DNA of 61,282 nt, the filler included. It is 5 parts of 5 records of this genome, joined end to end, with 100 filler letters (N's around TTAATTAATTAA, not from the genome) between each part and the next. Parts side by side here need not be neighbours in the genome. Positions count along the whole stretch, not along the records: positions 44,901 to 61,282 come from SRR31156797_22216; 4 more parts are not named here. One strand, given 5' to 3'. This document shows, piece by piece, positions 1 to 61,282 of the stretch. The notes under the pieces are model-generated. The model saw nothing but the letters and a program-made list of their open reading frames with translations, was not told the DNA's origin and made no database searches. Numbering within the stretch: position 1 is the stretch's first letter; each line of letters opens with the position of its first letter. The position numbers and the translations under genes are program-made.

Positions 1-276
1 ATGACCCTTGAAATGGCTGAAAAGCTGAATGGCGAGGCTGAACGGGTGCTGCATTCATTGGCCGGCATGTATAAGGACGGTTACAGCCAGGGATTTTTCA
101 GGCACGTGCACCCCATGGCCGTGGCGGATTCATTCTGGGCCATATTCGCCGGTCTTGTTCTTTGGGAAGAGAGCAAAAGGTATTTTGATCCCGGGAAAAA
201 ATTTCTCAAATCCACTCTGTATACGGCGCTGGAAATCTTTCTCGACGGTCTGGCCGTAAAACCTGGTAAAAAATAG
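1..276 (+). CDS. TetR/AcrR-family regulator, C-terminal fragment (5' truncated)
   Basis: Helical ORF open at the window edge; resembles the TetR C-terminal domains seen in Desulfobacterota; lies upstream of an acyl-CoA ligase. Confidence 0.55.
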   Translation: MTLEMAEKLNGEAERVLHSLAGMYKDGYSQGFFRHVHPMAVADSFWAIFAGLVLWEESKRYFDPGKKFLKSTLYTALEIFLDGLAVKPGKK

Positions 277-437
277 CCGGCGGGTTATTCGTTGAAGCCC
301 TGTCTCATCTTTGGGCAAATGCGATGTTATCAGTGACGGGACGGTTAGTGCAAATTTCCAATTGAATTGTAGACTCCCGTGCACAATCAAGCCACGGCGA
401 GTGCGATAAACATAATGCATATTGGAGGATATTTTAC

Positions 438-1946
438 ATGAATTTAGCAGAACTTATTAAAAATCAAGCTCAGGAGCGGGGCGACCGTGTTTTTGCGATA
501 TGGCACGATCAGGAAATGACCTGGGGTCAGATGGACGGGGCTGCTTCAAAGCTGGCCGCCGGACTGGCCGAGCAGGGCATTGGCAAGGGGGACGTCGTGG
601 CCTTGCTGATACCAAACATTCCGCCCTATCTTATATCCTATTTTGCCATCCAGAAGCTCGGGGCCGTTGTTCTGCCGATTAACCTGCTCCTGAAGCCTAA
701 CGAAGTATCATACATACTTAACGACTCGGGCGCCAAAATGGTTATCGCTCTGGACATGATGATTCCTCTTGTTGATGCGGCCAGGAAAGATACGCCGGAC
801 CTGGAAAAGGTCGTGGTTATAGGCGCGGAAGTTCCCGAATGGGGAATCAGCTATGCCGAAGTCGCTGCCGGCCACCCCTCCGGGCTGGCCGAACCGTCAA
901 TCGATGGAGACGATACCTGCACTTTGATGTATACATCCGGCACTACCGGCGCGCCTAAAGGCGCCATGATCACCCATAGCAATTTCGTGCATATGGGCAA
1001 AATGATGCAAGGCGGTTTTGATCTTACGGAAAAAGATCGTCTCTTGCTGGTTCTGCCGCTGTTCCATATCTTCGGCCTGGCCGTGGTCACCATGGGTTCT
1101 CTCGCCTCGGGCGCGGCCGTGATTCTCCAGGAAAAATTCGACCCGGACGCGGTTCTCCGCGAACTGGTGACAAAAGAAATAACCATGTGTTACGCGGTGC
1201 CAACTATGTACATCGCCCTGCTGCAGCAGGCGGAACAAGGCAATTACGAGCTGCCCAAAACGCTCAGGGCCTGCCTGTGCGGCGCGGCGCCCCTGCCCGT
1301 AGAAACCGTGCGGCATTTTGAAAAGACCTTTAATACGGTAATCGTAGAAGGGTACGGGCTAACCGAAGCCGCCGGAGCAACCAGCGTTAATCCCTGGAAC
1401 GGCAAAGTCAAAATAGGCAACATCGGACCAAGCATTCCCGGTAATGTAATGAAGATCGTTGACACGGAAGGTAAAGAACTTCCTCCGGGCGAGATCGGTG
1501 AAATCATCATCCAGGGCGATAACATAATGAAGGGCTACCTCAACAAGCCTGAAGCCACGGCCGAAACCATCCGCGATGGATGGCTTTATACCGGCGATAT
1601 GGCCACTATGGATGAAGACGGGTACTTCACGATCATGGACCGTAAAAAAGACCTGATCATCGTCGGCGGCGAAAACGTATATCCACGTGAAGTGGAAGAA
1701 GCCATTTACGAATTCCCTGGCGTATTGGAAGCGGTTGTCGTCAGCATGCCGCACCCGAAAATGGTCGAAGTGCCCAGGGCCGCCATCGTTATGAAGCCCG
1801 GTTACGAAGCCAAGTTGGAAGACATCATAACGTTTCTCGAAGAACGGTTGGCCAAATTTAAAGTCCCGCGCACCATCGAATTCCGCGATGAACTGCCCAA
1901 GAGCGGTTCAGGCAAGCTCCTGCGCCGCATGATCAGGGACGAATAG
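438..1946 (+). CDS. Long-chain fatty acid--CoA ligase (AMP-binding)
   Basis: YTSGTTGAPKG, GYGLTE, TGD, GGENVYPREVEE and PKSGSGK motifs; GGAGG RBS. Confidence 0.93.
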   Translation: MNLAELIKNQAQERGDRVFAIWHDQEMTWGQMDGAASKLAAGLAEQGIGKGDVVALLIPNIPPYLISYFAIQKLGAVVLPINLLLKPNEVSYILNDSGAKMVIALDMMIPLVDAARKDTPDLEKVVVIGAEVPEWGISYAEVAAGHPSGLAEPSIDGDDTCTLMYTSGTTGAPKGAMITHSNFVHMGKMMQGGFDLTEKDRLLLVLPLFHIFGLAVVTMGSLASGAAVILQEKFDPDAVLRELVTKEITMCYAVPTMYIALLQQAEQGNYELPKTLRACLCGAAPLPVETVRHFEKTFNTVIVEGYGLTEAAGATSVNPWNGKVKIGNIGPSIPGNVMKIVDTEGKELPPGEIGEIIIQGDNIMKGYLNKPEATAETIRDGWLYTGDMATMDEDGYFTIMDRKKDLIIVGGENVYPREVEEAIYEFPGVLEAVVVSMPHPKMVEVPRAAIVMKPGYEAKLEDIITFLEERLAKFKVPRTIEFRDELPKSGSGKLLRRMIRDE

Positions 1947-1975
1947 CCGCAATTGTTAATTAACGTCTAAGCACT

Positions 1976-2005
1976 AAATCCGGCAGGCCAACGCCTGCCG
2001 GATTT
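1976..2005. terminator. Bidirectional intrinsic terminator
   Basis: AAATCCGGCAGGC-CAAC-GCCTGCCGGATTT, a perfect 13-bp stem between convergent genes. Confidence 0.85.
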
Positions 2006-2027
2006 TAAGTGAACTGATTTTAACTGA

Positions 2028-2729
2028 TCAGCCTACAAGAATCTGTAATTCCTCTTTCAGACTTTCCCTTACCGCACTGATTTTTTCCCCGAATAAAACG
2101 TCTTTTGTCCGGCTGTAAGCTGGTTGATTCAAACCGGACAAACCGGCGATCACCGGTTGGAGTTCATCCAAACAGTCTTTGTCCGAATCAATCAGGCCTG
2201 TGTAAATGCCGGCTTCCACTGCTTCCTTCGGCTTGTACGCCTTGGCGTGCAGAACGGCTTCCCTGAACTGGTCGGTTGGTATGCAAGTCCGGGCAATCAA
2301 CTGCATCCACGCTGGAACCGGAATACCCAAAAGAACTTCGTTTACCTGAAATTTAAACTCTCCTTCAGGCGCATACCTCAGGTCGCAAGCCATGGCCAGC
2401 ATGGCGCCTCCGGCTATGGCGTGACCCGTGCAAACGGCAATTGTGGGAATCGGAAAGTTTAATAACCGAAGGATTGTATCGGCAAACCCGATATTAAACC
2501 TTATTATCTCATCCTTGGGAAGACTCATGACATAGTTAAGATTTAACCCGGCGCTGAAAAAGCCTTTTCTGCCTCTAACGAGCAGCGCTTTGGGCAATAA
2601 CTTTTCCACCTGGTCGAGGGCGATGTTTAACTGGTCGAAAAAATCATCGTCCATGGCATTGGCTTTACCATCATCAATTGTAATCAAGCCTATTTCCTCC
2701 GTCGACGTCATTGTTATTTTTTCCGTCAT
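2028..2729 (-). CDS. Crotonase-family protein, probably a delta3,delta2-enoyl-CoA isomerase
   Basis: KANAMD, FSAGLNL, GHAIAGGAMLAMACD (first Glu absent) and NEV (second Glu present); start placed after GGAGG. Confidence 0.85.
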   Translation of the reverse strand: MTEKITMTSTEEIGLITIDDGKANAMDDDFFDQLNIALDQVEKLLPKALLVRGRKGFFSAGLNLNYVMSLPKDEIIRFNIGFADTILRLLNFPIPTIAVCTGHAIAGGAMLAMACDLRYAPEGEFKFQVNEVLLGIPVPAWMQLIARTCIPTDQFREAVLHAKAYKPKEAVEAGIYTGLIDSDKDCLDELQPVIAGLSGLNQPAYSRTKDVLFGEKISAVRESLKEELQILVG

Positions 2730-2766
2730 GTAGTGTTCCTCCATATGGTAAAAAGGATGAATTTAA

Positions 2767-2799
2767 ATTGACCATATCAATATTTGACATGATCAAATA
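2767..2799. promoter_or_regulatory. Two tandem putative MarR operators upstream of the crotonase gene
   Basis: ATTGAC-CAT-ATCAAT and TATTTGAC-ATG-ATCAAATA match the palindrome upstream of marR. Confidence 0.7.
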
Positions 2800-2834
2800 A
2801 TCGAATAAAAAAATCCCTGATTTCCGGATACGCA

Positions 2835-3269
2835 CTATTTAAATTTTGTGTGAAACGCCGTAAGCACTTTTTTAAAAACCTCCATTTCCATTTCAGTGAA
2901 GCCTTCCTTGATCTTTTCGTTAGCGGCTTTGGAAAGCCTAAGCGCTTTCTCGGACGCCTTCCTGCCGGCGTCGGTTAGAGTTATGGTCACCTGCCTCCGG
3001 TCCGCGGGATTTATTTCCCGGCGCACATAACCTTGCTTTTCCAATCTTTCAATACGCCGGGTTATGGCCGAATTGTCGACTTCAAACACCTGGCTAATTT
3101 CTCCCATCGAAACAGCCGCTTTTTCCCTGACCAACAGTAATATGCCCACCTGGGTGGGAGTTAAATTTAACCCGGATTTCTTGAATTGTTCTTGCATATA
3201 TATTCCAAGCCTGGAACCGGCTTTGCTTATCATGAATATATATCGATCATCCTTGCTTGCCTGTTTCAA
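2835..3269 (-). CDS. MarR-family transcriptional regulator (TTG start)
   Basis: SAITRRIERLEKQGYVRREINPADRR winged-helix signature. Confidence 0.93.
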   Translation of the reverse strand: MKQASKDDRYIFMISKAGSRLGIYMQEQFKKSGLNLTPTQVGILLLVREKAAVSMGEISQVFEVDNSAITRRIERLEKQGYVRREINPADRRQVTITLTDAGRKASEKALRLSKAANEKIKEGFTEMEMEVFKKVLTAFHTKFK

Positions 3270-3298
3270 AACTCTGTCTCCTTTTTCTACTGCATTAA

Positions 3299-3319
3299 TT
3301 ATTTGACCATGTCAAATAA
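3299..3319. promoter_or_regulatory. Putative MarR autoregulatory operator
   Basis: Perfect palindrome TTATTTGAC-CAT-GTCAAATAA 30 bp upstream of marR. Confidence 0.75.
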
Positions 3320-3409
3320 ATTGTCAAGAAATATTTAAGTGGAGCTTCGAATAGATTTATATCAAATGATATAGTCCGGCGATGGACCGCCGCCGGATTG
3401 CCAGACTTG

Positions 3410-4363
3410 CTATTTAAAAACTATTTCAATAATGGAAAAATCATCCTCGAACACGTCCGCGCCGCTCAATTCCCTCACATGATTCACCAGGTCGTCCAAT
3501 TTACTTTGTTCTGACATGGCCGGTCTTCCAATAAAGTCGCAAAAAGAATCAAAGTCCCAGAGCATTCGGTCGTCCTTCCTGATTTCAAACACCCCGTCGC
3601 TGAAAATATATAATCGGCTGGGAGAAAGGACGGCGCAACGTTTTTTCCGGTATTCAAAACCGGAATCATTGCCGATGAACGGCCCCGGAGTTCTCAATTC
3701 ATTAACCTGTGGTATTGGGGCCGGTTCCGTACTTAGAAGCAGGGCCGGTGGATGGCCTCCGCTGGCATAGGATAATTCACGGGTGTTAATATTATAGACG
3801 CCATACCAGATAGTAAAAAACATTTCATAATGATCGGAAGCCGGAAAGGCTGCATTGAGAGCGGTCAGCACCTGGTCGGGCGCTCGGAAATCAACATCCG
3901 ACATTGGCCTTGTGCGCAGAAAATTTGCAACAGACATGGAAAGCAAGGCCGATCCCACCCCATGACCGCTGACATCCAGCAAAAAGACGACAAAATGTTC
4001 GTCATCCAGGAAATGGTATCCGAATGAATCTCCGCCCACTGAAGTCGCGGGTATAAAGCGCCAGTCAGCATCAATAGGGCCGCTTTTGATGGTATTGGGA
4101 AGAGTGGATTTTACATATTCCGAAGCCTCCTTAAGATCGCGGCCCAGAATGTCTAATAAATAATTGCGTTCGCGAAGCGTTTTGCTCAATTCGCGTTCGG
4201 AAATGGAATAACTCAAAACGAGTTCTTTTAACAATGCCTTGTTGACTTCAATATCCTTGACCATGGCCAGGAAATCAATAATGCTCTCAAGAATTTCGGA
4301 CGGCGCTCGGGCAAGGTCTGAAGCAATGGTTTTAATGTCAGGTTTCTTATGATTACGATTCAT
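3410..4363 (-). CDS. PP2C/SpoIIE-type (RsbU-like) protein phosphatase
   Basis: VGGDSF, LDVSGHGVGSAL, SGGHPP, FSDGVFE and EDDFS motifs; overlaps the upstream gene. Confidence 0.92.
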   Translation of the reverse strand: MNRNHKKPDIKTIASDLARAPSEILESIIDFLAMVKDIEVNKALLKELVLSYSISERELSKTLRERNYLLDILGRDLKEASEYVKSTLPNTIKSGPIDADWRFIPATSVGGDSFGYHFLDDEHFVVFLLDVSGHGVGSALLSMSVANFLRTRPMSDVDFRAPDQVLTALNAAFPASDHYEMFFTIWYGVYNINTRELSYASGGHPPALLLSTEPAPIPQVNELRTPGPFIGNDSGFEYRKKRCAVLSPSRLYIFSDGVFEIRKDDRMLWDFDSFCDFIGRPAMSEQSKLDDLVNHVRELSGADVFEDDFSIIEIVFK

Positions 4364-5225
4364 TGGAGCGAATACGTTCGGTTAATGGCGATATGTCGCC
4401 CATGTCTTCAAATGGCCGGTCGTCGATCAAGCGATCGATCCCTACCCGGTCCAGGCCGGCCAAACGTCGGGTTACTTCGTGAATATCCTCCAGGCTGGTA
4501 ATTATGCTGCCATGTTGCGGTGCAATATAACGGAAGGGAATCCGCACGATTTCTTCCAGGGCGAACCGAAGGGCGCGATTGGAAGTCATGATTGTCTGGT
4601 GGAACCTTAAAATATCTGGTATGGGACAATAGTCGCGCCCTTGGCGGCAGTTTATTAAATCCGTGCACTCCGGACAGTTGTCATTAAGCTTTAAAAACAG
4701 ATCCCAATTAGATCCATAACTTCCATAAAGGTCGCTGGTAAAGAGCACTCCGGTCTTTTCATCAAACGTGACAAAGCTGCCCGGGGAGTGGGCGTATGGA
4801 GTACTGTAAAACTTCAATGACCGGCCAGACTTGAATTTGAAGCCCCCGGGAAATCCATTGGCGGCGTAAAGTTTGGAACTGACGGAATAATGGCGGATGA
4901 ACATGTTATTTTCCGGATTCGAAATAATCATAAGGTCGGCGCGGTCGATTATGTCTTCGAAATTGGATACGCTCCCGCAGAGATCCGGGTCGTAGTGCTG
5001 GTAAATCAGGGCGATAATGGATGACGGGTGGACTCCGGCCTGCAGTATTTTTTTCATTACCACCGGGAAATGAGGCCGGCTGCCTCCGTCTATGACTACG
5101 GCCTCGTCTCCTTCCACCACCATGTATGGGTTGCAGTGCAAACCGGATTCACGGTCGATGAAACCGATCCAATAAACATTATCGGCAATTTCTATTGCTT
5201 TTTCATAATCCAGATTGTCTTGCAT
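4353..5225 (-). CDS. MBL-fold di-iron protein, ODP/FprA N-terminal-like (no flavodoxin domain)
   Basis: HCNPY, QHYDPDLCGS, TPYAHSPG, LFTSDLYG and IAPQHGS motifs. Confidence 0.8.
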   Translation of the reverse strand: MQDNLDYEKAIEIADNVYWIGFIDRESGLHCNPYMVVEGDEAVVIDGGSRPHFPVVMKKILQAGVHPSSIIALIYQHYDPDLCGSVSNFEDIIDRADLMIISNPENNMFIRHYSVSSKLYAANGFPGGFKFKSGRSLKFYSTPYAHSPGSFVTFDEKTGVLFTSDLYGSYGSNWDLFLKLNDNCPECTDLINCRQGRDYCPIPDILRFHQTIMTSNRALRFALEEIVRIPFRYIAPQHGSIITSLEDIHEVTRRLAGLDRVGIDRLIDDRPFEDMGDISPLTERIRSNES

Positions 5226-5517
5226 AATTCGGGGCTTCTAATCCGGTTCTTGTCCTTTATGGGATTGAATTCAATTTTATTAAGAATACACTACTGTTTG
5301 AAGAAATAATAGCTGTCTGCCGATTTCACCGCCATTCAATGCTTCACGACCATAAGAGCTTTTTAAAATAATCTTTCAACTCATACTTGACAGCTAAACT
5401 GAATTAAGACAAACTACAAAGTAGAAGGTGGTAGATTTAAATTTGAATTAAAGCAGCCGCCGCCCCAAAACGATATTCCCTCAGCATATGAAAATGAAAA
5501 AAAAGGAGCGCCGCCCT

Positions 5518-6984
5518 ATGAAAATTCCTCTCAAAGGCTATGACAAATCTATAATCTTTGAAAACATGGACCGCTTTTCCGCGGGCGATCTACCATGGAA
5601 ATCAGGAAAAACATGGGGCCATGTGTTCGTGGCCGGCCGGGAAGCCCAAGCCGTGGGTCAGGAAGCTTTCCTGAAATTCATGACGCAGAATGGATTGGAT
5701 TTTTCAATCTATCCCAGCCTGCTCAGATTTGAAACCGAACTGGTCGCCATGCTCGCCGATCATCTTAACGGAGACGAACAGGTCGTCGGCAATTTCACCA
5801 GTGGAGGAACAGAAAGCATCCTGTTGGCCGTCAAGACCGCCCGGGATTATTTTAGAACCGCCCGGCCGGAAATAACATCTCCGGAAATGGTTATTCCCGA
5901 AACCGCCCACGCCGCTTTTCACAAAGCCGCCCAGTATTTTAACCTTAAGTTAATCCAGGTTCCGGTGGATCCCAAAACCTTCCACGCCGACGTCGACTTG
6001 ATGGCTGATGCCATAACTCCCAACACCATCCTTCTAGTCGCCTCAGCTCCTTCATACGCCCATGGCGTGGTCGATCCAATCGAACAAATCGGCCGTTTGG
6101 CCCTTGATAACGGACTGCTCTTGCATGTGGACGGCTGCGTCGGCGGCCTGATGCTGCCATATTTTCGACGACTGGGGGCCGACTTTCCTGATTTTGACTT
6201 TTCCGTACCAGGCGTTTCTTCAATATCCGTGGATCTGCATAAATACGGTTACACCCCCAAAGGGGCCAGCCTTGTGCTTTACCGCAACAGGCAAATCCGC
6301 AAACACCAGATTTTTACCTGCGCATCCTGGCCCGGATACACAATGGTCAACTCCGCTATTCAAAGCAGTAAAAGCGGCGGTCCCCTGGCTGCGGCCTGGG
6401 CCGTTGTCAATTTCCTGGGCGATGACGGTTTTCTGGAACTGGCGCGCCTTAAATATGAAGCGACAAGGCGATTAAAGGAAGGAATCAATCAAATAGAGGG
6501 CCTTCAGGTCATGGCGGAGCCAGACTTGTGCATGCTTGCTTTCACTTCGGCCAAGGCGGATGTATTCCAATTGTCTCAGCAAATGAAGGAGAAAGGTTGG
6601 CATATTCAACCCCAGTTCCGTTTCGGATCTTCACCAGCCAACATTCATCTCACCGTGCTGGCTTCCAACGCCCACATGGTTGAACCTTTTCTGGCCGAAT
6701 TGGCTGAAGCTGTTCAGGTCGCTAAGGGCATGCAGAAAGGTCCCATGGCCGCCATGATTCTTGAAGGGCTGGCCGGCCTCGACCTCAAAACACTATCAGA
6801 TGAGGAACTAAATAAGTTCATGGCGGCCGGGGAAGGCGGCCTGGACGTTTCACAAATGAGCATGGTGGAAATAAACCAGGTTCTTAACGAACTCCCGCCG
6901 CCTTTGCGGGATGTCCTCCTGACCGAGCACGTCAACGACATGTTTGTTTATCGTGAAAACGCACTGGGAGCTTTTCCCTTCTAA
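5518..6984 (+). CDS. PLP-dependent enzyme, sphingosine-1-phosphate lyase-like (group II decarboxylase fold), copy 1
   Basis: TSGGTESI, AHAAFHKAA, SAPSYAHGVVDPI, HVDGCVGG and DLHKYGYTPKGAS (PLP Lys); AAGGAG RBS. Confidence 0.88.
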   Translation: MKIPLKGYDKSIIFENMDRFSAGDLPWKSGKTWGHVFVAGREAQAVGQEAFLKFMTQNGLDFSIYPSLLRFETELVAMLADHLNGDEQVVGNFTSGGTESILLAVKTARDYFRTARPEITSPEMVIPETAHAAFHKAAQYFNLKLIQVPVDPKTFHADVDLMADAITPNTILLVASAPSYAHGVVDPIEQIGRLALDNGLLLHVDGCVGGLMLPYFRRLGADFPDFDFSVPGVSSISVDLHKYGYTPKGASLVLYRNRQIRKHQIFTCASWPGYTMVNSAIQSSKSGGPLAAAWAVVNFLGDDGFLELARLKYEATRRLKEGINQIEGLQVMAEPDLCMLAFTSAKADVFQLSQQMKEKGWHIQPQFRFGSSPANIHLTVLASNAHMVEPFLAELAEAVQVAKGMQKGPMAAMILEGLAGLDLKTLSDEELNKFMAAGEGGLDVSQMSMVEINQVLNELPPPLRDVLLTEHVNDMFVYRENALGAFPF

Positions 6985-7070
6985 TAAAATCGGTCAAATC
7001 ATATGGCCAGGCGGAAATTGCGTCGGCTCAAGTTTTTTGTGACAACCTTCCATCACTGAAAGGAGTTGTA

Positions 7071-8516
7071 ATGAAACGAATTCCCGAGAAATCCCAATCA
7101 AGAGAAGAACTGTTAAAAGTCCTTGAAGACTTCAAGGCGAATGACGTCGACTGGAAATCCGGACGCTCCTTCGGCTTTGTATATGACCCGGGCAAGGAAG
7201 CCATGGAATTCGGCAAGGAAGCCTTTCTGATGTATATGACTGAAAACGGATTGGATTTCACGGCCTTTCCGAGTCTGCTGCACTTTGAATCCGAACTGGC
7301 TTCAATGTGCGCCGCCCATGTGGGCGGAGATGAGAATGTCGTCGGCAATTTCACAAGCGGCGGCACTGAAAGCATCATGCTGGCCGTAAAATCCGCCCGG
7401 GATTATTACCGGAAATACAAGCCCGAAATCAGGGAACCGGAAATAATCCTGCCCATAACAGGCCACGCAGCCTTCCACAAGGCGGCCCACTATTTATGCC
7501 TTAAAATCACGCCTGTTCCCGTTCGCGACCACGATCTGCGAGCCGATCCGGAGGCAGTGCGCCGGGCTATTAATCCCAATACCATTATGATAGTCGGGTC
7601 GTCCCCTGGCTATGCGCACGGCGTGATCGATCCTATTTCCGAACTGGCCTCAATTGCGTCGGAAAACGATTTGTGGATGCATGTTGACGGCTGCGTCGGC
7701 GGTTTCATGCTGCCTTATTACCGCCGCTTGGGCCGTAATATTCCTGATTTTGATTTTTCGGTTCCAGGTGTGACCTCCTTGTCAATGGACCTGCACAAAT
7801 ACGCTTACACGCCCAAGGGGGCTTCGATGGTGCTTTACCGAAACAAGAAATATCGCAAAAGCCAAATATTCGCCTGCGCAGACTGGACCGGGTACGCCAT
7901 CGTCAACAATGCAATTCAATCAGCCAAATCCGGAGGGCCCATGGCCGCGGCCTGGGCCATGCTTCACTACATGGGCGATGAAGGTTACATGGAAATAGCC
8001 CGGCGTAAAATCGAGGCCACGGACCGGATTGCGGCCGGCATACAAGCTATTCCCGAATTGAAGATTCTGTCCAATCCGGATATGTCCATGCTGGCTTTCA
8101 CTTCCGACGATATAAACATCTTTCTGCTTATTGACGAAGTTAATTCCCGGGGATGGTACATTCAACCGCAATTGATAATGGATAACTCTCCGGAAGCCGC
8201 CCACATTTCGGTCAACTTCGGCAATGTAGGTTTGGAGGAAGAGTTCCTCAAAGACCTGCGGGAATCTGTTGAAAAGGTCAAGGGTCAGGAAGCGTCCGAC
8301 CTGGTGAAAAGCATGTCCGGCGTTCTTGACGGTCTTGAGCCGGACGCCCTGGATGACGATGCAGTAAGCGAGATGATGAGCATGGCCGGGGTAGCCGGCG
8401 ACAGCCTGCCCGGAAGCATGGCCGATATAAACATGATAATGAACATGCTGCCCCGAAAACTACGGGGGCGTCTCCTGGTGGAATACGTCAACGATCTGTT
8501 CATTTACAAGGAGTGA
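7071..8516 (+). CDS. PLP-dependent enzyme, sphingosine-1-phosphate lyase-like, copy 2
   Basis: Same motifs as copy 1 (TSGGTESI, HGVIDPI, HVDGCVGG, DLHKYAYTPKGAS). Confidence 0.88.
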   Translation: MKRIPEKSQSREELLKVLEDFKANDVDWKSGRSFGFVYDPGKEAMEFGKEAFLMYMTENGLDFTAFPSLLHFESELASMCAAHVGGDENVVGNFTSGGTESIMLAVKSARDYYRKYKPEIREPEIILPITGHAAFHKAAHYLCLKITPVPVRDHDLRADPEAVRRAINPNTIMIVGSSPGYAHGVIDPISELASIASENDLWMHVDGCVGGFMLPYYRRLGRNIPDFDFSVPGVTSLSMDLHKYAYTPKGASMVLYRNKKYRKSQIFACADWTGYAIVNNAIQSAKSGGPMAAAWAMLHYMGDEGYMEIARRKIEATDRIAAGIQAIPELKILSNPDMSMLAFTSDDINIFLLIDEVNSRGWYIQPQLIMDNSPEAAHISVNFGNVGLEEEFLKDLRESVEKVKGQEASDLVKSMSGVLDGLEPDALDDDAVSEMMSMAGVAGDSLPGSMADINMIMNMLPRKLRGRLLVEYVNDLFIYKE

Positions 8517-8733
8517 TCCTTATCCGGAGAAATCATCGTTGAAGAAAGTTTACTCCGGATTAAATCGCAAAACGGCTGGAAAAAGGGCGCTGCCCGTCCG
8601 ACTAATCCCTTGCCATATCAAATATATTTGGATAAAGTTCCTGGGCGGCGCCAAACGGAAATAAAAAACTCCATTACATAATCACCTGACGAAACAGCCC
8701 GGTAAAGGGAAATTAAACAACGCCGGTTAAATC

Positions 8734-10098
8734 ATGAAGAAAGATAAACCAAAAGGTCTCAAAATCAGCCAATTGGCTGAGATGGCCGATGTAACAGTTC
8801 CGACCGTCAGCCACTATCTGAAAAAAGGTCTGCTGCCTCAACCCGTAAAAACCGGCCGGACCATGGCCTGGTACGACCCCTCATGCGTTGAAAGGATCAA
8901 ACTGATCAAAAGGCTGCAACACGAGCAGTATCTGCCCCTGGACATTATCAAGCGCATTATCGATTCCGGAGAACTGCTGGAAGAAGAATCTCAAATAGGC
9001 CGCCAGATCGCAAAATCCGAATGGGGCGCCGAAGATGAAAAAAGCATTAAGCAGTCCGAGTTGGCCGAACAAACCGGTTGGCCTATAAGAAAAATCCGTC
9101 TGCTTGAAAGAGAAGGGCTCCTGCATCCGGCCAGGGGCAGCACCGGGAAGAAATACGACCAACTCGATCGGAATATCATAGAAATATGCCGGGACCGGGA
9201 AGATATTGGTCTGCCTTTCGATTTAACCCTGGATGTGTTTAAAAGATACATGGAAACCCTGGAAAACGTTGTAGACCTGGAAACCAGGAGCAGGCTGAAC
9301 CACCTCATCGAGGAGGATGCATCCGAAGAATATTTAAAGTTGATTGAAAAATCGGATGAGACCCTTGACCGGCTCGTCCTGGTTTTGAGGAGAAAAATAG
9401 TCCGCCGGACCAACCTGAGGCTCCTTCAGGATATAGATGAAACACAAGACAGGTTGTCCGGAATGCTGACTCCGCCGTCGGCCGAAGAATATCTGCCGGA
9501 AAGGCCGCCTGAGGATTTGGCGCTTAAATTGTTTTATTACCTTTGCCAGGCGCGTTTCGACTATATCCTGGATTCATTCACGCCCGATCATAACGACCGC
9601 ATACTGACCGCCAGCCTTGTGTTAACCTGTCTCTTTAATGGCGATTGGGAAGGCGCCTACCGGCTGACCCGAAAATTCCTGCCTGATCCGGCGCCTGAAT
9701 CCTGGATAAATGCCGTAGCCGCCCTGGCCCTTTTACTGACCGCCACCCAGAAAACAGGTTTTAATCAGCTTTTAAAACTAAGCCGGCAAGCCATGACATA
9801 TTTGAGAACTTCCGAACAGAAAGCAAACTCGTCGTCTATTGCTGATTGCCTGTTCCGGTATATCTGCGGCCATATTTATTTCGCCCTGCCGGAAATGCAG
9901 AACAAGCGCTTAATCGGCCTGCATATGTTGACCGACCTGGCCGAACTGCTTGACGGAGGCCGCATGAACCTGAAGAAAACTCCCGCCTGGGTCCGGAAAA
10001 CGCTGCAATATGAAATTTTCCCTGCCGTATTAAATAATATCGAGAGCATAAAAACCGCATATCCATATAAAGATGAGGAGCAGGGGCGTGAAGCATAG
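8734..10098 (+). CDS. MerR-family regulator with two HTH units and a long helical C-terminus
   Basis: KISQLAEMADVTVPTVSHYLKKGLLPQP..TMAWY; second unit QSELAEQTGW..LEREGLLHP..Y. Confidence 0.85.
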   Translation: MKKDKPKGLKISQLAEMADVTVPTVSHYLKKGLLPQPVKTGRTMAWYDPSCVERIKLIKRLQHEQYLPLDIIKRIIDSGELLEEESQIGRQIAKSEWGAEDEKSIKQSELAEQTGWPIRKIRLLEREGLLHPARGSTGKKYDQLDRNIIEICRDREDIGLPFDLTLDVFKRYMETLENVVDLETRSRLNHLIEEDASEEYLKLIEKSDETLDRLVLVLRRKIVRRTNLRLLQDIDETQDRLSGMLTPPSAEEYLPERPPEDLALKLFYYLCQARFDYILDSFTPDHNDRILTASLVLTCLFNGDWEGAYRLTRKFLPDPAPESWINAVAALALLLTATQKTGFNQLLKLSRQAMTYLRTSEQKANSSSIADCLFRYICGHIYFALPEMQNKRLIGLHMLTDLAELLDGGRMNLKKTPAWVRKTLQYEIFPAVLNNIESIKTAYPYKDEEQGREA

Positions 10099-10140
10099 TC
10101 CGGCCAATTCCCCGACCTATAATAGTTATAATCTGCCAAC

Positions 10141-10554
10141 TCAATGACCATGGGCGTCTTTCACTGCATTTTTTCTCACATAATCCACGATGTGCTTAAG
10201 GGAAGAACCAGGACCGAAAAACTCGTCCAACCCCATGTCTTTTAATTGCGGAATGTGGTCGTGCGGAACCGTACCCCCGAGAATAACCAGAATATCGTCG
10301 GCTGAAGCCGCTTTGAGTCTGTTCAAAACTTCCGGCGCCAATACCATATGATTCCCGGAAAGCGTGCTGAGCCCCACCACATCCACGTCTTCCTGAATGG
10401 CGGTCTTGACAATAGCCTCGGAACTTTCATTGCCCAGGTAAATAACTTCCATGCCCGCGTCTCTCAAGGCCCTGGCCACGACCACGCTGCCGCGCCAGTG
10501 GGAGTCCATCCCGAGCCTGGCCAACAGAACTCTTATTTTTTTACTTCCAGTCAT
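10141..10554 (-). CDS. Cobalamin-binding small subunit of an acyl-CoA mutase
   Basis: DxHxxG (DSHWRG), LRDAGMEVIYLG, VGLSTLSGNH and LGGTVP motifs. Confidence 0.93.
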   Translation of the reverse strand: MTGSKKIRVLLARLGMDSHWRGSVVVARALRDAGMEVIYLGNESSEAIVKTAIQEDVDVVGLSTLSGNHMVLAPEVLNRLKAASADDILVILGGTVPHDHIPQLKDMGLDEFFGPGSSLKHIVDYVRKNAVKDAHGH

Positions 10555-10569
10555 TACTGCCTCCATAAC

Positions 10570-12336
10570 TCAAGTGAATAAAGGCGGATTCCATTGGCCA
10601 TGTACGGCCTTAAGCGTATCCGTGATCTCTCCGATGGATATCCGGTCGGTGGACGCCTTAACAATGGCTTCCATTAAATTCCCGCCCTTTTCATAGCAAC
10701 GCCTAATGTCATCCAGGGCTTTCATCGCCTTGACCGAATCCCTGTCCCTGCGCAGACGCGTAAGCTTTGCCTTCTGTATATCCAGGGTATTTTCCGGCGT
10801 TTCAAAAATCTCACACTTGAAAGGCTCCTTGTCCATTGTATGGCAATTAATTCCCACCACCGGCATTTCTCCGGATTCCACCTGTCTCTGATACTCATAG
10901 GCAGAATCGGAAATCATCCTGTGCACCCAGCCGTTTTCTACAGCACTGACCAACCCGCCCTGGGCGTCTATTTCTTCCAGGGTTTTCAATATCTGCTCTT
11001 CCAGTCTGTTGGTTAAATACTCCACGAAATAAGACCCGCCCAGCGGATCGATGTTATGGGTCGTCCGGGTTTCCAATTGTAAAATCTGCTGCGTCCTTAA
11101 GGCCGTTAATGCGGAAAGCTCTGTCGGCGTGCAAAGCGCCTCGTCAAAACCGTCCACATGAACCGACTGGGCGCCCCCCAAAACCGCGGCCAGGGCATGA
11201 TAAGCGGATCTGGCCACATTGTTTAAGGGCTGTTGCGCGGTCAAGGCAACGCCCGCGGTTTGAACATGAAAACGGAACATCAAAGATCTAGGGTTTTTAG
11301 GGCTGTAACGCTCTTCCATGATCCTGGCCCACAGCCGCCGGCCTGCCCTGTACTTGCCGATTTCCTCAAAAAAGTCATTATGCGCCGAAAGGAAGAAGCT
11401 CAGCCTTGGTGCGAATTCGTCAACATTGAATCCCCGGTCCAATAGTTCTTCAATACAGGATAAGGCATTGGCCATGACCAGGGCGATTTCCTGCACGGCG
11501 TCGCAACCGGCTTCCCGGTAGTTATACCCGGTAAAGCTGACCGGATTCCAACGTCTGGCCCGGCGCGTACAAAACTCAATAGCATCGCAGCAAATTTTGA
11601 AAGACGCCCCCGGCGGCGTAACTCCCGGCGCCGTTGTCACCGCGGTTTCCATTAAAAAATCGTTCTGGCTCGTACCGCTCAACACGTTCAGGTCGATTCC
11701 CCGATTTATCGCATTGGCAAAATACATTGATTGGACGGAAATATTACATATGGGATTGCAGGTCACCAGGGAAGCGCTGGTCTTTTCTATGGGAATTCCG
11801 TCAAACAACGCCGCCACGTCTTCGAGATGATCAATGGCCGCTCCGCCCCGGCCGACATCGCCGTACACATCCGGGTGGTCTGAATCGTAACCGCGCAGGG
11901 TAGGGTAGTCGAACACGCCGTTTATGCCCGTTGCCCCGGCCTCAAGTAATAATCTATAGCGCTTGTTGGTCTCCTCGGGAGGACCGTAACCCGCCAACTG
12001 GCGCTGAGTCCATGTGCGGCCTCGGTACATACTTGGATAGACGCCGCGGATATAGGGCTCCTCACCCGGAAATCCCAGGTCTTTTAGATAATCGAAATTC
12101 ACCATATCCGCCGGAGTGCACACTGGAGGTATGCTGATTCCGGACAAGGTCTTAAATTCTTTCAACCTCTCTTTTGTCTTGGCATATGTAGTATTTTTCC
12201 ATTGTTCCGCGGCCAGGCCGATCCGAACCGCGTATTTTTCAGGTAAAAGGGCTCCGCCGTCGCTCTTCGTCCCAGGGTTTTGTTCGGGCGCCGGTTCATC
12301 AATCCGGTTTTGTTGGTCCAATTTTTCCAGGCTCAT
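10570..12336 (-). CDS. B12-dependent acyl-CoA mutase, large subunit (MCM superfamily, non-MCM specificity residues)
   Basis: PYIRGVYPSMYRGRTWT, FDYPTLRGYDSD, FRFHVQTAG and DPLGGSYFVE motifs; AGGAGG RBS. Confidence 0.92.
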   Translation of the reverse strand: MSLEKLDQQNRIDEPAPEQNPGTKSDGGALLPEKYAVRIGLAAEQWKNTTYAKTKERLKEFKTLSGISIPPVCTPADMVNFDYLKDLGFPGEEPYIRGVYPSMYRGRTWTQRQLAGYGPPEETNKRYRLLLEAGATGINGVFDYPTLRGYDSDHPDVYGDVGRGGAAIDHLEDVAALFDGIPIEKTSASLVTCNPICNISVQSMYFANAINRGIDLNVLSGTSQNDFLMETAVTTAPGVTPPGASFKICCDAIEFCTRRARRWNPVSFTGYNYREAGCDAVQEIALVMANALSCIEELLDRGFNVDEFAPRLSFFLSAHNDFFEEIGKYRAGRRLWARIMEERYSPKNPRSLMFRFHVQTAGVALTAQQPLNNVARSAYHALAAVLGGAQSVHVDGFDEALCTPTELSALTALRTQQILQLETRTTHNIDPLGGSYFVEYLTNRLEEQILKTLEEIDAQGGLVSAVENGWVHRMISDSAYEYQRQVESGEMPVVGINCHTMDKEPFKCEIFETPENTLDIQKAKLTRLRRDRDSVKAMKALDDIRRCYEKGGNLMEAIVKASTDRISIGEITDTLKAVHGQWNPPLFT

Positions 12337-12382
12337 TCTTAACCTCCTTATGGTCATAAGGCGCGACGGCCAAATCGCTTTC

Positions 12383-12562
12383 CAATTAATCGGTTAATTG
12401 AAATTGAAGTAAAAATATATTTAATTAATCGATTGATTAGTTAAGAGATAAAACATACAAATTCTGTCATATTAACTCAATTTTTAAATTATTTAATTAC
12501 TGTCTATATTATGTTGGAAACATACTCAAAAGATTAAGAATCATTAATTAATCGTATGATTA
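12383..12562. promoter_or_regulatory. Three putative TetR operators upstream of the mutase operon
   Basis: CAATTAATCGGTTAATTG (12383), TAATTAATCGATTGATTA (12422) and TAATTAATCGTATGATTA (12545). Confidence 0.7.
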
Positions 12563-12584
12563 AATAATGGTGAAAAAAAATTTA

Positions 12585-13160
12585 TCAGGTCGCCAGGCCT
12601 TTCATAAACAGTTTCTCTATTTCATCCACGATTTCCTCACGACTCAGTTTGCCTGTTTCCCTGGTCCATTGAATGTTCCAGGAAATTATGCCTTCCAGGG
12701 AATTGAATATAACAGCGGAATTTATATCGTTCAATATCCCGGCCCCGACCAGCTTGACTATCTTCTCCCTGAACAGGTGATAGATTCTGCGGTTGATGTT
12801 CTTTATTTCATCCCGGTGCTCCGGCTTTAGCCAGTAAAAATCTATGGCCCAGATTTTTGTTTCCTTCCTGTAAGTTATAATGTGAAGCCGCAAATGGGTT
12901 CTAAGCATGGCTTTCAAACAATCCAGCGGATCTGTATGTCTTTTTTCCACCTCCAAAAGAGCCTCCAGGATATCAACCGCCCCGGATTTGATAACTTCAA
13001 ACAGCAAACCTTCCTTGTCTTTGAAATAATAATAAATATTCGCGCTGTTCAAACCGGTTTCCTGGGCGATCTGCCTGATGCTGGTGTCGGCGTAACCCCT
13101 TTCATAGAACAAATCCGTGGAATATTTTATTAATCTGTTGCGTGTATTCGACCTGGCCAC
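12585..13160 (-). CDS. TetR/AcrR-family regulator (GTG start)
   Basis: LFYERGYADTSIRQIAQETGLNSANIYYYFKDKEGLL HTH. Confidence 0.94.
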   Translation of the reverse strand: MARSNTRNRLIKYSTDLFYERGYADTSIRQIAQETGLNSANIYYYFKDKEGLLFEVIKSGAVDILEALLEVEKRHTDPLDCLKAMLRTHLRLHIITYRKETKIWAIDFYWLKPEHRDEIKNINRRIYHLFREKIVKLVGAGILNDINSAVIFNSLEGIISWNIQWTRETGKLSREEIVDEIEKLFMKGLAT

Positions 13161-13203
13161 GTATCCCCGCTGTTATTTCAACTGTAAGAATTGACGGCTC
13201 CAA

Positions 13204-13241
13204 ATTTTAATCAATTGATTAATTGATAAACCGTATGCTTA
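13204..13241. promoter_or_regulatory. Putative TetR autoregulatory sites
   Basis: TTAATCAATTGATTAA palindrome, plus TGATAAACCGTATGCTTA (14/18 identical to the 12545 site). Confidence 0.55.
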
Positions 13242-13424
13242 TATATGTCAAATAGATAATGGCATGACCGGGGATCTGTTATGAATAATGTTTTCAACTT
13301 GTTGAAATTAAATGATATTAATATTTCAAGCAGCGGCGTTTGTTTCATGAAAGCTGGGCGACCGTTGTATAACTTACTGTTTAAAATCCTGAATATCTGC
13401 GCCTGCACCTTCCGAATAAGTGTA

Positions 13425-13524
13425 NNNNNNNNNNNNNNNNNNNNNNNNNNNNNNNNNNNNNNNNNNNNTTAATTAATTAANNNNNNNNNNNNNNNNNNNN
13501 NNNNNNNNNNNNNNNNNNNNNNNN
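13425..13524. other. Artificial contig linker
   Basis: N44-TTAATTAATTAA-N44, with stops in all six frames. Confidence 0.98.
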
Positions 13525-13582
13525 GCCTCCTCAGCGCATCCCGGCGCTCCAGTAAGTCTTTTACCTGGTCTTGTAATATCAT
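13525..13582 (-). CDS. prfB: Peptide chain release factor 2, N-terminal 19 codons (truncated by the linker just before the +1 frameshift site)
   Basis: Reads MILQDQVKDLLERRDALRR and ends CTG AGG AGG C; matches Bacteroidota RF2 starts and the internal SD of the frameshift cassette. Confidence 0.75.
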
Positions 13583-13794
13583 CAATTTATCCTTATTTAA
13601 TCAGTAAACAAAGGTAGTAAGTTTTTTTAGGTATAAAGGTGTACCGAAGAGGTCTATATAATTTATAATTGGGTTTGTTAATTGCTAATATGATTCTTGC
13701 TTTTTGTGTTATTTCGCTTTCAAAATATTTCCCTCCTTCTGAATTGTACACTTTATAACATTCCATTGTTTTCATGATAATAATAAATGCAATA

Positions 13795-14922
13795 TCAAAT
13801 GGTTCTATTATTTATTCCAAAGAGTGGCCTTAATACACCAATTCTTTTTATGAAATATTCATAAAGAAGCCATGAAATACCAAAGGTCCCGATAACCATA
13901 ATGACCATTTTTATGGAATAATGAATGGAATGATCCTTTAATATATATCCGAGAAAAAGAGTAATGGTAAAATGCAAAATATAAAATGGATAAACAGCTG
14001 TATTTCTGTATGATAAAATATTGCTTTTTCTGTTTAAATATGTTGAACTATATCCAAAAATGGCGAGTATCCAGCTCCAAACATTTAATGGTTTAAGTAC
14101 TTGAACCAATACCGGGCTTTCATTTTTTGAAAGCATAAATAGAACATATATTGAAGCGAATATTCCAACCAACAAGGATAAACGTCTTATTTTTATGACA
14201 GCATTCCAGAGTGAATCTCCCAGGTTTGCCAGGAAAAATCCAATAAACAGACATGCGAAATAATAACTAAAAGCATACCAATCGTTTATTAAATTCATGG
14301 TTAATGGGAACTTCGATTCCAGTGTAATTTCAATTACAATTAGTGGAAAAACAAACACGTATAAATAAGTGGGTGATTTTTCAATTAACGATTTAAAAAA
14401 GGAAAAACAATTCTTTCCCTTATCTCGAAGAAGAACGAAAACTGGCAATGCAATAACCGACATAACCAGTAAATAAACTAAAAACCAGAGGTGCCCCCAG
14501 CTAAAATTTCCTTCGGGGTATGTATCTTGAAAAATTGAAGGGTAAAATTCAAAAAAGGAATTAAATTCTACACCTTGTACAAGTCGTTCTAAATAGACCT
14601 GAGGTGGTACGATTAAGAACATGCCTGCTAGTAATGGGATGAATAAACGAATAAAACGGTTTTTCAGGTATTTTAAACCTGTTTTTGAAGACAGAGAAAA
14701 ACGTGTGCCAATTCCGGAAACCAGGAAAAGAATGGGCAGCCTCCATTGCCGTACAAAAAGCATTGGCCATATTAACCAACTTACCTGAATATTGTTTTTT
14801 AATGGTAAATCCCATGGGACAAGGTTTTCCCAGGAAACAAAAAATAAACCTACATGCCAGAATATTAATATATCAAAAACAATTACCCTAATCCAATCGA
14901 TGTCGTATCTTCTCTTGTTCAT
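13795..14922 (-). CDS. Acyltransferase family 3 (OpgC/MdoC-like) membrane protein
   Basis: RRYDIDWIR, QWRLPILFLVSG, HLWFL and YPFYILH motifs; multiple TM segments. Confidence 0.88.
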   Translation of the reverse strand: MNKRRYDIDWIRVIVFDILIFWHVGLFFVSWENLVPWDLPLKNNIQVSWLIWPMLFVRQWRLPILFLVSGIGTRFSLSSKTGLKYLKNRFIRLFIPLLAGMFLIVPPQVYLERLVQGVEFNSFFEFYPSIFQDTYPEGNFSWGHLWFLVYLLVMSVIALPVFVLLRDKGKNCFSFFKSLIEKSPTYLYVFVFPLIVIEITLESKFPLTMNLINDWYAFSYYFACLFIGFFLANLGDSLWNAVIKIRRLSLLVGIFASIYVLFMLSKNESPVLVQVLKPLNVWSWILAIFGYSSTYLNRKSNILSYRNTAVYPFYILHFTITLFLGYILKDHSIHYSIKMVIMVIGTFGISWLLYEYFIKRIGVLRPLFGINNRTI

Positions 14923-14971
14923 ATTTTTTTTCTGCAATAATAGGAATAGGAAAAGGGAGTTTTGAAAATCA

Positions 14972-15045
14972 GTGATCAACGGGTACAAAAAGTGCCAAAA
15001 GGGAATTTAATTTCGTGAATAGGAAGTTAATGTGACAAACAGGAA
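14972..15045 (-). promoter_or_regulatory. Four direct repeats with 20-bp period, putative LytTR binding array
   Basis: GTGATCAACGGGTA, GTGCCAAAAGGGAA, TTCGTGAATAGGAA and GTGACAAACAGGAA at 14972/14992/15012/15032. Confidence 0.65.
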
Positions 15046-15051
15046 AGGATT

Positions 15052-15930
15052 TTAGATTTTGGTTAAAAGTTTTTCTCTGGGGAAATTTCTTGAAACCGGA
15101 ATATCAAAATCAAGCCCATCGAGACGAACAGTCACCGAACGGGCATTTCCCTGAAAAGACAAAACCTTGTCGAGATTAATGATAAAAGATTTATGACACC
15201 TGACTATATTGTAGGTGTTATTTGTTACTTCCAGAATTCCTGCCAGGGTATGCCTGATTATCTCTTTTTTAAGAGCAGATTTTTCCTGCCAAAATACCGA
15301 TACATAATTACCACCCTCTGCTTTCACGCATATAATATCGGCGGAACTAATAGTTAATAAAGTATTTTTACTCGATTTAAGTTCGATTAGCAATTCACTT
15401 TTAACCTCATTTGTGCCCTTTATTTTTTCACTGATTTTTCCTGCTTTAATCCGGTTTTTTTCAAAAAGCCTTTTTTCTATAAAATATAAGGCAAAAACAA
15501 CGGGTATAATACCTATTGAAAAAGTCATGCTAATCCAGGAAAAAAAACCGGTTCTGTTCAGGTCTCTGAGTCCCTCAATATACGATTCGTTAACAAGATA
15601 TTCTCCATAAAAAAAATTAGAAAGTGAAATGGTAAACAAAATCCAAAGAATAAACAGGAAATTTTTACCGGTCGTCCAATTGGTGCTCTTTTGTAATGAA
15701 TACAACTTGTGAAAAATATACAGATTGAGCGCTGTAACAACAAAACTAATCAAAGCAAAACCAAACAAAAAAAGGAAGATACCATCGTACGATTCAATAC
15801 CGAATGGTTTTATTAATAGAAGAATACCAAGAACAACAACGCCTGAACCCAACGAAATAAGAAGTATATCTCTTATCGATTCAATCATTGGAAATGGTTT
15901 TTTAAACCATGCAATAAATTGATTTCTCAT
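15052..15930 (-). CDS. Membrane-anchored LytTR-domain regulator
   Basis: About four N-terminal TM helices; AEGGNYV, RCHKSFIINL and IPVSR LytTR motifs. Confidence 0.9.
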   Translation of the reverse strand: MRNQFIAWFKKPFPMIESIRDILLISLGSGVVVLGILLLIKPFGIESYDGIFLFLFGFALISFVVTALNLYIFHKLYSLQKSTNWTTGKNFLFILWILFTISLSNFFYGEYLVNESYIEGLRDLNRTGFFSWISMTFSIGIIPVVFALYFIEKRLFEKNRIKAGKISEKIKGTNEVKSELLIELKSSKNTLLTISSADIICVKAEGGNYVSVFWQEKSALKKEIIRHTLAGILEVTNNTYNIVRCHKSFIINLDKVLSFQGNARSVTVRLDGLDFDIPVSRNFPREKLLTKI

Positions 15931-16030
15931 GGATACTAACCGTTTGTAATTTTTTTAAAGATGTTGAATATAATAGAAATACGGTGTTTTTAAAAGGGCA
16001 TCAATTAATTATTTGTATGGAGTTGTTTAT

Positions 16031-17044
16031 TTATTTAAATGTATCAGTCGTTTCATATTCATACGGTAATGCATCTCCGATTCGTTTTGTCGACATTTCT
16101 CCTTCCCATAAAATGCCCAATGAATTAAAACCCGATTTGTCGAAATATATTCTTTGGATTAGAGGGATCATTGTACTTGTACTTAAATTGTAAATTATAT
16201 TTACTGTACCTGGGTACGATATAAATTTTCTGTATTGTTCTTGCGAATTTTGCAGATTACCAACCGACTGAATTACAATATTGTTATAGTTCAGGTTTTG
16301 CTCTTCAGTATTTTTCATAATAAAACCTTCAGTCAATAAATCGTCTTTCCACAGGCTTCTTAGGAAATGCATTCTTGAGCCCAAATAAGCCTCTTTTCTT
16401 TTTTCCTCATACAGCTTTTTGTCAGCATCGGTGGTTATTAAATCTTCATTGAAAATAATATTACCGTTGTAAATAAAGGCTTTACTTTCTTTGTAATATT
16501 CAAATTTATCGAGGTAGTATGTAATACTGTATCCCAGTGCTTTATTTTTAATTATTATTGGTTTTGATGCATAAGCTTTTAAGGTATCGCGGTCGTTGCC
16601 ATAGTTAAAATAAATATCCTCTTCGTTTTCAATTTCACAACTAAATGCATTTGCAGTTGTTCCAAGAAATTCTTTTTTAAATACTTTCATGTTTGCTCTT
16701 TTTTTTCTGACCAGCGATTTGGCTGAAACTACAATTTCTTCCATTTCAATTAATTTGGGTTTCAGGTAAACCAGTAAAGGCTCGTCGGTGGCAAAATCGG
16801 AAAGTGTACGTGAATTGTACCCCATGCAACTTATCGATAGCGGCATTGATGCATTTTTAGAAATATCTAAAGTGAAATTCCCATTAATATCTGATGTTGT
16901 TCCTACAAAAGTTCCATTAAAATAAACGGCTGCAAAAGCTACTTTTTCTTCTGTCTCTTTGTTTAAAATTGTTCCATTAACTATTTGGCTATATGAAGTT
17001 ATTTGAAAACATAAAGTAAGAATTATCAGAATTATTTTTTTCAT
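16031..17044 (-). CDS. Secreted CarboxypepD_reg-like domain protein
   Basis: Signal peptide followed by GTILNKET..VYFNGTFVGTTSDINGNF..SCMGY; typical of Bacteroidota. Confidence 0.8.
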   Translation of the reverse strand: MKKIILIILTLCFQITSYSQIVNGTILNKETEEKVAFAAVYFNGTFVGTTSDINGNFTLDISKNASMPLSISCMGYNSRTLSDFATDEPLLVYLKPKLIEMEEIVVSAKSLVRKKRANMKVFKKEFLGTTANAFSCEIENEEDIYFNYGNDRDTLKAYASKPIIIKNKALGYSITYYLDKFEYYKESKAFIYNGNIIFNEDLITTDADKKLYEEKRKEAYLGSRMHFLRSLWKDDLLTEGFIMKNTEEQNLNYNNIVIQSVGNLQNSQEQYRKFISYPGTVNIIYNLSTSTMIPLIQRIYFDKSGFNSLGILWEGEMSTKRIGDALPYEYETTDTFK

Positions 17045-17304
17045 AAAATTGTTGTTAAGTCAGGATGAATATAAAATTCGATAACTGCAGTTGTGGGGAA
17101 TAAATGGTTTTTATTATCAGGTTCAATTTGGTTTTTATTTGGTTCAATATATTCCTGTTTTTCAGGCGTTTTTTTTAGACTAAAGAAGTTAAGATAAGTT
17201 TACCTGGTGAGTTATAATTTCAATATGAAATAAATTTTATAGATATGCAAGTTGATTGAAAATTAACCTGAAATAATAGTTTTGTGAAGGAAATTATAAA
17301 CCTA

Positions 17305-17775
17305 TTATTTCAATACTTCGTTTAAATAACGGTGTATTAATTGGGGCTCAAATCCGCGACTTTGTGTAAAACGAATTACCTGACCCATTTTTTCAAACTT
17401 GTTTTTTTTGTTAACTTTTTTTGCTTTTTCTTTCATGGTTTTCAGCAAAACATCTTTGTACTTTTTTTCATCAATTTCATCGAGGGCAGATTCAATAATC
17501 TCATTGTTTAATCCTTTTGCCCGCAGGTAATGTTTAATTTTAATTTTTCCCCATTTATTTATTTTGAATTTATCGGCTACATAAAATTTGCTGTATCGGT
17601 TGTCGTCGATATATTTTTCTGAGGTAAGGTATTCCAGTATTTCTTCAGCTTCATCATTGTCAAATCCGGCGGCTATTATTTTTTTTCTGATATCGGGTGA
17701 ACATTGTTCTGAGCGGCTGCATAAAACGGCCATTCGCGAGATTATTTCTTTCTTTTTGCTTTCTTCGGTTGACAT
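17305..17775 (-). CDS. recX: Regulatory protein RecX
   Basis: CSRSEQC, YIDDNRY, NKWGKIKIKHYLRAKG and SRGFE motifs. Confidence 0.9.
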   Translation of the reverse strand: MSTEESKKKEIISRMAVLCSRSEQCSPDIRKKIIAAGFDNDEAEEILEYLTSEKYIDDNRYSKFYVADKFKINKWGKIKIKHYLRAKGLNNEIIESALDEIDEKKYKDVLLKTMKEKAKKVNKKNKFEKMGQVIRFTQSRGFEPQLIHRYLNEVLK

Positions 17776-17879
17776 GATAATGGGTTGGTTTTGAATATTC
17801 CACATAAATATAATGAAAAATCCTTCAACCTTTTAAACGGAATGAAATGAAAAACAGAAACCCGGAAATAGTCTGGTTT

Positions 17880-18608
17880 TTACAATTCATCATGAAACGA
17901 TTTTTCCTCTTTTACCCCGGTAAAAAATTCAGTTAGATCGGCCAGTGTAGATGCTGTTTTTTGTACATCGCGCACTACTTTTCCTTTTTCGAGAATAACA
18001 ATGCGTGAACAAACATCGGCAACATGATCGAGGTCGTGGCTCGAAATCATAAATGTTTTTCCTTTATTTGAAGCAAATTCCTTGATAATATTTCGGAGTT
18101 TAAATTGTGAAGTTGGATCGAGGTTGGCAAAAGGTTCGTCTAAAACCACCAGTTCCGGATTTCCCATTAATGCGCCAACTACACCTACTTTTTTTTGGTT
18201 CCCTTTTGAAAGGTCGCGGATAAATTTCTTTTTCCCGATAATTTCGTCGTTAAAAAACTCGGTAAAATTATCCAGGAATCCGGAGATATCATTGGTATTC
18301 ATTTCGCGCAGTTCGCCAATAAAGTTAAAGTATTCATCGGGAGTAAGGTACCCAATTGTGAAGCTTTCGTCGATGTATGCGCTGGTTAGCGTTTTCCATT
18401 CTTCCGATTTTGCAACCGGAATTTCATCGATAGAAACACTTCCGTTTGAAGCTCGTATTAAATCGAGCACCAGCGAAAAGAAAGTGGTTTTGCCGGCTCC
18501 GTTGTTTCCCACTAACCCGAAAACTTCGCCTTTTTTAATTGTTAATTCCGGAAGATCAAGAACCACTGTTCCTTTATATGATTTTTGTAAATTAATTGCT
18601 TGTATCAT
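17880..18608 (-). CDS. ABC transporter ATP-binding protein
   Basis: GNNGAGKT, LSKGN, VLDEP and SSHD motifs. Confidence 0.95.
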   Translation of the reverse strand: MIQAINLQKSYKGTVVLDLPELTIKKGEVFGLVGNNGAGKTTFFSLVLDLIRASNGSVSIDEIPVAKSEEWKTLTSAYIDESFTIGYLTPDEYFNFIGELREMNTNDISGFLDNFTEFFNDEIIGKKKFIRDLSKGNQKKVGVVGALMGNPELVVLDEPFANLDPTSQFKLRNIIKEFASNKGKTFMISSHDLDHVADVCSRIVILEKGKVVRDVQKTASTLADLTEFFTGVKEEKSFHDEL

Positions 18609-18683
18609 TGAAGTATTTATTATTGTTGATTGATTATTTAATCTTTTCTTCTGCCTTCTGTCTTCCGACTTCTAACTTCAAAC

Positions 18684-20159
18684 TTATGTTGCTTTATAAG
18701 CCGCAATCATTCTGTGTTTGCGTTTTAAATATTCTTTGGTAAAATAATTGATTAACCGGGGATGAAGAATAATTCCTGTTAATCCTATAACTCCTAAAAC
18801 TATGTATGCTGCAATATTTCCAAAAATTACAGCAACTAATCCGTAAACGGCCATTGGCCCAAAAAGAATTGGAAATGCAATAAGCCATTGTGTGGCACCC
18901 ATTCCCTGGTAATTAAACATGGAACGCTGCTCGAGATCGATCGATTTACGGCTGTTTAATCCGAGGGCGAAAATTACAAAACTGTTTACTCCAATATTGT
19001 AAAGCATAACCACCAAATGAATGTAAAGAACATTTGGATTAATATACATGTAACCCAGAGAAAGCAGGTAAAATACAATGTTGGTTGCAGCCATCAGGAA
19101 GAAAGCCGATTGCAGCACCTGTTTCATCTTAACATTTTGTGCCATTAAAAACGGATAGTATTTACTGTGCCATGCCGGGAAAAACTGGCCGTAAGTCATG
19201 CTGAAAATTCCGGTCATGAACATACCACCAAAAACAAATATAAATTCAGGAATCCCGTCATCGCCGGTTTCTTTATATAGGATTAATCCGTAAAAAATAA
19301 ACAGAATCGACATCATTGCGCTGGTTCTTGGCCGTTTGTTTCGTGCTATCATTTTTACCTCCAGCGAAAGCATTTTTCCGTATTCACCAATATTTTGTAA
19401 CCACGAGAAATCGTGCATTGAACCTTCTTTTTTCTTTTGCGAAAGTTCATCGAGAAAAAATCGGTTCCAGAGGTAATTATGATTTAAAAAATAGAGTGCT
19501 ATAATAAGCAATGGGAAAACCAGAACAGTAGCCGGATTTTGAATAATAAAGTCAAAAAATTCCCCAAATCCTGCAGTTAAATCAATAATATTGAAATAGT
19601 CGATAGCAAAAATCCCGGCTGCAAATGCCAGAAAACCATAAAAATATACATTCGATTCATTGGTTCTCCATTTAATATATATTGCAAGGAAATGATTTAC
19701 AAAAATCATAAAAAACAGCGATGCCAGCCAGGCAATTAGCACGTTTGTTTCGAGCTCGTTTACTGCCGATTTAAAAGTAAATGGCAGGATTAAAAATAAC
19801 GGTAAAATGTTAAAAAAGTGCAGCAACGATTTGTTGAGCATATATCTGGCAATTCGTTTTCGTTTAACCGGAATAATGAGAAACGGCTGAAATCCAAACG
19901 TTGGTAGGTTTTGTAACATTATTCTTAATACCAGTTCAAAGCCAACATATATAAAAATAAGTGAGTTGAATGCCGAAATCTGCGATTGCCCGGGAAAACT
20001 TCTCACCAGGTATTCGCTTAGGTTGAATCCCATCATTAGTGCAACCAGCGAAAAGTATAAGGCAAGAAATATAAGTACTCCTTTGGCTGCCATATTTTTT
20101 CGAAGGTAAGCCGAACGCGTAAGTTCACGCCAGGCAAAATAAAAAAAGCTTCGTTTCAT
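18684..20159 (-). CDS. ABC-2-type permease-like membrane protein (DUF5687-like)
   Basis: Polytopic membrane protein with RNKRPR and YGQFFPAWHSKYY motifs, next to the ABC ATPase. Confidence 0.75.
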   Translation of the reverse strand: MKRSFFYFAWRELTRSAYLRKNMAAKGVLIFLALYFSLVALMMGFNLSEYLVRSFPGQSQISAFNSLIFIYVGFELVLRIMLQNLPTFGFQPFLIIPVKRKRIARYMLNKSLLHFFNILPLFLILPFTFKSAVNELETNVLIAWLASLFFMIFVNHFLAIYIKWRTNESNVYFYGFLAFAAGIFAIDYFNIIDLTAGFGEFFDFIIQNPATVLVFPLLIIALYFLNHNYLWNRFFLDELSQKKKEGSMHDFSWLQNIGEYGKMLSLEVKMIARNKRPRTSAMMSILFIFYGLILYKETGDDGIPEFIFVFGGMFMTGIFSMTYGQFFPAWHSKYYPFLMAQNVKMKQVLQSAFFLMAATNIVFYLLSLGYMYINPNVLYIHLVVMLYNIGVNSFVIFALGLNSRKSIDLEQRSMFNYQGMGATQWLIAFPILFGPMAVYGLVAVIFGNIAAYIVLGVIGLTGIILHPRLINYFTKEYLKRKHRMIAAYKAT

Positions 20160-20230
20160 ATTAATTAAAAGTGAGTTATTCGTTTTTTGGTATTTAGATG
20201 TATTTAGTTTGTATGTGTATTTTCAATTCA

Positions 20231-20938
20231 TTACACTGCAAATTCAGGGAATTGCTCGTGGAAATGTTCTTTGATTTTTGCAGGAATATAGAAAAAATAA
20301 CCTGTAAGGATAATATTTAAACTAACCATTAAAAATGATATCAGAAATAACGCCCAATTTTGATGAACCGATTGCATGTCTAAAGTTCTACCAATATTAA
20401 AAATGTTTATCGGAGTTTGACTTAACAATAAAACTGCAATTTGTACTTGTTTTATTTGTTCAAGAAGCATGAATTTTTTCCCCTGTTTTATTTTAATCTT
20501 TAGTTGTTTCTGCGTAACCAAATAGTAGTATAGAATTCCGCCAATAGTGAGCAAAATAAAATAAGGAACGATTACCCATGTTATATTATTTGCAATTTTA
20601 AATAAGGTGAATAAAGCCATTGTTCCGGCGAGAGTCATTAACATTTTAGGCCAACGATAAAAGTCGAACAGGTAATTCCATAATTGCCGATTATATTTTC
20701 GTGCCAGTTCTTTTTGTTTTTGCACTTTTATTTTGCTGAATCCGTGAATGCCAAATTTATTAAATGAATATTTTAACGCATCTTCGAACGATAGATTCGA
20801 ATTGGTTTCCCATTGTTCTTCGATTGCAGAAGCCAGGTGATCGACCAGTTCTACTTGTAAATCGTAATGATATACATAATGATTGTGGCAAAAATCAAAC
20901 AGTTTATCGGTTTCTTCGGTGGTAATGGTTCGGTTCAT
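20231..20938 (-). CDS. Membrane protein with an N-terminal ELVDHL helical domain (PadR-associated)
   Basis: YDLQVELVDHLASAIE followed by about four TM helices; abuts padR. Confidence 0.7.
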   Translation of the reverse strand: MNRTITTEETDKLFDFCHNHYVYHYDLQVELVDHLASAIEEQWETNSNLSFEDALKYSFNKFGIHGFSKIKVQKQKELARKYNRQLWNYLFDFYRWPKMLMTLAGTMALFTLFKIANNITWVIVPYFILLTIGGILYYYLVTQKQLKIKIKQGKKFMLLEQIKQVQIAVLLLSQTPINIFNIGRTLDMQSVHQNWALFLISFLMVSLNIILTGYFFYIPAKIKEHFHEQFPEFAV

Positions 20939-21271
20939 TTAAGTGAGTTTTGGGTTAAGCAGAATATCCATATTTTGTATAAATGCTTTCATTTCATTTA
21001 ACATGCTGACCGTTTCTTTTTTTCCATTTTCGGTAAGAAAATAATACTTTCTTGGGCGATTATTTACCTTTTTAATTTCTACACTTAATAGTCCTTTTGC
21101 CTCCAGCTTGTGTAAAGTTGGGTAAAGTGCACCCTCTGTAATCTTTAACTCACCCGAAGTAATTTTTTCTACTTCGCGGGTAATCTGGTAACCATACATT
21201 TTATTTTTATCGTGAAGTAATTTTAAAATAATGGTCGACAAACTTCCTTTATATAAATTACTGTTGTGCAT
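20939..21271 (-). CDS. PadR-family regulator
   Basis: MYGYQIT, EGALYPTLHKLE and RPRKYYFLT motifs. Confidence 0.95.
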   Translation of the reverse strand: MHNSNLYKGSLSTIILKLLHDKNKMYGYQITREVEKITSGELKITEGALYPTLHKLEAKGLLSVEIKKVNNRPRKYYFLTENGKKETVSMLNEMKAFIQNMDILLNPKLT

Positions 21272-21291
21272 CAGATAAAAATACTAAAAAC

Positions 21292-21318
21292 TGAATACAT
21301 AAGAAACTTAGGTGTTCA
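21292..21318. promoter_or_regulatory. Putative PadR operator
   Basis: TGAATACATAAG-AAA-CTTAGGTGTTCA imperfect inverted repeat 20 bp upstream of padR. Confidence 0.55.
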
Positions 21319-21345
21319 TTTTTTTAATGTTTTGCAAAATATTTT

Positions 21346-22293
21346 TTATTTCAGAATATCAGTTAAGGTTACTCCGTCTTTAAACCGAAAAATTTCTCCT
21401 TCGGTATTAAAAATTTCAACTAAAACTACATAAATCCCAATTGGTTGGCATTGTCTGGTTTCATCTTCTCCGTTCCAAGTAATTTCGCCGGTTGTTCCTA
21501 ATATTTTATTTTTAACTAAATCGTGGATATAGCGGCCTTTCGAATCAAAAATCTTAACGTTGCATAAATATCCTGGCTTTTCAAGTTCGTATTTAATTTT
21601 AAATTCGTCGTTATATCCATCGAAATTAGGTGAGAATGAATCGGGTTCGAAGGTAATTTTAGACTGAATTATATTTTGAATTTTGGCCTGTGAATTTTTA
21701 TAACCCGGTGTTCCATACCCCGATTCGGTGCTTGCCGAAGTCCAGTTTTCCAGTGAGTTGGTTTCTTTTGTAAATGAAATTCGTTCCAAAGAAATTCCTT
21801 CAACATCAGAGAGTAATGGGTTGTGAAAATCTTCAGTATAAAACAGCTCATCAATAATTTCGATGTTTTCGTTTAATAAAACCACGTAATCATCATCGTT
21901 ATTAAATGACGGCATTTTGTCTATTTGCTGAAAACATGTTCTACATTCAATAAAAAAGAATGGATAAACAGCATTGGTGTCTTTTGTAAATACGATGTAT
22001 TCATTTGCTTTTATCGAAACGTTTTTACCCGACAAATTATAAATCTGTGTTAACTCCAGGTTTTTGTCGCGCGAGGCCAAAAAGAGTTTATTCAATTGAA
22101 ATTCTTTTTCTGAAAGATTATAAATTTCAACATAATCTGCACCATCGGGAAACGGATTAAATAAAACCTCATTTAGTATTAAATCACCTTTCTCAGGGAT
22201 TGGAAAATCTTCCGGAAGAAAATGCTGTGCAATTACCGGGTTAACAATCGTGAGCAAAGTGATTGTTAAGAATTCTACGATATTTCTAACCAT
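21346..22293 (-). CDS. Lamin-tail-domain protein with gliding-motility/T9SS type B C-terminal domain
   Basis: ILNEVLFNP..DYVEIYN, SLERI..GTPG..NS and FSPNFDGYNDEF..WNG motifs. Confidence 0.8.
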   Translation of the reverse strand: MVRNIVEFLTITLLTIVNPVIAQHFLPEDFPIPEKGDLILNEVLFNPFPDGADYVEIYNLSEKEFQLNKLFLASRDKNLELTQIYNLSGKNVSIKANEYIVFTKDTNAVYPFFFIECRTCFQQIDKMPSFNNDDDYVVLLNENIEIIDELFYTEDFHNPLLSDVEGISLERISFTKETNSLENWTSASTESGYGTPGYKNSQAKIQNIIQSKITFEPDSFSPNFDGYNDEFKIKYELEKPGYLCNVKIFDSKGRYIHDLVKNKILGTTGEITWNGEDETRQCQPIGIYVVLVEIFNTEGEIFRFKDGVTLTDILK

Positions 22294-22375
22294 CACATTT
22301 ACAATTAAAAGCAAAATAGTAATTTTACCCCGATTATTTATTTAAGCAGACTTATTTTAACAAAAAAAAATTACG

Positions 22376-23323
22376 ATGAAAGTTGCAATTGTAGGAGCGA
22401 GTGGTGCTGTAGGACAAGAATTCCTGCAGGTTCTTGCTGAACGGGATTTCCCGATGGATGAGTTGGTATTGTTTGGTTCGGCAAGGAGTGCCGGAAATGT
22501 ATATGAATTCAAAGGAAAAAAACTGGCGGTTAAAGAATTAAAACACGGCGACGATTTTAAAGACATTGATATTGCCCTGACTTCGGCTGGTGCCAGTATT
22601 TCAAAAGAATATGCTACTACAATTACAAAACACGGTGCAATAATGATTGATAATTCCAGTGCATTTCGTTATGTCGACGATGTGCCGCTGGTAGTTCCTG
22701 AAGTGAATGCTGAAGATTCAAAAAATCGGCCGAGAAATATTATTGCTAATCCGAACTGTTCAACCATCCAGATGGTGGTGGCGTTAAAACCCATTGAGGA
22801 TTTATCGAAAATTAAAAGAGTTCGTGTTGCTACATATCAGGCAGCCAGTGGTGCAGGAGCCCAGGGAATTGCAGAGTTAGAACAGCAAATTAAAGACGTA
22901 GCAAATGGCAACGAACTTACAGTTGATAAATTTGCACATCAGCTGGCAATGAATATTATCCCTCACATCGATGTTTTCCTTGAAAACGATTATACAAAGG
23001 AAGAGATGAAAATGAACTGGGAGACTAAAAAAATAATGCACACCGATGCTGAGGTTAGCGCAACCTGTGTTCGTATTCCAGTGGCCCGTGCACATTCTGA
23101 AGCCATTTGGGTAGAAACAGAAAAACCACTTTCTATTGAAGCAGTTAAAGATGCATTTGAAAATTTTGATGGTTTAACAGTAATAGATAAACCGGCAGAA
23201 AATCAATATCCAATGCCATTATTTGTTTCGGGTAAAGACGATGTTTATGTGGGAAGAATCAGAAAAGATGTTACCGATCCGAACAGTTTAACTTTTTGGT
23301 GTGTTGGCGACCAGATTAAAAAA
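22376..23323 (+). CDS. asd: Aspartate-semialdehyde dehydrogenase (3' truncated)
   Basis: [30 protein letters not shown] and TYQAASGAG motifs. Confidence 0.97.
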
Positions 23324-23423
23324 NNNNNNNNNNNNNNNNNNNNNNNNNNNNNNNNNNNNNNNNNNNNTTAATTAATTAANNNNNNNNNNNNNNNNNNNNN
23401 NNNNNNNNNNNNNNNNNNNNNNN
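23324..23423. other. Artificial contig linker
   Basis: N44-TTAATTAATTAA-N44. Confidence 0.98.
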
Positions 23424-23867
23424 TTGGATGCGTTTGAACACTATCTTTCCGATTGCAGCGGCGTTCGCGTTGTACGTGCAAAAAATAAGATGCCGCTCAA
23501 CGCAGGCACCTGTTACCTCCTCAATGGAGATGAATACGTAACCCTCTCCCGACACAACGACGCCACACTTTTTTGCATTCATCCCAACCCCTTTCCCGGT
23601 CGACGAGGATCCATCAATATGATGATGTTCTCACTGGCCGAAATGTATAAAACGAATGCCACCGGAATTGTTTTGTCCGGCGCGAAGGAGGACGGAGCAG
23701 AAGGGCTCAGAGAGATAAAGCGACATGGAGGCAGCACCTTCGTTCAGGCTCCGGACACCTGCCTGTATAAGGAGATGCCCCTTTCAGCAATTCAAAGTTG
23801 CGAAAAGAATAATATCGTTTCCTGTATGCAGATTGCAAATAGAATCAATACTGCCTTTTTCAACTAG
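23424..23867 (+). CDS. cheB: CheB methylesterase domain, C-terminal part (5' truncated)
   Basis: SINMMMFSLAE, GIVLSGAKEDGAEGL and QAPDTCLYKEMP motifs. Confidence 0.82.
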   Translation: MDAFEHYLSDCSGVRVVRAKNKMPLNAGTCYLLNGDEYVTLSRHNDATLFCIHPNPFPGRRGSINMMMFSLAEMYKTNATGIVLSGAKEDGAEGLREIKRHGGSTFVQAPDTCLYKEMPLSAIQSCEKNNIVSCMQIANRINTAFFN

Positions 23868-23897
23868 TTCTTGTTCAATCAAGGAGGACAAAAAGTC

Positions 23898-26537
23898 ATG
23901 TTTAGAAATCTTAAATTGAAAACAAAGATGCTTATCGTCGGTAGCATCCTTACGGTATTGCCGCTGATTGTATTCGGTCTGTTCGTTTTCAACCAGAATG
24001 CAAAGACGATTAAGGTTGCAACGTCTGAAAGTATCAAACTTGCAACCACCGACCTCGACCATATCGCAGAGGGCGTCTACCGAATGGCTGAAACGCAGAA
24101 CGAAGTACTACTGAAAGCAGTGCGAAGCTATCTGAATGTTGCCAGAGACACTGTTTCGAACCTGGGTGGCATTTCATTCGCCCGGGAATCAATTTCCTGG
24201 ACGGCCATCAACCAGTACAACAAGGCCGCTACACAGGTTCATTTGCCGAAAATGCTTGTTGGAAACACCTGGTTGGGAAAAACAAACGACTTGAATACCA
24301 GGGTTCCCGTGGTCGACCATGTTCAGGAACTCGCTGAAGGTGTAACCTGTACGGTGTTTCAAAAAATGAACGGCAACGGTGATATGCTAAGGATCGCCAC
24401 CAATGTCATCAAAACAGACGGCAGCAGAGCCATCGGCACCTATATTCCTAAAACCAATCCGGATGGATCCGACAACCCTGTGATCTCAACCATTTTACGC
24501 GGACAAACTTTTAACGGAAGAGCCTTCGTCGTCAACAAATGGTACCTGACTGCGTATGAGCCTATCTATGGGAAGGATAACAGTATTGTCGGCGTTCTCT
24601 ACGTCGGTATTCCACAGGAATCAACCCAACACCTGCGGCAAGCCATCATGGACATTAAAATCGGTTCAACCGGTTATCTTTGGGTGCTGAACAGCCAGGG
24701 ACAATACGTCATTTCACAAGACGGAAAACGTGACGGGGAAGATATTTCCGCTGCCAAAGACGCTACCGGGAAATTGTTCGTTCAGGATATGGTGAACAAG
24801 GGGCTCGCGCTCAATCCCGGTGAGTTTGCAGAACACCATTATGATTGGAAAAATGCTGGGGATCAGATGCCGCGCACGAAATTCGCCAGAATCATGTATT
24901 TTGAACCCTGGGATTGGGTTATCGGTGCAGGGTCCTATGAAGATGAATTCCTTGGTGGTGCTAAAGCCATTGAAAACATGGCCGACAGAAGCTTCATGGT
25001 TTTGATTGCAGTAATCCTCCTCTCTCTTGTCTCTTCTGTTCTTATCTGGCTACTTGTCTCTTCCGGTATCGCCAAACCCATTGTAACTATCGTTGAAGCC
25101 ATTAAAAAGGTTGCTGAAACCCGAGACTTAACCATCGAAGTACCGACAGGCGGCCGCGATGAAGTTGGAATCATGGCTCGACAGTTCAACCGAATGCTCA
25201 AACTGCTGCGAAATTCTTTTGTTCTTGTCAACCAGGCCGCCACCAATGTCGACTCCCATGCCCAGGATGTGTATCAGCGGGCTACGGCGAACCGGAAACG
25301 TGCCCAGGATCAGGAAGAAAAAATGAAGAAGATGCGTGAAATCGTGGAGCAGATGAAAGCCACTGCAGGCGAGGTTGCGACTGCATCCAACGACCAGAGA
25401 GAAGCGGCAACGTCATCTAGCAAGACCGTAGAGGGGCTCATGGCCGGAATGAAGTCCGTCTCGGAATCTTCCTCCAGCCAGGTTGAAGAGGCAGGCAGTG
25501 CCAACGAAAGGGTGGAAGCCATGGGCGAAACCGGATCGAAGGTTGTGCAAACCGCCCAGAACCAGGGCCGGCAAGTGAAAGCTGTAACTGAAGCCGTTTC
25601 CGGCATGAACAACTCCATGACGGCACTCAACGATGCAACTTCGAAAGCCAAGGATTTTGCAAACTCGACACTTCAGGCGGTGGATGAAGGGAAAAACTCG
25701 GTTGAAGCGACCGTTGAGGGTATGCGGGCCATTTCCGAATCTTCCGATCAAATTTCCGAAATCATCACCGTGATCACCGAAATTGCGGAACAGACCAACC
25801 TCCTTTCCCTGAACGCAGCTATCGAAGCTGCCCGCGCCGGATCTCACGGTAAAGGCTTTGCCGTTGTTGCCGATGAAGTGGGAAAACTTGCCCAACGGTC
25901 ATCCGAAGCAGCCAAAGAGATCACCCAGTTGATCAAAGACTCTGTTGAAAGAGTTGCCGAAGGTACCAAGTTGTCGGATCAGTCAAGAATGGCCCTTGAG
26001 AAAATCGCCGAAGGTGGTGGAACAAACCTGAAAGCGATCGGTGATATCTCTGCCGCGGCTGAGGTCTTATCGGAAGGGACTCAAAAAGTGGATGATATGA
26101 TGAAAGTCCTCAACCAGATGGCTGAAAAGATCGCAAACATGGCCGGCCAGCAGGGTGAACGACGTTCGGCGGCTCAGGAAGCACTTCATGCACTAACTGA
26201 AAAAGCAAACACGATTTTCGAGTCGATCGACAGCGCGAACCGTGAAGTCTCCGAAATTGGTGAACGCATGTCAACGGTGGTGGACCAGTCCGACAAAATG
26301 AAAGAGATGACTGCCGCGCAGGCCGAACGTTCCAGGACGCTGACGAAAATCACAACGATTTCTGCCGAAGCGTCGGTTCAGACCCTGCAGGGTGCAGGCG
26401 AGGTTGTGGGTATTACCGAAGAACTGCGGAAGCTGTCAACGGGAATGAGCGAACAGATCAAGCAATTCAAGATTTCCGCTCACAGGGATGGATCTAAATC
26501 TTCAACGCCCATGGAATCCCCGGCCAAAGGAGGCTGA
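23898..26537 (+). CDS. Methyl-accepting chemotaxis protein (Cache3/Cache2 fusion + Cache + HAMP + long signalling domain)
   Basis: Two TM helices; [32 protein letters not shown] and [20 protein letters not shown] motifs. Confidence 0.95.
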
Positions 26538-26541
26538 AACA

Positions 26542-27102
26542 ATGGAAGAGACCACCATTTCACCGGAAAATCAGGGCAGGGACATAGAGAAAGCGATGCA
26601 GCTTGTCGGGTTCAATATCGGCAGCGAGCTCTTCGGCGTCAACATCCTGAGCGTCCAGGAAATCATCCGGACAACACCGATCACGCCGATCCCGGACTCT
26701 CCGGATTTCATCGAAGGAGTCATCAACCTGAGGGGAAGCATCATTCCGGTTATCGACCTTCGGAAGCGGCTAAACCTTTTGACCAATGATTTTGATAAAA
26801 ACAACCTTTGGATCGTGATCCTGAATGTGGACAGCCGAGTCACCGGTTTTATCGTCGATCACGTTACCCAGGTGTTGAAAATCAAGGCGGATATCATCAA
26901 GCCGGCGCCGGATATTGTCGTTGCCGGTCTTCAAAGCCAATATATCAGTGGCGTCTGCAAAATCGATGAAAATCTTCTGGTTTTGCTCGATTTCAACCAG
27001 ATCCTGAGAATCGATGAAATTAAAAAGCTGAAGGCACTTCGTTATCACAGCACTTTTTCTCACGATGATATCGAAAGCAAAAGCCATCAAGCTGCGGTAT
27101 GA
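26542..27102 (+). CDS. cheW: CheW
   Basis: FGVNILSVQEII, GVINLRGSIIPVIDLR and GFIVD motifs. Confidence 0.95.
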   Translation: MEETTISPENQGRDIEKAMQLVGFNIGSELFGVNILSVQEIIRTTPITPIPDSPDFIEGVINLRGSIIPVIDLRKRLNLLTNDFDKNNLWIVILNVDSRVTGFIVDHVTQVLKIKADIIKPAPDIVVAGLQSQYISGVCKIDENLLVLLDFNQILRIDEIKKLKALRYHSTFSHDDIESKSHQAAV

Positions 27103-27197
27103 CGTTTAGGATTGGGAAGGAAATGATAATAATTCCCAATTCTTTCTATTGTAACACCCCGGTGAATTCGTGTTGTTGAATGAAAGGTGATTGTAAA

Positions 27198-27578
27198 ATG
27201 GGCATGTGTATCCTTGTCGTCGACGATTCATCCATAATGCGTAAAATGATAAAAAGAACCCTTCATGCCGGTGGCCACGAACTTCTGGGTGAAGCGAAGA
27301 GCGGGTATGAAGCAATCGAAATGTACAAATCCCTGGATCCCGATCTGGTTACGATGGACATTACGATGCGCGGGATGGATGGGTTCGAGGCGGCGAAGGA
27401 AATCCTGAAGTTCGACGCATCCGCCCTTATTGTATTCCTATCAAACTTAGAGAAGGAAACCTACAGTGAGGACGCAATGCGACTGGGTGCCAAAGGCTAT
27501 CTTTCAAAGCACGACCCGGAAAAAATTCTCAGTTTACTCCGGGAGCTTGAATTGCCTTGCCACGCCGAGACCGCGTAA
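27198..27578 (+). CDS. cheY: CheY-like single-domain response regulator
   Basis: ILVVDDSSIMR, PDLVTMDITM..MDG and a conserved Lys (YLSKHDP). Confidence 0.85.
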   Translation: MGMCILVVDDSSIMRKMIKRTLHAGGHELLGEAKSGYEAIEMYKSLDPDLVTMDITMRGMDGFEAAKEILKFDASALIVFLSNLEKETYSEDAMRLGAKGYLSKHDPEKILSLLRELELPCHAETA

Positions 27579-27590
27579 AAGGAGAAAGTC

Positions 27591-28770
27591 ATGACAGATT
27601 CCTCATTGCTTCAGGATTTTATTACGGAGACGACCGAACACCTGGAGGAGATGGAAGACAGTCTTCTCCATTTGGAAAAATCTCCTGAAAATTTTGAACT
27701 AATAAACAGCATTTTCCGCAATGTCCATACCATAAAAGGTTCAGCTGAATATCTTGGCATGCAGAAAATATCCGATCTTACACACAATTTAGAAAGTCTG
27801 ATGGATCGAATCAGAAACGGAGATCTGGGCATCAATCGGGATATCATCGATATCCTCATCTCTGCAGGAGATGTGATCAGCAGCCTGGTCGAAGACCTGC
27901 TGAACGAACAGGAGGAAAAAACTTCCATCGATGGTCCCCTTGCTCAGATTGCTCGTATTATGGAAAATGTCGGCAGTACCGGCCCGGCACAGACCGTTGA
28001 TAAAAAAATGGAGTCCGCACTGCCCAGCATGGATGAAGAGTTTGATGAAGAGCTCTATGTCATCTTTGTCCAAAACCTGAGAGAAGGCCTGACAGAGTTC
28101 AACCAGACCGTTTCCAGACTGGTGTCTGACAGCAACCCCGCAACAACGCAGGACGCTTGCCTCGCTGTGATTGACAGCCTGGCATCCTCTGCCAATTACA
28201 TGGGCTATGATCAGCTTTCCGCCTTGTATGAAGACCTAAAATCGGGTGTTAAAAGGCTGCAGAACCCCTCTTCCGACCCTACAAATCAAAACCGTACACA
28301 AGCGGTAGAAGCAATTGAAAACCGGGTACTCGAAATCTGTAATCTATTCGACATCAACAGACCGGATCTGGGTATTCCGGAAATGGTCATTGAGGAAAAC
28401 ACCTCTTCGGACAACGCATTTCCTGTTGATTTCCCGGATGAAGAGGCGTTGCTGATGGAGATCGATGAAGCCTTTTTAGAGGAGCCTCCTTCAACAAATG
28501 TGACAAAAGCAGATGAGATCACCCCACATTCGATAGGAGAGACCGGACGCCCGTCAGAGGAAGCCGAACCTGGTGACATTTATGAAGAGGACTATGATTC
28601 AGAGCTTTACGACATCTTTATGCAACAGCTCGAAGAAGATTTCGAATGGTATAAAAATGACGTGGAAATGTTGGTGGCATCGGCAGATCCCGGTGAAACA
28701 AACAAGGAGACCATCGATCGCTGGAAAAACAAGCTCGAATCACTGAAATCAAGCGCCAATTATATGGGAT
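27591..28770 (+). CDS. cheA: CheA-like kinase, N-terminal part: HPt plus two His-less HPt-like repeats (3' truncated)
   Basis: IFRNVHTIKGSAEYLG P1 motif; repeats IDSLASSANYMG and LESLKSSANYMG; position in a che operon. Confidence 0.8.
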
Positions 28771-28870
28771 NNNNNNNNNNNNNNNNNNNNNNNNNNNNNN
28801 NNNNNNNNNNNNNNTTAATTAATTAANNNNNNNNNNNNNNNNNNNNNNNNNNNNNNNNNNNNNNNNNNNN
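28771..28870. other. Artificial contig linker
   Basis: N44-TTAATTAATTAA-N44. Confidence 0.98.
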
Positions 28871-29351
28871 GATTTCATGCACGCTTGCCGAAAACACACC
28901 TTTTATAATACTGTTCCATCTTGTTGATAGATTATCTGCTACAGGACCCGCGTCCTGATTTATTGCCCCACCAAAGCCAGATAAATCTGTATCACTAATA
29001 AAATGCTGAGTGGTGGTATAGTGCCCCCGTTGCGAATCGATCGAACATATCTCTACCATAATCGCTTGTCATCGTTACCGCAACATCTTGGCCATTAGCA
29101 TAAAAATAAAGCTTTAAGTTCCTGTCCCCATATTTTCACTTCCACCTGCTGCGTTAGCAAGGACTTGCAGATGAAAGCATCCGACTCGTGTAAGGTATAA
29201 ACCTTAAATTTACTTGATTTTCTTCGAAAAATTGTGTTGGCTAGACAGTCAATTATGAAATGTGTATATGCTAATATGTTTATAATTTCCATATAGGGGC
29301 GGTTGCACTTCGCCATCTCAAACATGCGATGCTCGCGGCACAACCACGGTG

Positions 29352-30195
29352 TTGTGCCATTGCTCACAGAATGAGGCCTTACGGGTTTACCACTAAAACG
29401 CAGAGATTTGACCACATTCATTATGGTGAAGAGGAGCAACATGAAACACCTTGATAAAATAGATAAAATCCTTTTGACAACCGTCGTTACTGATTCCAAC
29501 GACGCAATCACTGTTCAAAAGCTGGATGGCACCATTGTCTCGTGGAATAGAGGCGCTACAAAAATGTATGGTTATACTGCGGCCGAGGCCCTTGGTAAGA
29601 ACATTGATATGATCGTACAAGATGACGCTGACACGCAGATGGAATTTTGCGCTTTTATGCAGCGCCTTAAGATTGGCGATATCGTGGAATCATTTGAAAC
29701 AAAACGCGTCACAAAAAATGGAACAACCATAGATGTTTGGCTTACCGTGACTCGATTGAAAGACAGCAAAGGAGCTTTTAATTTATTTGCTACGACTGAA
29801 CGTGATATTACAGAAAAGAAACGGATGGCGAGAGAAAGAAAACAGACGATTGCCGACCTCCAAAAGGCTCTGGACGAAGCAAAAATCTTGAGAGGTCTTT
29901 TGCCTATTTGTGCCTCGTGCAAGGCCATAAGGGATGACAAAGGATATTGGCAACGAATCGAATCCTACTTCAAGGAACACTCTAAGTTAGAATTTAGTCA
30001 TGGTTTCTGCCCTGATTGTCTAAAAAAGCTTTATCCTGAACTATTTGAAGAGGCTGAGTCGTGATGAATAGCACAACAAGGCGTTGCACAACGGACTGGC
30101 CAAAAACGGCTGTGTTTTTGCGTTTTGCGGTTAACCGGCGCAGTCAGGTTTAACCCGTTTTCTGGTGATTCAACGGTCAACCGGTGAACGCCACG
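29352..30195 (+). mobile_element. Putative integron-type gene cassette carrying the PAS gene
   Basis: 5' core G|TTGTGC (29351-29357) is the exact complement of the attC R'' GCACAAC (30071-30077); one gene lies between them. Confidence 0.5.
29441..30064 (+). CDS. PAS-domain protein with a C-terminal CxxC...HxxCxxC domain
   Basis: DSNDAIT..IVSWNRGATKMYGYTAAEALGK PAS; LPICASCKAIRDDKGYW..FSHGFCPDC; GAGGAG RBS. Confidence 0.88.
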   Translation: MKHLDKIDKILLTTVVTDSNDAITVQKLDGTIVSWNRGATKMYGYTAAEALGKNIDMIVQDDADTQMEFCAFMQRLKIGDIVESFETKRVTKNGTTIDVWLTVTRLKDSKGAFNLFATTERDITEKKRMARERKQTIADLQKALDEAKILRGLLPICASCKAIRDDKGYWQRIESYFKEHSKLEFSHGFCPDCLKKLYPELFEEAES

Positions 30196-30201
30196 TTATT
30201 C
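30071..30201 (+). mobile_element. attC (59-be)-like recombination site
   Basis: GCACAAC-AAGGC-GTTGCAC ... GTGAAC-GCCAC-GTTATTC: arms complementary with one extrahelical G, inner stem, 6 bp after the stop codon. Confidence 0.72.
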
Positions 30202-30249
30202 TTCCAGACGACATGATTTTAAAAGAGGTTTTGTTGATACTTTTAAAGT

Positions 30250-30624
30250 CACCACTTCAATACACGGTTACGGAGACAAAGACAGTTCGAACAATGATTC
30301 GGTCGATGGACGTATCGTCGCCATCCAGGAGTACCAGGCCCGGCTGGCCGACACCCGAACGGATACAACCGGGTTGCCCCAAATCGTATTCAACGAAGGT
30401 ATCGGTGGAGATAAGGCAGAAGATGTGGAAAATCGAATTGATTCCATCATGGAGCGTCCTCCCGGCACCAACAAGGTGATGATGCCGACAACGGCCGTGT
30501 GACGTCCGATCAATTTCAAGCCAGTATCGAGGCTGTTGCTCAAAAGGCCGATGACAAGAATGGGAAGCGATTATGGCTCTCGAGAACCATGCCCACCTAT
30601 GTCGATAAAAAATTGTTGGCTTGA
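30250..30624 (+). pseudogene. Frameshifted remnant of an SGNH/GDSL hydrolase
   Basis: SIHGYGD..DGRIVAIQEYQARL..IVFNEGIGGDKAEDVENRIDSI in one frame, continuing as DADNGRVTSDQFQASIEAVAQKA..RLWLSRTMP in another; GDS and GTND blocks are lost. Confidence 0.55.
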
Positions 30625-30743
30625 CCGAAGCTGATCCTTATGACAAGAAGATTGCTTTCCGGTTACAAGATAACCGCATTTGGGAATCATGTTGAAAATA
30701 ATATAGATACAAACACAGCCGAACACGATATTTTACTGGAATT

Positions 30744-32480
30744 ATGGATTTTAATGCCAATGCCTCCGTCATGCGTGCCTTATCAGACCGCGTGACTGCC
30801 TTTGATACCAATGGCTATTTGCTCTACGGTAGTCAAGCCTCTATTTCTCGGTTGAATTTGGGTGTCGATTTGAACCTGGCAACCACCCATCCCAAGCAAT
30901 GGCCACATTTCGAAAATGTCATGTACAACCGCCACGGACGCATCGGTCTGCGTCTACTGATGGAAGACGATTGTGTCGTTTTGGATGCGTATCCTCTGTT
31001 GGCAAAAGAGACAAAAGGGGTTGTCTGCTGGCTACGCGCCCCCAATGACCGTGACGATCTCAAGGAGTTGAACGAACAACTCAAGGCCATTATCGACGCC
31101 TCCTTTGATGGTATTTGGCTGTGTGACCACAATGCCAATGTCCTTACCATCAGCAAGTCTTTCGAGCGCAACCACGGGATCAATGGAGATACGCTGATCG
31201 GCCGCAACATGCGCGATATAGTGGAGGAAGGTCTTCTCGATCGATCCGTCACCCTGGAGGTACTGGAAAAACGGAAGATGGTCACACGCTTTCAGCGCTC
31301 CTGGGACGGCCGCCAGATCCTGACCACTGGGAATCCGGTTTTCGACGAAAATGGCGACATTGTGATGGTTGTCTGCAATGACCGGGATTTGGGACATTTG
31401 GGACGGTTTCACGAAGAAATAATGGCCAAGAATGCTATTTCTGTCAGGTTCCAGGATCAACTAATCAACCAGCAAGTCGCCGAAATCACCCAACAGGATA
31501 TCATCTACCGTTCTTCTGCAATGCGGCGGTTAATAGACAAAGCAATCATGGCGGCCAATGCTGATTCAAACGTTTTGATTTCCGGACCTTCGGGATCCGG
31601 TAAAGAGAAGATTGCCGATTTAATCCACAAGAGTTCAGCGCGGTCTGAGCGCCCGATGATCCGGGTAAATTGCGGGGCTATTCCCGACAACCTGTTCGAA
31701 TCTGAATTTTTTGGGCATGATCCGGGTGCGTTCACCGGTGCCTGCAAAGAGGGAAAAGCCGGCCTCGTGGAACTGGCCCATCAAAGCACCCTTTTTCTGG
31801 ATGAAGTGGCCGAAATTCCAATTTTGGTCCAAGTCAAACTGCTTCGTTTCCTTGATGACGGCACCTTCTTTCGTGTGGGCTCGACCAAGGGCCGCAAGCT
31901 GGATGTGAGGGTTCTGGCTGCCACCAATCGTGATCTTGAAAAAATGGTCAGCCAAGGATTGTTCAGAGAAGATCTTTTTTACCGGCTACGCGTGATACCC
32001 CTGCGCATCGCCGGACTCCGGGACCGGCGTGAAGACATTCCTGCATTGATCAACCATTTTCTCACGCAGTTCAGTGAAAAATTCAACCGTCGGGTGACAC
32101 TTTCGATGGAGGCCATGGATGCACTTCAGGCCTATACGTTTCCCGGAAACGTGCGTGAATTGATCCATTTATGTGAACAGGTTGTCGTCATGTGTACCAG
32201 TGAAGTCATTCGTGCATCCGATTTGCCGGCATATATCAGAGAGGCTAAGGATGAGACGGCCCCCCAGGAATCAACGGGCCTGGCAGCCATTCAATCGATT
32301 GGGATTCGCAACTGGGATTTGAAACGACGTCTTTATGCGTACGAAAAGGGATTGCTCAGGGAAGCACTTGACCATTTCCCCAATCAAAAGACGCTGGCCG
32401 CGGCGTTGGGAATCGATCCTGCCACGGCGACCCGAAAGCTACAGAAATTCCGTCTGACGCGCGCCCGCAAAAATCGATGA
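30744..32480 (+). CDS. PAS-containing sigma54-dependent enhancer-binding protein with a TyrR-like HTH
   Basis: GPSGSGKE, ESEFFG..GAFTGA, LFLDEV, AATNRDL and FPGNVREL motifs. Confidence 0.95.
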   Translation: MDFNANASVMRALSDRVTAFDTNGYLLYGSQASISRLNLGVDLNLATTHPKQWPHFENVMYNRHGRIGLRLLMEDDCVVLDAYPLLAKETKGVVCWLRAPNDRDDLKELNEQLKAIIDASFDGIWLCDHNANVLTISKSFERNHGINGDTLIGRNMRDIVEEGLLDRSVTLEVLEKRKMVTRFQRSWDGRQILTTGNPVFDENGDIVMVVCNDRDLGHLGRFHEEIMAKNAISVRFQDQLINQQVAEITQQDIIYRSSAMRRLIDKAIMAANADSNVLISGPSGSGKEKIADLIHKSSARSERPMIRVNCGAIPDNLFESEFFGHDPGAFTGACKEGKAGLVELAHQSTLFLDEVAEIPILVQVKLLRFLDDGTFFRVGSTKGRKLDVRVLAATNRDLEKMVSQGLFREDLFYRLRVIPLRIAGLRDRREDIPALINHFLTQFSEKFNRRVTLSMEAMDALQAYTFPGNVRELIHLCEQVVVMCTSEVIRASDLPAYIREAKDETAPQESTGLAAIQSIGIRNWDLKRRLYAYEKGLLREALDHFPNQKTLAAALGIDPATATRKLQKFRLTRARKNR

Positions 32481-32603
32481 TGAACAGCGTAGCAATCATT
32501 TCGCTGGCGATGATGGTCGCAGAACCGATTCGCGAAACCACCGGCAACAATTCAGTTGCCATGACAAACCGAGCCTCCCTCCGGATTCATTGACCCGAAA
32601 AAA

Positions 32604-32641
32604 CAATTGCACAATTACAATTAATTGCTTTTTTGCAATTG
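32604..32641. promoter_or_regulatory. Putative enhancer (UAS) for the adjacent EBP
   Basis: CAATTGCA...TGCAATTG inverted repeat about 135-170 bp upstream of a sigma54-like promoter. Confidence 0.45.
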
Positions 32642-32774
32642 CATTTCCGCATTTACCTGCTTTGCTCCTGCTGCCATTCCAAATGGAATAGTCCACCACG
32701 ATAATTATTTTATTCTTTATTTTCAGGTTATTAAAATAAAATAAGGGCAATTCCCGCCCCCCTTCAGTCATCAT

Positions 32775-32790
32775 TGGCATGCTAATTGAT
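32775..32790 (+). promoter_or_regulatory. sigma54 -24/-12 promoter (variant -12 GA)
   Basis: TGGCATGCTAATTGAT = GG-N10-GA, downstream of an EBP gene. Confidence 0.6.
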
Positions 32791-32892
32791 TGAAACGCAT
32801 TTATGTATATTAATACAGCACAAACTACAATATTGTCGATTCATTTATTAACCTAAATTTGCAACAATTCAAAACAAATGAAGGAGGCTCTG

Positions 32893-34074
32893 ATGCAAAT
32901 CGGTGTTGTCGGCGCAGCCGGCAGAATGGCAGTAACGGTTTTACATGATCTTGCCGAATCCACTGATGTCGAGAAGGTCGTTCTGGTCGATCTCGAAGCC
33001 GTAGCGACAGAAATGAATCGCCGGGCTCAGGATATCGGCCAGGGTAAGTTTGTCATCGCCACCTGCGATGTGGATCATCACGAGGCCCTGCGATCGGCAA
33101 TCAGGGGGTGTGATGCGGTGGCCAATTGTTCCGGGCATCACCGTAACCTGCAGATTATGGAAGCCTGCCTGGCCGAAGGTTGCCACTATACGGACATGGG
33201 CGGATTGTTTCATTTCGCCCGCAAACAGATGCAGTTAAACAGCGCCTTCGAGGAACGGGGACTGACCGCCGTCCTGGGAATGGGAACCGCACCCGGGATG
33301 GTCAATGTCATGGGACGTTACGCCGTGGACATGCTGGAGGAGGTGCACGCCTTTCACATCCGGGACGGAATCGTCAATCTGTCTACCACCGATACTCCCC
33401 TTGCGGTTCCCTATAGCATGGAGACGATCCTCGACGAATTCATTCAACCCCCTTACGTCTTTACCGATGGGGACTGGGTCGCCATGCAACCGTTTTCCCT
33501 GCCGGAAGCCATCGATTTTCCACACCCTGTGGGAACCCAGACCGTTTTTGCAACCATCCATTCGGAGGTGGCGACCGTACCGGTTTCGTTTCGCGACAAA
33601 GGTTTAAAAGAGATGAGTTTCAAGCTCTCGCTGCCCAAGGTTTTTGAAGACAAACTCCGTTTTCTTACTGCCCTTGGGTTTGGCGGGGATGATCTCCTGA
33701 CAATTGGCGATCAGAAGGTTTCACCCAGGCAGGTACTGGTGGAAATGGTCAATAAGCTTCCTAAAACGACTGGCAAACCGGCTGATCACAAAGCACTGTT
33801 CGTGGATGTGAGCGGACGGAAGGACAACCGGGAGTACTTCATCCGAACGGAAATGATGTGCCATCCTTACGATCGCTGGAACGTGGGTGCGGGACCGTTT
33901 ACGGTCGGATTCCCCGTAGCACTTACGTTGCGGATGCTGGCCGCTGGGCTGATCACGCAGCGTGGTGCGCTGCCGCCGGAAGTATGTATTCCCCCGGAAC
34001 CCTTCTTCAAAGGGCTGGCCAAGAGGGGATTAACAGTGAAGGTTCATATCGAATACCCAGCTTTGGACAGTTGA
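32893..34074 (+). CDS. Saccharopine dehydrogenase / lysine 6-dehydrogenase-like NAD(P)-dependent oxidoreductase
   Basis: VVGAAGRMA, CHYTDMGG, GMGTAPGMVNV, TIHSEVAT and GALPPE motifs. Confidence 0.85.
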   Translation: MQIGVVGAAGRMAVTVLHDLAESTDVEKVVLVDLEAVATEMNRRAQDIGQGKFVIATCDVDHHEALRSAIRGCDAVANCSGHHRNLQIMEACLAEGCHYTDMGGLFHFARKQMQLNSAFEERGLTAVLGMGTAPGMVNVMGRYAVDMLEEVHAFHIRDGIVNLSTTDTPLAVPYSMETILDEFIQPPYVFTDGDWVAMQPFSLPEAIDFPHPVGTQTVFATIHSEVATVPVSFRDKGLKEMSFKLSLPKVFEDKLRFLTALGFGGDDLLTIGDQKVSPRQVLVEMVNKLPKTTGKPADHKALFVDVSGRKDNREYFIRTEMMCHPYDRWNVGAGPFTVGFPVALTLRMLAAGLITQRGALPPEVCIPPEPFFKGLAKRGLTVKVHIEYPALDS

Positions 34075-34183
34075 AGCAAGGTATGGGCATACCAACAATA
34101 GGAATCGAGGGCGTTGGGCACAACATGCGATCGGACTGGGTTGATTGCTCAACAATTAACTAATTAACAGAAAGGGATATGGC

Positions 34184-35413
34184 ATGACCGTTCTTAAAAT
34201 GACGACGATACGAATGGTGATCATTGTTTCATGTATGACCCTGCTGGCAGGGGGCAATCCAGCTGTTTTCGCTGCGGACACGAAAGCACCGGTTAAAATC
34301 GGGCTCCTTACCCCTCTCTCTCCGCCTGGTGACGCAGCGGCTGGAAAGCGCATCAGTTGGGGTGCCGAACTGGCGGCCAAATATATCAATGAAGAGATGG
34401 GAGGTGTTCTCTGTGGCCGACCTGTGGAACTGGTCATGGAAGATGATGCCGGCACACCAACCGATGGTATTGGGGGTTTTAGACGACTTGTGCAAAAAGA
34501 GAACGTTGCCGCTGTTGTCGGTCAATATCACAGCTCAGTGGCTATCGCGGTAACACAGCTTTCGAGAGAACTGAAAGTCCCTCTGTTTTCTACGGGCGCC
34601 TCATCTGCAAAAATCACCGAATCGGAAAGCCCGTATGTCTTCAGCAATATCTCGCTGACGATAGACATGACCGCATTTTGGATCGAAACGGCGAAAAAAA
34701 TGGGCTGGAAAAAAATTGCCATAATGGCCGAAGATTCTGATTATGGTACGGATCTCGCCGATTTAACGGAAAAATATGGGAAAGAAGCGGGGTTGGAGGT
34801 CAAAGCGATTATCTTTCCCAGAACCTCTACGGATCTTACCCCAATGCTGCTCAAGGTAAAGGCGTGGAATCCGGATGTTTTCATAAATGGCGGAGTTCCG
34901 CCAACGGCGTACCTGCTAACCAAGCAGGCGAGCGATATCGGCTTTTTCCCGAAGGTACCGATGATTGCGTCGTATAACTGGTGCACGTTGCCAGAGTACT
35001 GGGACACCGTCGGAGAAAACGGGAAGTATATCCTTTATACCACCTATTACAAAACCGGAATGCTTACGACTTTTCTGGGTGATTGGATGGTTTCAAATTA
35101 CCAAAAAATACACAAGGAGGACCCGACTTATTATGCTTTAAATGCATTCGGGCAGGTAATGATCGTCGCTCAGGCGATTAACATGGCACAATCCGCTGAT
35201 CCAGAAAAAGTGGCAACGGCCCTTGTTAAGTGGTCATATAAGGATTGGAGTGGAATCGTCGATTATAAAGATGTAAAAGGCGTGCGTTGGCACAGTGTGA
35301 CCCCACCTCATCTGATGTTTCAAATCACCGAGTTTGAACAGCCGTTTGAAGAGAACAAAATCGTTTGGCCGCCGAAATTCGGCGGGGATGGCAAACTCGC
35401 GTCTCCGAACTAA
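34184..35413 (+). CDS. Liv-type ABC transporter substrate-binding protein
   Basis: Signal peptide; VKIGLLTPLS, EDDAGTP, VVGQYHSS and EDSDYG motifs. Confidence 0.9.
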   Translation: MTVLKMTTIRMVIIVSCMTLLAGGNPAVFAADTKAPVKIGLLTPLSPPGDAAAGKRISWGAELAAKYINEEMGGVLCGRPVELVMEDDAGTPTDGIGGFRRLVQKENVAAVVGQYHSSVAIAVTQLSRELKVPLFSTGASSAKITESESPYVFSNISLTIDMTAFWIETAKKMGWKKIAIMAEDSDYGTDLADLTEKYGKEAGLEVKAIIFPRTSTDLTPMLLKVKAWNPDVFINGGVPPTAYLLTKQASDIGFFPKVPMIASYNWCTLPEYWDTVGENGKYILYTTYYKTGMLTTFLGDWMVSNYQKIHKEDPTYYALNAFGQVMIVAQAINMAQSADPEKVATALVKWSYKDWSGIVDYKDVKGVRWHSVTPPHLMFQITEFEQPFEENKIVWPPKFGGDGKLASPN

Positions 35414-35430
35414 ATCGACAAGCGGTACAA

Positions 35431-35454
35431 TTGGCCCTCGATCATGGGGGCCAA
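35431..35454 (+). terminator. Intercistronic stem-loop after the SBP gene
   Basis: TTGGCCCTC-GATCAT-GGGGGCCAA hairpin with no U-tract; more likely an mRNA stabiliser. Confidence 0.4.
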
Positions 35455-35509
35455 AATCATAATCCCGCAGCGATGAAAAGTTTAAACCAGCAGCTATAGG
35501 AGAAGTAAG

Positions 35510-36400
35510 ATCGAACTGCACCTTCTAAGTCAATACATTATTTCAGGCATAATCATCGGAATACTATATTGCCTGATGTCAATGGGAATCAATTTCATTT
35601 ATGGCATTATGAAAGTGATCAATTGGTCAATAGGCGAATTCTTCATGATTGGTGCATTCGTCCAATATTGGCTGCTTGCCTTTTGGCTTCCACCAACATA
35701 CTGGTTCATTGGGATTATCATATCCACCATGGTCGTCTTTGCACTGGGAGCCTTGGTTCAACATGTCCTGATCAAACCCATGTTTCAAGGAATTATTGAA
35801 ACCAAAATGGAGTATGCGACAATCGTTACCATTTCACTGTCTATATTTCTCAGGAACCTGGCAGTTGTGGTTGGAGGCCCCAAAATTTATTCGCCTCCCG
35901 ATTATGCGGGACCGACACAGCTATTGACGCTTCCAATTAGTGGGAACAGGCTTGTTGGGTTGATCGGTGCATTGCTGATTCTTTTCGCATTTTATGCCTT
36001 TATCAAGAAAACATGGACCGGACGAGCGTTTCGAGGCGTTGCTCAAAACCGCACCGGAATCCAAACGGCAGGAGTTAATGTGCCCAAGTATGACATGCTT
36101 GCGTTTGGAATAGGCACGGCTTTAGCAGGCGCCGGAGGGGCGCTGATGGCGCCTGTGTTTTTGGTCCATCCCCTTTGCGGAGTAGTGCCAACGATAAAAG
36201 GTTTTGAGGTTATCGTCATAGCAGGATTGGGATCCATTCCAGGGATACTCATTGCCAGCCTTCTTCTCGGACTTTCTGAAAGCATAGGTTCTGCGTTCTT
36301 TAATCCATCATATGTGGATATTTATGGATTCATACTTTTAATTATTGTCTTACTCATAAAGCCGCATGGTCTATTTGGCGTTGTTGAACGAAAAGTATAG
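35510..36400 (+). CDS. LivH-like permease, apparent ATC start
   Basis: Homologous N-terminus (SQYIISGIIIGILYCL) extends 22 codons upstream of the first ATG; AGGAG lies 7 nt before ATC. Confidence 0.85.
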   Translation: MELHLLSQYIISGIIIGILYCLMSMGINFIYGIMKVINWSIGEFFMIGAFVQYWLLAFWLPPTYWFIGIIISTMVVFALGALVQHVLIKPMFQGIIETKMEYATIVTISLSIFLRNLAVVVGGPKIYSPPDYAGPTQLLTLPISGNRLVGLIGALLILFAFYAFIKKTWTGRAFRGVAQNRTGIQTAGVNVPKYDMLAFGIGTALAGAGGALMAPVFLVHPLCGVVPTIKGFEVIVIAGLGSIPGILIASLLLGLSESIGSAFFNPSYVDIYGFILLIIVLLIKPHGLFGVVERKV

Positions 36401-36495
36401 AAAGATAAAAAAGGCCATCGAAATGGGTGAAAGTATCGCAAGAACGTAAGGATGTAGCAGCAATGAAAAGGAACCGACCTAATTTCACACCGTGA

Positions 36496-37470
36496 ATGGA
36501 TCATAAAATGGTAAACAGAAAAAGCAGCATTATTGTCATTGTTATTGCGGTACTTATCCCACTTATGGTTTCAGATTACTGGCTATATGTACTCACCATA
36601 GCAATGTTTTACTCCATAATGGCCAGCAGTTGGAATTTACTGGGAGGCTACACGGGACAATTTTCTTTAGGACACCATACGTTTGCATTGATAGGCGCCT
36701 ATGGTTCTTCACTTTTGATGATTCGAACCGGCGTCTCTTTTTGGATCAGCATTCCATCAGGCATACTTTTCGCGGCAATCATTAGTGTCATCCTTGGTGT
36801 TTTATGTTTGCGCGTTAACGGCTTATACTTAGCGTTGATAACGTGGGCATTTGCTGAAGTGGTTAGAAATTACATCAGGTTGGACTTTGAGTTCACGGGA
36901 GGCGACAGAGGCCTGCAGACGCCATTGCTGTTTGGCACAATGGATCCTCTCCCTTACTACTACCTTTTCCTTTCCCTTTCGGTATTTTCCTTCATCATAA
37001 TAGCGATAATAATGAAGAGCCGTTTAGGATATTATCTAAAGTCGATAAGAGAAGATGAGATCGCCGCAAAATCAATGGGTGTAAACGTTATTCGCTACAA
37101 AATTTTTGCCTTTATTATTGCAAGCGGTATTGCGGCAATGGCAGGTATTTTTTATGGTCATTCTATCGGTTTGATAAGTCCCAAAATAGGCAATTTCAAT
37201 GAGATGGCGATGATCATTATTTTTGTGGTAATCGGGGGAATGAGATCTCTAAGCGGACCGATCATGGGAGCCTTTGTCGTTCGTATATTAATGGAAGTAT
37301 TAAGAGATTTTTCCGAAATAAGAATCGTCATATTAAGTGCGATTGTTATCGTATTAATGAGATTCTACAATGGCGGATTAGTCGACCTTATTCACAAGGC
37401 AAAAAAAATCTATAGTAGAACGCGTACTGAACCTTCTCATGAATATGAAAAACCGGTTACAAGCGAGTAG
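36496..37470 (+). CDS. LivM-like permease
   Basis: WNLLGGYTGQFSLGH, GLYLALIT, SIREDEIAA and VIGGM motifs. Confidence 0.93.
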   Translation: MDHKMVNRKSSIIVIVIAVLIPLMVSDYWLYVLTIAMFYSIMASSWNLLGGYTGQFSLGHHTFALIGAYGSSLLMIRTGVSFWISIPSGILFAAIISVILGVLCLRVNGLYLALITWAFAEVVRNYIRLDFEFTGGDRGLQTPLLFGTMDPLPYYYLFLSLSVFSFIIIAIIMKSRLGYYLKSIREDEIAAKSMGVNVIRYKIFAFIIASGIAAMAGIFYGHSIGLISPKIGNFNEMAMIIIFVVIGGMRSLSGPIMGAFVVRILMEVLRDFSEIRIVILSAIVIVLMRFYNGGLVDLIHKAKKIYSRTRTEPSHEYEKPVTSE

Positions 37471-37606
37471 TAATAATCTAATAAGACATCTCCTAATTGA
37501 TCATTATTTGAATAGGTATCGATGCATAAACGTATCATCATTGTATGATTCTTTTCAGTTGACGTACAATTCAAAACACAGATGATGATCCATTCTGTTA
37601 AATAAA

Positions 37607-38338
37607 GTGAGAATGAATCGTATGAGTTTGCTTGAAATAAATAACGTCGTTAAAAGATTCGGAGGAATACGGGCCACCAACAATATCACGATGACTGTTG
37701 ATGAAGGTGAAGTGCGGGGGCTCATTGGACCCAACGGGTCCGGCAAAACCACTTTGATAAATCTGATTACGGGTATTTATCGTATAGATGCTGGGACGAT
37801 TTATTTCAATGGCCAACAAATTGATGGCCTGGCTCCCAATAAAATCGCGATAAAAGGGGTTATGCGAACGTTTCAGGTTGCAAGAATTTTTCGTGATATG
37901 ACAGTGTTAGAAAACATGTTGGTTCCTGGTTTTGTCAACAATCTATCAAAGCGAGAAGCTGAGGAGAAAGCAACCGAATTACTTGATTTTGCTTTGCTCA
38001 CAAGATTGAAAGACAAGCCCGCAAAAAACCTTTCAGGGGGGCAATCGATGTTACTTCAGATTGTTCGCGGATTTATGAATCAGGATTTAAAAATCTATGT
38101 CATGGACGAACCCTTTGCCGGTGTTCATCAATCCATTAAAGGTATCATCATTAAAGCAATTAAAAAGATGAACCGAGAAAAAGGGATTACATTTTTGATC
38201 GTTAGCCATGAGATGCAAACCGTTGACCATCTGTGCGACAAGGTTAGCGTCGTATGCAAAGGGGAACTTACAGCTGAAGGAACAATGAAAGAAATCGCAA
38301 ATAATCCCGAAGTTATCGATGCTTACTTAGGTGGATAG
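37607..38338 (+). CDS. LivG-like ATP-binding protein (exact start uncertain)
   Basis: GPNGSGKT, RTFQ, DEPFAG and EVIDAYLG motifs. Confidence 0.92.
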   Translation: MRMNRMSLLEINNVVKRFGGIRATNNITMTVDEGEVRGLIGPNGSGKTTLINLITGIYRIDAGTIYFNGQQIDGLAPNKIAIKGVMRTFQVARIFRDMTVLENMLVPGFVNNLSKREAEEKATELLDFALLTRLKDKPAKNLSGGQSMLLQIVRGFMNQDLKIYVMDEPFAGVHQSIKGIIIKAIKKMNREKGITFLIVSHEMQTVDHLCDKVSVVCKGELTAEGTMKEIANNPEVIDAYLGG

Positions 38339-38518
38339 TTGAACCTACAGGAAGTTCAACTTAAATTATGGTAAATCTTATATCCCACAACATGACCTGG
38401 TTACGCCATTTACATTTCGATAAAAAATATTTGCCTGTTGATAATTCCGGCAAGGGTTCGGTTCTATCCTAATACCGGCGGGAGAACCTTTTACCATCAA
38501 ATGCAGAGGTGATTTTAG

Positions 38519-39241
38519 ATGCTTGTTTTAGAGGATATTACTGCAGGCTATGTTGAAGAAATCGATATTCTACGGAACATACATTTTGAAATCGAGGAAG
38601 GCACAATCACTGGAATCATCGGTGCCAATGGGGCGGGAAAATCGACTTTATTAAAAACGATTTTTGGGTTTCTTCATCCCAGCCAAGGAAAAATTACTTT
38701 TCAGGGAGAAGAGATTCAAGGGAAAAAGCCACATCAGATGAAGAAGATGGGCATCAGCTACATGCTGCAAGAGTACAGCACTTTCCCTGAGTTGACTGTA
38801 GAGGAGAATCTTCTTCTGGGTGCATGGACATTCAGGAGCAACAAAAAACTCGTTAAGGGGAGGATAGACGAAATTTACGAGTTTTTTCCTGTTCTGGCAG
38901 AGAGAAAAAAAATGCTTGCTGGGTACCTAAGTGGCGGCCAGCTTAGGGCACTTTCGTTGGGAAAAGAGATATTGGTAAAACCGAAACTGTTATTGATTGA
39001 TGAACCTTCCGTAGGTCTTCAACCGAACATGGTTCATACCATTTATGAATTTCTTAAGCAAATTGTACTTCTAGGAACAACGATCACCATCGTCGATCAG
39101 AACATAATGAAAGCTCTCGAAATTTCAGATTATATATACATGTTGGACATGGGACGAATAAAAGACGGTGGCAAGAAAGAGATTTTTGAGCCCCAAATCC
39201 GTGAAATGATAAAATCGTCATTAATGGCCGATGAAGGATAA
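38519..39241 (+). CDS. LivF-like ATP-binding protein
   Basis: GANGAGKS, LSGGQ and IDEPSVGLQP motifs. Confidence 0.92.
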   Translation: MLVLEDITAGYVEEIDILRNIHFEIEEGTITGIIGANGAGKSTLLKTIFGFLHPSQGKITFQGEEIQGKKPHQMKKMGISYMLQEYSTFPELTVEENLLLGAWTFRSNKKLVKGRIDEIYEFFPVLAERKKMLAGYLSGGQLRALSLGKEILVKPKLLLIDEPSVGLQPNMVHTIYEFLKQIVLLGTTITIVDQNIMKALEISDYIYMLDMGRIKDGGKKEIFEPQIREMIKSSLMADEG

Positions 39242-39283
39242 TTATTTTTCCCATTCAAACAGATTGTAATTTTAAGGGAACCC

Positions 39284-40069
39284 ATGACGACACCCCTTAC
39301 CATATCCGATCTCGGTAACAAATTGAATCGATATGTATTTGACTATGCGGATACTTTTAATGAAACGAATTGGTGGCGCGAACCTCTTCTTGCTGCTGGT
39401 CGTGTCGATGAACGATTTGAAATGCTGCCGAAAATAGCAACCGGCAACCATTGGCTACCGACTGACCTACTGGAGACGGCCAAAACAGTAATTGTATTTT
39501 TCATTCCATTCAGAAAGTCGTTGATAGTAGAAAACCATGAAGGGAAATATCCCTGTGAAAACTGGGGAATTGCTTATGACGTGACCAACGAACTAATTGA
39601 AAGGGCTGGTGAACACCTCAAATTCTATCTAAATAGGTTTGGATACAAAGTTGCGCTGACACCAGCGACTGAAAATTTCGATCCGGAAAAATTAGTGGCG
39701 CGTTGGTCGCACAAACATTTGGGTTATTTATGTAACCTTGGGCGATTTGGCATCAATGCTCAATTCATAACACCTGCGGGTTGCTCAGGACGGTTGGGAA
39801 GTTTTGTCACTGATGCTGATTTCGGAGACCGTCCGTTAGTAGAAGAAAAAGAACTTTGCTTATATAAAAACGGCAAGGAATGTCTTCGCTGTGTTAGCCG
39901 GTGCCCTGTGAAAGCGATCAGCACGGACGGTATCGACCGTCATCGATGCAATAAACATTTAGGTTTCATTCGTAATTATCGCAACAAGCTCGGTATCGGT
40001 GCTCGAACCAAGGGATGTGCCAAATGCCAGGTGAACCTGCCTTGCAGCATGGTTGCACCAACACCGTAG
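39284..40069 (+). CDS. QueG/reductive-dehalogenase-like Fe-S protein
   Basis: WSHKH..LGRFG..GCSGRLGS, C-x7-CLRCVSRCP and CAKC..PC cysteine clusters. Confidence 0.75.
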   Translation: MTTPLTISDLGNKLNRYVFDYADTFNETNWWREPLLAAGRVDERFEMLPKIATGNHWLPTDLLETAKTVIVFFIPFRKSLIVENHEGKYPCENWGIAYDVTNELIERAGEHLKFYLNRFGYKVALTPATENFDPEKLVARWSHKHLGYLCNLGRFGINAQFITPAGCSGRLGSFVTDADFGDRPLVEEKELCLYKNGKECLRCVSRCPVKAISTDGIDRHRCNKHLGFIRNYRNKLGIGARTKGCAKCQVNLPCSMVAPTP

Positions 40070-40519
40070 CCCATGTTCTTTTGCCGGAACAATGAGGGCG
40101 GCATTAAATCCATTTTTTCTCTACCCCGGCGTTGTAAACCTCTGGGGGGCAGAGCCGAGGCACCAAGAGTGAAGCCGTGGCGATTTACTGCGATCGCTCG
40201 GCAACGCCGGATCTGGGGGCCTCAAATTTTGCCGGCAGGGTAAAATAATGAACAATTTATCGCTACGTCCTGGCCTGCACATTTGGGCGACTGCGGGGCG
40301 CGAAAAAATAATAATTATTATCAATTATTTCCTATAGTAACGATAGGTTACGTAATTTTTATGCATCGATGGGGTCTACCTGGCCAAAGAGGATTGTCTT
40401 GGCAAAATACTGAAAATAAAACAGAGATTCCCCCTCAGCATGGTGAGAAATGCCAGCACAAAACATCTACTCGGCAGGAACGTTTTTTAATCTTATTGAT
40501 GATCTTAAGGAGTGGAATA

Positions 40520-41692
40520 ATGATCATTCAAGACACCTTTACATTCAATCATAAGACTCGTATTTGCTTCGGTCCGGGCGTAATAAAAAAGATAGGAGAA
40601 GAAACAAGAAAGTATGGTGATAGGATTTTCATTATCTGCGATGACGGTGTAGTAAAAGCCGGAATTGTTAAAAAAGTGACAGACCACTTAGATCACATCG
40701 GTTTCGACTATTTAGTTTTCAATGAAGTTATGCAAAACCCCCGCGATATCGGATGCATTGAAGCCGCCGAAGCAGGAAAGGCCTTTAAGGCCAATGTCCT
40801 GATAGGAATTGGCGGAGGAAGTGCAATGGATGCCGCGAAAGCGGTAAATGTGCTGATGACCAACGGTGGCGAATTGCAAAGATGGTCCGAAGTGCGAAAA
40901 TTCGAAACCGATGTACTGCCTTTAATTTGTGTCCCAACAACATCTGGTACTGGAAGTGAAGTAACTTTCGAAGCCGTCATCACAAATACAAAAACGCATA
41001 AGAAGATTTCAATATCAGATGGATCCGCATTGGCACCCAAATTGGCAATCATGGATCCGGAACTGACCTTGACCCTTCCTCCCCTTGTTACGGCTTCAAC
41101 AGGAATAGATGCGCTGACCCATGCGATTGAGGCGTATACATGTAAGTACTCAAATCCATTGTCAGACGGACTTGCCGTATATGCCACCGATAAAATAGCA
41201 AATAGCATAGAAAAAGCAGTAAAAGACGGCTCAAACCTGGAAGCAAGAACGGATATGATGGTCGGTAGCTTGATGGCTGGAATGGCTTTTACGAATTCGT
41301 ATGTAGGGTCGGTTCACGCGATTGCGGAAGTAATAGGAGGTTATTATGACACGCCTCATGGCATAGCAAATTCAATTTTTTTGCCTATAGTCACTGAGTA
41401 TAATATGACTGCCGACCCGGAAAAGCATGCAATTGCGGCAAGATGTTTAGGTGTTGAAACCGAAGGAATGCGTTATATCAAAGCCGCCCGAAAAGGTGTG
41501 GAGAAAATCTTCGACCTGTCTAAAACGTTGGGAATTCCGACGTTCAAGGATATAGAAGGAGTGAATACCAAAGACTTTGAAGCTATCGCAAGGGATTGCG
41601 TCAAGCACAATTGCACAAAAGCCAATGCAAGGGGCATTGGATATGAAGAGTACTTAAATATACTTGAACAAGCGTATGGTGTAGAAAAATGA
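40520..41692 (+). CDS. Iron-containing alcohol dehydrogenase
   Basis: GGGSAMDAAK, PTTSGTGSEVT, DALTHAIE and HAIA..HG motifs; AAGGAG RBS. Confidence 0.95.
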   Translation: MIIQDTFTFNHKTRICFGPGVIKKIGEETRKYGDRIFIICDDGVVKAGIVKKVTDHLDHIGFDYLVFNEVMQNPRDIGCIEAAEAGKAFKANVLIGIGGGSAMDAAKAVNVLMTNGGELQRWSEVRKFETDVLPLICVPTTSGTGSEVTFEAVITNTKTHKKISISDGSALAPKLAIMDPELTLTLPPLVTASTGIDALTHAIEAYTCKYSNPLSDGLAVYATDKIANSIEKAVKDGSNLEARTDMMVGSLMAGMAFTNSYVGSVHAIAEVIGGYYDTPHGIANSIFLPIVTEYNMTADPEKHAIAARCLGVETEGMRYIKAARKGVEKIFDLSKTLGIPTFKDIEGVNTKDFEAIARDCVKHNCTKANARGIGYEEYLNILEQAYGVEK

Positions 41693-41764
41693 TACGCCAT
41701 AAAGCTTCTGATCGGTGACGATGCCTGGAAAAAATCAGCAGAATGCGTACATGGAGTGTTAAAA

Positions 41765-43177
41765 ATGGAGAAATTAGGACTTTTTATTGGTGGACGCTGG
41801 ATGGATAGCCATGGCGGCAAGTATTTAGACGTTGAAAATCCTGCTACACGGGAAATAATTGCCCAAGTTCCGGATGGAAACGAAACAGATGTAAATGTAG
41901 CTGTTAAAGCCGCCCAAAAAGCATTCCCCGAATGGAAACAGACTACGCCGGATGTGCGTTGTGATCTGATGCTCAAGGTAGCTTCTTATTTTGAAACGCA
42001 CATGGAGGAAATAGCACAAACCATTACTGCAGAATTGGGCGCTCCCGTCGACATGGTCAACGGATGGCACATCGCGACGCCGATCTCCGAAGCAAGATAT
42101 TGTGCTAAGATGGTAAAACGATTCCCTTATGAAGTGGACTACCCGGGCTTAATAATAAGAAGAGAGCCGATTGGTATTGTCGCGGGTCTAACGCCATGGA
42201 ATTATCCATTGGACCAGATTACGGTTAAGCTTTTACCTGCAATTGCGGCTGGCAATTGTGTCATCTTAAAGCCCAGCCAGACCGCACCCCTTTCCGCCTA
42301 CCATTTTGTCAAAGCGATAGAAGCCGCTAAATTCCCTCCAGGGGTTGTCAACCTGGTCACTGGGCGAGGAAGTCAGGTAGGTAGCTGCCTTGCGTCCCAT
42401 CCAGATATCCAGATGATATCATTCACGGGTTCAACTGCTGCGGGAAGAGAGGTTGGAACGCTTGCACTCGGCAACATAAAAAAACTGGCTCTCGAACTGG
42501 GAGGGAAATCTGCTTCAGTCGTGTTAAAAAGCGCTGATTATGAAAAAGCGGTTAATGATACGCTTTCAAAATGCTTTATGAACACCGGGCAGACGTGCAG
42601 TGCCTTAACAAGAATGCTGATCCCGATAGAAGACAAAGAAGAAATAGAAAGAATGGTCATTGAGAAGTCAGGATCGTTCAAAATCGGTAACCCGTCGCAG
42701 ACCGGTATCGATATAGGGCCTCTAGTGAATCTGAAGCAGTTTAAAACCGTAAAAAGATATATCGAAATAGGCCTTGAAGAAGGGGCGAAAAAGATATTCG
42801 GTGACATACCGGATACCTGTGAAAACGGATACTATGTAGAACCCGTCGTATTCACCGATGTCAAGAATACGATGAAAATCGCCGAAGAGGAAATTTTTGG
42901 TCCGGTATTATGTATCATTCCTTATAAAAGCATGGAAGAGGCTGAGCAAATAGCTAACGACAGTCCATACGGCCTGTCCGGTGCGGTGTTTGGTGAATCT
43001 TCGGAAGCCAAAGCTTTTTCAGATAAAATGGAAACCGGTGTCATTCATATTAATGGTTCGCCTTTTACTTCAGATGCGCCTTTTGGGGGCTATAAGCAAT
43101 CCGGTATTGGCAGAGAAAACGGATTGTTTGGTTTCGAAGAATTTCTTGAAACAAAAGCGATGTTACTGTCCTGTTAA
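41765..43177 (+). CDS. Aldehyde dehydrogenase
   Basis: TPWNYP, FTGST, LELGGK, GQTC, EEIFGP and PFGGYKQSG motifs. Confidence 0.96.
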   Translation: MEKLGLFIGGRWMDSHGGKYLDVENPATREIIAQVPDGNETDVNVAVKAAQKAFPEWKQTTPDVRCDLMLKVASYFETHMEEIAQTITAELGAPVDMVNGWHIATPISEARYCAKMVKRFPYEVDYPGLIIRREPIGIVAGLTPWNYPLDQITVKLLPAIAAGNCVILKPSQTAPLSAYHFVKAIEAAKFPPGVVNLVTGRGSQVGSCLASHPDIQMISFTGSTAAGREVGTLALGNIKKLALELGGKSASVVLKSADYEKAVNDTLSKCFMNTGQTCSALTRMLIPIEDKEEIERMVIEKSGSFKIGNPSQTGIDIGPLVNLKQFKTVKRYIEIGLEEGAKKIFGDIPDTCENGYYVEPVVFTDVKNTMKIAEEEIFGPVLCIIPYKSMEEAEQIANDSPYGLSGAVFGESSEAKAFSDKMETGVIHINGSPFTSDAPFGGYKQSGIGRENGLFGFEEFLETKAMLLSC

Positions 43178-43202
43178 ACCCATCAACTGAGAGGAGAAAG
43201 CT

Positions 43203-44303
43203 GTGAGAGAAGCAAAATCGAAAATTTGGATGATTATCTTTACGTCTGTTATAACCTTAAGCTTGGGACTTGTTTGTGACGGCCTTTCGACAAAAGCCGA
43301 AGCCAAACGCAACCATCTCGTTGTTCAAACATGGGGTGGAACACTTGGAGAAGCCCTTCAAATTGCCTATTTTACCCCTTTTACAGAGGAGACCGGCATT
43401 AAGGTGGTCCAGGTTGAAGCGGGTGCAGATATGGGCGGCAAGCTGGGTGCCATGTACCGTGCCAACAATATCGAATGGGACATGGCCACCGGCAGTTACG
43501 AAAATCACATGAAGAGATATTATGATAAAGGTTTTCTCGGAGACATCGATTACACGATCGTAAAGGATACCGATGGCATGCTACCCGGCACGATCAAACC
43601 CTGGGGCGTTGGTCAGCATCTGGAGGGGCTTTGCCTGGTCTATAACACAAAAGCGTTTCCAGACCCTGCCAAGGCGCCGAAGACATGGGCCGATTTTTTT
43701 AATGTGGAAAAGTTTCCCGGTCCGAGGGCTATGCACAACTGGGGAGCACCCTCAGATAACCTTGCGATTGCCATGCTTGCCGCCGGCCTTTCGAAGGACG
43801 ATCTTTTCCCGCTCGACTGGGACAAGGCGCTCGGCATGATGGATAAAGTCAAGGAAAATGTGAAAGTTTGGTACACCTCGGGAAACCAGTTGGTGCAGGC
43901 CCTGCAGGATGAAGAGGTGGTCATGGCCGTTTCGACCGACGGCCGCGCACGTCAGGCTATCAAGAACGGTGCGCCGGTTCAGGTATCCTGGAGTCAAAGC
44001 TTTTACTTCTTGACCTGGTGGTGTGTGACCAAGGACGCACCCATGAGAGAAGCTGCCATGCGTTTGATTAATTTCACCTGCCGTCCGGACCGCCAGGCGG
44101 TTTTCACCAAACATATGGGATACAGTGCGACAAATGCCAAAATGATCGATTATCTGCCTGATGAGCTCAAAAAACAGCAGACAACCCATCCCGACAATAT
44201 TGGCAAGGTGTTTAACATGATGGAAGTGAAAAACGCCAGAGAGTGGATGCTGCCAAACATGGCCGACATCGAAGAGCGTTGGAACACATGGATCGCGCGG
44301 TAA
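43203..44303 (+). CDS. PotD/PotF-like (polyamine/opine family) ABC substrate-binding protein
   Basis: TWGG..YFTPFTEETGIKV, EWD and KTWADFFNVEKFPGPR motifs; GTG start with GAGGAG. Confidence 0.88.
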   Translation: MREAKSKIWMIIFTSVITLSLGLVCDGLSTKAEAKRNHLVVQTWGGTLGEALQIAYFTPFTEETGIKVVQVEAGADMGGKLGAMYRANNIEWDMATGSYENHMKRYYDKGFLGDIDYTIVKDTDGMLPGTIKPWGVGQHLEGLCLVYNTKAFPDPAKAPKTWADFFNVEKFPGPRAMHNWGAPSDNLAIAMLAAGLSKDDLFPLDWDKALGMMDKVKENVKVWYTSGNQLVQALQDEEVVMAVSTDGRARQAIKNGAPVQVSWSQSFYFLTWWCVTKDAPMREAAMRLINFTCRPDRQAVFTKHMGYSATNAKMIDYLPDELKKQQTTHPDNIGKVFNMMEVKNAREWMLPNMADIEERWNTWIAR

Positions 44304-44354
44304 TTTTCTTTCCAGCAACCGCGTATATGATAATCAGGTTGAACGCGTAGAATC

Positions 44355-44412
44355 AAAAGGGAGAGAGAATCAGCAAAGTGGCGTACCGAACCGATTCGTT
44401 CTCTCCCTTTTT
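44355..44412 (+). terminator. Stem-loop/terminator after the SBP gene
   Basis: AAAAGGGAGAGA ... TCTCTCCCTTTTT stem with inner GAATC/GATTC pairing. Confidence 0.6.
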
Positions 44413-44537
44413 ACTTGTTTGAGTGCGTGCGCAATTTTCTGACGAAAAAGATGTTGCATCCTTTCACCGCCAGGTGGAGCGCGCGCGTTATGCAGTTTTC
44501 ACCATTTAAACAAGTTTCAGTCCTTCTGGAGGTACCG

Positions 44538-44800
44538 TTGAATAAAGTCAAGAATCCTAAAAGGCGCGGATCCATCCGCAGCTATTCACTGCTGCAGTCG
44601 TTGATAATGATCGGGCCGTTGCTGCTGATTCTCAGTCTCTTCTACTTATATCCCCTGTTATCGCTTTTCCCCGAAAGCGTTTTCATAAAGGGTGAATTCA
44701 CCCTTGAACACTTCGATCATTTTTTCAGAGAACCGCTCTACCTGCTTGTATTGTTTCGGACATTCAAGATCGCCTTCTTTGTGACCGGGTTGTGTTTTAT
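44538..44800 (+). CDS. PotB-like ABC permease, N-terminal part (TTG start, truncated)
   Basis: GGAGG RBS; PLLLILSLFYLYPL..FTLEHF..PLYLLVLFRTFKIA. Confidence 0.8.
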
Positions 44801-44900
44801 NNNNNNNNNNNNNNNNNNNNNNNNNNNNNNNNNNNNNNNNNNNNTTAATTAATTAANNNNNNNNNNNNNNNNNNNNNNNNNNNNNNNNNNNNNNNNNNNN
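44801..44900. other. Artificial contig linker
   Basis: N44-TTAATTAATTAA-N44. Confidence 0.98.
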
Positions 44901-44970
44901 AAAGCTCTTTAACTCCTCCGCAAAGCTCTTCGTAGCTTCCTAATTTATCTCCAATTACAAGTATCTTCAT
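44901..44970 (-). CDS. fixB: ETF alpha subunit (FixB/YdiR-like), first 23 codons
   Basis: GGAG RBS then MKILVIGDKLGSYEELCGGVKEL, directly downstream of fixA. Confidence 0.6.
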
Positions 44971-44979
44971 GTTCATCTC

Positions 44980-45741
44980 CTAACCCAGTACTGATTTTAT
45001 TTTTTCGTAAAATTCTGCTACCTTATCGTCGCCTTCAACAATAACATTCATACGGTCTGCCTGTTTCGGAGCCAATACACTCACAACTTCAACAGTAGAC
45101 TCAGGAGCCTCTATTTCAACATCAGTAAATGAGAACTCAGTCACTTTCTTCTTACCGGCAGCAAGTATCTCTTTCATCCCAGGCAGGCGGGGAATATTGA
45201 TATCTGATGTTACACAGATAACAGCAGGGAGAGGAACTTCCAGAACCTCTACCAAATCGTCAAGCGAACGCTCAACAACAACCTTATCACCGTTTGGAGT
45301 TACCTTGCTCACAGAGTTAACAACAGGGACATCCAGTATTTCGCCAACCTGCACCCCTGTTTGCTGTGCATAGAAATCCGCAGAACCTTCACCACATATG
45401 ATAAGGTCAAAACCTATCTTTTGTGCTGCAGCAGCGATGGACTTTGCTGTCTGATTTGTGTCTGAATTTTTGAGTGAATCATCTTTGACAAGATAGAGTT
45501 CCTCTGGACCTCTAGAGAGAATACCTTTTCTTAGTTTGCTGTTTTCCAGCACAGCATCACCTACGGAAAGTGCTTTTATAGAACCGCCTGTTGCGTCTGC
45601 AATAAGAACTCCTTCCTCTACGGCATTCAGGTCATAAAGACTGAGTTTAAGCTCTGCACGGTCAAACGAAAGATTACCGTCAGGAGCAACAACAATATCC
45701 TGCTCTTCATAAACAACTTTATAACAAACTAATACGTTCAT
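44980..45741 (-). CDS. fixA: ETF beta subunit, FixA/YdiQ type
   Basis: VCYKVVYEEQDIVV, DLNAVEE, LSRGP, GEGSADFYAQQTG and INIPRLP motifs. Confidence 0.92.
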   Translation of the reverse strand: MNVLVCYKVVYEEQDIVVAPDGNLSFDRAELKLSLYDLNAVEEGVLIADATGGSIKALSVGDAVLENSKLRKGILSRGPEELYLVKDDSLKNSDTNQTAKSIAAAAQKIGFDLIICGEGSADFYAQQTGVQVGEILDVPVVNSVSKVTPNGDKVVVERSLDDLVEVLEVPLPAVICVTSDINIPRLPGMKEILAAGKKKVTEFSFTDVEIEAPESTVEVVSVLAPKQADRMNVIVEGDDKVAEFYEKIKSVLG

Positions 45742-45751
45742 ATTTATCTCC

Positions 45752-46735
45752 TTAATATATTTTTGATCTTTTTTTACTATAGTAAACAACGCCGTCAGCC
45801 TGCATCTCTTTGCAAAGGATGCCTTTATTTACAAGGTGGGTTAGATGCGACAGTGCTTCCCCAACCGCAAATATCTTGTGAACCATTTGGAAATCCTTCC
45901 ACTCGGTACGCAGCCCCCATGTCATTTGACTAGCTGTCTGAAGTCCGCTCATTTTATTGTTTCCGAGAATGTTCAGGATGTCTTCCATACGTTTATAACA
46001 ATGCTCTTTCAGCTCTAGAATGCGTGCGTAGCAGTTATCTATGGTCTTGCGATGAGCAGGAAATATCTTGTCTACCTGCAGTCCTGAAATCTTATCAAGA
46101 TTTTTAAGATAATCACCGAGTGGGTCGTCCTGTCCTTCCCATGGTGGAGCCCATAGAGTAATATTAGGAGTAATCTCGGAAAGGATATGGTCACCCGAAA
46201 AAAGTACTTTTCTCCTTTCGTCATACAGACAAAAGTGATCAGGAGCATGTCCTGCCGTATCAACACAGGTAAGTTTCCATTTACCAACATTTATAACCTC
46301 TCTATCTTTGACAACATGAGGGTTACAGACACGTTCGGGGATGTGTTTTTCCACACCCATAGACACCTCAGCCATATTTAGACCGCTCTGTGCAAGCACA
46401 TCATAAATGTAGTCCCATGTCTTTATGCCTGCCTCAAACGTCTTTACCGTAAATTCACCGCAATAGACAGTGTTGTCCTCTCTGGACAGACATCCGGAAA
46501 GCCCTGCGTGGTCACTGTGTGCATGTGTGATAAATATATCTGTGGTCCCCATAGAAAAACCAAGAGCTGCCATCGCACTTTGCATCGCCTTCATGCATTC
46601 ATCGGTATTAAATCCCGTATCAATAAGCATATTCCGTTCTTTGCCGCACAAAAGATAAGAATTCAATACGGAAAGCGGATTATCAGGGAGCGGTATTTCT
46701 ATCCTGTATAGGTCCTCATATATTTTCTCAATCAT
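45752..46735 (-). CDS. MBL-fold metallo-hydrolase
   Basis: THAHSDHAG, GHAPDH, FSGDHIL..ITPN and FPAH motifs. Confidence 0.9.
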   Translation of the reverse strand: MIEKIYEDLYRIEIPLPDNPLSVLNSYLLCGKERNMLIDTGFNTDECMKAMQSAMAALGFSMGTTDIFITHAHSDHAGLSGCLSREDNTVYCGEFTVKTFEAGIKTWDYIYDVLAQSGLNMAEVSMGVEKHIPERVCNPHVVKDREVINVGKWKLTCVDTAGHAPDHFCLYDERRKVLFSGDHILSEITPNITLWAPPWEGQDDPLGDYLKNLDKISGLQVDKIFPAHRKTIDNCYARILELKEHCYKRMEDILNILGNNKMSGLQTASQMTWGLRTEWKDFQMVHKIFAVGEALSHLTHLVNKGILCKEMQADGVVYYSKKRSKIY

Positions 46736-46908
46736 AACTATTTGGTTCCCTTAAAGTTTTCAATTTTTATGATTCATAAAGGCACTACAGCTCTTATGCG
46801 GTTTTTTCAATGAGTTTACATAAGTGGATTTATTATATTCGGTTTAAAACATCCTACTTTTATTGTTTTGAGCTGAATTATGCCTTTCTGAAACTTTTAA
46901 TTTATTTA

Positions 46909-48060
46909 TTAATCCATGTATTTTTTAAGTATTGCTCTACCCATGATGTGAACCATAATCTCGTCTGTCCCACCACCTATGCGGAATACTCGTGCGTCTC
47001 TCCAAAGTCTGGACACTCTTGTATCGTTTGTATACCCAATGCCGCCGTGAAGCTGGAGAGCCTGATCGATAACTTCGTTACCCGCCTGGGCACAATAAAG
47101 CTTGCACATTGCTGATGATATCTGTACGGATTTACCCTGATCCATCTCCCCAGCACATCTGTAAACCATGTTTCTCATGTTCTCGATCTTGGTATACATC
47201 TCTGCGATTTTAAGCTGTGTTATCTGTTGTTTTGCGATGGGTTTGCCGAACTGTACACGCTGATTAACGTATGTGGCTGCATCTTTAAATGCACACTCTG
47301 CCATACCTAGGATATATGCAGCCATTATGAGACGTTCGATCTCAAAGTTTTCCATAAGCTGCATGAAGCCATGCCCCTCTTTACCTAGCATATTGGATTC
47401 ATCAAGCTCCACATTTTCAAGGTAAACCTCGCATGTGTGGTTCATCTTCCAGCCGACTTTGTCCAGCTTCTCAAATTTGATATTATCTTTGTTCTTAGCA
47501 ATATCTATCCACCACATAGTAAAAGCTTTAGACATATCTTCGACGTCAAAGTCACGTGTCATACACATCATATACGGGCATCTGTCGCCCTCAGTGATAA
47601 ATGTCTTATTACCGTTGATATATACTTTTCCGTCTTTGCGTGTGAATGTAGCTGCGATTCTGTTTGTATCTGAGCCAGCCTGCGGTTCTGTAATACCAAG
47701 GCTGAAACCGAGGCGTCCCTCTTTTACTACTTCTATAGTCTGAGCTATCTGCTCTTTATTTCCGAAACTGAGGATATCCTTGATCTGAAGAGGAGAGCTT
47801 AGGAGGTTATGCGGAGCACCAAATTTACAAAGGTGTTCAGCTACGAGTATTTGAGTCATATAGTCTACAGGAACTCCGCCATATTCCTCAGGTACACCAA
47901 GGAGTCCAAAGCCGTTATCAATGAGCGATTTGATAAACTCCACAGGTTGTTTTTCTTCTCTGTCACATTCTTTCCAGTAAAGCTCAGGACCTTCATTTTC
48001 AACAAGTTCCTTAAGGCTGTCAAGCAGCAGTTGCTGCTCTTCTGTTAATGTAAAATCCAT
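46909..48060 (-). CDS. Acyl-CoA dehydrogenase/reductase, YdiO/CaiA type
   Basis: MDFTLTEEQQLLL, TEPQAGSD, FTMWWID, KVGW..TCEVY and RIGGGTDEIM; closely resembles E. coli YdiO as recalled. Confidence 0.93.
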   Translation of the reverse strand: MDFTLTEEQQLLLDSLKELVENEGPELYWKECDREEKQPVEFIKSLIDNGFGLLGVPEEYGGVPVDYMTQILVAEHLCKFGAPHNLLSSPLQIKDILSFGNKEQIAQTIEVVKEGRLGFSLGITEPQAGSDTNRIAATFTRKDGKVYINGNKTFITEGDRCPYMMCMTRDFDVEDMSKAFTMWWIDIAKNKDNIKFEKLDKVGWKMNHTCEVYLENVELDESNMLGKEGHGFMQLMENFEIERLIMAAYILGMAECAFKDAATYVNQRVQFGKPIAKQQITQLKIAEMYTKIENMRNMVYRCAGEMDQGKSVQISSAMCKLYCAQAGNEVIDQALQLHGGIGYTNDTRVSRLWRDARVFRIGGGTDEIMVHIMGRAILKKYMD

Positions 48061-48078
48061 ATTATTTCTCCAATGTAG

Positions 48079-48843
48079 TTATTTTTTTTTATTCAAAAAC
48101 GCTTCGACCAAATCTTTATGCTCTTGTGTCTGGCTACAAAAAGGTGTACTGAGAGTTTCAACATCCAGAATACTGCCAAGATCTTTGTGATATGTTGAGT
48201 TTGCTATGCGCTTAGTTATCGCTAATGACATAGATGGAACAGATGATATCTGTTTTGCAAATGTTAATGTCTCTTTGTCTAGGTAGTTATCCGCCACTAC
48301 TTTATTTACAAACCCCATATGAAGAGCTTCTTCGCCCGATACGATGCGGCCTGTGTACCAGAGCTCTTTCGCCCTCTGCATACCTATTAGCTGAGGCATG
48401 AACATCAACGCACCCATCTCTGGAACAATCCCTACTTTCAGGAAGTTACAGCTAAACTTAGTGCTCTCTCCCGCATAAATTATGTCACATGCAAGAGCGA
48501 GGCTCATCCCTCCGCCTACAGCATAGCCTTTGACTGATGCGATAACAGGTTTCTCCATATTCTGGATTGCCATAACTGTCTTGCCGTATTTACGCAGGGA
48601 ATGATGAGAACTCTCAATAGTATGCCCGCCAGGAGCAGCCTTCAGGTCTCCTCCTGAACAGAAATGGTCGCCTTCACCACCCAGAATAACAACTCTGACA
48701 TCTGGGTCTGCTTCAAGACTGTTGAAACAGTCAGTCATAATGTCCATCATGTCAGGATCTATAGCATTTCTACGCTCCGGCTTATTCAGCATCACGTAGC
48801 CGATGTCACTTTCTTTCTTTGTATATACTGTCGCCATTCTCAT
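48079..48843 (-). CDS. Crotonase-family protein (PaaG-like isomerase/hydratase)
   Basis: FCSGGDL, AVGGGMSLALACD and FLKVGIVPEMG motifs; ATGA overlap with the upstream gene. Confidence 0.9.
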   Translation of the reverse strand: MRMATVYTKKESDIGYVMLNKPERRNAIDPDMMDIMTDCFNSLEADPDVRVVILGGEGDHFCSGGDLKAAPGGHTIESSHHSLRKYGKTVMAIQNMEKPVIASVKGYAVGGGMSLALACDIIYAGESTKFSCNFLKVGIVPEMGALMFMPQLIGMQRAKELWYTGRIVSGEEALHMGFVNKVVADNYLDKETLTFAKQISSVPSMSLAITKRIANSTYHKDLGSILDVETLSTPFCSQTQEHKDLVEAFLNKKK

Positions 48844-50894
48844 ATCCCCTTTGCTGCTATGTAGCCAGCTTTTGTAGCATCAGCCATACGCTGCGGATTT
48901 ATACAGTCACCAACAGCTTCCACATATTCAGCTTTGTTTTTACAATTTATATAAAGAGACGCGTTCTCTTCGAAGCCGAGTGTTACAGCTACAGTGTCTG
49001 CCTCATACATGAAAAGAGACCCGTCCTCTCTCTGAGCCTTTACACCTAAGGAATTGATCTCTAAAACTTTTGATTTTGGCTCCATCTGAACTACAGGAGA
49101 CTTCTTGAATGCGGATGTGATATGGAAACGTTCGCTTCCGCCAACGTCGTAGCCTATCTTCTTGTTTTCTTCTATCATCGCCATTTCACGATTATTATGC
49201 AGAAGCTCGATACCCAGCTCACAACCTGGTAGACCTCCGCCAATGATAGCAACACGCTTGCCGAACGGCCAAGGTGACCACATCATTTTTTTAATAAGGC
49301 TTGGACTGTAAAACAGACTTAAGAAGATACCAGCACTGTTCCACATAATCTTGTTGATAATCCCCGGTTTGCTAGGCGGAGTTCCATTAAGAAGAGACAG
49401 AAAGTCGTGTGAACGTACAACATTACCTCTGTCGATCCCCGGAACATAAAGATCTCTAGGTTCTCCGCCAATAGCAACGATTACAGCATCCGGCTTAACT
49501 TTGCTTATGAGTTCAGGAGTTACCTGAGTTTTGAGATTCACTTTTATTTCAGGAGTATTAGCAAGCCTGTGCTTGTAATATTTTGTCATTCTTTCGTAAA
49601 GCGGGCTGAATATTGCACTCATGACAAGACATCCACCCACTCTTGGACCTTTTTCGTAGATTGTGACATCGTGCCCACGCTCATGAGCAGTAAATGCAGC
49701 AGATAGTCCACCAGGACCAGAGCCTATGATCATCACCTTCTGACGATGTGAAGAAACGCCTGTCTCCTCTTCCAGTTCATAACCAAGGCGTGAGTTCACA
49801 CTGCAAAAGTTCAGCGGTTTCCCTCTACTAACAACATCATCCAGACATCGACAACAGCAGATACATTTCTTTATCTCCTGCTCTCTACCATGCTCTGCCT
49901 TAACACCGAACTCCGGGTCTGCAATGCTGTATCTAAGTCCTGCTATGATATCTGTGTGACCTTCCGCAATGATTCTCTCCATATTTTCAGGATCAGTATT
50001 GCGGTAACCAACAGCTACAGGAGCTTTAACAACTTGCTTTATCTCTTTACCCATCCATGAGAAACCGCCTTCCGGCACAGATTTGATAGTCACCGGAACG
50101 GCACTCTCATGCCAGCCTATCTGAAGGTTGTGCCAAGCAGCACCTGCGTCATCAAGAATCCTGGCTATCTGGATGGCATCCTCCATCTCATTTCCACCTT
50201 CGATATAGTCAACAGGAGTCCACCTGACAACAACAGGAAAGTCCTCTCCGCAGGCGTCCTTGATAGCTTTTATGCAATCAACGGTAAGTCTGCATCTGTT
50301 CTCCATTGTCTGTGGACCGTATTCATCAGTTCTTTTATTTGTCGCCTTTGACATAAAGCGAGACATAATAGCGCCAACCCCAGCCACTAGCTCTACAGCA
50401 TCCCAACCTGCTGTTTGAACTATTTTTGCTCCTCTGGCAATGTGCTGGATAAAAAGATCAATATCTCCTTTAGTCATTGCCTGTATTGGAACTTTAGCTG
50501 GGGGGAGGCGAACATCGGACGGTCCCCAGTGTCCTACGCTCTCACCTGGCTTCCTGCGCCACTCGTGCACAGTGAAAGCCTGCGCTACTATCTTGCATCC
50601 GTGTTTTTGTACAACTTCAGCCATCTGCTTCATATGAGGTATGTGACTTTCGTCAAAAGCCTCTGGTAGCAAATGGCCTTCAGGATCCATAGGGTAGAAA
50701 GAAATGGTCTGGCATATAGCGCCGAGACCGCCTTTTGCTCTCTCTTCGAGATAATTTAAAAAACGTTGGGTCGGTTTCATACCTTTATCGGTGTAACCTT
50801 CACCCGGTGACATTGACGTACTCATCAACCTGTTCTTCATACGCATCGATCCGACTTTTATCGGTGAAAACAAATTCTTATATTTTGTGGACAT
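48840..50894 (-). CDS. FadH/OYE-like FMN-FAD-4Fe4S oxidoreductase with an atypical active site
   Basis: LFSPIKVG..KNR, NKRTDEYG, IGWHE, CICCCRC-x11-C, IIGSGPGG and VGDC motifs. Confidence 0.9.
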   Translation of the reverse strand: MSTKYKNLFSPIKVGSMRMKNRLMSTSMSPGEGYTDKGMKPTQRFLNYLEERAKGGLGAICQTISFYPMDPEGHLLPEAFDESHIPHMKQMAEVVQKHGCKIVAQAFTVHEWRRKPGESVGHWGPSDVRLPPAKVPIQAMTKGDIDLFIQHIARGAKIVQTAGWDAVELVAGVGAIMSRFMSKATNKRTDEYGPQTMENRCRLTVDCIKAIKDACGEDFPVVVRWTPVDYIEGGNEMEDAIQIARILDDAGAAWHNLQIGWHESAVPVTIKSVPEGGFSWMGKEIKQVVKAPVAVGYRNTDPENMERIIAEGHTDIIAGLRYSIADPEFGVKAEHGREQEIKKCICCCRCLDDVVSRGKPLNFCSVNSRLGYELEEETGVSSHRQKVMIIGSGPGGLSAAFTAHERGHDVTIYEKGPRVGGCLVMSAIFSPLYERMTKYYKHRLANTPEIKVNLKTQVTPELISKVKPDAVIVAIGGEPRDLYVPGIDRGNVVRSHDFLSLLNGTPPSKPGIINKIMWNSAGIFLSLFYSPSLIKKMMWSPWPFGKRVAIIGGGLPGCELGIELLHNNREMAMIEENKKIGYDVGGSERFHITSAFKKSPVVQMEPKSKVLEINSLGVKAQREDGSLFMYEADTVAVTLGFEENASLYINCKNKAEYVEAVGDCINPQRMADATKAGYIAAKGI

Positions 50895-50920
50895 ATGCAT
50901 CTCCTTACTTGCTTTATAAA

Positions 50921-50937
50921 AGCAAGGGGAATGCCAG
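50921..50937 (-). promoter_or_regulatory. sigma54 -24/-12 promoter
   Basis: Minus strand CTGGCATTCCCCTTGCT = consensus GG-N10-GC. Confidence 0.85.
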
Positions 50938-50950
50938 AAGGGTACATACG

Positions 50951-50980
50951 CAAAAAAACCTGTAAATACAGGTTTTTTTG
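50951..50980 (-). terminator. Terminator of the EBP gene
   Basis: Perfect palindrome CAAAAAAACCTGTA-AA-TACAGGTTTTTTTG. Confidence 0.65.
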
Positions 50981-51010
50981 TTATTATATTAATTTGAAAT
51001 GATCAATTAA

Positions 51011-51036
51011 ATGGAACACAGTGTTCCATGTGTTCA
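51011..51036. promoter_or_regulatory. Putative EBP enhancer
   Basis: ATGGAACAC-A-GTGTTCCAT palindrome plus TGTTCA, about 75-100 bp upstream of the sigma54 promoter. Confidence 0.65.
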
Positions 51037-52959
51037 GTTGACGTGTTTTACCACAGATGTCTGAATGTGGATGTTATATTTGTCTATCTTACGATAAAGG
51101 GTATTGCGAGCCATACCAAGCTCCTTAGCTGTTTGAGCTATGTTGCCTTTATGCTTCTCAAGACACCTTCTGATATTGTCTAGCTTATCACTCTTCTCTA
51201 TAAGATTATGGCTATGTATATCACTCTCATGTATCATTCCATATTTCGCAAGTATATCAGCGGTAATAACACTATCCAGAGAGAGAATCATTATCTTTTC
51301 TATATAGTTACGCAATTCTCTTATATTTCCCGGCCACATATGACTAAGCAGAACATCTTTGGCACTTCTGGCCAAAGTTTTCACCGGTATATTAAGCTGG
51401 GTGGAGAGTTCTTTTATGAAATGCTCAGCAAGGTATATAACATCCTCCCCACGCTCATTAAGAGGAGGAAGCTCCAGTTCAATAACTGCAAGCCTGTAGA
51501 AAAGATCCTCCCGGAAGAGACCTTGGTTTACGAGATCACGAATATTCTTATTAGTAGCCGCTATTATACGAACATCAACGTTTTTAGTAACATTAGAATT
51601 GATCTTAGTTATTACACGTTCCTGAATAAAACGAAGCAAGCTAACCTGCATATCAAGCGGCATCTCACTGATCTCATCAAGAAGCAGAGTTCCGTTATTA
51701 GCATATTCAAACTTTCCCATTGCTCCTTCGGCTCTAGCACCAGTAAAAGCTCCTCTTTCGTAACCGAAAAATTCACTACAAAGGAGTTCTTTGGGAATAT
51801 TACCGCAATTTACAGCTACGAAATTCCCTTTACGCCCACTGAGTTTATGGATAGCTTTCGAGACAACCTCTTTACCAGTACCTGTTTCACCGAAGACCAT
51901 TACACTAGATGAAAAGCCTGCTACACGGTTTACAATTTCGTCAACACGCCCCCATGCTTCGCTCTCTCCAATATACAGGTCACTGCGTCTGTATTTGTTC
52001 AGACGAATGACAGGTTCCTCTTCCCTCTGCTCGAATACAAACATGACAAGAGATTCACCGCCTATTGTCATGCAGCTTTTTCTAAGCAGGCGCATCGTTT
52101 TAGTATTTTGAAATTTATAGGTGGACTCAGCGTTTGCAACACAACAATCCTCCATGATACGCTTTGCATCTTTCTTGTTGCTAAGTATATCTACAATATT
52201 TACCCCGTTGTAGATCATATCTATGGATTCTTTTGCATTCTTATTAGCATATTTAAGATATCCTTCATCAGACACTATCATCACAACGTCATCAGAAATA
52301 TTTATGAGGTCTGTTACCCCTACACCTAGTTCTGTCTGCATACTGGCAGAACACTTCACCTGCTGGCAGAGGTCAGGAGACAATAACTGTTCGATAAGAA
52401 ATGCACTCTTAATAAGCATCTCCAAAGTAATTTCCGGCAGAGGTCCGAATATACTTACACCGTTTATAACACCGATCAGTTCGCCTTTATTTAAAATAGG
52501 TGCGCTGGCATCTGAGCAGCCATGAGAAACAGCTCTGTAGTGCTCAAAACCGTCAACCCTGATAGCTATATTCTCTCTGACGGCTATAGTTATTGCTCCA
52601 TTACCGTGTGTGGATTCTCTGACAAATGAGCCAAGTGAACGCGGATAGTTGTCAAGAGGTGATATGAGTTTAAATACAAACCCATCTTTATCGCATATAG
52701 AAATGTTAATATTCAATGCTGTAAAAAGTATCTGCATTACAGGATAAGCAACATTCAGAAGAAATTTATTCTGTTCTGTTCGTTCTTTTAATTCTTGCAT
52801 CGACCCCATAGGGTAAGACCCAGACCATGGGTCAAGTCCAGCCTCACTGCACCTGAGCCAAGCTCTGCTTATCTCCGGCCTGATCTTATCAGCCAGGATC
52901 GTTCCGTCTGTTACAAATGCCTTCCAAGCAACAATAATATCATCTTGAGCTTCATACAT
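51034..52959 (-). CDS. AcoR-like GAF-domain sigma54 enhancer-binding protein
   Basis: IRPEISRAWLRC..GLDP GAF start; GETGTGKE, GAFTGA, WPGNIREL and Fis-HTH LGMARNTLYRKI. Confidence 0.94.
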   Translation of the reverse strand: MYEAQDDIIVAWKAFVTDGTILADKIRPEISRAWLRCSEAGLDPWSGSYPMGSMQELKERTEQNKFLLNVAYPVMQILFTALNINISICDKDGFVFKLISPLDNYPRSLGSFVRESTHGNGAITIAVRENIAIRVDGFEHYRAVSHGCSDASAPILNKGELIGVINGVSIFGPLPEITLEMLIKSAFLIEQLLSPDLCQQVKCSASMQTELGVGVTDLINISDDVVMIVSDEGYLKYANKNAKESIDMIYNGVNIVDILSNKKDAKRIMEDCCVANAESTYKFQNTKTMRLLRKSCMTIGGESLVMFVFEQREEEPVIRLNKYRRSDLYIGESEAWGRVDEIVNRVAGFSSSVMVFGETGTGKEVVSKAIHKLSGRKGNFVAVNCGNIPKELLCSEFFGYERGAFTGARAEGAMGKFEYANNGTLLLDEISEMPLDMQVSLLRFIQERVITKINSNVTKNVDVRIIAATNKNIRDLVNQGLFREDLFYRLAVIELELPPLNERGEDVIYLAEHFIKELSTQLNIPVKTLARSAKDVLLSHMWPGNIRELRNYIEKIMILSLDSVITADILAKYGMIHESDIHSHNLIEKSDKLDNIRRCLEKHKGNIAQTAKELGMARNTLYRKIDKYNIHIQTSVVKHVN

Positions 52960-53305
52960 TGATCCACTCCTCTATATTTTTAAAAGCAAATTAAGCTGAT
53001 TATGTAATTATAATAAGACTCCTATAGTTGATTTAGTATTTTTAAACTAATGACATAATCAAGTTCCAGTTTTGAGTTGTATATAAAAGTATCTAAAATT
53101 AAGTCAAGTGTGGTGTAGAAGGAGAAGTTGGGCATCGTGGTATTTGATAAGATCAGACTAGTTTCCCAATAAACTACTGCTACCATCAACAACCACCCCA
53201 GAAAACACATATTGATGAAAACTTATAATTCTTAACTTATTATATACTAATTTCGAATACCTGACAGGCAATATTGTCAAATATCTATCAACTTATTGTT
53301 ATACG

Positions 53306-54073
53306 TTACTCCTGTGGAGCCTTATCAGCGCTCCCAGCGTATGTCTGAACAACACTTGCATAACGTTCTGCCTCACTACCAGTAACTTTTAACATTGTAT
53401 TTCTCCAGTCTCTCCTTCTTATCGCAACTAACGCCCAATCTTTTGCACTCCCTTTAATAGAGTTTTCAGCATCAGGTTCACCCTTAGTCCACAAATCACC
53501 ATTTGGCATTGTGAGTTCAAGATAGATCGGAGTCTCAGGAAGCTCTAATCCGTTTATCCTATATGCGTTGGGTCTCGCAGCCCATGAAAGAAAAAGTGTG
53601 TGAGCTATTCTGTCTTCTACGGGAGGGTCGATATTAAGCGCATCATATATATCCACCGAGTGTGCCCAAAGTTCCATCAGTCTTGCAGATGCGAGAGATC
53701 TTGCAGACATTGGCAGTCCCGGAGCCCATGGAATTCTGTACTTAGGGTTTTTATCATACAGGAGAGCTGTCATACGTGTTCTCTCTTCTCGCCACCAGCT
53801 AAGGGCCTCCGGACCAGTTATATCATCGTAAGCGTGAGAGCAGTAATATTCATCCTGATCTGCCTCTTCGGATATAGTCATAAGGTCAGTAGCCTCGCCT
53901 GACATAAGCTTTTTCGCAGCATAGTCAAAGAAGGCGATGTGCACGATAGTCTCTCGTATTGTCCACTGACCTGAGCCAGGTATAACAGTAAGCCACTGCT
54001 CTTCAGTCAGATTAGACACAAGGTTATCCACAAGACATTGCTCGCTTATTAAATCATTTATAATATTCTTCAT
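53306..54073 (-). CDS. TIGR03084-type metal-binding protein (MDMPI/DinB superfamily)
   Basis: WTIRETIVHIAFFD, MSARSLASARLMELWAHSVDI and LELT.P.G..W..G motifs. Confidence 0.8.
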   Translation of the reverse strand: MKNIINDLISEQCLVDNLVSNLTEEQWLTVIPGSGQWTIRETIVHIAFFDYAAKKLMSGEATDLMTISEEADQDEYYCSHAYDDITGPEALSWWREERTRMTALLYDKNPKYRIPWAPGLPMSARSLASARLMELWAHSVDIYDALNIDPPVEDRIAHTLFLSWAARPNAYRINGLELPETPIYLELTMPNGDLWTKGEPDAENSIKGSAKDWALVAIRRRDWRNTMLKVTGSEAERYASVVQTYAGSADKAPQE

Positions 54074-55630
54074 TTAATCCTCCAATATGCAATTAAACTC
54101 GTATTTTTCTATTAATTTCTGCTTATTAATCTTGCCCGCAGAATCTGCAATATGGTCATGAGTGACACAAAAGTATTTCGGCTTTTTATAGCTCGCCATA
54201 TTACATTTGCAGTATTTGATCAGTTCATCACATGTAATACTTTCATCTTTATAAAGGCGTATGACGGCAGCGATAGCCTCACCCCATCTCTCGTCAGGCA
54301 CCCCGACAACTGCGCATTCTGCTATGGCAGGATTTGCCATCAACACGGACTCAACGTCACGGCAGTAAACATTTTCTCCGCCAGTCTTTATCATGTCTTT
54401 CTTTCTGCCGACCATGTAGTAGTAACCATCTTGTTTATAAAACATGTCACCCGTATGAAGCCATCCACCAACCAATGCCTCTTCTGTAAGAAGCGATTGG
54501 TCGTAATACCCACTCATAACTGTCGGTCCACGGACAATAATCTCTCCAACCTCTCCTTCCGGTAACTCGCAGCCATTATCATCAACAATCTTAAGCTCTA
54601 TAAGCCCAGCAGGAGTTCCCACACTGCTGAACACCTTATTTGATGTATCCATGTCACGAGTCAGGATGAGTTTTGTACCAACACCAGACTCAGTTTGTGC
54701 CCAGCCGTAATGCATCTCTGCATTTGGAAATGCTTTGAAAATTGCGTCTGCAATCTCTTTCGATGTTCCACCTGCTGATGTCTGGATAACCTTTATGGAT
54801 GACACATCATAGTCTTTTATGCACTCGTCCTTAGTTAATCTCTGATAGCTTGCTGGAGGCAAAAGAAGAAGGTATGTCACTCTCTCTTTCTCTATAGCTT
54901 CGAGTATCTGTTTTGCATTAAATCTATCCTGCATGACGTAAGTGCAGCCTGCTGCTATGGCACACATTACCCAAGTGTACCCCCCATGATGATTCATAGG
55001 ACTCTGCGCCATCACAACTTCGTCAGGCACTGTTCCGATCTTTGTCTGTGTGAGAAGGGAGAGCATGGTAAGATAATCCTGCTCCTGAGTATGAACAACA
55101 CCTTTAGGGATACCAGTGGTACCTCCGGTAAACTGGATTCGGCACATATCATCATTCCCAACCACAACCTCGGGCTCTGATTCTGCACCTGCAAGAATAA
55201 ACTGTTCGTATGAAAGCTCAACGTCGGAAGGGGTCTCTGTAAGGCATATGCAGTGTTTGAGAACACCTATAGGGCCGAAACCACACTCAACAGCGATATC
55301 TCTGTACTTCTCACAATAAAAGAAGATTGAGCAATCGGCGGATTCAAGTAAATATCTTATCTCTGAATAAACCAACCTGTGATTTAGCGGAACAGCAACA
55401 GCCCCCGCCTTTTGGATAGCAAAATAGATTTCAACAAGTTCAAAACAGTTAGGGAGTAAATAAGCTACCCTGTCGCCTTTATTTACCCCAAGCTCAATAA
55501 GACTATTAGCCAGTTTTACGGCTCTCTTGTTAAGCTCAGAAAAGCTGATACGTTTCTCACAGTGAACAAGGGCAGTCTTTTCTGGAGATATATTGGCACT
55601 GTTAATAAGGAAATAGCCCATATTAAACAT
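54074..55630 (-). CDS. Acyl-CoA synthetase (AMP-forming)
   Basis: FTGGTTGIPKG, YGWAQTE, HTGD and KTGGENVY motifs. Confidence 0.93.
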   Translation of the reverse strand: MFNMGYFLINSANISPEKTALVHCEKRISFSELNKRAVKLANSLIELGVNKGDRVAYLLPNCFELVEIYFAIQKAGAVAVPLNHRLVYSEIRYLLESADCSIFFYCEKYRDIAVECGFGPIGVLKHCICLTETPSDVELSYEQFILAGAESEPEVVVGNDDMCRIQFTGGTTGIPKGVVHTQEQDYLTMLSLLTQTKIGTVPDEVVMAQSPMNHHGGYTWVMCAIAAGCTYVMQDRFNAKQILEAIEKERVTYLLLLPPASYQRLTKDECIKDYDVSSIKVIQTSAGGTSKEIADAIFKAFPNAEMHYGWAQTESGVGTKLILTRDMDTSNKVFSSVGTPAGLIELKIVDDNGCELPEGEVGEIIVRGPTVMSGYYDQSLLTEEALVGGWLHTGDMFYKQDGYYYMVGRKKDMIKTGGENVYCRDVESVLMANPAIAECAVVGVPDERWGEAIAAVIRLYKDESITCDELIKYCKCNMASYKKPKYFCVTHDHIADSAGKINKQKLIEKYEFNCILED

Positions 55631-55759
55631 AGTGTCTTTGCCTCTTTATCGCGTCTTTGACAGACAATTATCGTTACACTTTTACAACACCAGCAACCTG
55701 GGTGTAAAAAGCCGTACAAGCCCTCAGCAACATGCATAAGGGCTGTACGAGTTCCTTAG

Positions 55760-57004
55760 TTAGTATGTTTTTTTGCTTGTGGCTGTACCCAGAAGGAGCA
55801 GTACTAGCGCAGCAGTAAACATTGCCGTTACAAGCGGCCAGTGGATTGCAAATGATTTATCAACATCGTAAAGCTTTCCATAAAGCATAGGAGCAACAGT
55901 ACCACCGAATATACCGAGTCCGAATGCAATGATAGAAAATACTTGTGAGTAGCTTTTCATTCCGAATCTAGTACGGATAAGAAGAGGCGGTACAATTGTA
56001 AGAGCAGCGTAAGCCACACCAAACATAAATGTACCTATAAAAAAGAGCGTCACGTTAAGATTTGCTATTATAGCAATAGCGCTTCCTGCCATACCTACAA
56101 GCATTGCGACAACACCTGTTTTAACTATACCAATTCTGTCATTCAGCCAGCCGAGAAATACCTTACCTGTGATACCTCCGATCATGATAACAGATACGGC
56201 TGTAGCACCAATCTGAGAACCGAGACCTTTCCAAACAGCATAACCAGGTGTTTGGATGTGCATAGATGCACATGTAACGATAAGGCAAGCCATCAGGAAG
56301 AAGCACCAGAAAGAGAAAGATGTCATAGCTTCTTTAAAAGTTGCACCTGTAGCTTCTCCAGTAGGAGTTTTCTCTTCTTTCACGCTGTCTGCACCGTATG
56401 CCTTAAGACCTTTCTGTTCAGGAAATCTGCGAATCACAAATACCATGAAAGGCATAACGCCTACGAACACTACAAGACCAAAGATTAGCCTTGTCATTCT
56501 CCAGCCGTACTCAGTAATAAGCCAGTTACCTACAGGATTAGCGAAAACAGCAGTAATACTGGAGAATGCAACGGCTATACCAAGAGCAAGTCCAATGTTC
56601 TTCTTGAACCAACTATTGATAAGGATTGGGATTGGTAGGTAGAACAGGAAGGCGTTACAAACACCTATGATCACACCAAATACGTTCCACGCCATCAGGG
56701 AATGGAACTGAGAGGAAAGCGCATATGAACCGCAAAGTACGGCAACAACGATTCCCAATATTAATCGAATATCTATTTTAGAAAATAACCTACCTGCAAC
56801 AGGCTGAAAAAGCGCTGTCAGCAAACCGCTTATAGACATGTAGTAAGAAGCCTGAACACGAGTCCATTCCATCTCCTGCATAACAGGGTTCAGGAAAATA
56901 CCCATTGTATTACCTATAACACCAACTGCACCACCGTACATTGCACAGCATGCCACCAAAACCCACCAAGCGTAGTGGATACCTTCGTTTTTTGAATTAT
57001 TCAT
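55760..57004 (-). CDS. MFS transporter (paralogue 2)
   Basis: About 12 TM helices; WFKKNIGLALG and GWLNDRIG motifs. Confidence 0.92.
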   Translation of the reverse strand: MNNSKNEGIHYAWWVLVACCAMYGGAVGVIGNTMGIFLNPVMQEMEWTRVQASYYMSISGLLTALFQPVAGRLFSKIDIRLILGIVVAVLCGSYALSSQFHSLMAWNVFGVIIGVCNAFLFYLPIPILINSWFKKNIGLALGIAVAFSSITAVFANPVGNWLITEYGWRMTRLIFGLVVFVGVMPFMVFVIRRFPEQKGLKAYGADSVKEEKTPTGEATGATFKEAMTSFSFWCFFLMACLIVTCASMHIQTPGYAVWKGLGSQIGATAVSVIMIGGITGKVFLGWLNDRIGIVKTGVVAMLVGMAGSAIAIIANLNVTLFFIGTFMFGVAYAALTIVPPLLIRTRFGMKSYSQVFSIIAFGLGIFGGTVAPMLYGKLYDVDKSFAIHWPLVTAMFTAALVLLLLGTATSKKTY

Positions 57005-57018
57005 AATAAATAACCTCT

Positions 57019-58284
57019 TTATTTAGTTAAACTTACAGTTCTTTCTGTCCACTTTAATCCTTTATTCAGATTAAAAATCAAAACTGCTAAAACAAATGAG
57101 CCGATGTTGCAACCGAGCACTAATCCCCATGCTCCTCTATAGCTGTCAGTAAGATCGTATACTCCGCCGTATATAAGAGGCGCTATAGCACCAAAAAGAC
57201 CTAGAGCTATTGTTACTGACGAGTATATTTTTTCGTAATCCAACGAACCGTAAACTGCTCGCACTACAAGAGGAGGAACTATTGTCAGAGCCGCATAGCT
57301 AAAGCCAAACATAAAAGTTCCGGTAAAGAAAAAGGGAATATTTGTATTACCTGCCAACACTACAGCGGCACCTATTGCGCCTATGAGCATTGCCAGAAAT
57401 GTAGTGTTGCGGACACCAATTCTGTCCACCAGCCAGCCAAGCACAAATTTACCCACGACTCCGCCAACCATAATTACGGAAACAGCGGTAGCCCCTACGG
57501 TAGAAGACATTCCTATGGAACGTGCGTAGCTTGGGGTCATGACGTGCATGCTGGCGGTAAACACTATCAGACCGGCTAGTAGAAACACCATATAAAACAC
57601 AGGGTTCTTAAGTGCGTCCTTATATGTGACACCTTTCTCTGTGACAAGACCGGAATCGATCTCATCATTTCCTTCATAACCGTATGGTTTCAATCCCATA
57701 TCTTCGGGTCTGTACCTGACCAAAAATATACAGAAAGGCATAGCAAGTAACCAAGCACTTGACCCTATAACTATTCTTGCAAAACGCCAGCCGTATTCAT
57801 CTATAAACCAACCGCCCAGCGGGTTCACTATTGCTGCCGTAATGCTTGCGAAAGCAACACTTATGCCTAATGCCAGCCCTGCACGCTTATCAAACCAGTT
57901 GTTTATAAGCAAAGGCCCAGGGAGATAAAGTATAAAAGCATAAGCGACACCGAGGATGACACCTATCATGTACCACTGCCATAAATGATTCGTGAATGCA
58001 CTATATACATATCCACCGGACATGAGGGTTATGCCTACAGACAGTATTATACGGATATCTACTTTTGTATAAATACGCCCAGCAACAGGTAGCAGAATGG
58101 TCATCACAGTCAGCAGTATAGTGATATAAAAGTTCAAGCTGGCACTTTTCCAGCCCATCTCTTTAGTCACTTCTAAAAGAAACAGCCCTGCACTGTTAGC
58201 TATCATTCCAATACCGGCACCATAAAGGGCACACACACAAAACAAGATATACCATGCGTAATGCATTTTCTTAACCTTACTCAT
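57019..58284 (-). CDS. MFS transporter (paralogue 1)
   Basis: About 12 TM helices; WFDKRAGLALG and GWLVDRIG motifs. Confidence 0.92.
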   Translation of the reverse strand: MSKVKKMHYAWYILFCVCALYGAGIGMIANSAGLFLLEVTKEMGWKSASLNFYITILLTVMTILLPVAGRIYTKVDIRIILSVGITLMSGGYVYSAFTNHLWQWYMIGVILGVAYAFILYLPGPLLINNWFDKRAGLALGISVAFASITAAIVNPLGGWFIDEYGWRFARIVIGSSAWLLAMPFCIFLVRYRPEDMGLKPYGYEGNDEIDSGLVTEKGVTYKDALKNPVFYMVFLLAGLIVFTASMHVMTPSYARSIGMSSTVGATAVSVIMVGGVVGKFVLGWLVDRIGVRNTTFLAMLIGAIGAAVVLAGNTNIPFFFTGTFMFGFSYAALTIVPPLVVRAVYGSLDYEKIYSSVTIALGLFGAIAPLIYGGVYDLTDSYRGAWGLVLGCNIGSFVLAVLIFNLNKGLKWTERTVSLTK

Positions 58285-58352
58285 ATCGGTCCACCTATAT
58301 CGTCATTCCTGCGGGTTAAGGTCTGACGGCCGAACCCTCGACCGCCATATAT

Positions 58353-59564
58353 TTATTTCTTGATTAACCCTTTGTTATAGAACTCCTGAATATCCTCTTC
58401 GTTAAAGCCAAGTTCAGCGAATACATCTTCGTTGTCCTGACCGTATGTCGGACCTCCACGAAAAACCTGACTTGGATTATTCTTAAACTTTGGAACAGGA
58501 GCAGGACCTTTAATCTGTTTCTCAGTACTTGGATCATCCCACTCTATAAAGACCTCACGAGCCTTATAGTGCGGATTTTCTATCATCATTTTATATGTCA
58601 TGATCGGGCTTGACGGGATCTGCAGTTTAGAGAAAATCTCGTCAAGTTCTTCCGGTGTATGCTCCAGACAGAAAGCCTTAATAGCTTTATTAAATTTAGC
58701 GGCTCTCTCAGGGAATGATCTAGCTATGATCGAGTGGGGTTCTGCAAAGTCAGGATCTCCTTCGAGGTCTAGAAGTTTCTCAAGCTTCTTCAGAGGACCT
58801 GCACCACCAACAGCGATGTAATACCAGCGTCCGTCCTTACATTTTTCTGTACCATCTGTGGCACCGATAATGTCTTTATTGCCCATACGCTGGAACTCTG
58901 TGCCTTTATTAAGGCTGTCCATAAGATAATTACCCTGCATGCGAACAAGAGTTTCGAACTGCGCAACGTCAATGCTCTCGCCTTTGCCTGTCTCTTTTGC
59001 TCTGTAATAGGCTGCAAGCGTACCAAAGGCAGCAAAAAGTGCTGTTGTATAGTCGCAGAGGAAAGGTTTCGGAGCATACGGAGGCGCAGGATCAGGTTCA
59101 CCATTAATAGACATGTAGCCACTGAATGCCTGACCGACTACATCAAAAGATGCTCTTGGGATATACTCAGGTGCACCTGTCTGCCCAAAACCTGAAATAT
59201 GTGTAATAACAAGCTTAGGGTTCATCTCCCAGAGAACCTCATCAGAAAGTCCCCACTTCTTCCATGTACCACCCTTTGAGGACTCGATAATAATATCAGC
59301 CCATTTAACGAGCTTCTCCAGTATCGGTCTGGACTCTATATTAGGGACATCGAGAGTAATACCTCTCTGGTTTTTGTGAAAATCAGACCATGTATCTCCA
59401 AAATTGCGAAGCATATCAGGAGACTTAACACTTTCTATCTGAATAACATCGGCTCCCTGTTCGGAAAACATCCCTGCTGAGAAAGGTCCTGCTATAGCGC
59501 TGCTTGCGCTAAGCACCTTTAAGCCCTGAAGGTTCCCAAATTCAGGCATTTCACTTTTTTTCAT
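58353..59564 (-). CDS. Family III (CaiB/BaiF) CoA transferase
   Basis: MPEFGNLQGLKV..IAGP, ISGFGQTG and catalytic Asp in LCDY; AAGGAG RBS. Confidence 0.93.
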   Translation of the reverse strand: MKKSEMPEFGNLQGLKVLSASSAIAGPFSAGMFSEQGADVIQIESVKSPDMLRNFGDTWSDFHKNQRGITLDVPNIESRPILEKLVKWADIIIESSKGGTWKKWGLSDEVLWEMNPKLVITHISGFGQTGAPEYIPRASFDVVGQAFSGYMSINGEPDPAPPYAPKPFLCDYTTALFAAFGTLAAYYRAKETGKGESIDVAQFETLVRMQGNYLMDSLNKGTEFQRMGNKDIIGATDGTEKCKDGRWYYIAVGGAGPLKKLEKLLDLEGDPDFAEPHSIIARSFPERAAKFNKAIKAFCLEHTPEELDEIFSKLQIPSSPIMTYKMMIENPHYKAREVFIEWDDPSTEKQIKGPAPVPKFKNNPSQVFRGGPTYGQDNEDVFAELGFNEEDIQEFYNKGLIKK

Positions 59565-59664
59565 AACAATCTCCTTATTTTCAATACTTAAGCAAAAGTC
59601 ATAAACGGCAGCCCTTCCCTCCGCAACATGTGGAGTACAGAGAGAAGGTGCCTGCAATTGTTAC

Positions 59665-60984
59665 TTAGAAAGCAGCAAATACACGGAACCATGTAACGCT
59701 TACGGGGTCTGCGTCATAAGTTACATATTTACCGTTAGCGTCCTGGTTTCCTGTTGAAACGCTATCGATCATAGCTACAGAGTAACCACCGCTAAGTGTT
59801 ATGATTTTTGAAAGTTTGTAAGAAATTGTCAGGTCAGCCTCGAGAGCTGTTGTGTCCTTTGTCCATGTTTTGATAGCGTTAAAAGGTCTACCATACGCAA
59901 TCGCTACATCATCATCAGTTATGTTACTTCTGTAGTAAGCTACCGAAGGTTTAAAAGTGAGTTTTTTACCAGCTGGAGCTTCAGCGTAAACACGGAATGA
60001 TGTAGAAGCAGGAACACCTCTGTTATCCCCCATGATATCATCCATAATTCTCATTCTGTCGAGGTCTCCACCAACAGAGAAGAAACCGTCTTCTTTGTCA
60101 TAGCTGGAATACTCAGCCTCAAGACCAAACTTAGCAAAGTCAGCTTGATATGTAACATCAGCGTAAGCACCATATGCTTTCACATCTTCGCTGTTGAGCT
60201 TCATGTAGACGCCTTGATTATCATAAGCTTTACCACCAACGTAAGCTGTTGAAAATGTTGAGGAAAGTTTATCCGTGATATCGAACTCAGCACTAAGATA
60301 TGTACCGTAGATACTTGACTTGTCGTCATTAGTTACATCAGCGCCGTATGTAGAATAATAAGAACCGTAAGCGTGAAGGTTAAGACCTTCGAGAGTTATA
60401 TCTGTACCTGCGATGAGAGCATCAGAGTCTCTGTTATGATCTACATCGTAGAACATGTCATCATCATCTGTCTCAAATGTTTTTTCATATTGAGCCCAAA
60501 GCTTGATAGGGCCTTTTACATATTCAGCTCTTGCACCACTTCTTGCACCAAACTCAGTAAATCCACCGTTATACCAGCCCTGCGCCCACCCTTTGACGGA
60601 GTAGTTAGCTGCAGTCATAAAGCCAACATGAAGAGTAAGATCTTCTGTCGCTCTGTATCTAAGCCATGCACGACCAAGAATAGCTGTACCTTTGATGACA
60701 CCGCCACTGTTGTGCTGATATGCGTTACCCCATCTGTGGTTGATAGGTGTTGTACGCATAATGATTGTTGTGTCGTCATCCATATCAAGATAAGCCCAGA
60801 TACGAAGCTGTTGTTTGATATAACTAGCATCTTTTGTTGATACTGTTCCTCCATCCCCTACTGTGCTGTTTCCGATGAAACGGAACTCAGTATCATCGTA
60901 ACCAGTCAGAGTGAGTTTGTAGGCAAATGCCATATTTGTCACACAGGCCAGAATTACAATTATTCCTAACAGTTTTCTAATCAT
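59665..60984 (-). CDS. Outer-membrane porin-like beta-barrel protein
   Basis: Signal peptide (MAFA), alternating aromatic beta pattern, C-terminal Phe. Confidence 0.72.
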   Translation of the reverse strand: MIRKLLGIIVILACVTNMAFAYKLTLTGYDDTEFRFIGNSTVGDGGTVSTKDASYIKQQLRIWAYLDMDDDTTIIMRTTPINHRWGNAYQHNSGGVIKGTAILGRAWLRYRATEDLTLHVGFMTAANYSVKGWAQGWYNGGFTEFGARSGARAEYVKGPIKLWAQYEKTFETDDDDMFYDVDHNRDSDALIAGTDITLEGLNLHAYGSYYSTYGADVTNDDKSSIYGTYLSAEFDITDKLSSTFSTAYVGGKAYDNQGVYMKLNSEDVKAYGAYADVTYQADFAKFGLEAEYSSYDKEDGFFSVGGDLDRMRIMDDIMGDNRGVPASTSFRVYAEAPAGKKLTFKPSVAYYRSNITDDDVAIAYGRPFNAIKTWTKDTTALEADLTISYKLSKIITLSGGYSVAMIDSVSTGNQDANGKYVTYDADPVSVTWFRVFAAF

Positions 60985-61017
60985 TATAACCTCCGAAAAT
61001 TAGAATGAACTGTAAGG

Positions 61018-61033
61018 AGCAACGGTAATGCCA
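61018..61033 (-). promoter_or_regulatory. sigma54 -24/-12 promoter
   Basis: Minus strand TGGCATTACCGTTGCT = consensus GG-N10-GC, 33 bp upstream of the porin ATG. Confidence 0.85.
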
Positions 61034-61154
61034 TACTTCTCCACAAAAACTTACAAATACTTACAAAGATATAAAGCACTATTAATAAAAATGATTTTAA
61101 ATGGTCTCTCCTCATGAGAGCAAGAAATGTTCAATTTAAGTTTTACAGATTGAT

Positions 61155-61189
61155 TAAACACAATGTTCAGATTGAACAGAGTTGAACAC
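61155..61189. promoter_or_regulatory. Putative EBP enhancer
   Basis: AAACAC-A-ATGTTC, TGTTCA-GAT-TGAACA and TGAACAC: the same half-sites as at 51011-51036. Confidence 0.6.
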
Positions 61190-61282
61190 TCTAAAAATAC
61201 TAATTCCCTCTTATTGAATCGCAACTGAATAGTCCTAAGATAGTTGTAGTGAATAACTCAGAAGTCTCTACAAAACTAGGGG

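What the first reader, a model, noticed from the sequence alone, without database searches (positions are those of the whole stretch)
10141..12336. B12-dependent acyl-CoA mutase with non-MCM specificity residues: candidate new carbon-skeleton rearrangement
Seen: the large subunit reads TQRQLAGYG where methylmalonyl-CoA mutase has RQYAGF (Tyr89). It reads QNDFLMETAVT where MCM has QNDILKEFMVR (carboxylate-binding Arg207), and GYNYREAG where MCM has GYHMQEAG (His244). The small subunit has DSHWRG instead of DGHDRG. Known: the Tyr89 position is Phe in isobutyryl-CoA mutase, Ile in 2-hydroxyisobutyryl-CoA mutase and Leu in pivalyl-CoA mutase. Inference: the enzyme rearranges a bulky, non-carboxylated branched acyl-CoA, either pivalyl-like or new. 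It has its own TetR and sits in a lipid-catabolic neighbourhood.
Basis: partly seen in the sequence, partly recalled or inferred. Interest (0 to 1): 0.8.

Follow-up and report, generated by a model that had tools for sequence, protein, structure and literature searches.

The report
Uncharacterised B12 acyl-CoA mutase pair
These two genes encode an intact vitamin-B12 enzyme that rearranges CoA-bound acids, from an untested branch whose active site rules out methylmalonyl-CoA, so the database label is wrong and the substrate is unknown.

Summary
Window 10570-12336(-) and 10141-10566(-) encode the large and small subunits of an AdoCbl acyl-CoA mutase. Leu121, Thr241/242 and Asn279 stand where methylmalonyl-CoA mutase has Tyr89, Arg207 and His244. 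The B12 motif DSHWRG still fits DxHxxG. GYNYRE and QNDFL are kept in 121 of 121 relatives.

The enzyme is not MCM, ICM, Aquincola-type HcmA or the Xanthobacter Xaut_5043 enzyme (PCM by recall). In a careful tree it belongs to a 17-row family of Desulfobacterota, Firmicutes and Streptomyces proteins. That family is sister to a clade whose loci L085/L086 have the gene order published for the acetone-pathway 2-hydroxyisobutyryl-CoA mutase of Desulfococcus biacutus. Two new tyrosines in the pocket motifs argue against a "bulky" substrate.

The TetR gene is truly adjacent, and four operator-like sites flank it. The "lipid-catabolic neighbourhood" is an artefact. The window is five contigs joined by N44-TTAATTAATTAA-N44 spacers, and the mutase contig ends at 13424.

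The substrate is unknown. My best guess is a short, uncharged, probably hydroxylated or branched acyl-CoA.

The scan found this clade before on other DNA (e1-3358012). Sixteen notes hold all my search words; the eight shown describe uncharacterised mutase clades. I rate it a new variant of a known kind, of moderate interest.

The parts
10570..12336 (-). Acyl-CoA mutase large (substrate/TIM-barrel) subunit, 588 aa from Met8 (the ORF is open to 12357, 595 aa = P0001)
   Evidence: PF01642 matched 1-512/512, E 7.6e-174. TIGR00641 scored 591 bits against a cutoff of 304. The MCM equivalog NF006944 scored 512.9, below its cutoff of 876. Best solved relative is HcmA 4r3u, E 8e-138.
10141..10566 (-). 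Small B12-binding subunit, 141 aa, with DSHWRG (DxHxxG), STL (SxL) and LGGT (GG) motifs
   Evidence: PF02310 E 3e-23 and TIGR00640 130 bits against a cutoff of 57. A small subunit follows the large one in 17 of 18 loci and in 8 of 8 further loci.
12343..12349 (-). Shine-Dalgarno AAGGAGG, 6 nt before the ATG at 12336-12334
   Evidence: Read from the sequence.
12585..13160 (-). TetR-family regulator (TetR_N + TetR_C_24), same strand, upstream of the mutase genes
   Evidence: Pfam hits. Full-length weak match to the Bacillus FadR model NF053878. The adjacency is kept in the second assembly, X2.
12386..12561 (.). Three operator-like sites TTAATCNNWTRATT (12386-12399, 12425-12438, 12548-12561) in the AT-rich tetR-mutase intergenic region
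   Evidence: Inverted repeats. Pattern search: all matches in the 61 kb lie here and at 13207; 0.13 expected by chance. The pattern was derived from these sites, so the statistic is post hoc.
13207..13222 (.). Palindromic copy of the same motif upstream of tetR
13425..13524 (.). Artificial contig joint (N44-TTAATTAATTAA-N44); end of the mutase contig
   Evidence: The same spacer occurs at 23324-23423, 28771-28870 and 44801-44900.

Best explanation
Window 10141-12336(-) encodes an intact two-subunit, adenosylcobalamin-dependent acyl-CoA mutase. It is probably repressed by the adjacent TetR, which is of a type whose members include acyl-CoA-sensing FadR.

Mechanism, inferred from the family: homolysis of the Co-C bond, H-abstraction from the substrate, then a 1,2-shift of the -CO-SCoA group.

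It belongs to an uncharacterised family with this signature: Leu121, Val148, Tyr151, no Arg at 241/242, Asn279, Tyr280 and Asp402. The family is distinct from MCM, ICM/IcmF, Aquincola-type HcmA and the Xanthobacter Xaut_5043 enzyme. It is sister to the clade that holds the acetone-pathway-type loci.

It cannot hold a succinyl or methylmalonyl carboxylate the way MCM does. I take the substrate to be a short, uncharged acyl-CoA that is converted to a beta-oxidisable isomer.

My single best guess is a hydroxylated or branched C4-C6 acyl-CoA, with Asn279 and Asp402 taking over the polar contact that His244 (MCM) or Asp117 (HcmA) provides.

Shown: fold, subunits, motifs, conservation, phylogenetic place, and linkage to tetR. 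Inferred: activity, repression by TetR, substrate class.
For: - Full-length family matches.
- B12 motifs and the equivalents of MCM Tyr243, Gln330 and Glu370 (Y278, Q366, E406) are kept and invariant in 30 clade sequences.
- The signature is conserved in 121 of 121 sequences, and in 18 of 18 locus-encoded large subunits down to 49% identity.
- Careful tree of 48 rows: query clade 100/99; 17-row family 99/96; sister to P0159 plus the L086-like clade at 98/95; the HcmA and Xaut_5043 references and the ICM- and MCM-like rows lie across a 100/99 branch.
- L085/L086 carry large-small-MeaB-SDR, with a TPP enzyme upstream in L086. This is the order published for D. biacutus 04574-04571 and D. cetonica 105217-105214 (PMC4103992 and PMC7888143, passages read).
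- Host genomes already hold other types: MCM-type paralogues in 4 of 5, and ICM-type in 4 of 5 plus an IcmF-like gene in the fifth. The clade is therefore not redundant with them.
- One genome (G170) has both a clade member and a relative of the acetone-type protein.
- Some neighbours in other clade loci are acyl-CoA enzymes: ligases, CoA-transferases, acyl-CoA dehydrogenases, crotonases, a thiolase.
- TetR adjacency holds in two assemblies from two studies, with operator-like sites.
Against: - No biochemical datum exists for any member that I could find.
- Apart from the small subunit, no neighbour is conserved across the 23 clade loci. The commonest are TetR in 5, an M24/creatinase-like hydrolase in 4, and a ligase in 4. 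Context therefore does not fix a pathway.
- No MeaB-type chaperone lies next to clade members, unlike ICM, HCM, Xaut_5043 and L085/L086.
- Loss of His244 could mean low or altered activity.
- The link of L085/L086 to the characterised D. biacutus enzyme rests on synteny and published gene order, not on its sequence. L211/L212, of the same signature type, lack MeaB and SDR within 1.5 kb.
- The roles I assign to Asn279, Asp402, Tyr151 and Tyr280 are read from alignments, not from a structure.
- The operator motif is post hoc.
Confidence: 0.65

Rival explanations
1. It is an RCM/HCM-type 2-hydroxyisobutyryl-CoA / 3-hydroxybutyryl-CoA mutase, possibly also handling the C5 homologues. That would be a known reaction in a not yet labelled branch.
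For: - Sister position to the clade holding the acetone-cluster-like loci.
- 46-52% identity between that clade's named member (P0376) and the query family, against 39-44% to other types.
- The published acetone-induced Desulfotomaculum enzymes are about 47% identical to the D. biacutus one (PMC8084838, passages read).
- Val148 stands where, by my recall of Weichler 2015, K. tusciae RcmA has Val for HcmA Asp117.
- Rohwerder 2020 (PMC7176365) calls the D. biacutus enzyme RcmAB-like.
Against: - None of the partners is found: no TPP enzyme, SDR dehydrogenase, MeaB or hcl-type cluster next to the 18 clade or sister loci tested, other than L085/L086.
- Several pocket-motif positions differ from the L086 type: G147/V148/Y151/Y280 against I/L/L/L.
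- G170 holds both a clade member and a relative of that type.
- I could not obtain the RcmA sequence, so this is not tested.
Confidence: 0.25
2. It is a pivalyl-CoA/isovaleryl-CoA mutase.
For: - Leu at the Tyr89 position and Asp at the MCM Asn366 position are shared with Xaut_5043, which also has an upstream TetR.
- Clade locus L082 has a carboxyltransferase, a crotonase and an HMG-CoA-lyase-like gene upstream. These resemble isovalerate/leucine catabolism genes.
Against: - Only 36.8% identity to Xaut_5043, and it lies on the other side of a 100/99 branch.
- Xaut_5043 keeps His244 and has quite different motifs around positions 145-153 and 229-244.
- The L082 proteins score below the curated cutoffs, and that context occurs in 1 of 23 loci.
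- That Xaut_5043 is the characterised PCM is recalled, not read.
Confidence: 0.08
3. It is a butyryl/isobutyryl-CoA or valeryl/2-methylbutyryl-CoA isomerase of syntrophic communities.
For: - Hosts are Syntrophales and Desulfobacterota MAGs.
- Butyrate/isobutyrate isomerisation is observed in digesters (PMC7082340, passages read).
- Butyryl-CoA-type acyl-CoA dehydrogenase, CoA-transferase and ligase genes lie near some members.
Against: - 4 of 5 host genomes already carry an ICM-type (Phe/Gln/His) paralogue, and the fifth an IcmF-like gene.
- Polar Asn279, Asp402 and two Tyr are unexpected for a plain alkyl chain.
Confidence: 0.08
4. It is a genuine methylmalonyl-CoA mutase, as databases name it, or an inactive relic.
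For: Sources name relatives 'methylmalonyl-CoA mutase (family protein)'. One clade member (L209) has a frameshift.
Against: - Tyr89, Arg207 and His244 are all replaced.
- The equivalog model score is 513 against a cutoff of 876.
- The signature is strictly conserved in 121 of 121 sequences, which argues for a selected function.
- The cofactor motifs are intact.
Confidence: 0.03

Closest known systems
Acetone-pathway 2-hydroxyisobutyryl-CoA mutase of Desulfococcus biacutus / Desulfosarcina cetonica (Frey et al. 2018, not read; called 'RcmAB-like' in PMC7176365)
   Same: - Split large and small subunits.
- The clade with the same gene order as published (L085/L086) is the sister group of the query family.
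- Shared signature: RQLAG, QNDF[LI]MET, GYN.RE (Asn for His244) and H[VI]D (Asp for Asn366).
- 46-50% identity.
   Different: - The query clade has G147/V148/Y151/Y280 where that type has I/L/L/L.
- It has no MeaB, SDR or TPP-enzyme partners.
- I did not have the D. biacutus protein sequence itself. The link is by synteny and published locus order.
2-Hydroxyisobutyryl-CoA mutase HcmAB (Aquincola tertiaricarbonis, PDB 4R3U; Methylibium PM1 and Xanthobacter Xaut_5021 orthologues)
   Same: Best solved-structure match, E 8e-138. Split subunits. No Arg at the Arg207 position.
   Different: - 42-43% identity.
- Ile90 becomes Leu, Asp117 becomes Val, His becomes Asn, Asn366 becomes Asp.
- The hcm operon (GntR, hcmB, ligase, MeaB-type, hcmA) is absent here.
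- It lies on the other side of a 100/99 branch.
Xanthobacter autotrophicus Py2 Xaut_5043/5044 (pivalyl-CoA mutase by my recall of Kitanishi et al. 2015; paper not held)
   Same: Leu at the Tyr89 position, WTQRQL, Asp at the Asn366 position, and an upstream TetR gene.
   Different: - 36.8% identity.
- It keeps His244.
- The motifs at 145-153 and 229-244 are unrelated.
- It has MeaB, a thioesterase and a ligase downstream.
- It sits in a separate clade.
Methylmalonyl-CoA mutase (P. shermanii 1REQ, human 2XIJ)
   Same: Same fold and cofactor machinery. Y243, Q330 and E370 equivalents are kept.
   Different: Tyr89, Arg207 and His244 are all replaced. The equivalog model scores below its cutoff. 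Host genomes carry separate MCM-type paralogues.

Membership tests
AdoCbl-dependent acyl-CoA mutase superfamily | Full-length mutase TIM-barrel domain (PF01642 / TIGR00641) | tested here: met
   PF01642 matched 1-512/512, E 7.6e-174. TIGR00641 scored 591 against a cutoff of 304.
AdoCbl-dependent acyl-CoA mutase superfamily | B12-binding Rossmann subunit with DxHxxG...SxL...GG (base-off/His-on) | tested here: met
   DSHWRG, STL and LGGT are present in P0002. PF02310 and TIGR00640 score above their cutoffs. That these motifs define base-off/His-on binding is recalled.
Methylmalonyl-CoA mutase (EC 5.4.99.2) | Tyr89, Arg207 and His244 (carboxylate clamp and catalytic His; roles recalled from Mancia and Evans, and Thoma et al.) | tested here: not met
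   Leu121, Thr241/242 and Asn279 in alignments to 1req, 5req and 2xij. NF006944 scored 512.9 against a cutoff of 876.
Isobutyryl-CoA mutase / IcmF | Phe at Tyr89, Gln at Arg207, His244 kept; G-protein fused or adjacent | tested here: not met
   Leu, Thr and Asn here. ICM-like rows read RMFAG, AQK and GYHI. NF045497 scored 279 against a cutoff of 1500. No MeaB-type gene was found on the contig.
HcmAB-type 2-hydroxyisobutyryl-CoA mutase | Ile90 and Asp117 (their roles are recalled), His kept; operon with 2-HIBA-CoA ligase and MeaH | tested here: not met
   Leu121, Val148 and Asn279. The operon seen in Methylibium and Xanthobacter is absent here.
Pivalyl-CoA mutase (Xaut_5043 type) | Membership of the Xaut_5043 clade; Leu at Tyr89 with His244 kept | tested here: not met
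   Leu is shared, but His is replaced by Asn. Identity is 36.8%. The clades are separate (99 SH-aLRT; 100/99).
RcmAB / acetone-pathway HCM type | Clustering with K. tusciae RcmA or D. biacutus 04574; Val at HcmA Asp117 (recalled) | not testable with these tools
Val148 is present. The sister relation to the L085/L086-type clade is shown.
RcmAB / acetone-pathway HCM type | Gene cluster with MeaB-type chaperone, 3-hydroxybutyryl-CoA dehydrogenase (SDR) and TPP enzyme | tested here: not met
   tblastn with the L086 MeaB, SDR and TPP proteins against the window and 18 loci hit only L085.

The most novel reading that the evidence does not exclude
The family catalyses a carbon-skeleton rearrangement not yet described for B12 mutases. 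Asn279 and Asp402 would replace the catalytic His244. Two new tyrosines would grip a small polar substrate. In several genomes that substrate would be delivered by a co-encoded M24/creatinase-like metallohydrolase, a Liv-type binding protein and a CoA ligase or transferase. This would be a new entry route for an amide-derived or hydroxylated branched acid into anaerobic beta-oxidation.
Probability: 0.35. Interest if true: 0.7.

Novelty: new variant of a known kind. Interest (0 to 1): 0.45.

Why it matters
Annotation pipelines name this family 'methylmalonyl-CoA mutase'. Metabolic reconstructions of Syntrophales and Desulfobacterota MAGs that use it for the propionate/succinate pathway are therefore probably wrong.

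The family is conserved and spans anaerobes and cultured Streptomyces, Kitasatospora, Brevibacillus and Metallumcola. An assay is therefore feasible.

A mutase working without the canonical His244 would inform the mechanism of thioester migration. B12 mutases with new specificities are also sought for making branched or tertiary building blocks.

The practical lesson for this scan is that the window is a concatenation of contigs. Neighbourhood arguments across the N spacers are invalid.

Tried and rejected
- Whole genome: none is held.
- Papers on HCM, PCM and RCM specificity: JBC 2012 and 2015, and AEM 2015, are not held. Residue roles in HcmA, RcmA and PCM are therefore recalled. Supplements of PMC11599936 gave only the UniProt id of RcmA, no sequence.
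- Paper searches that found nothing on this clade: 'pivalyl-CoA'; Syntrophus/isobutyrate/mutase; RcmA (mostly noise); Tyr89/Arg207/His244. I found no description of the clade in these searches, and the library lacks most subscription journals.
- Chimeric-contig idea: the GC drop at 13.2 kb turned out to be an artificial contig joint, not HGT or misassembly.
- Metagenome scan: only 3 clade loci and 3 sister loci among 80.
- Plasmid searches: no clade member on any plasmid. H9 is an ordinary MCM with epimerase.
- ESM Atlas: only generic 'methylmalonyl-CoA mutase' clusters.
- Rfam on 1-13424: no match, so no cobalamin riboswitch was detected.
- RNA evidence: no RNA holder listed.
Only an anaerobic ribonucleotide reductase was seen, in L001.
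- NCBIfam on neighbours: generic names only, mostly below cutoffs.
- Not run: structure prediction and complex prediction. The tools return no coordinates, so pocket geometry could not be read.
Full report
WHAT IS THERE

The minus strand of window 10141-12357 holds two adjacent ORFs.

The upstream one, 10570-12357 (595 aa, P0001), matches the methylmalonyl-CoA-mutase TIM-barrel domain over its whole length: PF01642 1-512/512, E 7.6e-174, and TIGR00641 at 591 bits against a cutoff of 304. The downstream one, 10141-10566 (141 aa, P0002), is a B12-binding subunit: PF02310, and TIGR00640 at 130 bits against a cutoff of 57.

An AAGGAGG box lies 6 nt before the second ATG, at 12336. That start gives 588 aa, the length of the 97%-identical relative P0004.

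A TetR-family gene (12585-13160, TetR_N + TetR_C_24) lies upstream on the same strand.

All four motifs quoted are present.

HMMER alignments to solved structures put:
- Leu121 on MCM Tyr89. The 5req chain, which reads Phe there, aligns at the same column.
- Asn279 on His244.
- Thr241 on Arg207. MAFFT shifts this to Thr242 because of a one-residue insertion.

Counting along the HcmA alignment (offset 11 from the chain numbering), Val148 stands at HcmA Asp117.

Further changes are Tyr151, Tyr280 and Arg281, and Asp402 at MCM Asn366. The equivalents of MCM Tyr243, Gln330 and Glu370 are kept.

The small subunit's DSHWRG still fits DxHxxG, and SxL and GG follow. D[AS]HWRG is the clade norm.

Among P0001 and its 120 best database relatives:
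- 121 of 121 keep GYNYRE[AS]G.
- 121 of 121 keep QNDFL[ML]E.
- 120 of 121 keep RQL[AS]G.

This is a selected signature, not decay.

THE WINDOW IS A CONCATENATION

A GC drop from about 0.5 to about 0.3 after 13.2 kb, with Bacteroidota-type genes, first suggested a chimera.

The sequence shows N44-TTAATTAATTAA-N44 spacers at 13425-13524, 23324-23423, 28771-28870 and 44801-44900. The window is therefore five contigs of a bin joined artificially, and the mutase contig is 1-13424.

The acyl-CoA genes at 45-61 kb (ETF, acyl-CoA dehydrogenase, crotonase, ligase, CoA-transferase) are not neighbours.

On its own contig the mutase pair is flanked by:
- tetR;
- a 454-aa MerR-type gene;
- two MfnA-like PLP decarboxylases;
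- an ODP/metallo-beta-lactamase gene;
- a SpoIIE phosphatase gene;
- a MarR gene;
- a crotonase-family gene and an acyl-CoA ligase about 8 kb away.

Within 1-13424 the assembly is sound. A 42,829-bp contig of run X1 (probably the source) is identical over the whole stretch. A 31,257-bp contig of run X2, from another study, is collinear over 1-13228 with 480 other letters. It has a 1047-bp insertion between 10104 and 10141, and it keeps the order tetR-large-small.

REGULATION

The two AT-rich intergenic regions around tetR hold inverted repeats. The derived pattern TTAATCNNWTRATT matches four sites: 12386, 12425, 12548, and the palindrome at 13207. It matches nowhere else in 61 kb, with 0.13 matches expected. 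The pattern is post hoc.

The TetR matches the Bacillus FadR model over its full length but below the cutoff. It is 22-25% identical to the TetRs next to Xaut_5044 and next to clade locus L006.

Repression released by an acyl-CoA is my inference. No riboswitch was found.

WHICH MUTASE

- The best solved relative is HcmA 4r3u (E 8e-138). MCMs follow at 1e-105 to 1e-120, and IcmF at 4e-64.
- The MCM and IcmF equivalog models score far below their cutoffs.
- Named references came from plasmids: Methylibium PM1 HcmA; Xanthobacter Xaut_5021, which sits in the same hcm operon; and Xaut_5043/5044 with TetR, MeaB and a ligase. The last is the pivalyl-CoA mutase by my recall.
- P0001 is 41.7%, 42.8% and 36.8% identical to them.
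- Xaut_5043 shares Leu at Tyr89 and Asp at Asn366 but keeps His244.

A whole-library search found 2434 representatives at E<=1e-30, with very diverse signatures.

A quick tree of 67 rows and a careful tree of 48 rows agree. In the careful tree:
- The Desulfobacterota query clade has 100/99 support.
- It joins Firmicutes rows with the same LVYNYD signature (Metallumcola ferriviriculae, a Peptococcaceae MAG) and an LV[YF]NYS group (Brevibacillus, Streptomyces, Kitasatospora, Phytohabitans). Together they form a 17-row family at 99/96.
- Its sister, at 98/95, is P0159 plus a six-row clade containing a Desulfocicer niacini protein and the L086-like proteins.
- HcmA, Xaut_5043, and the ICM-like and MCM-like rows lie across a 100/99 branch.

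LINK TO A KNOWN ACTIVITY

Loci L085 and L086 are 49-50% identical to P0001. They share the signature RQLAG, QNDFIMET, GYNLRE and HID. They carry large-small-MeaB-SDR, and L086 has a TPP enzyme and a radical-SAM gene upstream.

That is the order published for the acetone-induced clusters of D. biacutus (SDR 04571, small 04573, large 04574, TPP 04566; PMC4103992) and D. cetonica (105214-105217; PMC7888143). I read passages of both papers.

[quoted passage not shown] PMC7176365 calls it 'RcmAB-like'.

By my recall of the Weichler 2015 abstract, K. tusciae RcmA has Val where HcmA has Asp117, as the query does. I could obtain neither reference sequence.

AGAINST SIMPLE EQUIVALENCE

- The window and the other 16 loci searched lack MeaB, SDR and TPP partners.
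- Pocket-motif positions 147, 148, 151 and 280 differ from the L086 type.
- Genome G170 has both a clade member and a relative of the acetone-type protein, a further subtype reading RQIAG / NIVLD.
- L211/L212, of the L086 signature type, lack MeaB and SDR within 1.5 kb. So even that clade is not uniform.

DISTRIBUTION AND CONTEXT

- Named sources are all MAGs: Syntrophales, Desulfatiglandaceae, Desulfobacterales and Thermodesulfobacteriota.
- 9 of 401 sampled genomes of the phylum hold a clade member.
- Five host genomes hold 3-12 mutase paralogues each. MCM-type paralogues occur in 4 of 5. ICM-type occur in 4 of 5, with an IcmF-like gene in the fifth. The clade is therefore not their substitute.
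- Two genomes have two clade copies.

Over 23 clade loci, only the small subunit is constant: 17 of 18 loci (the exception ends at the contig edge) and 8 of 8.

Recurrent but minor neighbours:

| Neighbour | Loci |
|---|---|
| TetR | 5 |
| Orthologous M24/creatinase-like hydrolase (46-61% identical to each other) | 4 loci, in 3 genomes |
| AMP-ligase | 4 |
| CoA-transferase | 3 |
| Acyl-CoA dehydrogenase | 3 |
| Liv-type binding protein / ABC transporter | 3 |

The M24-like hydrolase is directly adjacent to the mutase genes in L001 and L205. One locus (L082) has MaoC, carboxyltransferase, crotonase and HMG-CoA-lyase-like genes upstream.

This fits uptake, CoA activation and isomerisation of a small acid. 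It does not name the acid.

VERDICT

This is an intact, regulated B12 acyl-CoA mutase of an uncharacterised family. It is not MCM, and it is not nested in the HcmA or Xaut_5043 clades. It is closest to the acetone-pathway hydroxyacyl-CoA mutase type.

The substrate is probably a short, uncharged, hydroxylated or branched acyl-CoA. A known RCM-type reaction remains a serious rival (about 0.25).

The scan met the same clade before on another genome (e1-3358012). Sixteen notes hold all my search words; the eight shown describe uncharacterised B12 acyl-CoA mutase clades of several kinds.

Noticed in passing
window 13425-13524, 23324-23423, 28771-28870, 44801-44900: N44-TTAATTAATTAA-N44 spacers. 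The window is five contigs of a bin joined artificially, so gene-neighbourhood arguments across these points are invalid.
   Followed up: yes
window 13525-23323: A low-GC (about 0.32) contig with Bacteroidota-type genes: DUF5687, a CHU_C/T9SS tail, a SusC-like N-terminus, a GldA-like ABC ATPase, LytTR, recX and asd. It sits among about-0.45-0.5-GC contigs with sigma-54 and chemotaxis genes. This looks like bin contamination.
   Followed up: partly
window 5488-6984 and 7071-8516 (+): Two tandem paralogous PLP-dependent group-II decarboxylases. Their best model is MfnA tyrosine decarboxylase, below its cutoff. They lie on the mutase contig.
   Followed up: no
window 8734-10098 (+): A 454-aa MerR-family protein with two MerR_1 stretches, convergent with the mutase operon. 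In the related strain (run X2) a 1047-bp insertion sits between its end (10104) and the small-subunit gene (10141).
   Followed up: no
L001:4047-5222, L205:11501-12694, L210:14838-16184, L203:1414-2778: An orthologous M24/creatinase-N hydrolase (46-61% identical; motifs like GYHADQTRTY and GHGIGLELNEPP conserved) is encoded next to clade mutases in 4 loci of 3 genomes. Its role beside an acyl-CoA mutase is unexplained.
   Followed up: partly
L203:3581-11072: Three different non-canonical mutase large+small pairs lie in tandem, reading RREVVG/MYDLRE, RQLGSLG/GYHLAS, and the query type. Next to them are an M24 hydrolase, a ligase and a Liv-type permease.
   Followed up: partly
L209:9193-10855: The clade large-subunit gene is matched in two overlapping pieces (9193-9462 and 9458-10855), which suggests a frameshift or a sequencing error.
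   Followed up: no
window 44901-61282 (separate contig): This contig holds ETF, a metallo-beta-lactamase, an acyl-CoA dehydrogenase, a crotonase, an OYE + Pyr_redox_2 enoate/dienoyl-CoA-reductase-like 686-aa protein, a sigma-54 activator, DinB/MDMPI, an AMP-ligase, two MFS transporters and a family-III CoA-transferase. It is a candidate anaerobic organic-acid degradation cluster.
   Followed up: no
L213-L217 (genomes G200, G106, G170, G070, G230): A further subtype of the superclade reads RQIAGFG / NIVLD[LM]P / GYNLREA / HVDS. It has Ile at the Tyr89 position and Val at the HcmA Asp117 position. It is 50-54% identical to P0001 and is uncharacterised.
   Followed up: partly

Follow-up and report, generated by a model that had tools for sequence, protein, structure and literature searches.

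A sigma-54-switched gene set predicted to import an acid, attach it to CoA and change its double bonds through quinone-linked flavoproteins

Which acid is handled by the genes at positions 44901-61282 of the DNA analyzed here, and are its double bonds formed or removed? The window, i.e., the whole stretch of 61,282 nucleotides, consists of several contigs joined by N linkers, and 44901-61282 is a single contig piece, SRR31156797_22216. An assembly joint (N44-TTAATTAATTAA-N44) is found at 44801-44900, where contig sequence ends, and the cluster is thus a separate contig that is unrelated to the sequence before 44801. ORF calling bore out the statement of an earlier note that every gene of this piece is on the minus strand, as are all features given below unless stated otherwise, and ORFs, Pfam and NCBIfam agreed with the gene list and order that it gave for two units. 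Unit 1 (porin-like protein, CaiB-like CoA transferase, two MFS carriers, acyl-CoA ligase and TIGR03084 protein) is followed by a sigma-54 activator and then by unit 2 (FadH-like Fe-S flavoenzyme, crotonase-fold protein, YdiO-type acyl-CoA dehydrogenase [ACAD], metallo-beta-lactamase [MBL]-fold hydrolase, ETF-beta and an ETF-alpha stub). The fixB gene of the earlier note is present only in part: its start (44970-44902) is there, but the contig end cuts it to the first 23 codons of a YdiR/FixB-type ETF-alpha. These codons share 83% identity with the beginning of the ETF-alpha (302 aa) at the related locus L001, and the remainder of the gene was found nowhere else in the whole window. The contig stops short of the rest of ETF-alpha and of FixC and FixX, which are seen only in relatives (L001/L064); past ETF-beta, unit 2 of this closest relative, the one of the two nearest loci that was read further, encodes ETF-alpha, FixC (54% identity to YdiS) and FixX (54% to FixX).

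The nearest loci, in two Deferribacterales MAGs, match the cluster in gene order and encode proteins that are 64-96% identical, which fits the Deferribacterota-like host suggested earlier, and the synteny check proposed with it also recovered the gene core in three phyla (Deferribacterota, Actinomycetota and Bacillota). In the sample used for presence counts, 59 loci fetched by the TIGR03084 protein, the FadH-like, crotonase, ligase and ACAD genes occurred together with the TIGR03084 gene at 40 loci, 34 of them collinear; where both flanks extended 7.5 kb or more (32 loci), 28 had the full core. Core carriers, which are gut and sediment anaerobes, include Eggerthellaceae, Oscillospiraceae, Hungatella, Desulfitobacterium and Cellulomonas. 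MFS carriers were present at 38 of the 59 loci, FixC at 22 and ETF-alpha at 18. A Hungatella locus additionally contained a MenA-like prenyltransferase gene and its own rpoN.

The first gene of unit 1 (59665-60984) encodes an outer-membrane channel-like protein of 439 aa with a signal-peptide-like N-terminus and a C-terminus ending in WFRVFAAF. It had no match in Pfam or NCBIfam; its atlas features were 0.97-0.98 to Alginate_exp/Porin_4-type clusters, and its AF2 model, of low confidence (pLDDT 54), was all-beta with about 18 long strands. This gene was found at 2 of the 59 loci, both of Deferribacterales. The family III (CaiB/BaiF-type) CoA transferase (58353-59564; PF02515, 306.7 bits) likely starts at the ATG at 59564, with the ORF open from a TTG at 59657. 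It is 39% identical to E. coli CaiB, scored 350.2 bits against the CaiB equivalog, under the cut-off of 413, and has CaiB (1xk6) as its best solved relative (273.7 bits vs. 130 for the next). MFS carrier 1 (57019-58284; PF07690) is of the oxalate/formate-antiporter (OFA) or monocarboxylate (MCT) type, with NCBIfam scores of 139.6 bits for SfMCT (cut-off 320), 106 for bile-salt MFS (cut-off 400) and 72.9 for OFA, and carrier 2 (55760-57004) is its paralogue with 46% identity. The ATP-dependent acyl-CoA ligase (54074-55630; AMP-binding, 265 bits) stayed below all NCBIfam cut-offs (best PRK06187, 412 vs. 476 bits; CaiC, 244 vs. 651 bits), and its best solved relatives are the feruloyl-CoA/fatty-acyl-CoA synthetases 8wev/8weu (245 bits).

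The last gene of unit 1 (53306-54073) encodes a metal-binding protein of DinB/MDMPI fold that scored 289.7 bits against TIGR03084 (cut-off 248); its His/Glu/His triad (H45, E134 and H138) does not vary among 32 orthologues. The best fold match of its model (pLDDT 92.8) was the mycothiol-dependent maleylpyruvate isomerase 2nsf/2nsg (E 4e-6, TM 0.58-0.62), and we propose from this fold, at 16% identity, and from the shared residues that it may be an isomerase. The FadH-like NAD(P)H:flavin Fe-S oxidoreductase (48840-50900; PF00724, 176.9 bits; PF07992, 75 bits) has an OYE domain, a Cys cluster and an FAD/NAD domain. It remained under every NCBIfam cut-off (BaiCD, 325 bits vs. 825), while its best solved relative was 2-naphthoyl-CoA reductase (6qkg, 259.8 bits), with E. 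coli FadH (1ps9) matching over the full length at 227 bits. H252 of E. coli FadH is retained, whereas, of the 46 aligned family members, all except 2 have other residues in place of E164 and Y166, a pattern that makes a 3-enoyl product plausible by analogy. The basis for this prediction is mutant data on E. coli FadH, reportedly those of Tu et al. 2008. The crotonase-fold protein (48079-48843; ECH_1, 196.5 bits) lacks both hydratase glutamates, which CaiD keeps; where CaiD has GGGFEL and LPEA, the cluster family has GG(G/A)xxL and (N/A)F(L/C), and PEMG is at least 90% conserved among its 47 aligned rows. From these missing residues we propose that it may be an enoyl/dienoyl-CoA isomerase.

The YdiO-type acyl-CoA dehydrogenase/enoyl-CoA reductase (46909-48060) scored 595.3 bits against NF008997, above the cut-off of 537, and 405.7 bits against the CaiA profile, under the cut-off of 540; it is 53% identical to YdiO and 42% to CaiA. 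Its catalytic layout is of the CaiA/YdiO type, with the helix-G ER base and, where MCAD has its Glu, a Gly; the annotated function of CaiA is that of a reductase. The YdiQ/FixA-type ETF-beta (44980-45741, with a likely ATG start at 45741) also exceeded its cut-offs (NF008998, 355.2 vs. 338 bits; FixA subfamily, 285 vs. 219 bits) and is 49% identical to YdiQ and 48% to FixA. Between the two lies an accessory MBL-fold hydrolase (45752-46735; Lactamase_B, 77.6 bits), the solved relatives of which are a paraoxonase (2zo4) and, weakly, the PqsE thioesterase; this candidate thioesterase or lactonase was found at 17 of the 59 loci and was absent from 42.

Sigma-54 control, previously only inferred, is visible in the DNA as a full TGGCAT-N5-TTGCT promoter ahead of each unit. 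The unit 1 element (61019-61033; TGGCATTACCGTTGCT / TGGCATTACCGTTGC(T)) is 34 nt before the porin start and recurs ahead of the porin gene at both L001 and L002; that of unit 2 (50922-50936; TGGCATTCCCCTTGCT / TGGCATTCCCCTTGC(T)) is 21 nt before the FadH-like start and is likewise kept in both loci. The loose motif TGGC-N8-TGC was not enriched across the whole window (11 found vs. 7.9 expected), and the argument for these putative promoters rests on position and full consensus. The activator (51034-52959; Sigma54_activat, 205 bits, with AAA_lid_14 and HTH_8) carries a GAFTGA motif. Its N-terminal sensor region belongs to no named family and is conserved across phyla: at 26 related loci, an open frame in the place of the activator gene is 30-70% identical to residues 1-320, with most alignments spanning 160-320 of these 320 residues. 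The window's other activator gave no alignment with this region. TGTTCA/TGAACA repeats occur 85-170 nt upstream of the two -24/-12 promoters, four of them in the 249-nt region preceding unit 1 vs. 0.83 per kb window-wide. The candidate site of unit 1 (61164-61189) comprises the palindrome TGTTCA-ATC-TGAACA (61164-61178; kept in L001) and further TGTTCA hexamers, joined by a TGAACA at 61128, and that of unit 2 (51013-51035; also kept in L001) begins straight after the activator stop codon with TGAACA, followed by the palindrome GGAACA-CTG-TGTTCC; the activator may bind at both. A hairpin terminator with a 14-pair stem and a T run (50950-50981, no strand assigned) follows the activator gene, for which CTGTCA-17-TATAAT (53239-53267) is a sigma-70-like promoter candidate by consensus match only (10/12). 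In a raw motif count over related loci, made without a shuffle control, nine actinobacterial loci (Cellulomonas, Propionibacteriaceae and Actinomycetales) had no -24/-12 motif, and an activator was likewise missing from the five of these nine whose flanks both reached 7.5 kb or more; sigma-54 regulation is therefore not universal.

How far do known systems account for this gene set? The cluster had been described as cai/ydi-like but neither, and indeed the ACAD and ETF-beta alone reach YdiO/YdiQ cut-offs, while no cluster protein reached those of CaiA, CaiB, CaiC, FadK or BaiCD. In the ACAD phylogeny that had been suggested as a check against CaiA and YdiO, YdiO was sister to the cluster clade. 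E. coli ydi has a family I CoA transferase (YdiF), in contrast to family III here, and the sigma-54 activator differs from the AraC regulator of ydi and the CaiF of cai. The literature searched contained no description of the cluster, in keeping with its earlier labeling as likely uncharacterized.

We favor, at about an even chance, a CoA-recycling saturation of a conjugated unsaturated acid that is driven by quinol/ETF and NAD(P)H and leaves the carbon skeleton unbroken, i.e., an "enoate respiration" of the cai type extended by further steps. Neither a thiolase nor a 3-hydroxyacyl-CoA dehydrogenase was found among the cluster's 12 genes or the conserved neighbor families sampled, which fits a chemistry that preserves the skeleton and recycles CoA. 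The substrate would be an unsaturated monocarboxylic acid whose enoyl or dienoyl system is saturated. The channel-like protein would let it pass the outer membrane and one OFA/MCT-type carrier the inner membrane; the second carrier would export the product or work in exchange. By analogy with CaiC, the ligase would use ATP to form the first acyl-CoA, and the transferase, like CaiB, would then shuttle CoA from product to incoming substrate. The TIGR03084 protein may set the geometry or position of the double bond, the FadH-like enzyme would reduce the conjugated system with NAD(P)H, and the crotonase-fold protein would move the remaining bond to the 2-position. The resulting 2-enoyl-CoA would be reduced by the ACAD with electrons passed from menaquinol through FixC/FixX and ETF-alpha/beta, while the MBL hydrolase may serve as an accessory thioesterase or lactonase. 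The activator would sense the acid or its CoA ester and fire both promoters.

Direction (reduction or oxidation) and substrate are both what we infer, and the classical oxidative chain of textbooks is made up of ACAD, ETF and ETF-quinone oxidoreductase, which speaks against reduction; FixC of the relatives carries the ETF-QO quinone-binding domain. The ACAD could instead oxidize an acyl-CoA and pass electrons through ETF and FixCX to menaquinone, so that an acid, either unsaturated or branched/cyclic, would be oxidatively degraded by anaerobic respiration, a reading that we consider rather unlikely; the FadH-like enzyme and the crotonase-fold isomerase would then be auxiliaries for awkward double bonds, with housekeeping enzymes completing degradation. 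Deferribacterales and Desulfitobacterium are respirers, but many carriers are gut fermenters. E. coli YdiO has reportedly been proposed as an anaerobic FadE substitute. FadH and 3,2-isomerase are a known auxiliary pair of beta-oxidation in the available part of one source (PMC12691678); however, the crotonase lacks the hydratase residues required for a beta-oxidation turn, the dehydrogenase and thiolase are missing as noted above, and the CaiB-like transferase (35/59 loci, often in two copies) better fits the recycling of CoA from product to substrate.

A hydroaromatic acid, i.e., shikimate, quinate or a cyclohexene/cyclohexadiene carboxylate, reduced and dehydrated as its CoA ester to cyclohexanecarboxylate, is a still more doubtful candidate. 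E. coli ydiO and ydiQRST directly follow ydiN-ydiB (quinate/shikimate dehydrogenase)-aroD, YdiO is the sister of the cluster ACADs, the FadH-like enzyme has a ring-reducing 2-naphthoyl-CoA reductase as its best solved relative, and by record titles carriers come from plant-fed anaerobic habitats; no shikimate/quinate dehydrogenase or dehydroquinase, however, was among the conserved neighbors sampled. ChcB is the crotonase-family isomerase of the Streptomyces cyclohexanecarboxyl-CoA (CHC-CoA) route. Skyrud et al. 2020 are said to have described a shikimoyl-CoA synthetase and an FAD-dependent dehydratase. Likened by the enzyme names listed, that route has the same families, the accessible text giving an AMP-ligase, a "short-chain-CoA dehydrogenase," an "NADH:FMN oxidoreductase" and ChcA for CHC-CoA formation from shikimate (PMC5852498), but it leaves the need for ETF/FixCX unexplained, and shikimate reduction in Eggerthella lenta is attributed, in the portion available of another report, to a CoA-independent flavin reductase (10.1101/2022.12.26.521950).

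Very improbable is a non-proteobacterial equivalent of cai/fix that reduces crotonobetaine or a related betaine: CaiB is the nearest solved and curated relative of the transferase, and counterparts exist for the ACAD, ligase, crotonase-fold protein and FixABCX-type chain, but all four Cai cut-offs were missed, the ACAD is closer to YdiO than to CaiA, the BCCT carrier of E. coli cai is replaced by MFS, the glutamates that CaiD needs for carnitinyl-CoA dehydration are absent, and carnitine reduction has no use for the conserved FadH-like and TIGR03084 genes. Equally little credence goes to a bai-type pathway, in which the FadH-like enzyme would oxidize or reduce a ring of a CoA-linked bile or steroid acid, for although the ligase, family III transferase, FadH-like flavoenzyme and MFS are bai families and gut bacteria are numerous among carriers, the BaiCD and bile-salt MFS scores (the latter 106-111 bits) are far under the cut-offs, a BaiA-type SDR is absent, a SnoaL-like protein occurs at only 6 loci, the pathway has no place for ACAD/ETF, and bile acids are unexpected for Cellulomonas, Actinotalea, Desulfitobacterium and termite-gut-labeled bins.

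Skeleton-preserving saturation of an unsaturated acid thus remains our best reading. The contig carries what looks like a complete, sigma-54-switched gene set for acid import, CoA attachment and double-bond change via quinone-linked flavoproteins, and the recurrence and collinearity of its core across three phyla indicate, at the level of gene content and order, that this set is under joint selection.

The linkers that join the five contig pieces of the window (N44-TTAATTAATTAA-N44 at 13425-13524, 23324-23423, 28771-28870 and 44801-44900) delimit the gene cluster, which is exactly the last piece, 44901-61282. As the window is non-contiguous DNA, genes flanking a linker are not neighbors; the GC content among the five pieces varied from 0.31 to 0.52. 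Twelve long ORFs were found on the minus strand of 44901-61282, and the gene families that the earlier note had claimed for them were confirmed with Pfam and NCBIfam. The gene it had called fixB is only a 23-codon stub, truncated at the contig end, and the remainder of ETF-alpha, FixC and FixX is absent elsewhere in the window. On another contig piece, the region 30744-44303 (+) contains a second sigma-54 activator with PAS and AAA+ domains, with a saccharopine-dehydrogenase-like gene and a Liv-type ABC transporter (i.e., a binding protein, two permeases and two ATPases) lying 3′ of it in the same orientation, together with genes for an Fe-alcohol dehydrogenase, an aldehyde dehydrogenase and a solute-binding protein. 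This region may be a further sigma-54 catabolic unit.

Scanning of species-representative genomes with the TIGR03084 protein yielded 59 loci. The two best were those of Deferribacterales MAGs, which contained the same twelve genes in identical order with 64-96% identity, in line with the Deferribacterota-like origin proposed previously. The TIGR03084 gene was found in 2 of 68 Deferribacterota genomes and 0 of 14 control genomes, so the cluster is patchy within its phylum. By an identity threshold and at least 50% coverage, the ACAD was present in 55 of the 59 loci, the ligase in 49, the FadH-like protein and the crotonase in 46 each, MFS carriers in 38, the CoA transferase in 35, the activator in 25, FixC in 22 (FixC-like genes were also found in 22 by ORF clustering, with one representative checked by Pfam), ETF-alpha in 18, the MBL protein in 17, ETF-beta in 15 and the porin-like protein in 2; these counts are lower bounds, because contig ends cut many loci. 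The FadH-like, crotonase, ligase and ACAD genes were all present in 40 of the 59 loci and in 28 of the 32 that are flanked by 7.5 kb or more in either direction, the four long-flank exceptions being L005, a Desulfitobacterium locus without the ligase, and the loci L013, L029 and L049. Collinearity in the order FadH-like, crotonase, ligase, ACAD and TIGR03084 was observed in 34 of the 40. Chance co-location of the cluster genes is rejected on these synteny counts, and the recurrence of the core in 40 of 59 loci shows that the cluster is conserved and no isolated case. Carriers of the core included Eggerthellaceae, Oscillospiraceae, Hungatella, Desulfitobacterium, Cellulomonas and Deferribacterales. 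Several loci had two family III CoA transferases in tandem. A conserved protein of 488-491 aa without a Pfam match was noticed at L010:11139-12605 and in 10 further Oscillospiraceae/Clostridiales loci, where it is flanked by the TIGR03084 gene on one side and a tandem pair of CoA transferases on the other, and MFS genes are mostly absent from that strand; it may be an alternative transporter.

Both transcription units carry a predicted -24/-12 element of full consensus directly 5′ of their first gene, TGGCATTACCGTTGCT at 61019-61033 (-) for unit 1 and TGGCATTCCCCTTGCT at 50922-50936 (-) for unit 2. The activator gene between the units, at 51034-52959 (-), encodes an AAA+ domain, the GAFTGA motif and an HTH_8 domain, so that the sigma-54 control suggested earlier is borne out at the DNA level by predicted promoters and a putative activator. 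Across the window the loose -24/-12 pattern was found 11 times vs. 7.9 expected, which is no enrichment, and the argument thus rests on position and full consensus. Upstream of both promoters are TGTTCA/TGAACA repeats, including 6-3-6 palindromes, which are conserved in the closest relative; the 249 nt 5′ of unit 1 contain four such hexamers, compared to a window-wide frequency of 0.83 per kb. The activator gene is preceded by a sigma-70-like candidate promoter of its own and followed by a strong hairpin. Over its N-terminal 320 residues, a region of no named family, the activator is 30-70% identical to open frames that occupy the activator position in 26 loci of three phyla, mostly in alignments spanning 160-320 of the 320 residues. 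This region gave no alignment with the other activator of the window. This conservation suggests a common effector.

In 28 of the 59 loci, a cluster gene had a -24/-12-like motif at most 300 nt upstream, a count made without a shuffle control. No such motif was found in those upstream stretches of nine Cellulomonas, Propionibacteriaceae and Actinomycetales loci, and the five of these whose two flanks each reach 7.5 kb or more had no activator either. By ORF clustering, with one representative checked by Pfam, rpoN adjoins the activator in 21 loci. It lies directly before the activator in Eggerthellaceae and Hungatella (L059:12405-13865, L007:14438-15859 and 19 further loci). With rpoN inside the cluster, the module and its sigma factor appear to move together. 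It should also be mentioned that genes for methyl-accepting chemotaxis proteins occur inside or beside the cluster at L005:10914-12065 in Desulfitobacterium and at L047:17622-19217 in Actinotalea, the latter with an sCache_2 domain; the cluster substrate may also be a chemoattractant.

The ACAD scored 595.3 bits on the YdiO equivalog model NF008997, above the cut-off of 537, and shares 53% identity with YdiO, while it fell below the CaiA cut-off (NF002885; 405.7 vs. 540 bits; 42% identity). Similarly, ETF-beta exceeded the YdiQ cut-off (NF008998; 355.2 vs. 338 bits), with 49% identity to YdiQ and 48% to FixA, and missed those of both bifurcating-ETF models (i.e., 107.6 bits on EtfB "flavo_sub_EftB" with a cut-off of 445, and 86.3 on AcrB with a cut-off of 475). 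In a quick tree with CaiA as outgroup, YdiO was sister to all 54 cluster ACADs, outside their clade, with 97% SH-aLRT support, a placement that is provisional because YdiO and CaiA are long branches; within the cluster clade the phyla were interleaved. The ACAD family shares the catalytic layout of YdiO and CaiA, with the glutamate of the helix-G "ER" and Gly at the position of the catalytic Glu of MCAD/Bcd, which is consistent with a working dehydrogenase/reductase. The loci L040 and L041, from bins labeled Subdoligranulum and Bacteroidaceae, have ACADs nearly identical to that of Slackia isoflavoniconvertens (branch lengths 0.004-0.007), which suggests either that the contigs were mis-binned or that transfer was very recent.

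What follows the ETF-alpha stub can be seen in L001, a locus of the closest Deferribacterales relative, where unit 2 continues with ETF-alpha (302 aa), FixC (446 aa) and FixX (91 aa). Its ETF-alpha has 41% identity to YdiR and 244.7 bits on the YdiR model with a cut-off of 528, and its partial FixC 306 bits on the YdiS model with a cut-off of 466. The full-length FixC of L001 and L064, of the same relative, is 54% identical to YdiS and contains the ETF-QO quinone-binding domain, and FixX is 54% identical to E. coli FixX and 48% to YdiT. By the comparison of the cluster proteins with those of E. coli, the electron module is YdiO/YdiQRST-like. At L064:4016-6505, 3′ of FixX, is an 829-aa Asn/Ile-rich protein with a hydrophobic C-terminus and no Pfam match. 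The Hungatella locus L007 has, at 10882-14154 and 19743-20675, an extra, shorter FixC-like gene, an ETF pair with its best score on the bifurcating-type acryloyl-CoA-reductase models and a MenA-like prenyltransferase below its cut-off.

The CoA transferase belongs to family III (PF02515) and shares 39% identity with CaiB, with 350.2 bits on the CaiB model NF002914 (cut-off 413). The AMP-forming ligase is 30% identical to CaiC and 29% to FadK and reached 243.8 bits on the CaiC model NF005947 (cut-off 651) and 240 on the medium-chain ligase model (cut-off 736); its nearest solved relatives are feruloyl-CoA and fatty-acyl-CoA synthetases (245 bits). The two MFS carriers (both MFS_1; 46% mutual identity) had no match to E. 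coli YdiM or YdiN at E 1e-5 and scored 111.1 and 106.2 bits on the bile-salt MFS model NF038246 (cut-off 400); no BCCT match was found by Pfam among the 12 cluster proteins. The 439-aa porin-like protein has no match in Pfam or NCBIfam; it begins with a signal-peptide-like stretch and ends in Phe, its language-model features resemble those of Alginate_exp/Porin_4 barrels, and its structure model, built from only 3 sequences, is poor (pLDDT 54.3). Nearest to the MBL protein among solved structures are an uncharacterized Thermus protein and paraoxonase and, weakly, the PqsE thioesterase.

The cluster shares with E. coli caiTABCDE-fixABCX a priming ATP ligase, a recycling family III CoA transferase, a crotonase-fold enzyme, a CaiA/YdiO-type ACAD, which in cai is a reductase, and the FixAB-FixCX electron chain. 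In contrast to cai/fix, which relies on the BCCT antiporter CaiT and on CaiF, it has carriers of the MFS type and a sigma-54 activator, its crotonase is without the two hydratase glutamates, the CaiA, CaiB and CaiC cut-offs are missed, and the conserved FadH-like and TIGR03084 genes, as well as those for the MBL and porin-like proteins, are added. With E. coli ydiF-ydiO-ydiP-ydiQRST-fadK it has in common the ACAD and ETF-beta that exceed the YdiO and YdiQ cut-offs. It differs in having a family III rather than a family I (YdiF) transferase and no AraC regulator, and the E. coli ydi locus is without FadH-like, crotonase and TIGR03084 genes. As the curated cut-offs for CaiA, CaiB, CaiC, BaiCD (NF041087; FadH-like protein 325.2 bits, cut-off 825), the bile-salt MFS and the medium-chain ligase are all missed, the non-electron part is neither cai, ydi nor bai. 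The description of the cluster as cai/ydi-like but neither is thus upheld by the equivalog cut-offs and the identities to the K-12 proteins.

The FadH-like protein (686 aa; OYE/Fe-S/FAD; PF00724 and PF07992) aligns over residues 7-667 with the full length of the FadH structure 1ps9 (227 bits), which is second to its best solved relative, 2-naphthoyl-CoA reductase (259.8 bits). Its closest public homologues have only generic names, such as "NADH:flavin oxidoreductase" of Desulfitobacterium hafniense DCB-2. A conserved C-x2-C-x2-C...C motif is shared by the window protein and all six orthologues inspected. We take Glu164, Tyr166 and His252 of E. coli FadH to be active-site residues; Tyr166 leads to the 2-enoyl product and His252 to the 3-enoyl product. 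Among the 46 family members aligned, the position of E164 is Val in 44 and Ser in 2, that of Y166 is Gly in 41, Ala in 3 (including the window protein) and Tyr in 2, and His252 is kept in all 46. The crotonase shares 35% identity with CaiD. CaiD keeps both hydratase glutamates, but neither the window protein nor any of the ten orthologues inspected has an acidic residue at these two positions, and the consensus of 47 family rows has no conserved Glu at either. Compared to CaiD, GGGFEL is changed to GG(G/A)xxL and LPEA to (N/A)F(L/C)K, and a PEMG motif is at least 90% conserved over the 47 rows. In dienoyl-CoA isomerase, a nearby acidic residue is catalytic. This pair resembles FadH and 3,2-enoyl-CoA isomerase of the auxiliary beta-oxidation of 2,4-dienoyl-CoA in its three-domain architecture, His252 and Cys cluster, and in the partnership of the FadH-like enzyme with a crotonase-fold protein that is probably no normal hydratase. 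Different from that pair are the replaced E164 and Y166, the higher score to 2-naphthoyl-CoA reductase and the dedicated operon with an ETF-linked ACAD and CoA recycling and no fad regulon.

The TIGR03084 protein scored 289.7 bits on its model, above the cut-off of 247.95. Comparison with 1.84 billion 50%-identity representatives gave 183 matches at E ≤ 1e-30. The cluster-linked proteins were all covered by a single full-length representative (462.9 bits), with 205.7 bits for the next of full length; judged by these scores, they are a tight subgroup. No match to PDB was found by sequence at E 0.01. The structure model (pLDDT 92.8) best matched mycothiol-dependent maleylpyruvate isomerase 2nsf over both domains (E 4e-6, TM 0.58-0.62, 16% identity), followed by DinB/YfiT proteins, and the C-terminal part also matched SCP2-like folds. 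The likeness to 2nsf consists in the two-domain DinB-type fold over 251 columns and a His/Glu/His metal triad: H45, E134 and H138 are invariant across 32 orthologues, whose mean column identity is 72%. Unlike in maleylpyruvate isomerase, the carriers include Bacillota and Deferribacterota, which to our knowledge make no mycothiol, and the substrate is presumably a CoA ester. At L043:10001-10759, in an Eggerthellaceae MAG, the TIGR03084 stretch is interrupted by an in-frame stop, possibly because this copy is broken or was misread in sequencing.

The cluster has four features indicative of CoA-ester chemistry that leaves the carbon skeleton intact, namely the priming ligase with a CaiB-like transferase, the absence of thiolase and hydroxyacyl-CoA dehydrogenase from the cluster, a crotonase predicted to be incapable of hydration, and a dienoyl-type reductase beside a CaiA/YdiO-type ACAD that is wired to FixABCX. 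A reductive, skeleton-preserving function has about an even chance in our judgment, and oxidative catabolism by the same cluster is somewhat unlikely. In caffeate respiration of Acetobacterium woodii (CarABCDE), a CoA transferase, a priming ligase, an ACAD-type enoyl-CoA reductase and ETF act with the substrate skeleton kept. As far as we know the Car side, the cluster has the same enzyme set and would likewise preserve the skeleton. Its ACAD has 170.6 bits to CarC (PDB 6fah), with 4rm7 nearer at 195, its ETF, of the non-bifurcating FixA/YdiQ type, precedes a quinone oxidoreductase, and the FadH-like, crotonase and TIGR03084 steps are added. The chemistry is most likely that of the cai and caffeate scheme, i.e., CoA-recycling, ETF-linked enoate reduction of the cai/car type. 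An isomerase would connect two reduction steps, and the maleylpyruvate-isomerase-like TIGR03084 protein would handle double-bond geometry.

A hydroaromatic variant, in which shikimate or quinate would be converted to cyclohexanecarboxylate, is unlikely and a minority reading. The affinity of the FadH-like enzyme to naphthoyl-CoA reductase speaks for it, as does the position of ydiO in E. coli next to ydiN-ydiB-aroD. The enzyme families also match the Streptomyces cyclohexanecarboxyl-CoA route (AnsJKLM/PlmJK-L-M, ChcA, ChcB) where, compared by family name, four are in common: the ligase, an ACAD-like flavoprotein, an NADH:FMN (OYE) reductase and a crotonase-family isomerase. The Streptomyces route is, however, biosynthetic and uses the SDR ChcA, and we know of no ETF/FixCX, CoA transferase or TIGR03084 protein in it. 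The conserved neighbor families sampled included neither AroE/YdiB nor AroD, and shikimate reduction in Eggerthella lenta is ascribed, in the passages available, to a different, CoA-free enzyme (10.1101/2022.12.26.521950).

A literature search covering passages of related papers, in their main texts, revealed no description of the cluster, and no paper was found on TIGR03084. Nothing relevant was found in the available passages on Eggerthellaceae enzymes or on quinate and cyclohexanecarboxylate in gut bacteria, or with guessed Desulfitobacterium Y51 locus tags, and none of five enzyme terms chosen for the cluster occurs in the main-text passages available of a paper on Clostridiales sigma-54 regulons (PMC6615313). 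The ydiO/ydiQRST literature found consists of reviews or y-ome lists, which still count these genes among those with no demonstrated function.

The cluster unites CoA recycling of the cai type and FixABCX with dienoyl reduction of the FadH type and adds two proteins of putative function, the TIGR03084 protein and a crotonase without hydratase residues. Some carriers of the core are cultured, tractable strains. Cultured carriers include Desulfitobacterium hafniense DCB-2/Y51, Adlercreutzia equolifaciens, Slackia isoflavoniconvertens, Eggerthella sinensis and Bacillus massilioanorexius. Once known, the substrate would add an electron sink or catabolic route to gut and sediment, give a name to a TIGRFAM "hypothetical equivalog," and provide a testable lead for E. 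coli YdiO/YdiQRST. It is distinctly unlikely that the core with the CaiB-like transferase and FixABCX constitutes an undescribed anaerobic respiration on an abundant plant-derived conjugated or hydroaromatic acid, a module spreading as a unit between phyla together with its activator and, at 21 loci, with rpoN as well; possible acceptors would include a 2,4-dienoic acid and cyclohexadiene carboxylates derived from shikimate/quinate, the latter with cyclohexanecarboxylate as the reduction product. If true, this would provide the first physiological context for the E. coli y-ome genes ydiO and ydiQRST, and the TIGR03084 protein would be a new thiol-cofactor-independent double-bond isomerase for CoA esters.
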